Assembly (NCBI GenBank): GCA_049665685.1
Contig: JBATGJ010000151.1
Coordinates: 1-38,740 of the forward strand
Reading direction: 5' to 3'
DNA length: 38,740 nt
Origin: Gammaproteobacteria bacterium
GTDB taxonomy: Bacteria; Pseudomonadota; Gammaproteobacteria; UBA9214
Made by a program: the position numbers and the translations under genes. Below the pieces are notes generated by a model. The model ran no database searches. It saw only the letters and a list, made by a program, of their open reading frames with translations, and had not been told where the DNA came from. The stretch's first letter is position 1; each line of letters opens with the position of its first letter. Positions 1-38,740 of this stretch are shown piece by piece.

Positions 1-1508
1 GTGATCGCACCCCAGCCGCCGACCGAGTGCATCCGCACCGTGATGGAACCCTCGGGGGTCAGATCGGGATTCTCGCTGCCGCGGATCGCGAGGTCCTTGA
101 GGTGCGGGTAGGCATCGAGCAGCTGGCGTTGATAAATCTCCTGTTTGGGGGTGAGGGCTTCGGCATGAATAAAGTCGACAGACAGGTAGTAGAACGGCTT
201 CTGCAGTCCTTCGGGCAGCATGTTTTCCACGGCACCCAGCAGGGCCTCGGGCTGAAGGTCACGGCTGCCGAGGCCGTAACATCCGGAATAGAGACGTGGC
301 ATGTCCTCAAACCGGTAGCGCGCATAGCCCGGCCATGGTGGCTGATTGCCCGTGGCGGCCTGATTTTCCAGGCATTTGGACAACGCCGCCCGCAGCTCGC
401 GGACCACCGGTAAATCTTCCGCCAGGGGTTGATCGACGCGCTCCAGCACGGCGACCGCCTTTTTCCCTTTCAGCAGGTGGCTCAACAGATCGCCGGGGAA
501 AGGGCGGTACATGGTGAGATTAATGACCCCGACCTTGATCCCGCGGGTATCGCGCAGGTAATCGGCCACGGCCTCGGCCTGCACGATCATGCTGCCCTGA
601 CCCAGAATCAGATACTCTGCATCGTCGTCGCGGTAGCCACTGACCCGACGATAGCGGCGACCGGTCAATTGATAATATTCCTCCATGACCTGATCGCTGA
701 GCCCGGCAACATGATCAAAGAAGTAGGGGCGCTGGGCGACCACCGACTGCATGTACGAGTCCTGGTTCTCGACCGGTCCCGCGAGCACAGGATTGTCCAC
801 CGTCCATAATTCGGGGATTCTGCGTCGGGTGTCACCATAGAGCAGGCGCTGGGCCGGTGTCGGGCAATCGATAATATCATCCGGCCGGCCGAGGAACTCC
901 TCGATCAATTCACGTTCCGGCACCTGCAGTGGCTCGATCAGATGCGTGGTCAGAAAACCATCCTGGGCGATCGCGCCCGGGGTCAGCGAGAGTTCGGCAA
1001 TCTTGCGGGTAATCAGGTTGAGGTCCGCGGCTTCCTGCGCATCCTTTGCCATCAACTGCGAAAAACCCGTGTCATCGATGCAATGGTAATCATCGTGACC
1101 GCAATGCACATTCAGGCTGGATTTGGTCATTGCACGGCAGCCAATGTTCAGTACGTAGGGCAGTCGTTTGCCGACGGCCGCGTAGAGCGACTCGTGCATG
1201 TAGGCGATGCCCTGGGCCGAGGAGAAGTTGCTGGCGCGTAAGCCTGACATGGACATTCCGGCTGTCACCGCCGCTGCGGCATGTTCACCCTCGGGCTCGA
1301 CAAAGATCAGCGGCCGACCGGAGATGTTCACATGGCCCCTGGCGGCTTCCTCCGCCCAGTACTCGCCCATTTGTGTCGAGGGTGTAATGGGGTAGGCGCC
1401 GGCTGCATCGGAAGACTCCCGCTCGCACATGATGACGGCGGTATTACCATCCATCGCCATGCGTTTGCCGGGAAACCTGAACTGGTGCGGTGCTTTCTTT
1501 TTGGACAT
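1..1508 (-). CDS. Pyruvate/2-oxoacid:ferredoxin (flavodoxin) oxidoreductase, fused multidomain type, N-terminal ~500 aa (partial, continues past window start)
   Basis: Absent from the ORF track because it has no stop in the window. Hand translation from the ATG at 1508-1506 gives MSKKKAPHQFRFPGKRMAMDGNTAVIMCERESSDAAGAYPITPST..., which contains the classic GAYPITPS motif of the PFOR/OFOR alpha domain. The frame stays open to position 3 and ends ...RMHSVGGWGAI, which looks like the start of the gamma domain. The + strand ORFs in 27-1400 are antisense artefacts. Confidence 0.85.
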   Translation of the reverse strand, partial: MSKKKAPHQFRFPGKRMAMDGNTAVIMCERESSDAAGAYPITPSTQMGEYWAEEAARGHVNISGRPLIFVEPEGEHAAAAVTAGMSMSGLRASNFSSAQGIAYMHESLYAAVGKRLPYVLNIGCRAMTKSSLNVHCGHDDYHCIDDTGFSQLMAKDAQEAADLNLITRKIAELSLTPGAIAQDGFLTTHLIEPLQVPERELIEEFLGRPDDIIDCPTPAQRLLYGDTRRRIPELWTVDNPVLAGPVENQDSYMQSVVAQRPYFFDHVAGLSDQVMEEYYQLTGRRYRRVSGYRDDDAEYLILGQGSMIVQAEAVADYLRDTRGIKVGVINLTMYRPFPGDLLSHLLKGKKAVAVLERVDQPLAEDLPVVRELRAALSKCLENQAATGNQPPWPGYARYRFEDMPRLYSGCYGLGSRDLQPEALLGAVENMLPEGLQKPFYYLSVDFIHAEALTPKQEIYQRQLLDAYPHLKDLAIRGSENPDLTPEGSITVRMHSVGGWGAI

Positions 1509-1587
1509 AGTCAGTTGACTCTCTGGTATGTGTGCGATGCTTCCACAGGCAAGACCCGAAATCGATCACGCTCCCGCCTGCGGAGCA

Positions 1588-2463
1588 TCAGCCGGTCGGA
1601 AGCGGACTCTTGCGAATAATTTTTTTTGCCTCTTTACCCTTGTCGACTGCCGCGTGGTCTCTCAACCAGACGATCGCGCCGGTCGGGCATCGTTGGATAG
1701 CAAGTTGTGATGCCAGTCTGTTTTTTGTGTAGTCGATGACTGCCAGATCATTCGAGATGACAATCAATCCCTCCGGTGAATCCGCCGCACAGCGTCCACA
1801 GCCGGTACACACGACAGCACACTCCGCTTCCGCTTCATCACCCTTTTCCTGGTTTTTACAGGCCACCCACAAGTGGTGATCGATCGGGTGCAGGGAAAAG
1901 AGATCTCTGGGGCAGATATCCACGCAGTCCCCGCACGCGGTACATTGGTCTTCATCGACGACGGGCAGGCCGTGAATGTCCATGACAATGGCATCAAAAT
2001 CACAGACCCGTTCGCAATCGCCCAGACCGAGGCATCCCCAGGTGCACTCCCGTCCGCCACCGGCCACCAGGGCAGCCGCACGACACCCTGCCAGTCCGGT
2101 GTAGCTTGCCCGCGTCTTGGCGACGTGATTGCCACCCGCACAGGCCAGTCGGGCCACACGCTTCACTTCTGCGCCCAGGTCGACACCGAGGAAGTCTGCG
2201 ATGACCTGATTCATTTCTTTCGAGTTGACCGTACATTTGCCCGGTTGCAACTCACCCGTGACGAGTTTTTCGGCAAAGGCACGACAACCGGCGGTACCGC
2301 AAGCCCCACAGTTCGCATGGGGCAGGAGTTCCTCAACCTGATCGATGCGCGGATCCTCATAAACGAACAGTCGTTTGTTGGCCATCGCCAGAATGAGCGC
2401 CAGACACAACCCGAGGGCTGTCATGAATACAACAGCTATGGTCAGGCTACTCAGGACAGTCAC
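1588..2463 (-). CDS. RnfB-like membrane-anchored polyferredoxin (Fe-S cluster protein)
   Basis: 291 aa. N-terminal TM helix, then LPHANCGACGTAGCRAFAEKL (RnfB-type N-terminal Cys cluster). Also has CTACGDCVDICP and CTGCGRC 4Fe-4S ferredoxin motifs. Ends 79 nt upstream of the PFOR start on the same strand. Confidence 0.8.
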   Translation of the reverse strand: MTVLSSLTIAVVFMTALGLCLALILAMANKRLFVYEDPRIDQVEELLPHANCGACGTAGCRAFAEKLVTGELQPGKCTVNSKEMNQVIADFLGVDLGAEVKRVARLACAGGNHVAKTRASYTGLAGCRAAALVAGGGRECTWGCLGLGDCERVCDFDAIVMDIHGLPVVDEDQCTACGDCVDICPRDLFSLHPIDHHLWVACKNQEKGDEAEAECAVVCTGCGRCAADSPEGLIVISNDLAVIDYTKNRLASQLAIQRCPTGAIVWLRDHAAVDKGKEAKKIIRKSPLPTG

Positions 2464-2742
2464 GTCATCCTTCGATCCGGCATCCGGCTACCGATCCGGA
2501 CATGGTTGCAAACTTGCAGGAAGCATAACCCACGAATTTCGGCAGATCTATCGTGGCAAGTGGCCTTCGCGTCCGAATTCCCGTGATTCGGCTACCGCCA
2601 CACTGCCGATGAGCGCCCACTGATCCTGATCCCGGGCAAACATTCTTGCCTGGACATGGCCACCGCCATACTGACGGCGTGGAATAGCCTGTCGAACGAC
2701 AAGGTGCTGTCCCATCCACCCGCACCGGCCCTACTTGCTGAC

Positions 2743-3891
2743 TCAACGCTTGGCCGCCTGCGTTCGCCCGGAGCCGGCATGTGGCTCGTGCAGAAATCGC
2801 CCGATGCTGAACGGCGTGATCGGCAGCTCGGTGTGCCCATCGAGGATCAGTTCGGACAGGATCCGGCCCACGACCGGAGAGAGCTGGAAGCCGTGTGCGG
2901 AAAACCCGAAGGCATGGAAAACACCGCTGGCTCGTCCGCTGGGTCCAATCACCGGCAGGTGATCCGGCATGAAGGCCTCCAGACCGGCCCATGCCCGTAC
3001 GATGTGCGCATCCCGCAAGTGCGGGAACAATTCCATCACCGAGCGGCTGCTCTCGCTGAGTTTGCTGAAGTCGATCGCCGTGGTCTCGGTTTCCAGGTCA
3101 TGGCGGGCCAGGTGTCCGCCCCCGATGAGCACCGTGCCGTTGTGCATCTGCTTGAAAGAGAGTGTGCGGGAGGCCGCGCCGACAACCGGATCCAGGAAGT
3201 GCGGCAGACGTTCTGTCACCATCATCATGGGTGCACCGGCTTTAACGGTGACCGGTTCCCCGAGCAGGCGGCACAACCATTCCGACCAGGCGCCGGAACA
3301 GTTGACCAGCACCGGCGCGCTGCAGCGTGCACTGTCACTAACCACATGCCAGTCGTCGCCCTCGTGTATAACCTCGTGGACCCGGCTGCCCGTAAGGTAC
3401 TGTACGCCCAGTGACTCGGCCTTGTGGCGAAATGCAGTGAGTGCATGAAACGGGCGGGCAAAGCCATCGTCGCGTGTGTACAGTGCACCGACACAGTGCG
3501 GTGCCAGGCAGGGCACCAGTTGATACAGCTGTTCACGGTCGATGACGTTTTCGTGCTCATAACCCAGGGAACGCACCAGGGCAGCGCGTTCCTCCAGCAG
3601 GCGCAGGTCGGTTTCGTTTTCCGCCACCCGCACCTGTCCGCTCAGCTTGACATCGCAATCGCTGTCGACCAGCGAGCGAATATCGCGCCATACCCGCGCC
3701 GCCGCGACCGCCAGCGGAATTTCGGCCGGATGGCGGTTAAGCTGCCGCAGCCCCCCGGCATTGACCCCCGATGCGTGGCGGCCGGGGCTGTCCTTCTCCA
3801 TTACGATCACACGCTGTCCGCGCATGGCCAGGTGCAGCGCGGTGGACGAACCCATCAAGCCACCGCCAACCACCACCACATCCGCCTTCAT
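2743..3891 (-). CDS. FAD-dependent oxidoreductase, HcnC / opine oxidase B / D-hydroxyproline dehydrogenase beta-like subunit
   Basis: 382 aa. N-terminal DVVVVGGGLMGSSTALHLA dinucleotide-binding motif with DAO-family architecture. Its ATG overlaps the upstream stop in an ATGA at 3888-3891. Confidence 0.8.
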   Translation of the reverse strand: MKADVVVVGGGLMGSSTALHLAMRGQRVIVMEKDSPGRHASGVNAGGLRQLNRHPAEIPLAVAAARVWRDIRSLVDSDCDVKLSGQVRVAENETDLRLLEERAALVRSLGYEHENVIDREQLYQLVPCLAPHCVGALYTRDDGFARPFHALTAFRHKAESLGVQYLTGSRVHEVIHEGDDWHVVSDSARCSAPVLVNCSGAWSEWLCRLLGEPVTVKAGAPMMMVTERLPHFLDPVVGAASRTLSFKQMHNGTVLIGGGHLARHDLETETTAIDFSKLSESSRSVMELFPHLRDAHIVRAWAGLEAFMPDHLPVIGPSGRASGVFHAFGFSAHGFQLSPVVGRILSELILDGHTELPITPFSIGRFLHEPHAGSGRTQAAKR

Positions 3892-5285
3892 CCTGCACCG
3901 TCCATGGTGTCCAGCGCAGACAGCTCGCCAATGCTGAGGGGTCGCAGCGGTGGGCGTACCCGGAAGGGGGCAACCTCATGCAGCGGCCGGTTGCAGGCCG
4001 CCGCCACCAGGTTGGCAACGGGCTGCCCGCACTGCCGGCCCTGACAGGGCCCCATGCCGCAGCGGGTAATAAACTTGACCTGGTTTGGATCGCGGTGTCC
4101 GGCGCGCACCGCGGCACGCACCTCACCCGCGGTGATTTCTTCACAGCGACATACCAGTGTGTCATCGGCGATGCCCGTCAACAGACTGTCCGGCAGTCGA
4201 TGCAGGCTTTCGAGAAACGGACGAATCCAGAGATCGTCACGCAGCCACTTCTGATCCTCCGCGGCCAGCCTGTCACGGGTAGATTCATCGATGCGACCCG
4301 CAGCACGCGCTGCCTCCAGGCCGGCCAGGCGCCCGGCATGAACCGCGGCAACGGCACCGCCAATGATGGCACTGTCACCGATGACGGCGATGCCGTCCAC
4401 ACTGGTGTTGCCCCAGGCATCCACCCGGGGACGCCAGCACTGCTGCCCAGTATCCCACGCGTGACGGCAACCGGCCGCTTCCGTGAGCTGAATACCCGGC
4501 ACCAGACCGAAGTGGACCAGCAGATGGGTCGTCTCGAGCACGCGCTCCCGGCGACCGGTCCGAAAGGTCACGGCCTCGAGCCGGTCGGTGCCGATCGCGC
4601 GCAGGTCGGATATGCCGTAGGACACCCTGATGCCGGCGCGCCGCAGTGCCAGCAGATACTTTAGACCACGGGTCAGGTAGTGTCCGGCCCGCAGCGCAGC
4701 CGGCAGCCGCAGCCCCGCGCGCCACAGGTTGTGGCGGGGCGAGAGTTCCAGCACTGCCTGCACCGCGACCCCGGCCCGCATATACTGCCAGGCAAGCAGG
4801 ATAAGCAGCGGCCCGGTGCCGGCAATAACCACGCCATCCGCTGGCACCAGACCGGAAGATTTGAGCAGGATCTGGGCACCGCCGACATTCATGACCCCGG
4901 GCAGCGTCCAGCCGGGGAAGGGTACCGGACGTTCCATGGCACCGCTTGCGATCAGCACACGACTGGCAGTGATTTGACTGGCGCGGCCCTGGTGTAACAC
5001 GCCGAGTTCACACGCCGGCCCGAGTGACCAGACCGCAGTGTTTGGCTGATAGCTGGCGCCACTGCGTAAAAATGTCTCCACCTGTTCTGCACCGCGCCGG
5101 TAGTCACTGCCCAGCAGCGCGAGACGCGCCGGCCCGGCCTGAACGATCCCCCTGAAGATCTGCCCGCCAGGCGCTGGCTGCTCATCCAGGACCAGGGTAT
5201 CCACACCCAGCCCGGCCGCCGTGCTCGCGGCCGCCATGCCGGCGGCTCCGGCACCGATGATGACAAGTTCGTGCGCTGTACTCAT
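3888..5285 (-). CDS. FAD/NAD(P)-binding oxidoreductase with BFD-like [2Fe-2S] domain, HcnB / OoxA-like subunit
   Basis: The ORF track gives 3888..5414. I start it at the internal Met 44 (MSTAHELVIIGAGAAGMAAA), where the ATG at 5285-5283 overlaps the stop of the upstream 2Fe-2S gene (ATGA). BFD-like motif present: LVCRCEEITAGEV...TRCGMGPCQGRQC. Confidence 0.8.
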   Translation of the reverse strand: MSTAHELVIIGAGAAGMAAASTAAGLGVDTLVLDEQPAPGGQIFRGIVQAGPARLALLGSDYRRGAEQVETFLRSGASYQPNTAVWSLGPACELGVLHQGRASQITASRVLIASGAMERPVPFPGWTLPGVMNVGGAQILLKSSGLVPADGVVIAGTGPLLILLAWQYMRAGVAVQAVLELSPRHNLWRAGLRLPAALRAGHYLTRGLKYLLALRRAGIRVSYGISDLRAIGTDRLEAVTFRTGRRERVLETTHLLVHFGLVPGIQLTEAAGCRHAWDTGQQCWRPRVDAWGNTSVDGIAVIGDSAIIGGAVAAVHAGRLAGLEAARAAGRIDESTRDRLAAEDQKWLRDDLWIRPFLESLHRLPDSLLTGIADDTLVCRCEEITAGEVRAAVRAGHRDPNQVKFITRCGMGPCQGRQCGQPVANLVAAACNRPLHEVAPFRVRPPLRPLSIGELSALDTMDGAG

Positions 5286-5578
5286 GCTGCGGGGTCGCCC
5301 ACACCGTACTGGCGGCGGATGCGCATACCCTCGGCGACCTGGATCTGGCAGGCCTGTTGGTTGGGAATGCCATCGATCTCCATCAGGCACTCGAAGCACA
5401 CGCCCATCATGCACAGGGGTGCCCGAGGTGCCCCGGAAACCGCGCTGGTGCGGGTCGGCACCAGATCCATGGCCAGCACCACGGCCGCCACCGTGTCGCC
5501 GACCGGTACCTGGACGTCATTACCCTCGACATTAACGGTAACGACCTCGCCCGTAGGAGCTTGCAAACGCCTGAACAT
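5282..5578 (-). CDS. Small (2Fe-2S)-binding subunit, HcnA-like
   Basis: 98 aa with PLCMMGVCFECLMEIDG, a Cys cluster typical of HcnA and the sarcosine-oxidase-alpha N-terminus. Gene order and sizes (98/465/382 aa) mirror HcnA/B/C. Confidence 0.75.
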   Translation of the reverse strand: MFRRLQAPTGEVVTVNVEGNDVQVPVGDTVAAVVLAMDLVPTRTSAVSGAPRAPLCMMGVCFECLMEIDGIPNQQACQIQVAEGMRIRRQYGVGDPAA

Positions 5579-5593
5579 GGTTATCGGTGAGAC

Positions 5594-6655
5594 CTAGAGG
5601 CGGGCCTTCTGAATGATGTCGGTGTGCTCAAAGATCATGCTTTGCTGTAAGTCCAGTATGCGTCCGGCATGGGCAGATACGGCGCGCCGATACATGGCCA
5701 GACCGATGGCGACGTCGATATAGGCGAGGCCAACGGCGTTGAAGTAGATGCGCTCCGTATCCGATTCCCGGCCCGGCTTGTGCCCCGACACCAGCTCATG
5801 CAGGTCGGCATGGATATCGTGTGCGCTGATCAGGCCTTCATTGTACATCCGGCTCAGGGTCTGGGTACGGTGTGTCACGGTTTCCCAATCATCACAGACA
5901 ATCTTGTCCGCCTGCCTGGCCACGTCATATTCATCCTCCCAGCCGCCGATATGGCTGTAGAAGGCGCCGGGCTTCACCCAGTCCGCCTTCAGCAGGGGTG
6001 CCTGTGCACTGGTGGCCGTGACCAGGATGTCGGCGGTTTGCATCGCCTCACGGGCGTTGGTGGCCGTGGCGATGAACTCCATATCCGGGAAGAGGGGTAC
6101 GAGCTCCGCAATAAACTTTTCCTCTTCGGCCAGGGTACTGGACGCCACCCGGCACTGCCTGAGACTTGGGCGCACCACCTTCATGGCAATGAGGTGCATC
6201 TTGGCCTGCTCGCCCGCCCCGATGAAGCCGATGGTCTCTGCATCCTGGCGCGCGAGGTGCCGGGCCGCGATCCCGCCCATGGCCGCGACCCGCATATTCG
6301 AGGCCAGCGTGCCCTCCATGACGGCGATGGGAAAGCCCTGTTCGATCTCGGAAAGCACCATGATGGCCGTCAGGTTCTGCGTATCATGGCGTTTTGGATT
6401 CTCGGGAAAGACCGATACCCATTTCACCCCGCAGACCTTGTCCTTCAGCAGGGTCGCCGGCAGACAGTTGATGCGCTCCTGACTGGCCTGATTGAAGATC
6501 TGCACGATCTTCTCAGGAAACAGCACCTCGCCCGCCTCAAAGGCCAGCATGGCCTTCTCGGCGGTTTCCATGGCCATGCGAATATCAAAACAGCCTGCAT
6601 CCAATAGATCCTCCTGGGAGAGGTAGGTAAAGCTCACCTGATGCTTGTTATTCAT
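5594..6655 (-). CDS. Ornithine cyclodeaminase / mu-crystallin family enzyme (possible ketimine or pyrroline-2-carboxylate reductase)
   Basis: 353 aa with a Rossmann motif (IGFIGAGEQAKMH) and the overall OCD/mu-crystallin layout. Lies 15 nt upstream of the 2Fe-2S gene on the same strand. Confidence 0.7.
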   Translation of the reverse strand: MNNKHQVSFTYLSQEDLLDAGCFDIRMAMETAEKAMLAFEAGEVLFPEKIVQIFNQASQERINCLPATLLKDKVCGVKWVSVFPENPKRHDTQNLTAIMVLSEIEQGFPIAVMEGTLASNMRVAAMGGIAARHLARQDAETIGFIGAGEQAKMHLIAMKVVRPSLRQCRVASSTLAEEEKFIAELVPLFPDMEFIATATNAREAMQTADILVTATSAQAPLLKADWVKPGAFYSHIGGWEDEYDVARQADKIVCDDWETVTHRTQTLSRMYNEGLISAHDIHADLHELVSGHKPGRESDTERIYFNAVGLAYIDVAIGLAMYRRAVSAHAGRILDLQQSMIFEHTDIIQKARL

Positions 6656-6912
6656 GGGATCGGGTCCTTATCCTGGTGGTGGAACAGGGCAATTCTAAAC
6701 CATCACCCCGGGATCGAGGCATTGCCACACTGCTTCAGGCAATTTGCCTGGCCGGCGCCCAACAGAGACAGGGAAGAGCCTGCTGGCGGCCGACCTGGCC
6801 GGCAGGCACGGGATGCGGGCAAGGCTGCCGGAGTTGAGCCGCGTCAAGTCCGGGCTCTCTAAAATCGGTATACTTGCTGCTGGAAAGTTATTTATTTCAT
6901 TCACATAGCCCG

Positions 6913-9735
6913 ATGAGTTTACCTGTTCCTGTTATTACCCGCCGGCTCGGCAAACTGCTCACTGTTGTTTTTCTGCTGTTTGCGCTGATGGTGGTCAACT
7001 CGGTCTACCTGGCCGCAATCACCTTGCTGGAGGCTACCACCGGCGCGCTCTATCAGGACTATTTTTACCTGCTGATGTTCCTGCTGCACCTGGTGGTGGG
7101 CCTGCTCATCATACTACCGGTAATCCTGTTCGGCCTTGGCCATATGCGGCGTGCCTTGCAACTGCCGAATCGCTACGCGATTCGCGCCGGTCTTGGTCTG
7201 TTCGGCATGGCGCTGGTGTTGCTGGTGACCGGGCTGCTGCTCACCCGCTTCGGCTTTCTCGAGATCAACCACCCGGTGGTACGGCAAACGCTCTACTGGA
7301 TCCACGTCATCAGTCCGCTGCTGGTCGCCTGGCTGTTCGTACTGCATCGCCTGGCCGGCCCGGCCATCCGCTGGCGGTCCGGCCTGCACTGGGCGGCACT
7401 GGCGGCCGGCTTTGCGGCCGTCATGGTCGTGCTGCAGACCGGGGTGACCGGCCAGGAGCAGGTGCCCGTCGCAACCGACTTTGCACCCTCGCGCGCCCTG
7501 CTGGCCAGCAGCGAGAGCATACCGCCGGCACACCTGATGACAGACGAGGTCTGTGCCGAGTGTCATGCCGACATCGCACAGACACATGCGCACAGCATGC
7601 ATCGCTTCAGTTCCATGAATAACCCGGCCTACAAATTCAGTGTCGAGGAAACCCGCCGCGTGGTCCTGGAACGCGACGGCAACGTCACGGCCTCGCGCTT
7701 CTGTGCTGCCTGCCATGACCCGGTACCGCTATTCAGCGGCCGCTTCGATGCCGTCGATTTTGACATGGACAACGATCCAACCGGCCAGGCGGGCATTACC
7801 TGCATGAGCTGCCATGCGATGACAAGCGTAAACAGCACGCGCGGCAACGGCGATTACACCCTGACCGATCCGCCGCGCTATCCCTTTGCCCACAGCGAAT
7901 CGGCGTTGCTGGCCGAAATCAATCAGCTGCTGATTCGTGCCAAGCCCGCCTACCACAAGAAAACACTGCTGAAACCGTTTCACCGCTCAGCCGAATTCTG
8001 CTCGACCTGTCACAAGGTCAGCCTTGACACGGCGGTCAATAACTATCGCTGGTTGCGCGGGCAGAACCATTACGACAGTTTCCTGCAAAGCGGCGTGGCC
8101 GGTCACCGGGTCGACAGTTTTTACTACCCGGAGCAGGCGGTTGAACGCTGCAGCAAGTGTCACATGCCGGTGCAGGCCTCAGACGACCCGGCCGCACGCG
8201 ATTTCACCGACACCGGTGTGCGTGGCATACACAGTCACCTGTTCCCCGCCGCCAACACCGGCGTCGCCCACCTGCTGGGTCTGCCGGAAGAGGTCATTGC
8301 CGCCCACCAGGACCGTCTCACTGATGTGACCCGAATCGATATCTTCGCGATCAAGGAAGACGGGCGGATCGATGGCACGCTGCATGCGCCGCTGCGTCCA
8401 TCCCTGCCCGTGCTGGAGCCCGGCGGGCGCTACCTGGTGGAGATCGTGCTGCGTACCACCGGAGTCGGTCATCACCTGACCGAGGGTACAGCGGATTCGA
8501 ACCAGCTGTGGGTGGAGCTCACGGCGCGCAGCGGTGATGCGCTGCTGGGACACAGTGGCGCGATGGACACAAGCGGGCAGGTCGACCCCTGGTCCTACTT
8601 CGTCAACAGCTATGTGCTGGATCGCAATGGCCAGCGCATCGACCGGCGCAACGCCCAGGATGTGTTCATTGCCCTGTATAACCACCAGATACCGCCCGGT
8701 GCGGCCACGGTCGTGCATTACCAGCTGGACGTGCCCGCTGAAATCAGCGGGCCGGTGACGCTGGAGGCACACCTGAAATACCGCAAGTTCGATTCCACCT
8801 ACCTGCGCCACATTCAGGGTGATGACTTCCGCTGCAACGATCTGCCCGTGACCCTGATGGCGTACGACCGGGTCACACTGCCGGTGGCGGGCAGGGCAAC
8901 AGTCCCGGTCGAAACCGCGCTGCCCGTCGATGTTGCCGAGCGCTGGAACGACTATGGCATCGGTCTGCTGCGCGAGGGCGGCGGTGGCAGCGGCAAGGGT
9001 GAACTGCGCCAGGCCGAACATGCCTTCCGGCAGGTCGAGCGACTGGGCCGGAGTGACGGTGCACTCAACCAGGCACGCGTATTCTTCCGCGAAGGGCGCC
9101 TGGATGCGGCTGCAGAGGCCCTCAAGCGTGCCGGACAGGGTGACCGGCCGGCCGTACCCTGGACCATTGCCTGGTTCACTGCCCTCATTGACCGGCAAAA
9201 CGGGCACCTCGTCGAGGCCATCGAGACACTGGAAACGATTGTCAACAACCGCTTCAACGAGGCACAGCGCCGCCATTTCGATTTCTCCCGGGATGTCCGG
9301 GTACTGAATGCACTGGGACGCAGTCTGTATGAACGTGCACGCCAGTTGCGCGGGCAGGATATGCAGTCAACCCGCGATCAGCTGCTTGGACAGGCGCGCG
9401 ACTGGCTCCACAAGACGCTGGTCATCGACCCGGAAAATGCAGCAGCGCATTTCAACCTGTCACAGGTCTATGCACGCCTGGGTGACGAGACACTTGCGGC
9501 CAGCCACCGGCAGTTACACGAACAGTACCGACCGGACGACTCGGCTATCGAGCAGGCCGTTACCCGCCACCGCAGCGAAAATCCGGCCGCGAATCATGCA
9601 GCCAGTGATGTGGCGATTTACCCATTGGCACGGGAACTGGCGGCAGACGGCCGGCTTGCCGATGCGCCGCACAGCTGCCGGGAGCCGGACCTGACGCATG
9701 TCAAGTCGGGTCAGGGGCCAACGGCAGTAAACTAG
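6913..9735 (+). CDS. Membrane-anchored pentaheme c-type cytochrome fused to a C-terminal TPR domain
   Basis: The ORF opens at a TTG at 6874; the first ATG is 6913 (MSLPVPVITRR). About five N-terminal TM helices are followed by five CXXCH motifs: CAECH, CAACH, CMSCH, CSTCH, CSKCH. The C-terminal ~250 aa look like TPR repeats (AAHFNLSQVYARLGD). Confidence 0.85.
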   Translation: MSLPVPVITRRLGKLLTVVFLLFALMVVNSVYLAAITLLEATTGALYQDYFYLLMFLLHLVVGLLIILPVILFGLGHMRRALQLPNRYAIRAGLGLFGMALVLLVTGLLLTRFGFLEINHPVVRQTLYWIHVISPLLVAWLFVLHRLAGPAIRWRSGLHWAALAAGFAAVMVVLQTGVTGQEQVPVATDFAPSRALLASSESIPPAHLMTDEVCAECHADIAQTHAHSMHRFSSMNNPAYKFSVEETRRVVLERDGNVTASRFCAACHDPVPLFSGRFDAVDFDMDNDPTGQAGITCMSCHAMTSVNSTRGNGDYTLTDPPRYPFAHSESALLAEINQLLIRAKPAYHKKTLLKPFHRSAEFCSTCHKVSLDTAVNNYRWLRGQNHYDSFLQSGVAGHRVDSFYYPEQAVERCSKCHMPVQASDDPAARDFTDTGVRGIHSHLFPAANTGVAHLLGLPEEVIAAHQDRLTDVTRIDIFAIKEDGRIDGTLHAPLRPSLPVLEPGGRYLVEIVLRTTGVGHHLTEGTADSNQLWVELTARSGDALLGHSGAMDTSGQVDPWSYFVNSYVLDRNGQRIDRRNAQDVFIALYNHQIPPGAATVVHYQLDVPAEISGPVTLEAHLKYRKFDSTYLRHIQGDDFRCNDLPVTLMAYDRVTLPVAGRATVPVETALPVDVAERWNDYGIGLLREGGGGSGKGELRQAEHAFRQVERLGRSDGALNQARVFFREGRLDAAAEALKRAGQGDRPAVPWTIAWFTALIDRQNGHLVEAIETLETIVNNRFNEAQRRHFDFSRDVRVLNALGRSLYERARQLRGQDMQSTRDQLLGQARDWLHKTLVIDPENAAAHFNLSQVYARLGDETLAASHRQLHEQYRPDDSAIEQAVTRHRSENPAANHAASDVAIYPLARELAADGRLADAPHSCREPDLTHVKSGQGPTAVN

Positions 9736-9788
9736 ACCTGTAGCCTACAGCTGCGCATCGCTTGTTGTAATGCGGGCATGTTGCGGTC

Positions 9789-11651
9789 ATGCAACCAACC
9801 AAAGCAAGGACCATGAACGAACAACCCGACCAACCACAGGGCCTGCATGAAAAAGAGGCCATCATAAGGCGCGCCTTCTATCGCTCGCTCGGCATGCTTG
9901 CCATCTTTGCGGTCATTGTCGCCACGGCAATGCTATGGCTGCAGCACGAGGATGACGTACCTGTACAGCTAAACGAAGCCACGCTCACGGGACCGGTCGT
10001 CGATGACGCCACCGACGAACCGCAACCACCCGTGGTTGGCTATACCGATATCACGCAGCAAGCCGGCATCACCTTCACTCACACCAACGGTGCCTACGGC
10101 GAGAAGCTGATACCCGAGGCCATCGGCAGCGGCCTTGCCTTTATCGATTATGACAACGACGGTGACCAGGACCTGCTACTGGTCAACTCGAACTGGTTCC
10201 CCGGACAGGCGCAGGCTGACACACCCACACAGGCGCTCTACCGAAACGATGGCCGCGGCCACTTTACCGATGTGTCGCAGGCAACCGGTCTTGCCTTTAC
10301 CTGTTATGGCATGGGTGTCGCCGTCGGTGATTATGACAACGATGGCTGGACGGACATCTATATCACCGCACTGGGTCGCAACCACCTGCTCAGGAACCGG
10401 CAGGGCAGCTTCGTGGATGTCACCGAGAGCAGCAATACGGGGGGCACCACGGACGACTGGAGCACCACCACGGCCTTCATCGACATCGACAACGATGGTG
10501 ACCTGGACCTGTTTGTCGGCAACTACGTGGTCTGGTCACGCGAGATCGACCTGGAGATCGATTTCCAGTTGACCGGTCTCGGGCGGGCCATCGGTGCACC
10601 CAACCACTTTTTCGGCACCACCAACCGACTGTATCGCAATGACGGCGAGGGCACATTCACGGATATTTCCGATGCCTCGGGCATCGTGATCGACCCGCAG
10701 CTCGGCACGACCTCCGGCAAGGCGCTGGCGGTCGCACCGGTGGACTATGACAGCGATGGCCTGGTCGATCTGTTTGTCGCCAACGACACCACGCGTAATT
10801 ACCTCTACCACAACCTTGGCAACGGCCGCTTCGAGGAAATTGGCGTACTGGAGGGCATCGCCTACGACCGCAACGGCAAATCGACCGGTGCCATGGGTAT
10901 CGACGCGGCCTTCTTCCGCAATGATGCCGATCTCGGCGTCGCCATCGGCAACTTCGCCAACGAGATGAGTTCCCTGTTCGTCACGGCCGATGGACAGGCG
11001 CCGTTTCTCGATGAAGCCATCCTGGAGGGCATCGGGCCCACCTCGCGCCTGGCGCTGACGTTCGGCCTGTTTTTCTTCGATTATGACCTGGATGGACGCC
11101 TCGACCTGTTCCAGGCCAACGGTCACCTGGATGCCGATATCAATATCGTGCAACCCAGCCAGACCTATGCGCAACCCGGCCAGCTGTTCTGGAATTGCGG
11201 TGATGACTGCCGCACGCGTTACCTGCATGTCACTGACGCCGGTGATATCGGCAAACCCATGGTCGGGCGCGGTGCCGCCTACGCGGATATCGACAGTGAC
11301 GGTGATCTCGATATCGCCGTGCTGCAGAGCGGCCGCGCCGCCGTGCTGCTGCGCAATGACCAGCAACTGGGTCACCACTGGTTGCGTGTGCACCTGGAAG
11401 GCGTCAGTGCAAACCGCAGTGCCATCGGTGCGATTGTGGAACTGACTGCGGGCGGGCAGACCCAGCGCCGCCCGGTCATGCCGACGCGCAGTTACCTGTC
11501 GCAGGTCGAACTGCCGGTGACCTTCGGGCTTGGCCCGCACACAACGGTCGACGCACTCGACATCTTGTGGCCGGACGGACAGCGTCAGAGCGTTCCGGTC
11601 GAACAGGTCGATACCCTGCTGACCATCCGTCAGGCGGCAGGGAGCTCCTAG
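9789..11651 (+). CDS. CRTAC1-family protein (FG-GAP/VCBS repeats + ASPIC/UnbV C-terminal domain), N-terminally membrane anchored
   Basis: 620 aa with repeated Ca-binding-like loops: DYDNDGDQDLLLVN, DYDNDGWTDIYIT, DIDNDGDLDLFVGN, DYDSDGLVDLFVAN, DIDSDGDLDIAVL. The C-terminus (AIGAIVELTAGGQTQRRPV...SYLSQVELPVTFGLG) is typical of UnbV_ASPIC. An alternative start is Met at 9813. Confidence 0.85.
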   Translation: MQPTKARTMNEQPDQPQGLHEKEAIIRRAFYRSLGMLAIFAVIVATAMLWLQHEDDVPVQLNEATLTGPVVDDATDEPQPPVVGYTDITQQAGITFTHTNGAYGEKLIPEAIGSGLAFIDYDNDGDQDLLLVNSNWFPGQAQADTPTQALYRNDGRGHFTDVSQATGLAFTCYGMGVAVGDYDNDGWTDIYITALGRNHLLRNRQGSFVDVTESSNTGGTTDDWSTTTAFIDIDNDGDLDLFVGNYVVWSREIDLEIDFQLTGLGRAIGAPNHFFGTTNRLYRNDGEGTFTDISDASGIVIDPQLGTTSGKALAVAPVDYDSDGLVDLFVANDTTRNYLYHNLGNGRFEEIGVLEGIAYDRNGKSTGAMGIDAAFFRNDADLGVAIGNFANEMSSLFVTADGQAPFLDEAILEGIGPTSRLALTFGLFFFDYDLDGRLDLFQANGHLDADINIVQPSQTYAQPGQLFWNCGDDCRTRYLHVTDAGDIGKPMVGRGAAYADIDSDGDLDIAVLQSGRAAVLLRNDQQLGHHWLRVHLEGVSANRSAIGAIVELTAGGQTQRRPVMPTRSYLSQVELPVTFGLGPHTTVDALDILWPDGQRQSVPVEQVDTLLTIRQAAGSS

Positions 11652-11655
11652 GCTG

Positions 11656-13326
11656 ATGGCGCTCCGAACGGTCACCGCGGCGCTGGCTGGGTTGCTGCTG
11701 TTTTTCGGCGGCGCGTTGACGGCACTGGCTGATTCCCTGTCAACGTTACCGGCCACGCTGGCCGACCGGCTGGTGCCGGTAGCGGAGATCAGTCTCGATA
11801 ACCTCGACGCGGATAGCCGGCAACAGCTGACCGCGGCACGTGCACGGCTTGCGCACATGATCGAAGAGGAACGGCCGGACGACGAACTCGCCGAGGGCTG
11901 GGGCGAACTCGGCGCACTCTACCAGGCACATCTTGTGAAGCAGCTTGCCGGGCACTGCTATGCCAATGCCCGGCAACTGGCACCCGAACACTTCCGCTGG
12001 ATCTATTATTCCGCGTATCTTGCCGACGACACGGGCGACCTCGCAACGGCGGTCAAAGATTACCTGGCGGCGCGCGAGCTGCGACCGGACTATCTGGCTG
12101 TCACGGCACGGCTGGCCGACGCCTGGCTTGACCTGAATGAACTCGACCAGGCGAAACAGGCCTACCAGCAGATCATTGAGGCGCAGGGCCTCGAGGCCGC
12201 GGCACACTACGGCCTTGGCCAGATTGCCCTGCTGCAGCGTGATTATGAGGTCGCGATTGAACATTTCCGGCGGGCCCTGGAGATTCAGCCGGAGGCGAAC
12301 CGCGTGCATTACTCGCTGGCACGTGCGTTGCGCGCCGTTGGCAGGAATGAGGACGCCAAACAGCACCTTGCACTGCGGGGTGATGTGTTACCCGTCATCA
12401 TGGACCCGCAGATCGAGAGCCTCAAGGCGCTGCGGCAGGGCGCTCATATCCATTTCCTGAACGGCATGAGGGCCATTCACAAACAGGACTACGCGGCCGC
12501 GCGCGATGCCTTTGCGCGCGGACTCGAGCGGGAGCCCGATAATATCAACGCGCGTATCACTTATGCCCGCACGCTGTATCTCACCGATGCACACGCACAA
12601 GCCGGGCAGCTACTCGAGGCCGTGGTCAAGACAGACCCGACCAATGCGCTGGCCTGGTACCTGCTGGGTAGCCTGGCCGATGAGACGGGGGATACAGATA
12701 CGGCGATCCGTCACTATACGACGGCACTCAGACATGAGCCCGACCATGGCGGCGCCCTGTTCAATCTTGCCAACAGCCATTACCGTCAGGGGCACCCTGA
12801 CAGGGCGGTGAAATACTATGCCGACTGCGTGCGGGTGGCGCCGGAGAATACCGCTGCCTGGCTGCCCTATGTCGGTGCGCTCATGCAGGCCGGACGGGAC
12901 CGGACCGACATACTGGCTGTGATTGAAACGGCCAAGCGGCGCTTCCCGGAACAACCGCTGCTTGACTACGTACTGATCCAGCTGTTGGCGTGCAGCGGGG
13001 AGCGTGGCTGTGATGCAGCCCGGGCAGTTACCCAGGCCCGCGCCCTGCATGACCGTCAGCCAATTCCGCCGCACCGGGAACTGCTGGCATTGGCACAGGC
13101 CGCTGCCGGTGATTTTGATGCTGCCGCCGAGGTGCAGGCAGACCTCGTGTCCGAGGCCATGCTGATGATGCCGATCGGGGTTAGCCGGCTTGACGATATG
13201 TTAACTGGTTATCAGGCGAAGCAATTGCCACAGCCGGCACAACTGTTCACCTGGTCGTTGCTGCAGGCCCCGGCATTCGACGGTGTTATGGCATTTCGCG
13301 ATTACCTGACACCGCGGCCCTACTGA
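11656..13326 (+). CDS. Secreted tetratricopeptide-repeat protein
   Basis: 556 aa. Signal peptide MALRTVTAALAGLLLFFGGALTALA, then many TPR-like units (AHYGLGQIALLQRDYEVAIEHFRRALEIQP and others). Starts 4 nt after the CRTAC1 stop. Confidence 0.8.
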   Translation: MALRTVTAALAGLLLFFGGALTALADSLSTLPATLADRLVPVAEISLDNLDADSRQQLTAARARLAHMIEEERPDDELAEGWGELGALYQAHLVKQLAGHCYANARQLAPEHFRWIYYSAYLADDTGDLATAVKDYLAARELRPDYLAVTARLADAWLDLNELDQAKQAYQQIIEAQGLEAAAHYGLGQIALLQRDYEVAIEHFRRALEIQPEANRVHYSLARALRAVGRNEDAKQHLALRGDVLPVIMDPQIESLKALRQGAHIHFLNGMRAIHKQDYAAARDAFARGLEREPDNINARITYARTLYLTDAHAQAGQLLEAVVKTDPTNALAWYLLGSLADETGDTDTAIRHYTTALRHEPDHGGALFNLANSHYRQGHPDRAVKYYADCVRVAPENTAAWLPYVGALMQAGRDRTDILAVIETAKRRFPEQPLLDYVLIQLLACSGERGCDAARAVTQARALHDRQPIPPHRELLALAQAAAGDFDAAAEVQADLVSEAMLMMPIGVSRLDDMLTGYQAKQLPQPAQLFTWSLLQAPAFDGVMAFRDYLTPRPY

Positions 13327-13422
13327 AGACAGCCACACATAGACACAGAAATAATATCCGCAGGTGCACACCGCGCGCGTGAATAATCATTGTGCGGCGC
13401 CATAAAGGCACGAATACTCAAT

Positions 13423-13457
13423 AAAAAAGGGCGCGTCCATCACGGATGCGCCCTTTG
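13423..13457. terminator. Bidirectional Rho-independent terminator between convergent genes
   Basis: Stem AAAGGGCGC (13426-13434) pairs with GCGCCCTTT (13448-13456). It is flanked by an A-run on the + strand, which is a T-run (TTTTTTATTGAG) on the - strand. Sits right after the stop of the repeat-protein gene (-) and about 100 nt after the TPR gene (+). Confidence 0.7.
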
Positions 13458-13480
13458 TGGCCGAATTCTGGCCGAACGGC

Positions 13481-13795
13481 TTACTTGGCCGTTGTGGTCG
13501 CCGGTGTCGCCGGTGCAGCTGGCGCATAGCCATAACCGGGATAACCACCCCAGCCACCATAACCGGGATAACCACCCCAGCCATAACCGGGATAACCACC
13601 CCAGCGACCATAACCGGGATAACCACCCCAGCCACCATAACCGGGATAACCACCCCAGCCATAACCTGGATAACCATAGCCGTAGGGGCCGCCCCAGTAG
13701 TCGTTACCACCCCACCAGGCACTGGCGGAACCGGCCGATAGTGCAAGTGCACCGGCAACCAGGGTATTAGTTAGGAATTTGCTAAGACTCTTCAT
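13481..13795 (-). CDS. Secreted Gly/Tyr/Trp/Pro-rich repeat protein; candidate sulfur-globule-envelope-like structural protein
   Basis: 104 aa. Signal peptide MKSLSKFLTNTLVAGALALSAGSASA, then WWGGNDYWGGPYGYGYPGYG and five (G/R)WGGYPGYG units, ending in an Ala/Pro/Thr tail. An AT-rich leader lies upstream and a strong terminator downstream. The composition recalls Sgp proteins of purple sulfur bacteria, from memory only. Confidence 0.7.
   Translation of the reverse strand: MKSLSKFLTNTLVAGALALSAGSASAWWGGNDYWGGPYGYGYPGYGWGGYPGYGGWGGYPGYGRWGGYPGYGWGGYPGYGGWGGYPGYGYAPAAPATPATTTAK
13531..13683. repeat. In-frame tandem repeat: five perfect copies of a 24-nt unit plus one degenerate copy
   Basis: The unit cataaccgggataaccaccccagc occurs at 13531-13554, 13558-13581, 13582-13605, 13609-13632 and 13636-13659. 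Spacers are 3, 0, 3 and 3 nt (cac, none, gac, cac). A degenerate sixth copy directly abuts the fifth, from 13660. The unit encodes WGGYPGYG on the minus strand. Confidence 0.95.
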
Positions 13796-13933
13796 AACAT
13801 TAACCTCTCAATTATTTTAATCACACAAAATACTCAACTTTCTCCCGCAAAAAGACTTCACTGAAAGTATATATTCCAAATTTGTCATGATTCATACCCT
13901 TTGCCCGACGACGGGCTGATTTATTAGCATTAT

Positions 13934-13947
13934 TTGATATAGATCAA
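13934..13947. promoter_or_regulatory. Perfect FNR/FixK-type box TTGAT-N4-ATCAA
   Basis: TTGATatagATCAA, extended to tTTGATATAGATCAAa. It lies in the AT-rich intergenic region, about 145 nt upstream of the repeat-protein ATG (13795) and just downstream of the hydrolase stop. Confidence 0.55.
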
Positions 13948-13974
13948 ATTGTGAACTATTGGTAACCCGGAGTG

Positions 13975-15024
13975 CTACCCGCGGCAAACCTCCATCAGTC
14001 GCGGCGCGTCGTGGTCGACCTCGAAACCGGAGGGAGCCGCTGCATCGCGGTCGATGATCCAGGCAGCGATATCGCGCCAGACCACATCTGCCTGTAAATC
14101 CCTTGTCAGCATGTGGAAACCATCCGGGTACAGCAGCATGCGCCAGCCAATAGCTGAAAAATCATTCAGATTTTCCAGCATCCCGCACACGGGTACAGGC
14201 GTAATGATTTCGTCATGCTCGCCGTAGAGCAGCAGGGTAGGCAGGCGCAGCCGCGCGCTGTCCTCATAGGCCGCCTGCATCAGGTTGGTCAGACCGTAAA
14301 TTGCGTCGATACGCGTCTGCTTGATGACCAGCGGATCCCGGCCAAGCTCACGCAGCATTTCGGTATTGTCCGAGGGCCGAATCTCCAGACCCTCACCGGT
14401 CACCGTCCACGCCGGTGCCACATGCGTTACCAGACGCAGTGCCATGGCTTGCCACCAGGGCATGGTCTCCCAGCCCCAGACCGCCGGTGCAGACAAAATG
14501 ACACCCGCTGCACAGGTTTGGTCCAGTTGCGTGGCCGCACCCAGGATGACGGCACCTCCCATGCTTTCGCCAAACAGATAGAGTGGCGTGTCCGGATAAC
14601 GCATGCAGAGCAAAGCAGCGGCGGCCAGCAAGTCGTCCTGCATGCGTGCCTCACCTGCCCACATACCGGTATATGCCGAGCGCCCGAAGCCGCGTTGATC
14701 GATAGCGTAGATTGCAATCGCCTGCTGCATCAAGTAGCTTGCGGTGGTGGCAAAGGCATTGCTGTAGTCATTGAAACCATGCAAGGCCAGTACCAGCGCA
14801 CGGGGATGTTTCGCAGGTAACCAGCGCCGCAGGGGCAAACGGTAGCCGTCCTGCATGACCATGGCATCGTCTCCCAGGGCGGCAGGCACGGCCGGTTGCT
14901 TGGGGCGTAGCTGTAACTGCGGACCACTGCAACCGTGCAGGCACACTAACAGCACCGCCACTACGGTGCTGACCATCAAGACAGATAACAGGGAACCGGT
15001 TTGCCGGAAGAGGAGCACAGACAT
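13975..15024 (-). CDS. Alpha/beta hydrolase (lysophospholipase / monoacylglycerol-lipase-like), probable lipoprotein
   Basis: 349 aa with HGFNDYSNAF (oxyanion region) and the GESMGG nucleophile elbow. The N-terminal hydrophobic segment ends in LHGCSG, a lipobox-like sequence. An alternative start is Met17 at 14976. Confidence 0.8.
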   Translation of the reverse strand: MSVLLFRQTGSLLSVLMVSTVVAVLLVCLHGCSGPQLQLRPKQPAVPAALGDDAMVMQDGYRLPLRRWLPAKHPRALVLALHGFNDYSNAFATTASYLMQQAIAIYAIDQRGFGRSAYTGMWAGEARMQDDLLAAAALLCMRYPDTPLYLFGESMGGAVILGAATQLDQTCAAGVILSAPAVWGWETMPWWQAMALRLVTHVAPAWTVTGEGLEIRPSDNTEMLRELGRDPLVIKQTRIDAIYGLTNLMQAAYEDSARLRLPTLLLYGEHDEIITPVPVCGMLENLNDFSAIGWRMLLYPDGFHMLTRDLQADVVWRDIAAWIIDRDAAAPSGFEVDHDAPRLMEVCRG

Positions 15025-15310
15025 GTCAAATGAAGGCTATCACGAACCCATTGGCGAGCTCACGCACGCCACCCGGGATATGCATCGCGCCATTGTCTCA
15101 CTGATGGAAGAACTGGAAGCCATCGACTGGTACAACCAGCGCGTAGATGCCTGTAAGGATGCCGAACTGAAGGCCATCCTTGCACACAACCGGGACGAGG
15201 AAAAGGAGCATGCCGCCATGGTGCTGGAGTGGATCCGGCGCCAGGACCCGACCTTTGACAAGGAGCTTAAGGATTACCTGTTTACCGACCAGCCAATAGC
15301 GCACGGTTAG
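15023..15310 (+). CDS. EncFtn-like (encapsulated-ferritin family) mini-ferritin, lacking a recognisable encapsulin-targeting tail
   Basis: The ORF track gives 14855..15310. I start it at the ATG at 15023 (MSNEGYHEPIGELTHATRDMHRAIVSLMEELEAIDWYNQRVDACKDAELKAILAHNRDEEKEHAAMVLEWIRRQDP...). The motifs MEELEAxDWY and NRDEEKEHAAM match the di-iron ligand region of EncFtn as I recall it from Rhodospirillum rubrum. Confidence 0.75.
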   Translation: MSNEGYHEPIGELTHATRDMHRAIVSLMEELEAIDWYNQRVDACKDAELKAILAHNRDEEKEHAAMVLEWIRRQDPTFDKELKDYLFTDQPIAHG

Positions 15311-15360
15311 TGCAATCATAAAATCTTTCGGACGTGCTTTTTTCTGTCTAAAGAACGATT

Positions 15361-15443
15361 GTCGTCCCCGCGCAGGCGGGGATCCAGCCACAGGCAATTG
15401 CACGCTGTTCCGAAATCGATTTCCGCTTTCGCGGGAATGACGA
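15361..15443. repeat. REP/MITE-like element: inverted pair of GC-rich stem-loop units
   Basis: Unit 1 is gtcgTCCCCGCgcagGCGGGGAtccag (15361-15387). Unit 2 is in the opposite orientation, ttccgctttcgcgggaatgac (15421-15441). Both belong to the same family as the units at 35382-35519. Spurious ORFs across them translate to ...RHSRESGN.... Confidence 0.7.
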
Positions 15444-15508
15444 ATGAGAAATCGCGCCTGAAATAAACTCAAATATTTTATTAATAACAGTATCTTATAT
15501 AATATTCT

Positions 15509-16648
15509 TCAGAACCAGATTGAAACATACAGCTGCAGCACGCCGGCCGTGAAGTCGTACAACGGCTCGGTACCCGCGGGCACGCCGGTGACGCGGGCAT
15601 CGCGAAAATCATCGTAGTCGAACCAGATCAGATCATAGGCAAGATTGAGACTGCCGCGGTCGATCGAACGCCAGCCATTCTTGATGAAATCGTAGCTCAC
15701 CTTCACGCCCAGCGTATTGCTGGTGAAGTTGCTGAGCTCCTTGTCACGCGCAAGGAAGTTCTGCGCGTTGAAGAACGGAAACAGGTCGCTGTAGAAGTCT
15801 GCCGCCGTCTGCGTGTAGTGGCGCACGCTGCCTTCCAGCAGCCAGCCGCCGGCCAGCGGATGGGTATAACCGAATTCCAGCGTGTGTGCATCGATGCCCC
15901 AGGTGTCGGCAAAGAAGCGATACTCGCCCGACAGTGCCGCACGCCAGGGCAGGTAGTATTTTGAACGTAAGTTCACGGCACTGCTGGTGCGGGTGCGTGG
16001 ATATTTCTCGGGCTGTGTGGCATACCCGCCACCGGCAGTTGAATAACGCACCACGCGATAGGGATTATTCAGGAAACCTTCATCGGTGATGCCTTCATAA
16101 TTCATTTCCAGAATCATGTCCTTGGTGATCACCTGGGAGACACCAACCCGGTAGTTGTGGCGACGCACATCTTCCGAGAACGTCGGGTTGCCATTCTGAC
16201 TCACCGTGTCCCAACCATGGGCATAGCCCAGCGTAACCGTGGTCATGTTGCCGAACATGTCCATGCTCATGCCGAAGCTTGCCGTATTGGCATCGTAATC
16301 ATTTTCGGAACTGTTGGTGTAGGACAGACTCATGACCGAGTTGCCATGCAGATACTCGAAACCAGCGGAATACTCGGTGCGCTTCTCGGAATAGGGGCTG
16401 GCACCGCTTGTAATCACATCGATCGATGCGCTACTGACAGAGTCGACATAGTAGTTGCCGGTTACCGCAACGTTCTGGCCGAATTTCTTCAGCACCAGCA
16501 GCGAGGGACCGTTGATCTCGACGCCGCCACCCTCATAGGAATGATAGAGCGCATCGGCCCGGTCGTCCGGCAACACAGCAGCCCCGGCTCTCGTGCCACC
16601 CAGTAGCAGGCATAGACCTGCACAGCGGAGGATGTGCGCCAGAGTCAT
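15509..16648 (-). CDS. DUF3570-like outer-membrane beta-barrel protein
   Basis: The ORF track gives 15509..16723. I start it at Met26 (ATG 16648, MTLAHILRCAGLCLLLGG, a signal peptide), 19 nt after the upstream stop. The sequence shows alternating beta-strand patterns and ends in an aromatic C-terminus (...LYVSIWF). Confidence 0.75.
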   Translation of the reverse strand: MTLAHILRCAGLCLLLGGTRAGAAVLPDDRADALYHSYEGGGVEINGPSLLVLKKFGQNVAVTGNYYVDSVSSASIDVITSGASPYSEKRTEYSAGFEYLHGNSVMSLSYTNSSENDYDANTASFGMSMDMFGNMTTVTLGYAHGWDTVSQNGNPTFSEDVRRHNYRVGVSQVITKDMILEMNYEGITDEGFLNNPYRVVRYSTAGGGYATQPEKYPRTRTSSAVNLRSKYYLPWRAALSGEYRFFADTWGIDAHTLEFGYTHPLAGGWLLEGSVRHYTQTAADFYSDLFPFFNAQNFLARDKELSNFTSNTLGVKVSYDFIKNGWRSIDRGSLNLAYDLIWFDYDDFRDARVTGVPAGTEPLYDFTAGVLQLYVSIWF

Positions 16649-16667
16649 ATTCAGCCCGATTGACAGC

Positions 16668-16892
16668 CTAGTTACACCCACACCCACCACCGCTGCCACC
16701 CTCGGCGCCACGCGCGCCCTCACGTGCCTGGTAGACGTGATTGATATAGGCCGATGACACCGGGTCCGGGCTGAAGCTCATGATCGGGTCCGCGAGATGG
16801 GCCCGTTCATAGGGCTTCACCCACGGTTCGATGGGACTGCAACCCGTCAGCAGGGCGATGAATGGAATTATCAGCCAGCACCAGCGCATCAT
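16668..16892 (-). CDS. DUF4266-like small lipoprotein with Gly-rich ...GGGCGCN C-terminus
   Basis: 74 aa. Lipobox is FIALLTGCSP. The C-terminal tail is AEGGSGGGCGCN. It lies between the TlpA gene (3-nt gap) and DUF3570, an arrangement I recall as a conserved neighbourhood. Confidence 0.75.
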   Translation of the reverse strand: MMRWCWLIIPFIALLTGCSPIEPWVKPYERAHLADPIMSFSPDPVSSAYINHVYQAREGARGAEGGSGGGCGCN

Positions 16893-16895
16893 CGT

Positions 16896-17405
16896 TCATT
16901 CCCTAATGAGGCTGCGGACCATTTCCAGGTAGATCTCTTCCTCACCGGGTTTGTAGCCCTTGTGCAGGAAACGCATTTTGCCGTTGCGATCCACCAGCAC
17001 GGTGCTGGGCATTGCGACCACGTCATACTGCTTGCTGACAACGCTGTCGTTATCGAACAGCACCGGGAAAGTGACCGGCATCTGCTTCAGCAGCTTCTTC
17101 GCCTCGCTCGAGTCCTGCTCAACATTCACACCAAGTACCGTAAAACCGAGTGCCTTGTACTTGTTGTGCAATTCACTCAACAGCGGCATCTCCTGGCGGC
17201 ATGGACCGCACCAGGATGCCCAGAAATTGATCAGCACCACCTCACCGCGATGCTCGCTCAGTTTCAGGTTCTGGCCCATATGACTCTTTAATGTGAAATC
17301 GGGTGCCGGTGCGTCCACGACACCAGCAGCCACGCCACCAGCCAGCAGCAAGGCTGCCGCCGCCCCTATGAGATATTGCATAATTCGTGCGTGATGGTTT
17401 TGCAT
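16896..17405 (-). CDS. TlpA/ResA-family periplasmic thiol:disulfide oxidoreductase
   Basis: 169 aa with an N-terminal signal/anchor and the thioredoxin active site INFWASWCGPCRQEMP. Confidence 0.85.
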   Translation of the reverse strand: MQNHHARIMQYLIGAAAALLLAGGVAAGVVDAPAPDFTLKSHMGQNLKLSEHRGEVVLINFWASWCGPCRQEMPLLSELHNKYKALGFTVLGVNVEQDSSEAKKLLKQMPVTFPVLFDNDSVVSKQYDVVAMPSTVLVDRNGKMRFLHKGYKPGEEEIYLEMVRSLIRE

Positions 17406-17417
17406 AACACTCTCCTG

Positions 17418-18092
17418 TCAGAAAAATATCGACAACCCGGCTGTACCCTCCAGGTTGTGTGTCGTCTTGTCGCTACCCAGCAGGTCCGAATCAAAGATGT
17501 AATCCTTGAAGTCCACACGCAGTGAGACCCAGTCGTTGAGCAGGAAGCGATAGCCCACGCCCAGGTTGACCGTAAAGTGGCTGTCATTGGCGAATTCGGT
17601 GTTACCGACGCCACCAATCAGGTACAGGCCACTGTTGAACGCGTATTTATTGGCAATGAAACTTTCGCCGGGTAACAGGTTCATGCCCACCGAAATGTTG
17701 TAATAGGTGAAGTCACGCTGGTCGTCGGCCAGTATCTGTGCGCCACCACTGAGTGTTTCATAACTGGTATCACCGGCCTCCGAGGTACCAACCGCCAGTT
17801 CGGCAAAAAAGTCCTCGGTAATGTGGTAGTTGCCGCGTACGCCATAAACCACGTTGCTGCCGAAATCCTCAATGCTCAGCACGCCGACATAGGCGCCGAC
17901 CTCAAAGTCCTCGGAATCGATATCCGCCTCGGTGATGGTGCGCCGTTCGATATTCGGCTTGATGACCGGCTCGGCCTCTGTATAGACAGGTTCCTGTTCC
18001 GTTGTGCGCAGCCAGGAGCAGCCGCCCAGCAGGGCCGGCAGCGCCAGTACGCACGCTGACCTCAGAAGAAAAATGCAAATCCTGCTTTCCAT
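17418..18092 (-). CDS. Outer-membrane beta-barrel lipoprotein (unknown function)
   Basis: 224 aa. Lipobox is ALLGGCSW. Shows beta-barrel periodicity and a C-terminal ...GLSIFF. Overlaps the upstream gene by 31 nt. Confidence 0.65.
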   Translation of the reverse strand: MESRICIFLLRSACVLALPALLGGCSWLRTTEQEPVYTEAEPVIKPNIERRTITEADIDSEDFEVGAYVGVLSIEDFGSNVVYGVRGNYHITEDFFAELAVGTSEAGDTSYETLSGGAQILADDQRDFTYYNISVGMNLLPGESFIANKYAFNSGLYLIGGVGNTEFANDSHFTVNLGVGYRFLLNDWVSLRVDFKDYIFDSDLLGSDKTTHNLEGTAGLSIFF

Positions 18093-18835
18093 TCGTCTAT
18101 CTCCTGATTGTCATCCGTCGTTTGCAAGATGACATGATTCTGATATTCGGCTCTGAACACGAAGCGCCGCGTGAGATACACGCGCAGGCCGATCCCGACA
18201 TTAGTAATCTGGTCCGTACGATCCTTCTCACTCACCAGCGTGACATTCGGATCGGTATAGATCACGCCCGTCCCCAGCAGGAAAAAAGGCGATGCCCGCC
18301 ATTCCGGGAATGGCTGTGCCAGCAGATTGATACTGACGATTATTGCATCGGAGAAATCACCGAATGCCTGCGATAACTGCAACTCCGCTGACAGGTTGCG
18401 TGTCACCATGTACCCGGTATAAGCGGTGATGATGTCGGCACCCTCGAAATCACCGGCCATCACCCCGACCTCCCCACGTCGGCGTGAGAAGTCACCGAAA
18501 TCGGCCTCGGCAAACTCGGTCTTATCACCGTCCGGGGTCAGCGTCAGCTCCATCGCCGAGCGCCTTGCCCAACCTTCCTTACCCTTCGCCGTGCGCAATT
18601 TGAACCAATCCGTGCGCCGCTTGATGACCTCGACCAGCTCGCCGCGATCGACTACATGGAACACCGGGTAACCGCGGCCCGGCCCGGTATGCAGCTCGAT
18701 ATACGGCTCATTGATGCGTATCTGGAAATAACGCACCTCGGCCTGCACGGCGGTACTCGCCAGGCACTGGAGCATGCATGCCACGAAGACAGTGATGCGT
18801 ACCCAAAATGCATTGCAAACGGCATTTGTCGTCAC
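18062..18835 (-). CDS. SH3b-domain protein fused to an outer-membrane beta-barrel domain
   Basis: 257 aa with a signal peptide ending AVQA. The SH3-like segment is LHTGPGRGYPVFHVVDRGELVEVIKRRTDWFKLRTAKGKEGWA. The C-terminal barrel ends in ...AGFAFFF. Confidence 0.65.
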   Translation of the reverse strand: MTTNAVCNAFWVRITVFVACMLQCLASTAVQAEVRYFQIRINEPYIELHTGPGRGYPVFHVVDRGELVEVIKRRTDWFKLRTAKGKEGWARRSAMELTLTPDGDKTEFAEADFGDFSRRRGEVGVMAGDFEGADIITAYTGYMVTRNLSAELQLSQAFGDFSDAIIVSINLLAQPFPEWRASPFFLLGTGVIYTDPNVTLVSEKDRTDQITNVGIGLRVYLTRRFVFRAEYQNHVILQTTDDNQEIDEWKAGFAFFF

Positions 18836-18874
18836 AAATCAATCAACTTTTTAAAAGTTACGGCGCAGTTACGG

Positions 18875-21505
18875 CTACGGTACAACTGACGGATCGTTGT
18901 AATACTGCGCACCGATATCCAGCCATTCGGCCAGCAGCCGTAATTCTTCAGGAGTCAAAAATCCGGCGTGTGTGCCGCCCGCGTCAAAAGGCACGAAAAA
19001 CGTATTACTGGCCCGGGCACCGGCGGCGGTCATGGGAGGGTTAATGGGTACCGGCACCATGGTCGGCAGGCCGGTAATTGGGTCAATTGGGCCCGGCACC
19101 AGCCGGTCCTGAAGGACTCCGCCAACGAGTTCCTGTTCGTTGTCCGTGAACAGCAGCTCGCGGTAGGCCTTGAAATGGGCGGTAACAATCGGGTCGACTC
19201 CATCGGTCAGATCGATCTGACGCAGGCCGGCGGGCACCATCGTATTGTTGGCTGTCGTGTGGCAGCCAGTGCAGGTATTGGCACCCCGATCGACGCTCCA
19301 CAGCGGGTGGATATGGGTCTCGTAGTGGATCACGATGCGGCACAGGCTGGTCCATGCAGGCGGTGGTGACTGCATGCAGGCGGCCGTGTTCGGTGCCGGC
19401 GTGGTCAGGCCGGGCGGGGCATAGGTCAGCAAGAGGGGATTATCCGGTGTCCGCACTAACGGGTCGGTCCAGACATCGACATAGTTCAGATCCATGGACG
19501 GCCTCAGCTCGTTTGGATCGATACGTGTCAGTGTCTCGGCCATGGTCTCGGTGAAATTGGCAAACAATGCGGTGTTGGTATTCGGGAACAGGCCGCTTGC
19601 GGGTGCGCCGGCATAGGCCGTGCCCGGCGCTTCAGGGTGACCATGCGGGGTTCCACTGGCGTGATTATGGCAGCCGTTACAACGCACTTCCTCACCGGGC
19701 TTGAACTGCATCCAGTTCTGGTGCCGGGGGGTGATGCGCCGGCCGTCACGATCGACCACACTAATGGCCAGCGGCACATTGGCCGGCACGTAGGTGCGCA
19801 CCGAGCCATCGGGCTGGATCGGCACATAACCGACGATCTCGCGCATCAGCTGCTGGGCACTGGCGCCGAAAGCGGTGCCGGGTATCTGCTTGGTGTCATT
19901 GTCCGGCATGCCGACGCTCTTGACGATGCGCAGGAAACGGGCCGGGCGGTCATCTGCCGTAACCGTCAACCCCGGGTCGGCCATGGTGGGGATGTCCGGA
20001 ATCGCGGTCGTATATAACGGCGTGAACTCGACACCATCGACGTCATACACGCTGCGGATGTTCAGGATACCGGCGTCCTCGGAGTCTGCCGCAAGATCGA
20101 GATTAACACCCGGCACTCCGTCCGGGATAAAGTTGGGGACCGTGCGTGGGGCAACCGCAATGACGTCGGTGAACAGGACACCTTCCTGCGGCACCACGAT
20201 CGGGATCTGCGTGCTGTTGCCCATGTCATGGATATAGATGCCGTAGATCGGGTCGGCCTCTACAGCGGCCGGGTTGGCCAACCGTGCAGGGGTACAGGGT
20301 ACGATCTGGGTGTTCTCGACCAGCCGACAGGCGCTCCAGCCAACCAGCGCGCGGTTGGTGCCGTCGAGCAGTGGCCAGGCCGACATGAAACGGCCACCCG
20401 GTGAAATGGTGTTGTCGGTATGGATCACGTTGGTGGTCGCCGGTGTCTGTGCCGGACCGAACAGCACGCCGGCATTGACCGCAGTCGGGAAGGTGTTGTC
20501 GATATAATTCTGGGTATCGACCAGCACCAGGTCGCCACCACGATTGGAATTGGCGAACGGCAACATCACCGTCATCAGCCGGCCGTCCGGCATCTCGCGT
20601 GGCTGTGAAAACTGCACCGTAGCACCATTGGTGCCGGTGGCATGGCTGTGTGCGCCGTATAGCAGCTGCAGGCCTGTACCGTCCGGATTCATCTTGTACA
20701 GACTGATCTGTTCGCGCCCGCCCATGTTATCCCAGCGACTGAACACTACCTTGCCGGACTCCAGCGGATTATTCTGGCTTTCGAGCACAATCGCATCCAG
20801 GTCATGGCTCGGGTTCGATGAAATCTGTCTGATGTTACTGCCGTCACCGTTCATGATGTGCAACATCATGGCGTGCTCATTGCGATTCTCATCCAGCGCA
20901 TAAAACGGACCGGTACCCTTGCTCTCGTCGGTCAGTGTGGCGCGGAACTGGCGCTGCCGGTTGGAGGAAAAGATGATCCTGCCATCCGGCAGGTAGTGAG
21001 GTGCGACATCGTCGCCCAGCAGTGAGGTATTTGCCGTTGTCAGACGCTTGAGCGTATCGGTGGGTATGTCGTACTCGTACAGATCCCATTTGTTCTGCTG
21101 GTCACGCATGACATTCGGGATATCGTCCAGGCGCAGCGAGAACAGCAGCTTGGTCCCGTCGTAGGAAACCTCCACGTCCTTGACATCACCCATACCGCCG
21201 GTCAATGCACCGGTAATATTGCGGGTCTGCGCACTGGGCGAGGCCAGATCACGGTAGTAAAGATCACCGCCGGGCGTGTAACCCTCAATCTCACGGATAT
21301 CAGGCTGGATCACATTGTTCGCCATGTCGAATTCCAGCGGCCGCTTGACATAGGCGATACCGTAATCTTCTACCAGCGGGTCAGGATCCTGGATGCTGCC
21401 ACCACCGCCGCAGGCGACCAGCAGCAGGCCTGCAGCGATACTGCCGCATGCATGTATGAACAATCGACGGAGAAGATGGAGTGTGGAGGGTGTATTCATA
21501 TTCAT
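18875..21505 (-). CDS. Large lipoprotein with TolB/PD40-like beta-propeller region and two CXXCH heme-c motifs (HzsA-related-like)
   Basis: 876 aa. Lipobox is LLLVACGGGGS. PD40-like strands include VSYDGTKLLFS, YLPDGRIIFSSNR and LYKMNPDGTGL. The C-terminal part has RCNGCHNHASGTPHGH and NTCTGCHTT. Confidence 0.7.
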   Translation of the reverse strand: MNMNTPSTLHLLRRLFIHACGSIAAGLLLVACGGGGSIQDPDPLVEDYGIAYVKRPLEFDMANNVIQPDIREIEGYTPGGDLYYRDLASPSAQTRNITGALTGGMGDVKDVEVSYDGTKLLFSLRLDDIPNVMRDQQNKWDLYEYDIPTDTLKRLTTANTSLLGDDVAPHYLPDGRIIFSSNRQRQFRATLTDESKGTGPFYALDENRNEHAMMLHIMNGDGSNIRQISSNPSHDLDAIVLESQNNPLESGKVVFSRWDNMGGREQISLYKMNPDGTGLQLLYGAHSHATGTNGATVQFSQPREMPDGRLMTVMLPFANSNRGGDLVLVDTQNYIDNTFPTAVNAGVLFGPAQTPATTNVIHTDNTISPGGRFMSAWPLLDGTNRALVGWSACRLVENTQIVPCTPARLANPAAVEADPIYGIYIHDMGNSTQIPIVVPQEGVLFTDVIAVAPRTVPNFIPDGVPGVNLDLAADSEDAGILNIRSVYDVDGVEFTPLYTTAIPDIPTMADPGLTVTADDRPARFLRIVKSVGMPDNDTKQIPGTAFGASAQQLMREIVGYVPIQPDGSVRTYVPANVPLAISVVDRDGRRITPRHQNWMQFKPGEEVRCNGCHNHASGTPHGHPEAPGTAYAGAPASGLFPNTNTALFANFTETMAETLTRIDPNELRPSMDLNYVDVWTDPLVRTPDNPLLLTYAPPGLTTPAPNTAACMQSPPPAWTSLCRIVIHYETHIHPLWSVDRGANTCTGCHTTANNTMVPAGLRQIDLTDGVDPIVTAHFKAYRELLFTDNEQELVGGVLQDRLVPGPIDPITGLPTMVPVPINPPMTAAGARASNTFFVPFDAGGTHAGFLTPEELRLLAEWLDIGAQYYNDPSVVP

Positions 21506-21826
21506 GGGTGATCGGCTCTCCGTCTGGCAAACCTTAAGGGCATCCGTAAGTTTTTCGCATCAACCGGCCAGGCGCGTCGTGCAAACGGCTGCTCCGTTCG
21601 CCACAGGCGTCTAAATCAGTCTTACATACGGCATTTTGGGGTGATTAGAGGCAAAAAAGTGTGACCGGCATCCCGTTTTCGGGACTATGGCCTGAGTGGG
21701 GTGGTTTTGCTGGCCCGAGTGGCCAAAACGAGAACCACATCACAGAAAAACAAGCCTGCAGCCATCAGGATTTACCTACACAGGCCGAACGCTGGCAATC
21801 AAGGCAGGCATACCGGGGCGAGACGG

Positions 21827-23035
21827 ATGAAATATCAACCAAAGGCAATCGATCTGATTACACGCGGTCTGGTTCAGGGGCTGGCCACCACGCTCCTGCT
21901 GGGGCTGCTGATGTCGTTGACAGCCACGGCTGTGGCCGGTGATCTTGAGCGCCGCCAGGCCAAGCGCATCCATGACCGCATTGCCGGGGTGCCGCCATCC
22001 AATACCGTTCTCACCAATATGGAAAACGCCATCATTGGCAATAATGCGCTGGGCGCGGCCGATATGGCGATGGCCAACAGTGCCTTCTACAACGTAACGC
22101 TGAAGAATTTCGCCACACCCTGGACCAACCGCGACCAGACCGTATTCGCGCCACTGAACGATTACACGGCCACGGTCATTGGCATGATCCGCGATGATGT
22201 GCCGTTCAATGCACTCCTGTCCGCCGACCTGGTCTATACCGGCTCGGGCCCTGGCATTCCGGCCTACTCAATGACAGATAATGCGCATTACGCGGCACTG
22301 GAAAACCAGGGTGTCGACCTTATGGCCAACCTGGCGCCGGTGGCGCAATCGCAGGTTACAACACTGCTGCCCGGAGAAACGGCCGGCATTATGACTACAC
22401 GTGCCGCAGCCGAGGCCTTCTTTGTGGCCGGCACCAACCGTGCGATGTTTCGCTTCACATTGCTGAATCACCTGTGCAATGACCTGGAGCAGGTGAAAGA
22501 CACCAGTCGTCCTACCGACCGCATCCGCCAGGATATCTCGCGCAGCCCCGGTGGCGACAGCCGCATATTTCTAAACTCCTGCGTAGGCTGCCACAGCGGC
22601 ATGGATCCGATGGCCCAGGCCTTCGCTTATTACAACTTCAACGAAAACAACGGCAGCCTCGAATACACGCCCGGTATCGTACAACCCAAGTACTTTATCA
22701 ATGCAGACACCTTCAAGTACGGCTACGTGACGCCGGATGACCGCTGGGACAACTACTGGCGCAGCGGCCAGAACTCGCTACTGGGCTGGGCTACGGCCGG
22801 TGCCGGTGGCACCGGCAGCGGTAACGGCGCCAAGTCGCTTGGTGACGAGCTGGCCAACAGTCGCGCCTTCGCGTCCTGCCAGGTGAAAAAGGTATTCAAG
22901 GCCGTTTGCCTGCATGAGCCAGGCAACGCCACCGATCGCAACAAGGTCGAGACCATTACCGACAACTTCATAGCGAACAACTACAGCATGAAATCGGTGT
23001 TCGCTGAAACCGCCGTCTACTGCATGGGTAACTGA
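21827..23035 (+). CDS. Secreted monoheme-motif protein, PSCyt3/DUF1588-like (planctomycete-type cytochrome family)
   Basis: The ORF opens at 21701. I start it at the ATG at 21827 (MKYQPKAIDL..., with a signal peptide ending TAVAG). The motif NSCVGCHSGMDPMAQAFAYYNF resembles the C-x-x-C-H-x-x-x-D-P pattern of PSCyt3. Confidence 0.65.
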   Translation: MKYQPKAIDLITRGLVQGLATTLLLGLLMSLTATAVAGDLERRQAKRIHDRIAGVPPSNTVLTNMENAIIGNNALGAADMAMANSAFYNVTLKNFATPWTNRDQTVFAPLNDYTATVIGMIRDDVPFNALLSADLVYTGSGPGIPAYSMTDNAHYAALENQGVDLMANLAPVAQSQVTTLLPGETAGIMTTRAAAEAFFVAGTNRAMFRFTLLNHLCNDLEQVKDTSRPTDRIRQDISRSPGGDSRIFLNSCVGCHSGMDPMAQAFAYYNFNENNGSLEYTPGIVQPKYFINADTFKYGYVTPDDRWDNYWRSGQNSLLGWATAGAGGTGSGNGAKSLGDELANSRAFASCQVKKVFKAVCLHEPGNATDRNKVETITDNFIANNYSMKSVFAETAVYCMGN

Positions 23036-23038
23036 GGC

Positions 23039-25582
23039 ATGAAAGCATCCATACTAAAATACCTGCGTGTTCGTACCCTGCAAGTGTCGCTGATCGCGCT
23101 GCTGGGCGCTGGCCTCGCGGCCTGTGGTGGTGGTGAGAGCACCGTTCAGAACCAGAACACATCGGGCTCCGGCGCGGCAACGACCTACACCGGACCTGCG
23201 CCGGCAACTGCCGATGTACAGGCCTTCAAGCTGAATGTCTGGGACAACCTGAACCCGACCAATCGCTGTAACGACTGCCATGACGTGGGGGGTATTGCAC
23301 CGACGCCATTCGTACGCATGGATGATGTTAACCTGGCTTATGCCGCCGTGAACTCCCTGGTTGATTTGCAGACACCGGCCAATTCCGCCCTGGTGACCAA
23401 GATGACAGCCGGTAGCGGGCATAACTGCTGGCTGGGCAGTAACCAGGCCTGTGCAGACGTGATTACCGCCTACATCACCGCCTGGGCTGGTGGTGCAACG
23501 AGTGGCGGCAATGTCATCACACTGACCCCCCCGAGCCCGTTGAAGGACCCGGGCGCATTCAAGAATTTTCCGCCCAGTTCGGCGCTGTTCGCCAGTACTG
23601 TACACCCGTTGCTGGTGGCCAACTGTACGAACTGTCACGTCGACTCTGCCGCCGATGCGCAGTCGCCGTTCTTTGCCGACACTGACGCCGATTCCGCCTA
23701 TGAGGCCGCCAAGGCGAAGATGAACCTGAATGACCCGGCGGATTCGCGTTTCGTCATCCGCCTGCGCGATCAATTCCATAACTGCTGGGACCCGAACGCG
23801 ACTGGCAGCTCGGATTGCCCGACCTCGGCCACCGTGATGGAAAACGCCATCATCGCCTTCGCCAATGGCGTCCAGGCCACACCGGTCACTCACCCGGTCA
23901 CCAGCAAGGCAATGATCCTGGCGCTGGACGGCATCGTATCGAGTGGCGGCAGCCGCATCGAGGACAATGTCATCGCGAAATACGAATTCAAGACCGGCTC
24001 CGGCACGCGGGTGTTCGACACCAGCGGCGTTTCGCCTGACACGCACCTTGACCTGAGTGGTGGCTACAGCTGGGTCGGCGGCTGGGGTATCGACCTCACC
24101 AATGGCAAGGCACAGGCACTGACGGGTGACAGTGTCAAACTGTACAACATGATCACTGCAACCGGTGAGTACACCATTGAGGCGTGGGTTGCACCGGCCA
24201 ATGTGAGCCAGGACAACACGGCGCGCATTATCAGCTACTCCGCCGGTACCTCGCAGCGAAACTTCACCCTCGGTCAAAGCCTGTATAACTACGATGTCAT
24301 GCACCGCAGTACAACCACCGATCTGAACGGCGAACCCACGCTGTCGACGGCCGATGCCGATGAAGACCTGCAGGCGACGCTGCAACACGTGGTCGTCACC
24401 TACGACCCGGTCAACGGCCGCCGCATCTATGTCAATGGAACCTTCACCGACGATATCGATCCGATTGCCGGCGGCACACTGGTTGACTGGGACAACAGCT
24501 TTGCCTTCGTAATGGGCAACGAGGTCTCCAATGACCGCCCCTGGGCCGGTACGATCCGCTTCGTCGCCATCCATAACCGTGCACTGGATCAGGCGGCGAT
24601 CACCCAGAACTTCAACGTGGGCGTGGGCGAGAAATTCTTCCTGCTGTTCAACGTGGGTACGCACAGCGGCAATCCGCAGGACTACGTCCTGTTTGAGGTC
24701 AGCCAGTTCGACAGCTACAGCTACCTGTTTAACAATCCGCGCTATATCAGTCTCGACTCAAACGTAATACCGGATGGAATCGCGCTTGCCGGGATGCGTA
24801 TCGGTGTCAACGGATCCGAGGCGACGGTGGGCCAGGCCTATACGAACATCAATACCACCATCAGCAGTTCCCTGTATACGCCGGGCATGGGTCAACCGCT
24901 GTCGCCGATGGGGACAGTCATCCCGCTGCAAAACGGTGCGAGCTTCGACGAGTTTTTCCTGACCTTCGAAGTGCTTGGTGGCAGCACTCATGCGTTCAGT
25001 GAACCGCCAGTCGTAGCGCCGGCTTCACCCCCGGATTTGCCGGCGGCCCCGGTCATCGGCCTGCGCACCTTCGATGAAATCGACGCTACCATGTCCAGCA
25101 TCACTGATGTCAGCCGTGAGCAGGTCGATGTCGAAGGTGTCTACCAGACCGTGAAGCAGCAGCTGCCGACCGTCGAGAGCATCGAAGGCTTCCTGTCCGC
25201 CCACCAGATGGCCATATCGCAGATGGCGATTGAGTACTGCAGCGCCCTGGTGGACAACAACGGGCAGACCAGCCGTGACAGCTATTTCCCGAATTTCTTC
25301 CCGCCGAATGGTCAGGCACCGGCCGCTGCCGATACTGCATTCGACACGGCGGGCAAACGCGACATGATCATCATTCCGCTGATGAACAAGGTCATGAACA
25401 CGAACCTCACAGTGCAGCCTGATACGGCCGATGTGACTACTGAGCTGGACAGCCTGATCACGAAGCTGACTGCCTGTGCATCAGGCCCGGCGCCGACCTG
25501 CGCAACCACGCAGCGGACCGAACAAGTTGTCAAGTCAGTCTGTGCCGCGACACTTGGCAGTGCCGCGATGCTGATCCAATAA
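23039..25582 (+). CDS. Large lipoprotein with two PSCyt1-like CXXCH motifs and a LamG (concanavalin-A-like) domain
   Basis: 847 aa. Lipobox is GAGLAACGGGES. Heme motifs are NRCNDCHDV and VANCTNCHVD. The LamG signature is YTIEAWVAP...HVVVTYDPVNGRRIYVNGTF...FVMGNE...GTIRFVAIHNRALDQAAITQNF. Starts 3 nt after the previous stop. Confidence 0.75.
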   Translation: MKASILKYLRVRTLQVSLIALLGAGLAACGGGESTVQNQNTSGSGAATTYTGPAPATADVQAFKLNVWDNLNPTNRCNDCHDVGGIAPTPFVRMDDVNLAYAAVNSLVDLQTPANSALVTKMTAGSGHNCWLGSNQACADVITAYITAWAGGATSGGNVITLTPPSPLKDPGAFKNFPPSSALFASTVHPLLVANCTNCHVDSAADAQSPFFADTDADSAYEAAKAKMNLNDPADSRFVIRLRDQFHNCWDPNATGSSDCPTSATVMENAIIAFANGVQATPVTHPVTSKAMILALDGIVSSGGSRIEDNVIAKYEFKTGSGTRVFDTSGVSPDTHLDLSGGYSWVGGWGIDLTNGKAQALTGDSVKLYNMITATGEYTIEAWVAPANVSQDNTARIISYSAGTSQRNFTLGQSLYNYDVMHRSTTTDLNGEPTLSTADADEDLQATLQHVVVTYDPVNGRRIYVNGTFTDDIDPIAGGTLVDWDNSFAFVMGNEVSNDRPWAGTIRFVAIHNRALDQAAITQNFNVGVGEKFFLLFNVGTHSGNPQDYVLFEVSQFDSYSYLFNNPRYISLDSNVIPDGIALAGMRIGVNGSEATVGQAYTNINTTISSSLYTPGMGQPLSPMGTVIPLQNGASFDEFFLTFEVLGGSTHAFSEPPVVAPASPPDLPAAPVIGLRTFDEIDATMSSITDVSREQVDVEGVYQTVKQQLPTVESIEGFLSAHQMAISQMAIEYCSALVDNNGQTSRDSYFPNFFPPNGQAPAAADTAFDTAGKRDMIIIPLMNKVMNTNLTVQPDTADVTTELDSLITKLTACASGPAPTCATTQRTEQVVKSVCAATLGSAAMLIQ

Positions 25583-25599
25583 TTCACGAGGAAACCAAG

Positions 25600-27216
25600 A
25601 TGGCCAGAAATCGTAAATTCCGTGCCCTCAACGAGCCACTGCGTCTGAACGACCATGGACGGCCGCGGACCCGCCGTGAATTTCTGGGCCAGGGCCTGAC
25701 TGCCGGCCTGGGTCTGGTGACCGGACCGACACTGTTCAGCCTGTTCGCCAACCCGCGTGAGGCTGCCGCCGCGCTGTCCCCGGACATCGAGCTACTCAAG
25801 GCCGCCTGCGGAATCAGCACCCTGGGCTCCGGCAAGATCCCGTTTATCGCCTTCGACCTGGCCGGCGGCGCCAACATATCCGGCTCTAATGTACTGGTCG
25901 GGCAGCAGGGCGGGCAGCTGGATTTCCTCAGCACACAGGGATACAGCAAACTCGGCCTGCCGGGTGATATGACGCCGGCATCCATTGACCCGAACACGGG
26001 ACTCAGCTTTATCAACACCGATTTCGGCCTGGCCTTCCACTCGACCAGCGCCATGCTACAGGGTATTTCGGAGAAAGCAGTGGCACGGGCCGCTGAAATC
26101 AACGGCGCCATCATCCCGGCCCGCTCGGATAACGATACCGGCAACAACCCGCATAACCCGATGTACGGCCTGGCCAAGTATGTGCTGTCAGATCCGAGCA
26201 TCTCCGCCTATGGCAGCGTGGTCGATCTGATCGGTTCGCGCAGTTCGGAATCGGGCGGTAATTCGATGTCTCCGGCCATGATGGTCGATTCCGCCCTGCG
26301 GCCGACCAAGGTGGATCGACCCTCAGACGTGACCGGCATGGTCGATACCGGCGATCTGATCGGTGTACTGTCGCAGGCCGATGCAGTAGCCGTGATGGAA
26401 TCGATCGAGCGACTCAGCAAATTCAAACTGGACAAGGTGGATACCCAGGTCACGGCCGACGCCGTCATCAAGGACCTGGTTCAGTGCGGTTATGTGAAGT
26501 CTGCGGACATTGCCGATCGCTTTGGCGACCCGACCTCACTGGACCCGGCACAGGATCCGGACATTGTCGGACCGGGCGGAATTTTCACGCAGAATGAATT
26601 CGATAACGACAGCGAATTCCGCAAGACAGCCTCGGTCATGAAGATGGTGGTCAATGGCTTTGCCGGCGCCGGCACGGTTACCATGGGTGGTTACGACTAC
26701 CATACCGGCGACCGCACCACAGGCGAGGCGCGCGACCTGCGCGCCGGACGCTGCATCGGCGCCTGCCTGGAATACGCGGCCCGCGCCAACAACGGCAACG
26801 GCGTACCGCTGATGGTGTATGTCTTCAGCGACGGTTCGGTATTCAGCAACGGCAATACTGATGATAATGCCGGTGGCAAGGGTGTCTGGACCGGTGATAA
26901 CTCATCCACCGCGGCCTCGTTCTTTATGGTCTACAATCCGGGCAGTCGTCCTGTGCTACTGGGTGCCGGTGCAGCTGAACAGGCCTTGCACCAGCAGATC
27001 GGCTGGATGCGGCCTGATGCCTCGGTCGAAACCAATGCCACACCCGCCGCCCTGCAGGTCAACCTGCTGGTCGAAACGGTCATTCTTAATTACATGGCAC
27101 TGCATAATGATGGAGCAGCAAGTTTCTCCAGCATATTTCCCAACCATGGCCTTGGCAATAGTGCCATGATGGACAGCCTGACCGCCTTTCAGAGTATCGT
27201 TAACGGCTTCATCTGA
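25600..27216 (+). CDS. Tat-exported protein, DUF1501-like (sulfatase/phosphatase-fold family of unknown function)
   Basis: 538 aa. Twin-arginine motif is RTRREFLGQGLTAGLGLV. FDLAGGANISGS and MGGYDYHTGD resemble the GG..S and GGWDTH motifs I recall from DUF1501. A GAGGA RBS precedes the ATG. Confidence 0.6.
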   Translation: MARNRKFRALNEPLRLNDHGRPRTRREFLGQGLTAGLGLVTGPTLFSLFANPREAAAALSPDIELLKAACGISTLGSGKIPFIAFDLAGGANISGSNVLVGQQGGQLDFLSTQGYSKLGLPGDMTPASIDPNTGLSFINTDFGLAFHSTSAMLQGISEKAVARAAEINGAIIPARSDNDTGNNPHNPMYGLAKYVLSDPSISAYGSVVDLIGSRSSESGGNSMSPAMMVDSALRPTKVDRPSDVTGMVDTGDLIGVLSQADAVAVMESIERLSKFKLDKVDTQVTADAVIKDLVQCGYVKSADIADRFGDPTSLDPAQDPDIVGPGGIFTQNEFDNDSEFRKTASVMKMVVNGFAGAGTVTMGGYDYHTGDRTTGEARDLRAGRCIGACLEYAARANNGNGVPLMVYVFSDGSVFSNGNTDDNAGGKGVWTGDNSSTAASFFMVYNPGSRPVLLGAGAAEQALHQQIGWMRPDASVETNATPAALQVNLLVETVILNYMALHNDGAASFSSIFPNHGLGNSAMMDSLTAFQSIVNGFI

Positions 27217-27512
27217 GGCTGTCAGCTAATAATATCTGCAAGGCAGCGACCGGATGGTCGCTACAGCTTATCCTGACTGTCTGCCAACTCCTGCCCGGTC
27301 AATTAAAGAACTGCCGGTATTCGCCGATCCGCACCCTACGGCACTCTGCCAGTGGGGGCAGTCCGTGGCCCACAAGACGGCAACCGGAAGTTCAGGCAAG
27401 TATATCCATTCATTTGCAGTGAACTTCAACTGTACCTGGTACCACACCGGATGTGTACACAGGTATGGCGTCGTCATTTATCTGGCCGCTTATTCATGAA
27501 GGGAGTCATAGT

Positions 27513-28358
27513 GTGGACACAGATGGAGACGTAACAGAAAACGGGCCACTTATCGAGGGTGGCCAAAGAGCAGACAAGTGTCATGCTGACGATCTGAACG
27601 ACCGTGTTAACGAACTGAAGCATAACTCGAGCGGCGTAGAGAAATTGCGCGTCCTGATTTGTGAGGATGATGATGATTTTGCTGTGCTCGGTGAATTTCT
27701 GTTACTGACAGCCGGATTTGAGATCGAGCAGGCTGAAGATGCAGAGACTGCGCAGAAACTCATCAAAACCTGTCAATTTGACATTATGATCCTTGACCTG
27801 GGTCTGGCCGGCATAGATGGCCTGTCATTCATCCGCGAGCTGGATGAAAGCAACATAAACATTCCCGTTATTGTTATTTCAATCAATGCATCGAAGGCGC
27901 GTGCCAGCCTGCGCAATCAACCGGCCTTTATAGTCGACTGGATTGACAAACCGGTGGATCAGCAGCAACTGGTGAACAGTGTCTTGCTGGGCGTACAACC
28001 GGCAGTAGTGACCGGCCGTCGCATTCTCCACATCGAGGATGACCCGGATATTACCAGGCTCGTACAGGTGATGCTGGATGACACCTGGGAAGTAATCACT
28101 GCGGCGAGTGTATGCGAGGGACGCAGCCGGTTGGCAGATGGATACTTTGATCTTGTGCTGCTCGATATCAATCTGCCGGATGGCTCGGGTCTTGACTTGC
28201 TACCCGATATTCGAGCACTGAAATGCCCGGTCGCCGTTTTTGCCGAAAACGAACCATCCGATAAAACTCTGGATGTGTTCGATGCAACCATTGTTAAATC
28301 CAAAACCACCCGGGCAGGTCTACTCAAAACTCTGCTCGATCTGACTGAAGCAGCATGA
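27513..28358 (+). CDS. Response regulator with two tandem receiver (REC) domains and no output domain
   Basis: The ORF opens at a GTG at 27453. I prefer the in-frame GTG at 27513, which is preceded by GAAGGGAG; the ATG at 27465 is also possible. REC1 is VLICEDDDD...DIMILDLGLAGIDG...VISINASK. REC2 is ILHIEDDPD...DLVLLDINLPDGSG...IVKSK. Confidence 0.75.
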   Translation: MDTDGDVTENGPLIEGGQRADKCHADDLNDRVNELKHNSSGVEKLRVLICEDDDDFAVLGEFLLLTAGFEIEQAEDAETAQKLIKTCQFDIMILDLGLAGIDGLSFIRELDESNINIPVIVISINASKARASLRNQPAFIVDWIDKPVDQQQLVNSVLLGVQPAVVTGRRILHIEDDPDITRLVQVMLDDTWEVITAASVCEGRSRLADGYFDLVLLDINLPDGSGLDLLPDIRALKCPVAVFAENEPSDKTLDVFDATIVKSKTTRAGLLKTLLDLTEAA

Positions 28359-28390
28359 ACGGTATTGCCACTTATTAGCATATAACTGAT

Positions 28391-28780
28391 ATGAAGAGCC
28401 GCGCCAATGACTCCAGCCAATCAGGTTTACAGGCAGACCAGGAAGCACTACGTCAGCAGCTTGATGAATTGTTCAAGGGCTATATCCTTCGCTTGCCGGA
28501 AAAGCTGGAAAGTATCCGGGATATTGTCAACTCACTGCACACAGACAGAGATACCGGCAGGGTATTAAGTGAGCTGCAGACGCTGGTGCACAAGCTCGCC
28601 GGCTCGGCCGGCACCTATGGATGCCCGGATGTAGGCAGGGCAGCCCGCGACTATGAGCTGCTGGTCACCAGCCACCTAGATTCTGACACCGGCCTCGCGA
28701 CGGAAGACCACGCGCAGTTCGAGGAACGATATGCTGATCTGGCGATGGCCGTTGAGCTTGTAATCAATTCAGCATCCTGA
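28391..28780 (+). CDS. Histidine phosphotransfer (Hpt) domain protein
   Basis: 129 aa with LQTLVHKLAGSAGTYG, which matches the Hpt H-x-L-x-G-S-A-G signature. Confidence 0.75.
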   Translation: MKSRANDSSQSGLQADQEALRQQLDELFKGYILRLPEKLESIRDIVNSLHTDRDTGRVLSELQTLVHKLAGSAGTYGCPDVGRAARDYELLVTSHLDSDTGLATEDHAQFEERYADLAMAVELVINSAS

Positions 28781-28856
28781 AGCAGACCCGGTAATGACAC
28801 AGAGATTGCCTCAAGGTTGTTCCCAGTGCATACCAGTGCGTCGTATCATCCCGACC

Positions 28857-29831
28857 ATGCGCATGAAGGTTTTTCTGTTTCTGGCAGCAGTACTGGCATT
28901 ATCCCCCGTTGCAGCTGACTGGCATCGCGAAGAAGCGGCCATCATGGGAACCGCAGTTGTGGTCGAGCTGTGGACTACCGATACTGCAAAGGGCAGGGCG
29001 CTGACGCAAGCAGTGCTCGATGAGGTGCGGCGCATCGACCGCCTGATGAGTACCTACCGTCCCGACAGCGAACTGTCGCAGATCAATGCGGCTGCCGCGG
29101 AACGACCGGTTCGGGCCAGCAAGGAACTGCTGCAACTGGTCAAGCGGGCACTCGACTACTCTGTCATTACCGGCGGCGCCTTTGATATTACCTATGCCAG
29201 TGCCGGTCAGCACTATGACTTCCGTGCCGGCAAGAAGCCCGACACCGCGCAGCTTACCGAGGCCCTTCCAGCCATCGACTATCGCCATGTCCTCATCGAC
29301 GAGGCAGGGTCAACAATACACTTCCTGCACAGGGGTGTGCGGATTGATCTCGGCGGGATCGCCAAGGGCTACGCTGTCGACCGTTGCATTGCGCTATTGG
29401 CCGATGCCGGCATTACCAATGCACTGGTCAGCGCTGGTGGCGATACCCGCGTCAAGGGCAAACGCTGGAAACGCCCATGGCAGGTGGGCATCCGCGATCC
29501 ACGCAAGCAGGATGGCATTGTATCGATGATCCCGCTGGAGGACACGGCGATCTCCACCTCGGGTGACTACGAGCGCTACTTCGAGCAAGACGGGGTGCGT
29601 TATCATCACATCCTCAATCCAGGGACCGGAGACTCGGCCCGCGAAGTCCACAGTGCCAGTATCATCGGGCAATCAGCGACCGATACCGATGCGCTGTCTA
29701 CCAGCGTTTTTGTACTCGGCGTGGCCCAGGGGCTGGCGTTGATCAACCGAATACCGGACACCGAGGTCATCATCATTGATAACAACGGTTTGCTGCACTA
29801 TTCAGACGGTTTGGCGCGGGTCGGGCAATAA
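28857..29831 (+). CDS. apbE: FAD:protein FMN transferase (ApbE family), secreted
   Basis: The ORF opens at 28794. I start it at the ATG at 28857 (MRMKVFLFLAAVLALSPVAA, a signal peptide). ApbE motifs present: IMGTAVVVEL, GGIAKGYAVD, ISTSGDYERYF, HHILNPGTG. Confidence 0.85.
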   Translation: MRMKVFLFLAAVLALSPVAADWHREEAAIMGTAVVVELWTTDTAKGRALTQAVLDEVRRIDRLMSTYRPDSELSQINAAAAERPVRASKELLQLVKRALDYSVITGGAFDITYASAGQHYDFRAGKKPDTAQLTEALPAIDYRHVLIDEAGSTIHFLHRGVRIDLGGIAKGYAVDRCIALLADAGITNALVSAGGDTRVKGKRWKRPWQVGIRDPRKQDGIVSMIPLEDTAISTSGDYERYFEQDGVRYHHILNPGTGDSAREVHSASIIGQSATDTDALSTSVFVLGVAQGLALINRIPDTEVIIIDNNGLLHYSDGLARVGQ

Positions 29832-29927
29832 TTTCTCATTGCAGGAGCGCTTTGCAGGTGCAATTAACCTGCTCTAATGTTCGCGTCTGCAGGGCGCACC
29901 TGCACTGATATACATACCCCCGCAAAC

Positions 29928-29943
29928 TGTGACCCGGGTCACA
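29928..29943. promoter_or_regulatory. Perfect CRP-family palindrome TGTGA-N6-TCACA
   Basis: TGTGACCCGGGTCACA is a 16-bp perfect palindrome. Its centre lies about 137 nt upstream of the ATG at 30073. Confidence 0.5.
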
Positions 29944-29986
29944 CTCTGCACTTCCTGGTTCCCTCACAATGCCTGCAGGTATCGAA

Positions 29987-30004
29987 TTGACCGATACAGG
30001 TCAA
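29987..30004. promoter_or_regulatory. Inverted repeat TTGACC-N6-GGTCAA (operator-like)
   Basis: ttgaccgatacaggtcaa has perfect 6-bp arms. Its centre lies about 77 nt upstream of the ATG at 30073. Confidence 0.4.
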
Positions 30005-30072
30005 TTTTCCGTTCCGCAGACCGACATAACTATAGATAGCCTGACTATTGAGCGCCATGAGCGAGGTTCGAG

Positions 30073-30618
30073 ATGTTGCAGCAAAAACTACTGGTACGCG
30101 TCGCCAGATCATTGATAGCGGGCATGTGCCTATTGATCACTACCCACGTACAGGCTGAATCCCCTGTGGATAATGCCAGCCTGGACGAAAATATCCAGAC
30201 CCTCAAGGAGGATGTGATCGCACTCAATCGCGACCTGTTCATTCTCGAGGAGGAGCTGCTTTATCCATCGAACACGCAGCTCGCCGTATTCGTGTCACTG
30301 GATGTCGGCAAGTTCTTTGCCCTCGATTCGGTGCAGCTCAAGGTCGACGACAAGGTCATGACAAACTACCTGTATACCGAGCGCGAGGTCGAGGCACTGC
30401 ACCGCGGCGGCATCCAGCGCCTTTACATGGGTAACCTGAAGGCCGGTGAACACGAGCTGGTCGCAATCTATACCGGCAAGGGGCCAAACGGCAGGGACTA
30501 CCGGCGGGGTGCGACGCATGTGCTCAACAAGACGCTGGGCGCAAAGTTCATCGAAATCAAGATCGTCGACAACCCAAGCAGCGAGCAACCCGATTTCAGC
30601 ATTAAGGAATGGGACTAA
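30073..30618 (+). CDS. Secreted protein of unknown function (first gene of the TPR/ExbBD/TonB operon)
   Basis: 181 aa. The signal peptide ends in HVQA-ES. It has a short coiled-coil-like segment (IQTLKEDVIALNRDLFILEEELL), then a beta-rich domain. I could not recognise any family. Confidence 0.6.
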   Translation: MLQQKLLVRVARSLIAGMCLLITTHVQAESPVDNASLDENIQTLKEDVIALNRDLFILEEELLYPSNTQLAVFVSLDVGKFFALDSVQLKVDDKVMTNYLYTEREVEALHRGGIQRLYMGNLKAGEHELVAIYTGKGPNGRDYRRGATHVLNKTLGAKFIEIKIVDNPSSEQPDFSIKEWD

Positions 30619-30714
30619 TCGCGGTTAATGAAATTGCGCGGCTCTCAGAAACGCAGCTGTATATTCACGCCTGCATGGCGCTCCTACGTCAAACGAATGA
30701 TTTGTAGGAGCATC

Positions 30715-32565
30715 ATGCAGGTGCGATTGGCAATCATGCTACTGGCGGTTGCTGGTGCCGGAAATGCCGCAAACAACCCCCCCTCCAGCGCCCGGGACCT
30801 GCAATACGGCGAAGTCCTCTATCAGTATTACCAGGACGACTGGTTCAACAGTATCGTGCGCACGCATATCGCCCAGACCCAGGAACGCCTGCCTAACCAT
30901 GCCGATGAGGCCGAACTGTTGCTTGGCGGCCTGGACCTCAACTATGGATTGCGCAATGCGGCAGACAATATCTTTCAGCGCCTGCTGAGCGAGGCAACCA
31001 CCGATGAACAGACGCGCAACCGCGCCTGGTACTACCTCGCCAAGATTTCCTACCAGCGAGGCGACGCAGCACGGGCCTTGCGCGCTATCGGTCAGGTGCA
31101 GGGTGATATGAGCAAGGGTACCCGCATGGAAAGTGCCCATCTCGCCAGCCTGGTGCTGTTGCGCATGGGTGCCAATGAAGAGGCCATCGGCGTGCTGGAG
31201 GATGTCAAAGATCACAAGGTCTGGTCACCGTACCTGGCCTACAACCTTGGCGTGGCACAGATCCGCAGCGCCCGCCAGGCAGACGGATTCGAATACCTGG
31301 ATCATATTGGCGACATCCATGCAAAGAGCGATGAGTACCGCCTGTTGCGCGACAAGGCCAACCTTGCACTGGGTTACAGCCTGTTAAAAGAAGGGCAGGC
31401 CGAGGCCTCGCGTGACGCCTTGAATCGTGTGCGCCTGGAGGGTCCACTCTCCAGCAAGGCGCTGCTGGGTGCCGGTTGGGCCGACGCCGAGAGTGAAGCC
31501 TTCGGGCGTGCTCTGGTGCCGTGGCTTGAACTGAGTCAACGCGACCCAACCGATCCCGCCGTACAGGAAGCATTGCTGGCCGTGCCTTATGCCATGACCA
31601 AGATGAACCTGCACGGCCGTGCGGTCAAACATTACAACGATGCCATCGGCACGCTGTATGACGAACAAGGTCATCTGGACGAATCCATTGTCGCCATTCG
31701 ACATGGCGAATTGCTCGACGTACTGCAGACACAGGATCTGCGCAGTGGTACCGGCTGGCTGCAGAAACTGAGCTTCGATACGGACAACCCGGTATTGCGC
31801 TACCAGATCACGCTGATGGCTGCACACGACTTTCAGGAAGCGGTGAAGAATTACCGTGACCTCATGAAATTGCGAAAGAACCTGAATAAATGGTCGGAAG
31901 CTATTGAAGCCTATGATGATATGCTGGACGGGCGCGAACAGCGTTTTGCGCAACACAAACCGGCAGCGCAGACCGCCCTGCAGGCCGGTGACCGGGCCAG
32001 TCTGCAACAGCGTCACCACCAACTCGCCAGGCGTGTTGAGCAGATCGAGAAACACGGCAATCCGGTATGGCTTGCCAACGCAGAGGAGACGCGGCACTGG
32101 CAACGACTGCAGGACATCAAGTCCATGGTGTCCGCACTCCCGGAGAACGCACAGACCAGGCAGCTGCATGAGAGACGGACACGACTCGAAGGCATTCTCT
32201 ACTGGCGCTTGAACAGTGAATACAAACCGCGCCTGTGGGAAGCGAAACGACAGCTGGCCGAAGTGTCCGATTTGCTCAAGCAAACCGGGGACAATCTTGA
32301 CTCACTGAAGAGTGCTGAGACGATTACACCGGTCAGTTTTACCGGTTTTGACAAACGCATCACCCATAACAAGGCGCGCATCGCAGAATTACTGGCGCGC
32401 ACCGAGTCGACACAAGTTGCCCAGGGCAGACTCATCGAACAGATCGCAGTGCGCGAGCTGGAGCAGCAGAAAGAACGCCTCGATACCTACATCGTACAGG
32501 CCCGCTTCGCGCTGGCGCAGACTTATGACAGCGCACTGGTTGCCGGCAAGGGGACGACACCATGA
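30715..32565 (+). CDS. Secreted TPR + long coiled-coil protein
   Basis: The ORF opens at 30628. I start it at the ATG at 30715, preceded by AGGAG (30706-30710), giving MQVRLAIMLLAVAGAGNA as a signal peptide. The N-terminal half is TPR-like and the C-terminal half is heptad-rich (e.g. LRKNLNKWSEAIEAYDDML, RELEQQKERLDTYIVQARF). Confidence 0.7.
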   Translation: MQVRLAIMLLAVAGAGNAANNPPSSARDLQYGEVLYQYYQDDWFNSIVRTHIAQTQERLPNHADEAELLLGGLDLNYGLRNAADNIFQRLLSEATTDEQTRNRAWYYLAKISYQRGDAARALRAIGQVQGDMSKGTRMESAHLASLVLLRMGANEEAIGVLEDVKDHKVWSPYLAYNLGVAQIRSARQADGFEYLDHIGDIHAKSDEYRLLRDKANLALGYSLLKEGQAEASRDALNRVRLEGPLSSKALLGAGWADAESEAFGRALVPWLELSQRDPTDPAVQEALLAVPYAMTKMNLHGRAVKHYNDAIGTLYDEQGHLDESIVAIRHGELLDVLQTQDLRSGTGWLQKLSFDTDNPVLRYQITLMAAHDFQEAVKNYRDLMKLRKNLNKWSEAIEAYDDMLDGREQRFAQHKPAAQTALQAGDRASLQQRHHQLARRVEQIEKHGNPVWLANAEETRHWQRLQDIKSMVSALPENAQTRQLHERRTRLEGILYWRLNSEYKPRLWEAKRQLAEVSDLLKQTGDNLDSLKSAETITPVSFTGFDKRITHNKARIAELLARTESTQVAQGRLIEQIAVRELEQQKERLDTYIVQARFALAQTYDSALVAGKGTTP

Positions 32566-35363
32566 CACGGTCCCGGCCTGTCACGATAATCACCGCGTTG
32601 CTGCTAAGCGGTTGCTCCATTATGGGCGGCGGCGATAACGCACCTACTATCGGCGATCTCAGCAAGCGTTCGGTAACAATGGCGGACGTGCCGGTCGAGT
32701 CGAGTGAAAAGCAGGCTATGAATGCGTATCGAAATTTCCTCGCCACTGACGATGATACCGATGCACGCCCGCATGCGATGCGCCGCCTAGCCGACATCAA
32801 TCTCGAGGCCGAGGTTCTGCCACAGGCCGACTTCGATTCCGACCGGGCAGTCTCACTATATCCGCAACAGGTACAGGACTCGATTACACTCTATCAGCGT
32901 GTACTGAAAAACTATCCGCAACGCGAAAATAATGACTCGGTACTCTACCAACTGGCACGTGCCTATGAACTTGGCGGTGAACCAGACAAGTCACTGGCAA
33001 CGATGGCACAACTGGTGCGCCAGTACCCGGACAGCAAACACTGGCTGGAAGCACGCTTCCGTCGCGGCGAGATCCTGTTCGTGCAAAAAAAATATCGCGC
33101 TGCTGAAAACTCCTATCAGGCCGTGGTGGCAGCTGGCAAAGCAAGTCCGTTCCATGAGCAGGCGCTCTACAAACTGGGCTGGAGTTTCTTCAAGCAGGGC
33201 ATGTTTACCGAGGGCCTGGATGCCTTCACCGCCTTGCTGGATCTGAAGATCGACAACACGCTGGCCGGCGATCAACGCCTGGCACAACTGTCGCGTGCCG
33301 CACGCGAGCGGGTCGACGATACCCTGCGTGTCATAAGCCTGAGTTTCTCGTACGAACAGGGCGCGAAGAGTGTCGCCGACTATTTCACCAGGAAGGGTGG
33401 GCGACCTTACGAGGATATTGTTTACGATCGCCTGGGCATGCTGTATCTAGGCAAGGAACGTTTCAATGATGCCGCCGAAACATTCAACGCCTTCGTCGAA
33501 CAAAACCCTTATCACGCCCAGGCGCCGGCCTTCCAGATGCGCGTTATCGAGACCTATCGCCAGGGTAAATTCCCCACGCTGGTACTGCAGGGCAAGAAGG
33601 ACTTTGTAGATCGCTACAACCTGCATAGCGATTACTGGCAGCATCATGACCCGGCGGCATCGGAACAGGTCATGGGTTTCCTGAAAGTCACCATGACCGA
33701 TCTGTCGCGGCACTACCATGCACTGGCACAAAAGCACCGCAAACCGGCCGACTATGCCGAGGCAACCCACTGGTATCGGAGTTTCCTGGGTTCTTTCCCG
33801 CAGGACAAGGCAGCACCGGACATGAATTTCCTGCTGGCCGAGTTACTGTTTGAATCCGGACAGTACGCCGCCGCGGCTGACGAATACGTCATCACGGCAT
33901 ATAACTACGACACGCATGACAAGGCCGCCGATGCCGGTTATACCTCCATACTGGCCCGTAACAAGCATGAGACCACGCTGCAAGGCACAGTGCAGCAGGC
34001 GTGGCATGAACAGTCGATCGAGAATGCGTTACGCTTCGCGACGAGCTTTCCGGAGCACCCGCAGTCACTGGCTGTCCTGACCCGTTCCGCCGAGCAGCTG
34101 CTCGCCATCCATCGCAACCAGCGTGCCATCGAAGTGGCCCAGGCCGTCATCGACAACCCAGCCGCCACCACCACCCAGCAGCGCGTTACCTGGACAGTCC
34201 AGGCGCATGCCTACTTCGATCTCGAGGACTACCTGCATGCCGAGCAGGCCTATCAGCAGGTACTCACGCGCACGGCAGCAAATGATGAAAATAAACCTGT
34301 ATTAATAGAAAGACTTGCAGCATCTATCTATAAACAGGGTGAAGCAGAGCAGGGCGCGGGTGATACGGCGGCTGCCGTGGGGCATTTCCAGCGCGTGCGT
34401 GCCGCCGCCCCCACGGCCAGCATCGTAGCCACCGCCGAGTACGACGCCGCCGCCGGCCTGCTGCAGTTACAGGACTGGCAGGCGGCCGCCGGCATGCTGG
34501 AGCAGTTCCGCGGCGCATTCCCCGATGATCCGCGCCAGGGCGAGGTTACGCGCCGTCTTGCTACGGCCTACCTGTCCAGTGACCAACCGCTACAGGCCGC
34601 CACGGAGTTCGAACGTATTGGCCGTGAACATGCTGATGCAGACTTGCGCAGGGATGCCCTGTGGCAGGCTGCCGAACTGTATACCCGCGCAGACCGGTCA
34701 ACGCAATCGAATAACATGTACAGCGAGTACATCCGCCAGTTCCCGCAACCTTTTGAGCCGGCAATCGAGGCACGCCACCGGATAGCAAAGCAATACAAAT
34801 CCGCAGGCGCCACTGGCGATTACCATCGCGTGCTTGCCGACATCATTGCAAGCAACCGCAAGGCGGGTAATGGCCGCACCGAGCGGACGCGCTATCTGGC
34901 TGCCCATGCACAGTTGACGCTGGCACGCGTGCAATATGCCCGCTATCGAGGTGCTCGACTCACCTTACCACTGAAGCAAACACTCGAAACCAAGAAACGC
35001 CTGATGCAGGAAGCCCTGCAACAGTTCGAGCAGGCTGCCGGTTATCAGGTAGCCGCAGTCACGACCGCGGCCGCGTTCTTTACCGCGGAGATCTATAGCC
35101 ACCTTGCGACGGCGCTGATGCAATCCGAACGGCCGAAGAACCTCGATGCCGAGGCGCTTGAACAATACGACATTCTGCTTGAAGACCAGGCCTATCCGTT
35201 CGAGGAACAGGCCATCACCCTGCATGAGACCAATGCCGCGCGCCTGGAGGCAGGGCACTACGACGCCTGGATCGGCAAGAGCCTGCAGGTACTGGCGCAA
35301 CTGGTCCCGGCGCAATACGCGAAACACGAGAGGGGCGCATCGCATGTGGCCGAACTTCGTTAA
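32562..35363 (+). CDS. Large TPR-repeat lipoprotein (933 aa)
   Basis: ATGA overlap with the previous gene. Lipobox is ITALLLSGCSI. It has many TPR/YbgF/BamD-like repeats (e.g. VLYQLARAYELGGEPDKSLATMAQLVRQYPDS). Confidence 0.75.
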   Translation: MTRSRPVTIITALLLSGCSIMGGGDNAPTIGDLSKRSVTMADVPVESSEKQAMNAYRNFLATDDDTDARPHAMRRLADINLEAEVLPQADFDSDRAVSLYPQQVQDSITLYQRVLKNYPQRENNDSVLYQLARAYELGGEPDKSLATMAQLVRQYPDSKHWLEARFRRGEILFVQKKYRAAENSYQAVVAAGKASPFHEQALYKLGWSFFKQGMFTEGLDAFTALLDLKIDNTLAGDQRLAQLSRAARERVDDTLRVISLSFSYEQGAKSVADYFTRKGGRPYEDIVYDRLGMLYLGKERFNDAAETFNAFVEQNPYHAQAPAFQMRVIETYRQGKFPTLVLQGKKDFVDRYNLHSDYWQHHDPAASEQVMGFLKVTMTDLSRHYHALAQKHRKPADYAEATHWYRSFLGSFPQDKAAPDMNFLLAELLFESGQYAAAADEYVITAYNYDTHDKAADAGYTSILARNKHETTLQGTVQQAWHEQSIENALRFATSFPEHPQSLAVLTRSAEQLLAIHRNQRAIEVAQAVIDNPAATTTQQRVTWTVQAHAYFDLEDYLHAEQAYQQVLTRTAANDENKPVLIERLAASIYKQGEAEQGAGDTAAAVGHFQRVRAAAPTASIVATAEYDAAAGLLQLQDWQAAAGMLEQFRGAFPDDPRQGEVTRRLATAYLSSDQPLQAATEFERIGREHADADLRRDALWQAAELYTRADRSTQSNNMYSEYIRQFPQPFEPAIEARHRIAKQYKSAGATGDYHRVLADIIASNRKAGNGRTERTRYLAAHAQLTLARVQYARYRGARLTLPLKQTLETKKRLMQEALQQFEQAAGYQVAAVTTAAAFFTAEIYSHLATALMQSERPKNLDAEALEQYDILLEDQAYPFEEQAITLHETNAARLEAGHYDAWIGKSLQVLAQLVPAQYAKHERGASHVAELR

Positions 35364-35381
35364 ATCGGTACGAGGCAACTC

Positions 35382-35519
35382 GTCATTCCCGCAGCAGGGA
35401 ACCAGCCCGCTCGCGTACCACAGATCCTTCTGTAGCGTTACCCCGTTTCCGTCCAGTCGGGGTATAGCGCCACCAAGCAACATTGGCCACTGTATTCCCG
35501 CCTGCGCGGGAATGACAGG
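35382..35519. repeat. REP/MITE-like element: inverted pair of stem-loop units flanking a third hairpin
   Basis: Unit 1 is gtcaTTCCCgcagcaGGGAAccag (35382-35405). The central hairpin is TACCCCG...CGGGGTA (35439-35464). Unit 2 is reversed, with a perfect 8-bp stem: ATTCCCGCctgcGCGGGAAT (35494-35513). Same family as 15361-15443. Confidence 0.7.
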
Positions 35520-36150
35520 AATCAAGATTGCAGCATTGGCAGTGGTACTGGCTGCAGCCATCCTTACCGGCTGTGCCAGCGCGCCCGCCGGCAACAGCGT
35601 CATGCCAACCGGGGACACGCCTTCGAAACCTGCGGCACCGGTCAAGGATGCCGAGGGCAAGCATCGTTACGCGCTTGCGCTGATGGAAAAGGAGGAATGG
35701 CACGCGGCGGCGGAAGAACTTGAACTTCTCACCGCGGCGAGGCCCAAGCTGCCCGGGCCCTGGATCAACCTGGGTATTGTCAGAAATATGCTTGGTGACG
35801 GTGCTGCTGCAGAGCATGCCTTCAAGCGCGCACTGGAAGCCGATGCCGGCCAGGCCGAGGCCTGGAACCAGCTGGGTATATTGTATCGACGCAGTGGCCG
35901 CCTGGGCGATGCACACACCAGCTATAACGCCGGACTGAAACAGGCACCGAATCACGCCGACCTGCACTGGAACCTTGCGGTACTACACGACAAGTATCTG
36001 CCGGATCCGGCACTCGCGCTGGCGCACTACGAGCGCTATCAGCAGTTAACGAAATCCGACGACGTGCAGTTGCAGCAGTGGATTACGCAACTGCGTGAAC
36101 AGCTGCCCGCTGAAAAACCGGCGAAGATGACCGCGGAGACTAAAAAATGA
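35512..36150 (+). CDS. TPR-repeat lipoprotein
   Basis: The ORF opens at 35146, inside the previous gene. I start it at the ATG at 35512 (MTGIKIAALAVVLAAAILTGCAS, with a lipobox). TPR units include AWNQLGILYRRSGRLGDAHTSYNAGLKQAPN. Confidence 0.75.
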   Translation: MTGIKIAALAVVLAAAILTGCASAPAGNSVMPTGDTPSKPAAPVKDAEGKHRYALALMEKEEWHAAAEELELLTAARPKLPGPWINLGIVRNMLGDGAAAEHAFKRALEADAGQAEAWNQLGILYRRSGRLGDAHTSYNAGLKQAPNHADLHWNLAVLHDKYLPDPALALAHYERYQQLTKSDDVQLQQWITQLREQLPAEKPAKMTAETKK

Positions 36151-36530
36151 TAATCCTCATCAGGAAATTTTTCGCGTCTGCAAGGCGCTCCCGTGACACT
36201 CGCAAAATCAGCGGGAGCAGGCTTGCCCGTGGAAAGGCCGCATCATCTGCCATATTCGCGACCAGAACCGCCCCTGTCATCGGTCTGCTTGGCCTGTTGT
36301 GGCTCATTCCTGCCCTTGCTGCCGACTCCCTCGATCTGGAGGGCGCCACCATCACCGGCAGCCAGGAGCTACCCAAGGCACTGCACATCGTGCCGTGGAA
36401 ATCGGCCGTGGCGGGTGATCTCGCCGGGCGGCCACTGAACAGCCTGGTCGATGAGATCCTTGCACCCGTCGACCGTGACGTATTTCTCAGGGAACTCGAA
36501 TATTACGAAGCAGTTCACAGTTCCGAGTGA
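36147..36530 (+). CDS. Small basic/secreted protein of unknown function
   Basis: 127 aa with an ATGA overlap with the upstream stop. An Arg/Lys-rich N-terminus precedes the hydrophobic segment VIGLLGLLWLIPALAADS. The mature part contains ELPKALHIVPWK. Confidence 0.55.
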   Translation: MIILIRKFFASARRSRDTRKISGSRLARGKAASSAIFATRTAPVIGLLGLLWLIPALAADSLDLEGATITGSQELPKALHIVPWKSAVAGDLAGRPLNSLVDEILAPVDRDVFLRELEYYEAVHSSE

Positions 36531-36644
36531 GTCGGGAATATAAGGTAGGAAGGCGTGTAAACCTTGCCAAGACCATGTCGATAAGGACAGAAGCGACGAG
36601 GCACGGCAAGCCATCTCTCAAGGGGAAGCAACAGGAGCATCACT

Positions 36645-37298
36645 ATGGATATCTATAACACCGTGGTCGGATTCTTCCAGTCCGGCGGTATCTTCATGTA
36701 TCCGATCGTTATCGTGCTGGCACTGGGCATGGCGATCGCAATCGAGCGCTGGTTCTATCTCAGCATGGCGCGATCCAGCAACCATCGCCTGTGGAAGAAG
36801 ATCCATCCGCATCTGGCAAAGGGCGATCTGATGCAGGTGGCGCTGCTGACCGAGAAATCACGCTCGGCCATCAGCCACATTTTCAGTTATGGCCTCAGCC
36901 GTGCCCGCACCTCGCGCCGTCGTGATGATGTCGAGATTGCGATGGAAGAGGGTCTGATGGAAACGGTACCGAACCTCGAGAAACGTACCGGCTACCTGGC
37001 AACCTTCGCCAATATCGCCACCCTGCTTGGCCTGCTCGGCACTATCATCGGCCTGATCCAGGCCTTTACTGCGGTGGCCTCGGCCAACCCGTCGGAGAAG
37101 GCCGACATGCTGTCTGCGAGTATTTCAGTCGCGATGAACACCACGGCCTTCGGCCTGATGGTCGCGATTCCACTACTGCTGATCTACGCCGTGCTGCAGA
37201 CCAAGACCACGCAACTGGTCGACAGCCTGGAGATGGCCTCGGTGAAGTTCCTCAACAGCCTGACGGATAGCCAGGTCAGCGGGGCGAAAGCCGGATGA
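36645..37298 (+). CDS. exbB: MotA/TolQ/ExbB-family proton channel
   Basis: 217 aa with three TM segments. FMYPIVIVLALGMAIAIERWF and TFANIATLLGLLGTIIGLIQAF are typical of ExbB/TolQ. An AGGAG RBS precedes the ATG. Confidence 0.85.
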   Translation: MDIYNTVVGFFQSGGIFMYPIVIVLALGMAIAIERWFYLSMARSSNHRLWKKIHPHLAKGDLMQVALLTEKSRSAISHIFSYGLSRARTSRRRDDVEIAMEEGLMETVPNLEKRTGYLATFANIATLLGLLGTIIGLIQAFTAVASANPSEKADMLSASISVAMNTTAFGLMVAIPLLLIYAVLQTKTTQLVDSLEMASVKFLNSLTDSQVSGAKAG

Positions 37299-37813
37299 GA
37301 CGCCGTCTGAATCGCCGTCGGCAGATGGAGGAACCGGCGGACATCAATATCACCGCGTTTATGAACCTGATGGTGATACTGGTGCCGTTCCTGCTGATTA
37401 CGGCCGTGTTCTCGCGCATTACCGTGCTGGAACTCAGCCTGCCGGCCGCGGCCGAGCACGAACAGAACATCCAGCAACCGCTGTTCAACCTGGAGATTAT
37501 CGTGCGCGGCAACAGTATTGCCGTAGGTGACCGTGATGGCGGACTGCTAAGAAGCCTGCCTCGCGTTAACGGTGAATACGACTACGAACAGCTCTCGCGG
37601 CTGTTGCAACAGATCAAGGCGCGCTTCCCCGAAAAGCTTGACGCCACCCTGTTGCTGGAGAGCGATACCCCCTACGACACGCTCGTACAGGTCATGGACC
37701 GGGTGCGGGCCGCACAGGTCGTGGTAGCGGGCAGCGTTCAAAGCGCGGAGCTGTTCCCAGAAATCTCGATCGGCGATGCGCCGCTCACCAACACGAGGAT
37801 GGCCGGCAAATGA
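37295..37813 (+). CDS. exbD: ExbD/TolR-family protein 1
   Basis: 172 aa with an ATGA overlap. A basic N-terminus precedes INITAFMNLMVILVPFLLI, an ExbD-type single TM segment. Confidence 0.8.
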   Translation: MRRRLNRRRQMEEPADINITAFMNLMVILVPFLLITAVFSRITVLELSLPAAAEHEQNIQQPLFNLEIIVRGNSIAVGDRDGGLLRSLPRVNGEYDYEQLSRLLQQIKARFPEKLDATLLLESDTPYDTLVQVMDRVRAAQVVVAGSVQSAELFPEISIGDAPLTNTRMAGK

Positions 37814-38316
37814 TCATGTCACGCCGCGCCCAGCGGATGGAAAAGCACCACAAGCGCAAACGCAGCGTGCTGGGTATCAATCTCGTCTCGTTGATGGATA
37901 TCTTCACCATCCTGGTATTCTTCCTGCTGGTGAATTCCTCTGATGGCGAAGTGCTGCCGACACACAAGTCGGTGGTGCTGCCGGAATCAGTTGCCGAGGA
38001 ACAGCCGCGCCAGACCATCGTCATCATGGTCAACCCGGAGAATGTCCTGCTGCATGGCAAGGTCATTGCCCCGGTCGATGCGGTCATGAAGGCAAAGGGT
38101 GCAACCTACGCACCGCTCAAGGCCGTACTGCTCACCGAACTCGCCAAAGCGCTGCAGAAGCAGTCTGCCGACAAACCGGTCAAAGTGGAAGCCACCATTA
38201 TGGGTGACAAGACCATCCCGTTCAGCCTGCTGAAGAAAGTCATGGCGACCTGTACCGAGGCCGGTTATCACCGCGTGTCGCTTGCCGTCCTGCAGAAGCC
38301 GTTGGAGGGAGTCTGA
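37810..38316 (+). CDS. exbD: ExbD/TolR-family protein 2
   Basis: 168 aa with an ATGA overlap. INLVSLMDIFTILVFFLLV is an ExbD-type TM segment. Confidence 0.8.
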   Translation: MIMSRRAQRMEKHHKRKRSVLGINLVSLMDIFTILVFFLLVNSSDGEVLPTHKSVVLPESVAEEQPRQTIVIMVNPENVLLHGKVIAPVDAVMKAKGATYAPLKAVLLTELAKALQKQSADKPVKVEATIMGDKTIPFSLLKKVMATCTEAGYHRVSLAVLQKPLEGV

Positions 38317-38740
38317 TGCCGGCAGGCGCGCTGAATTTCTACATGACGTGGGGCGTTGCGAACGACGATGATCGCCGCTTCAGTCGCATTGTCCGCAACA
38401 ACCTGCTGATCGTGCTGATGCTGGGTCTCGCCATGCCGTTTCTGCCATTGCCCGAGATCGAAAAACCGGTACAGGAGGAACCGCCGCGACTGGCCAAGCT
38501 GATCTTCGAGAAAGAGGTCATCAAGCCACCACCGCCTCCGCCTCCGCCAAAGGTCGAGGTGAAGAAACCGAAACCATTGCCGAAGAAGGCGGAAAAGCCG
38601 AAGCCGGTGAAGAAGCCGAAGCAGGTGGTGGTCAAAAAGCCGAAGCCGGTGAAACCGAAAGTCACGGCGCGTCAGAAGGCCGAAAAGTCCGGGCTGCTGG
38701 CACTGAGTGATTCACTGTCTGACTTGCGTCAGAACACGGT
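38316..38740 (+). CDS. tonB: TonB-like energy transducer (partial, continues past window end)
   Basis: Absent from the ORF track because it has no stop in the window. The ATG at 38316 overlaps the previous stop (TGATG). Hand translation gives MPAGALNFYMTWGVANDDDRRFSRIVRNNLLIVLMLGLAMPF... (a TM anchor), then KPPPPPPPPKVEVKKPKPLPKKAEKPKPVKKPK, a Pro/Lys-rich spacer typical of TonB. Confidence 0.7.
   Translation, partial: MPAGALNFYMTWGVANDDDRRFSRIVRNNLLIVLMLGLAMPFLPLPEIEKPVQEEPPRLAKLIFEKEVIKPPPPPPPPKVEVKKPKPLPKKAEKPKPVKKPKQVVVKKPKPVKPKVTARQKAEKSGLLALSDSLSDLRQNT

Follow-up and report, generated by a model that had tools for sequence, protein, structure and literature searches.

A conserved composite redox locus of the gammaproteobacterial envelope, possibly one system of four separable modules

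The locus described here lies on a 38,740 nt long DNA from a Gammaproteobacteria bacterium (UBA9214; GCA_049665685.1, contig JBATGJ010000151.1, forward strand), and this whole stretch is called the window in the following. The original prediction placed a composite envelope redox locus of thirteen genes at 15509-29831. Re-analysis bears out its composite, mostly exported and redox-flavoured nature, and the genes and domain calls were largely right, whereas the counts and the extent were wrong. A recount gives 12 genes (Table 1), and the unit extends beyond 29831: a conserved block of TPR, ExbB, ExbD and TonB-like genes, which reaches from 30073 to the window end, belongs to it as well. Judged by eye from the translations, 10 of the 12 proteins carry a signal peptide, a lipobox or a Tat motif, in agreement with nearly all products being exported. 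The predicted gaps were reproduced: 39, -31, 12, 3 and 19 nt on the minus strand, provided that DUF3570 starts at ATG 16648, and 3 and 17 nt on the plus strand, with the ORFs at the positions given before. Profile-HMM annotation supported most domain calls except the DUF1501-like and PSCyt-like ones, and no characterised pathway fits the locus as a whole. For the divergent intergenic region no Rfam match was found, and promoter-like sites were not above chance.

Table 1. Features of the locus, with positions in the window and supporting evidence (values after family names are E-values).
Feature	Position	Strand	Evidence
DUF3570 protein, 379 aa from ATG 16648	15509..16648	-	Pfam PF12094, 1.5e-46
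DUF4266 lipoprotein, 74 aa, C-terminal GGGCGCN (CXC)	16668..16892	-	PF14086, 5.8e-23
Exported TlpA/ResA-like thioredoxin-fold protein, WCGPC	16896..17405	-	AhpC-TSA, Redoxin, Thioredoxin_8 matches
Small OM beta-barrel lipoprotein, OMP_myx_plus, IFF end	17418..18092	-	TIGR04565, 7e-51, 172 bits (cutoff 60)
SH3_3 domain + small OM beta-barrel, FFF end	18062..18835	-	SH3_3 3.5e-10, OMP_b-brl 4.7e-7
HzsA-like lipoprotein, 876 aa	18875..21505	-	PF18582, 3.6e-14
Divergent intergenic region between gene arms	21506..21826		ORF coordinates
cyt402, exported monohaem protein, ~402 aa, CVGCH	21827..23035	+	weak PSCyt3/PSD2-like similarity
LamG847, dihaem lipoprotein, 847 aa	23039..25582	+	Laminin_G_3, 1.6e-19
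Tat-exported protein, 538 aa, no Pfam model for family	25600..27216	+	ORF, Tat motif
REC-REC response-regulator protein	27453..28358	+	Response_reg x2
Hpt protein	28391..28780	+	Hpt, 5.4e-7
Exported ApbE FAD:protein FMN transferase	28794..29831	+	PF02424, 3.5e-85
Exported 181-aa protein, no family	30073..30618	+	no Pfam/NCBIfam match
TPR645, 645 aa, GltC-like position	30628..32565	+	TPR matches
TPR protein, YbgF-like repeats, 933 aa, GltD-like position	32562..35363	+	TPR, YbgF matches
TPR lipoprotein, 212 aa, lipobox LTGC, GltE-like position	35512..36150	+	start re-assigned from 334-aa ORF
Small exported protein	36147..36530	+	127-aa window ORF; 85% identical to L086 94-aa gene
MotA/TolQ/ExbB-family proton channel, AglR-like position	36645..37298	+	PF01618, 1.9e-29
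ExbD/TolR-family protein, AglQ/S-like position	37295..37813	+	PF02472, 3.7e-16
Second ExbD/TolR-family protein	37810..38316	+	PF02472, 1.9e-17
TonB-like bitopic protein, N-terminus, GltG-like position	38316..38740	+	translation; cut by window end

ApbE, DUF3570, DUF4266 and the TlpA-like thioredoxin would constitute a flavinylation module (module A). This part had been listed as unrecognised, yet a cluster of ApbE, DUF3570, DUF4266 and thioredoxin-like genes is already published, together with the experimental demonstration that ApbE flavinylates a DUF3570 protein (Méheust et al. 2021, eLife, PMC8238504). All four gene families of that cluster are found in our locus, which shares with it the C-terminal CXC of DUF4266, the CxxC of the thioredoxin fold, an exported ApbE and, on DUF3570, a pair of neighbouring motifs with Ser as in ApbE substrates. 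The DUF3570 protein is a predicted outer-membrane (OM) barrel ending in IWF, and its tandem candidate flavinylation motif reads DSVSSAS-IDVITSGAS. The tandem form Dxx[ST]SAS / DVxTx[AG]S is kept in 65-66/67 orthologues. Unlike in the published cluster, most orthologues carry SSAS / T[TQS][AG]S, and the strict [S/T]GA[S/T] motif occurs in only 11/67. The CXC-bearing C-terminus of DUF4266 is invariant or nearly so in the orthologues, as is the CxxC of the TlpA-like protein, the ResA/TlpA matches of which stay under the equivalog cutoffs. A further difference is that no DsbD gene lies near the locus; since a DsbD/CcdA gene is neither present in the window nor conserved across the loci, the electron source is only assumed. 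Finally, the module is embedded here between the HzsA-like haem protein with the OM barrels and the motor block, partners of which the accessible parts of the text and supplements of PMC8238504 make no mention. An EncFtn-like ferritin gene adjoins DUF3570 in the window and in the locus of a close relative (L081).

Three consecutive barrels with aromatic ends had been described. The aromatic termini IWF, IFF and FFF are present, but the barrels are not consecutive, as TlpA and DUF4266 intervene after DUF3570. The two small barrels would form, together with the HzsA-like dihaem lipoprotein, a second module (module B). This lipoprotein has more than 3,600 homologues and resembles the hydrazine synthase alpha subunit HzsA (PDB 5c2v) in its layout: a TolB/PD40-like, propeller-like N-terminal region precedes an HZS_alpha middle domain, which carries haem 1 (CNGCH, 609-613), and haem 2 (CTGCH, 745-749) belongs to the C-terminal domain. 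In alignment A1 neither CXXCH motif varies, and the match to 5c2v_A (E 2.2e-6, 29 bits) spans both haem domains. However, the similarity to HzsA is very low (44.8 bits against NCBIfam hydrazine_alpha, cutoff 800), the protein is a lipoprotein in another gene context, HzsB and HzsC partners are missing at this locus, and the host is not an anammox organism.

Instead of the four CXXCH proteins claimed before we count three, with five motifs (2 + 1 + 2) and none in the Tat protein. The haem motifs are kept across the orthologues of all three cytochromes, i.e. also in cyt402 (70/70) and in LamG847 (both motifs in 66/68). As each haem protein bears only one or two haems, a long haem wire is not evident. 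A pentahaem cytochrome-TPR gene is found near the locus in the window and in 5/47 loci. The label 'PSCyt-like' could not be confirmed for cyt402, since its matches to PSD2 (0.003; 17.7 bits, cutoff 25.8) and PSCyt3 (0.13; 13 bits, cutoff 27) stay below cutoff. In LamG847, two CXXCH...HNCW modules are combined with a LamG/ConA-like lectin domain and a C-terminal domain. Distant relatives encode as separate proteins what is fused here: at locus L084 a 235-aa and a 290-aa protein match parts of it, and a cyt402 homologue (42-51% identical) adjoins a distant relative of the Tat protein. A PDB sequence search gave no matches for cyt402 or LamG847.

The Tat-exported protein is the most conserved gene product of the locus, with the best 120 matches all at least 69% identical, and its family comprises 1,476 clusters at 50% identity. 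Its previous description as DUF1501-like did not hold up: no Pfam, NCBIfam or PDB match was obtained, even with 49 diverse members or profiles. For the AF2 model (pLDDT 85) the top Foldseek matches all belong to the alkaline-phosphatase (AP) superfamily but are weak (E >= 0.011, TM 0.14-0.25). This weak resemblance leads us to predict a divergent AP-superfamily-like metalloenzyme, which with the monohaem PSD2-like protein cyt402 and the dihaem LamG lipoprotein would make up module C. The module recalls the Planctomycete-type PSCyt/PSD proteins and their DUF1501 or DUF1552 partner genes (He et al. 2017, PMC5615132): next to a Tat-signal protein stands a CXXCH protein whose C-terminus is PSCyt3/PSD2-like, an accessory domain of carbohydrate-binding type (LamG) is present, and the set of genes is met again elsewhere as an autonomous unit. 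It differs from these pairs in that the Pfam matches are all sub-threshold, the Tat partner matches neither DUF1501 nor DUF1552 for any of the 49 diverse members, the cytochrome component is variously split or fused between lineages, and the host is gammaproteobacterial.

The REC-REC and Hpt genes, which had been taken as a private phosphorelay, are not part of the system. They were found in 0/80 loci, were seen only in the 89%-identical relative L081 and lie in a stretch of reduced GC content (0.51-0.54). They are a sub-lineage insertion and a lineage-specific accessory.

From 30073 to the window end, eight recognised genes and one small ORF form block D, which would represent an Agl-Glt core-complex-type unit of three TPR proteins, ExbB, two ExbD, a TonB-like and two small proteins (module D). 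The products measure 181, 645/622, 933/881, 212/207, 94, 217, 172 and 168 aa, followed by the TonB-like protein. The Agl-Glt 'core complex', whose function in Gammaproteobacteria is unknown (Luciano et al. 2011, PLoS Genet, PMC3169522), has the same order and sizes: TPR proteins of ~620 and ~920 aa, a TPR lipoprotein of ~200 aa, a small gene, a TolQ-like, two TolR-like and a TonB-like bitopic protein, and one additional gene. Thioalkalivibrio Tgr7_0543-0536, encoding proteins of 620, 922 and 190 aa, then 0540, then 222, 168, 170 and 535 aa, were assigned in that study to GltC, D, E, AglR, Q, S and GltG (PMC3169522). TPR645 matches Tgr7_0543 (620 aa) and TERTU_3747 (640 aa) in size and position, and the 933-aa protein (homologues 881-941 aa) matches Tgr7_0542 (922 aa) and TERTU_3746 (964 aa). 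The 212-aa lipoprotein aligns to a 207-aa protein of locus L086; its NCBIfam GltE match (7e-9, 35 bits vs cutoff 225) is the only sequence link of block D to Myxococcus Glt. The small exported protein is conserved within block D and probably starts later than the 127-aa ORF. The TonB-like protein contains a TM helix and a Pro/Lys-rich linker and is 60% identical to a 315-aa protein of L086 that has a weak TonB_C match. Unlike the core complex of Luciano et al., block D is tied to redox and enzyme modules.

Gene neighbourhoods were compared among 47 species-level genomes in which the locus is flanked by at least 9 kb on either side. The result decisively speaks against the homologues being never syntenic elsewhere: nine core genes are co-linear in 46-47/47 genomes, with order and orientation kept (DUF3570, DUF4266, TlpA, two OM barrels and HzsA-like on one arm; cyt402, LamG-cytochrome and Tat protein on the other). 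The OMP_myx_plus barrel gene is found in 46/47 and the SH3_3 barrel gene in 47/47 loci, and the HzsA-like proteins of these genomes are only 47-84% identical. ApbE lies within 10 kb in 35/47 loci and is absent from this range in 12/47. TPR645 and the 181-aa gene, which is always directly upstream of the TPR block and moves with it, are found in 39/47 loci each. These three genes follow the Tat gene in some loci and DUF3570 in others, and the outer flanks turn over, flanking genes being present in 5-7/47 loci only; linkage thus survives rearrangement. The carriers span several gammaproteobacterial orders (record titles name Ectothiorhodospiraceae, Chromatiaceae, Steroidobacteraceae, Nevskiaceae, Thiotrichales and others). 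Many are uncultured, and no cultured carrier was among the matches.

Individual modules occur on their own as well. Module A is found alone on a Hymenobacter plasmid and module C in three distant relatives, one complete MAG chromosome (L012) carries HzsA-like, cyt402 and LamG genes but lacks the remainder of the locus, and the Agl-Glt core complex has been reported from other Gammaproteobacteria as a cluster that stands on its own. As at least two modules occur alone elsewhere, the locus is a clade-wide composite. It could thus consist of four self-sufficient neighbours that became adjacent in a gammaproteobacterial ancestor, have no common task and persist through vertical inheritance or shared regulation. 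We consider this unlikely, because the linkage holds in 39-47/47 genomes despite the divergence and the flank turnover, the ApbE/TPR/motor block switched ends yet stayed attached, and short intergenic gaps and same-strand runs connect the core with the motor genes. Nevertheless, as the modules work separately in other lineages, their co-location could be due to co-regulation and need not imply a physical complex.

The match of block D in order and sizes would suit a surface machine like Glt/Nfs. A surface polymer or adhesin would then be moved or assembled by the motor together with the TPR proteins and the barrel pair, much as in the gliding and spore-coat assembly of Myxococcus, and the LamG, AP-like and redox proteins would be accessories that modify the cargo. 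The two adjacent OMP_myx_plus-family barrels, not reported by Luciano et al. for Gammaproteobacteria, parallel GltA/GltB, which bind the TPR protein GltC according to the literature, from which the AglRQS interactions are known as well, and the LamG lectin and SH3 domains suggest glycan or cell-wall binding. Such a function is nonetheless improbable given that the core does not suffice for motility by itself and that homologues of gltA/B occur only in Myxococcales and Bdellovibrionales (both according to PMC3169522), while polysaccharide synthesis/export genes are not conserved in the loci and similarity to Glt is sub-threshold.

We are similarly doubtful about an OM electron conduit, in which DUF3570, once flavinylated, would serve as a trans-OM flavin 'porin' trading electrons with the haem lipoproteins for iron/manganese or other extracellular electron transfer. 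DUF3570 is flavinylated and apparently OM-embedded (insoluble on expression in E. coli; aromatic C-terminus here), 25 published DUF3570 clusters contain the VIT1 iron transporter (PMC8238504), and the ferritin and pentahaem genes as well as the TonB-like motor would suit this role. As for MtrAB/PioAB, an OM barrel gene stands beside periplasmic/OM redox genes and a trans-envelope redox role is conceivable. Neither a decahaem protein nor a porin-cytochrome pair is found at the locus, however, the barrel cofactor would be covalent FMN, and no sequence similarity to MtrAB/PioAB was found. Moreover, the clade as a whole does not keep the EncFtn and pentahaem genes, and the locus holds no TonB-dependent receptor. 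An N-N or N-oxide reaction of the HzsA-like protein on hydroxylamine, NO or hydrazine, with electrons from the flavin/haem partners, is very improbable: although the HZS_alpha and both haem domains align with HzsA and a wider family of Hzs-like enzymes with alternative substrates has been proposed (PMC10732223), the scores are very low, HzsB/HzsC homologues are lacking, cyt402 and LamG847 are without PDB matches, and no further anammox genes lie within the window.

Our preferred, though tentative, reading is a thiol -> flavin -> haem relay with a metalloenzyme, the whole being organised at the outer membrane by a proton-driven motor. The gene content, the conservation, the autonomy of the modules, the weakly matched fold class of the Tat protein and the match of block D in gene order and sizes are observed here; from these we infer in which direction and by which route electrons flow, that the modules are physically coupled and how a substrate would be handled, as follows. 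A DsbD/CcdA-type protein encoded elsewhere would feed a thiol relay into the periplasm, via TlpA to the CXC of DUF4266. The reducing equivalents would then reach FMN that ApbE binds covalently to the tandem Ser motifs of the DUF3570 barrel. The c-haems of the OM-tethered lipoproteins may receive the electrons next, with the HzsA-like protein providing the catalytic haem, and substrate binding and processing would fall to the LamG domain and the Tat metalloenzyme. The TPR scaffold, the paired barrels and the ExbB/ExbD/TonB-like motor may anchor this complex at the outer membrane or supply it with energy. The locus would then be, as we cautiously propose, one conserved envelope system of ~20 genes, assembled from four modules that each exist separately elsewhere.

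We characterized the conservation of the gene cluster starting from an alignment of homologues of the HzsA-like dihaem lipoprotein, with which one genome per species was scanned (185,579 species). At least 572 relatives emerged from the scan; of their loci, the best 80 were retrieved together with 10-kb flanks. All 80 originate from MAGs. By record title, 76 are gammaproteobacterial, two are assigned to Pseudomonadota only and two (L004 and L005) are named Halobacteria archaeon; the lineages named are Ectothiorhodospiraceae, Chromatiaceae, Steroidobacteraceae, Nevskiaceae, Thiotrichales, Thiogranum, Thiohalobacter and others. Gene presence was determined by tblastn with every window protein and counted over the 47 loci having at least 9 kb on each side. 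The genes for DUF3570, DUF4266, the TlpA-like thioredoxin and the barrel OMPmyx were each found in 46 of the 47 loci, as was the gene of the Tat-exported protein (Tat protein); the barrel SH3OMP, the monohaem cytochrome cyt402 and the dihaem lipoprotein LamG847 were each present in all 47. Core gene order and divergent orientation remained constant in the 47 loci, with an identity of the HzsA-like protein down to 47%. A chance juxtaposition of genes that are never syntenic elsewhere, the outcome that the original prediction had set against itself, is clearly not what was found, since the nine-gene core is co-linear across relatives with the same order and orientation in 46-47 of 47 loci.

The limits of 15509-29831 initially drawn for the locus were too narrow: the unit continues beyond ApbE with the 181-aa, TPR, ExbB/ExbD and TonB-like genes (see table). 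ApbE lies within 10 kb of the core in 35 of the 47 loci, and the 181-aa and 645-aa TPR genes are each present in 39. ApbE and the block following it adjoin the core at one end or the other, behind the Tat gene in some loci and behind DUF3570 in others. That this block has moved yet is still attached argues for selection on the linkage rather than inertia. Taken together, the conserved genes very probably represent a single selected functional unit. The outer genes are not conserved (S33 hydrolase in 7/47 loci). The upstream cytochrome-TPR, FG-GAP and TPR genes accompany the cluster in no more than 5-6 of the 47 loci and are therefore probably a separate unit. When ORFs were called naively in the loci and clustered, mostly antisense shadow ORFs resulted in this GC-rich DNA; besides the window genes, the only conserved family to emerge was a second TlpA-like thioredoxin, encoded in about nine loci (L038, L041, L042, L044, L058, L061, L063, L067 and L079) between Tat and the 181-aa/TPR block. 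An Rfam search returned no RNA family, and promoter-like or terminator-like sites did not exceed the shuffled expectation.

Coordinates and particulars of features in the window and in related loci
Sequence	Position (strand)	Feature	Remarks
Window	1588-6655 (-)	RnfB-like Fe-S protein, two FAD/[2Fe-2S] opine/sarcosine-oxidase-type subunits, ornithine cyclodeaminase	Left end; unrelated to the cluster
Window	6874-13326 (+)	Pentahaem cytochrome with TPR repeats (953 aa, 5 CXXCH), FG-GAP/ASPIC-UnbV protein (620 aa), TPR protein (556 aa)	
Window	15038-15310 (+), within ORF 14855-15310	EncFtn-like (encapsulated-ferritin-like) gene	PF22277, 1.6e-44; between S33 hydrolase and DUF3570; same position in L081, an 89% identical relative
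Window	15098-15472 (-)	124-aa ORF	Probably an antisense shadow of the EncFtn-like gene
Window	25600-27216	Tat protein	
Window		181-aa exported protein, TPR proteins of 645, 933 and 212 aa, small exported protein, ExbB, two ExbD, TonB-like protein	In this order after ApbE
Window	35146-36150 (+)	ORF of 334 aa as called mechanically	Shares 218 nt with the preceding gene
Window	35512 (start)	212-aa TPR lipoprotein (lipobox LTGC)	Start by alignment to L086, a complete relative; replaces the 334-aa ORF
Window	38316 to window end	TonB-like protein, cut at window end	TM helix and PPPPPPPPKVEVKKPKP; full-length L086 homologue 315 aa, weak TonB_C match
L012 (CP070821.1, complete MAG chromosome)	5778-14220	Synteny exception: HzsA-like protein and cyt402 present, LamG847 truncated	No Tat gene or DUF3570 set within 10 kb; SH3OMP N-terminus inside a 565-aa ORF
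L084	7333-12106	Tat relative (36-37% identical)	Flanked by lipoproteins of 235 and 290 aa
L087 (Aureibacter tunicatorum plasmid pAT2)	6735-10751	1,338-aa SUMF1/EgtB/PvdO-annotated protein	22% identity over one region to propeller and middle domain of the HzsA-like protein; c-type cytochrome gene nearby

Within the window, a 38,740-bp contig of an NCBI MAG labelled 'Gammaproteobacteria bacterium', the predicted ORFs lie at the positions originally reported, and their intergenic distances hold provided that DUF3570 starts at ATG 16648. Profile searches upheld most of the domain labels (DUF3570, DUF4266, TlpA/ResA-like redoxin, OMP_myx_plus barrel, SH3_3 plus a barrel, HZS_alpha middle domain in the 876-aa lipoprotein, LamG in the 847-aa lipoprotein, REC-REC, Hpt and ApbE). 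Several counts changed: 15509-29831 holds 12 genes rather than 13, CXXCH occurs in three proteins (five motifs) instead of four and is missing from the Tat protein, and the three supposedly consecutive barrels are not consecutive. The REC-REC/Hpt phosphorelay, initially regarded as a component of the locus, was rejected as part of the system, as it occurs in 0/80 loci. The pair was found only in the closest metagenomic relative (L081), while in L002 and L006 (83-84% identity) ApbE directly follows the Tat gene. It resides in a local GC dip (0.51-0.54 vs ~0.59 elsewhere) and is an accessory of the sub-lineage.

The flavinylation genes can be compared with a described system. The DUF3570 protein matches PF12094 at 1.5e-46 (159.5 bits vs a cutoff of 25). 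The small secreted DUF4266 protein (PF14086, 5.8e-23) carries a C-terminal GGGCGCN (CXC) and the TlpA-like protein a WCGPC motif, both invariant in orthologues; an ApbE with signal peptide belongs to the same cluster as the TlpA-like gene. Méheust et al. (2021, PMC8238504) described clusters of ApbE, DUF3570, DUF4266 and thioredoxin-like genes, 227 with and 316 without DsbD, remarked on the CXC of DUF4266 and termed the function 'uncertain'. They found DUF3570 of Chlorobium luteolum to be flavinylated by its own ApbE at two motifs. The window shares DUF3570, DUF4266 with its CXC, the thioredoxin-like protein and the extracytosolic ApbE with these clusters. Among 67 DUF3570 orthologues a near-invariant tandem YYxDx[VI][ST]SAS-IDVxTx[AG]SPY occurs in 65-66, and the strict [S/T]GA[S/T] in 11 including the window, where it is present once. 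We class the locus among the flavinylation-associated extracytosolic redox clusters, here with partners that are new; HZS_alpha is not mentioned in the available part of the supplements of Méheust et al. A flavin-barrel conduit for extracellular or metal redox is an alternative reading. Known porin-cytochrome conduits for extracellular electron transfer, however, combine a periplasmic cytochrome of ~10 haems with a large barrel, while the cluster proteins carry only 1-2 CXXCH each. An Mtr-type conduit was rejected since the multihaem partner is absent, and we judge a conduit of any such kind unlikely.

The block beyond ApbE resembles in its architecture the Agl-Glt core complex described in Gammaproteobacteria. 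Its ExbB matches PF01618 at 1.9e-29 and its two ExbD match PF02472 at 3.7e-16 and 1.9e-17. Luciano et al. (2011, PMC3169522) defined an Agl-Glt 'core complex' of gltC, gltD, gltE, gltG, aglR, aglQ, aglS and one extra gene, which is clustered in several Gammaproteobacteria with unknown function there. Both it and the block contain one TolQ/ExbB-like and two TolR/ExbD-like proteins and an adjacent TonB-like proline-rich bitopic protein. For Thioalkalivibrio Tgr7_0536-0543 the lengths are 535, 170, 168, 222, (0540), 190, 922 and 620 aa (Table S3, PMC3169522); in this order the window and L086 have the TonB-like protein (315 aa in L086), followed by 168/166, 172, 217/216, 94, 212/207, 933/881 and 645/622 aa, plus the 181-aa gene. 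The exported TPR trio GltC, GltD and GltE would correspond to the 645/622, 933/881 and 212/207 aa proteins, compared with 620, 922 and 190 aa in Tgr7 and 640, 964 and 225 aa in TERTU (PMC3169522). The sole sequence evidence for the Glt link is a match to the GltE profile NF033758 (7e-9, 35 bits, cutoff 225). A homologue search with the 933-aa TPR protein reached no cultured organism such as Thioalkalivibrio, and plasmid tblastn with it gave no match. Since the GltE match is sub-threshold, membership in the Agl-Glt core complex is supported by architecture and not proven by sequence. A Glt/Nfs-like surface transport machine, to which the remaining proteins would contribute modifying enzymes, agrees with this architecture; given the score far below the GltE cutoff, we hold it to be improbable.

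The Tat protein is the most conserved gene product (best 120 matches at least 69% identical); its family, which lacks a Pfam model, comprises 1,476 clusters at 50% identity. Sequence and profile searches of Pfam, NCBIfam and PDB yielded nothing above threshold for the Tat protein or for cyt402, LamG847 and the 181-aa protein. The proposed 'DUF1501-like' nature of the Tat protein has no sequence support: neither DUF1501 nor DUF1552 matched it or any of 49 diverse members. For cyt402, the 'PSCyt-like' label goes back to matches with PSD2 (17.7 bits, gathering threshold 25.8) and PSCyt3 (13 bits vs 27), both of them sub-threshold. Some NCBI MAG records call Tat orthologues (P0177, P0215, P0223) 'general secretion pathway protein GspF', which looks like an annotation error, as it is unsupported by any search. 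AF2 with a shallow alignment (at least 71% identity) reached a pLDDT of 48 only; a deeper alignment from a representative library was needed, giving a pLDDT of 85 and a pTM of 0.84. All 50 top PDB matches listed by Foldseek for this model belong to the alkaline-phosphatase superfamily (cofactor-independent phosphoglycerate mutase, sulfatases, alkaline phosphatases, MCR-1, NPP), none of them strong (E 0.011-0.2, TM 0.14-0.25). The invariant residues (RR, GG89-90, D179, G-x-D-Y-H 364-368 with D366-Y-H368, D-G 411-412 and D433) are compatible with a putative metal site.

In relatives with 31-37% identity, the neighbours of the Tat gene are a cyt402 homologue and two small lipoproteins, which match LamG847 in its C-terminal part and in the part that bears the haems. 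As they replace LamG847 in L084, the 847-aa protein is a gene fusion that also gained a LamG insertion. Pfam matches to DUF3570, ApbE and HZS_alpha were absent from the called neighbour genes of the distant Tat loci, and when six L084 products encoded around the Tat gene were compared with every window protein by blastp, none significantly matched the flavinylation genes, the HzsA-like protein and barrels, or the motor/TPR block. The Tat protein, cyt402 and the lipoproteins are therefore an old autonomous unit. This unit resembles planctomycete PSCyt/PSD gene pairs (He et al. 2017, PMC5615132), though there the partners are DUF1501/DUF1552 proteins, neither of which the Tat protein matches, and the PSCyt/PSD scores here are sub-threshold. 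The flavinylation genes likewise occur alone: plasmid tblastn with DUF3570 matched two Hymenobacter plasmids, and on a Hymenobacter plasmid the four genes stand by themselves. Such autonomy is what independent neighbouring modules would display; beside the constant order in 47 loci and the relocated but attached block, this explanation has a low probability. In that case, the value of the results would be a well-delimited annotation of a conserved gene neighbourhood.

The HzsA-like protein aligns to PDB 5c2v_A (29 bits) over the haem domains in the middle and at the C-terminus, and both its CXXCH motifs are invariant in the homologue alignment. Against the hydrazine-synthase equivalog NF052339 it scores 44.8 bits (cutoff 800). 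Neither cyt402 nor LamG847 has any PDB sequence match (E ≤ 1), and no HzsB or HzsC domain occurs anywhere in the window. A hydrazine synthase was thus rejected on the missing HzsB/C genes and scores far under the cutoffs, and hydrazine-synthase-like nitrogen chemistry, which the haem-domain alignment might suggest, is highly improbable. Plasmid tblastn with the HzsA-like protein returned only distant SUMF1-annotated Bacteroidota proteins. The 1,338-aa protein of L087 hints that HZS_alpha-like modules may be combined with FGE-type domains in Bacteroidota. The two small barrels adjoin each other, one being a strong OMP_myx_plus member. By analogy, the pair is reminiscent of the paralogous Myxococcus barrels GltA/GltB, which bind the TPR protein GltC.

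As an overall picture we tentatively favour a single envelope redox system leading from thiol to flavin to haem, combined with a motor, although its odds are somewhat short of even. A thiol relay from TlpA to the CXC of DUF4266 would supply electrons to FMN attached by ApbE on the DUF3570 barrel. From FMN they would pass to the c-haems of lipoproteins tethered to the outer membrane, where the HzsA-like protein would supply a reactive haem, while the alkaline-phosphatase-like Tat enzyme would engage the substrate together with the LamG domain. At the outer membrane, the complex may be assembled or energised by the TPR scaffold with the paired barrels and the motor of ExbB, ExbD and TonB-like proteins. 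This analysis itself provides the gene content and its conservation, the autonomy of the modules and the predicted fold class; flavinylation and Glt interactions are taken from published work, and we infer the route and direction of the electrons, the physical coupling and the substrate. The more specific idea that an Agl-Glt-type proton-driven core organises or energises an outer-membrane redox complex around flavinylated DUF3570 and HzsA-like/PSCyt-like haem lipoproteins is a long shot. If true, it would establish trans-envelope redox machines of a new class, flavin-based and coupled to a motor, and the coupling would also indicate what the precursor of the myxobacterial gliding motor originally did.

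Each module singly is already known as an uncharacterised kind, the flavinylation genes alone having biochemical support; clade-wide coupling of all four was not found in the searchable literature. Three systems published without an assigned function, namely the flavinylation module of DUF3570, the Agl-Glt core complex of Gammaproteobacteria and a PSCyt-like cytochrome/Tat-protein unit analogous to planctomycete PSCyt/Tat pairs, come together at this locus in hundreds of uncultured Gammaproteobacteria from sediment and soil, with the HzsA-like haem protein joining them. The predicted model would provide a first fold assignment for a large alkaline-phosphatase-like family lacking a Pfam model, on whose role the linkage also bears. 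The linkage further offers candidate partners downstream of flavinylated DUF3570, a candidate load powered by the Glt core outside Myxococcus and, with it, a possible role for this core in Gammaproteobacteria.
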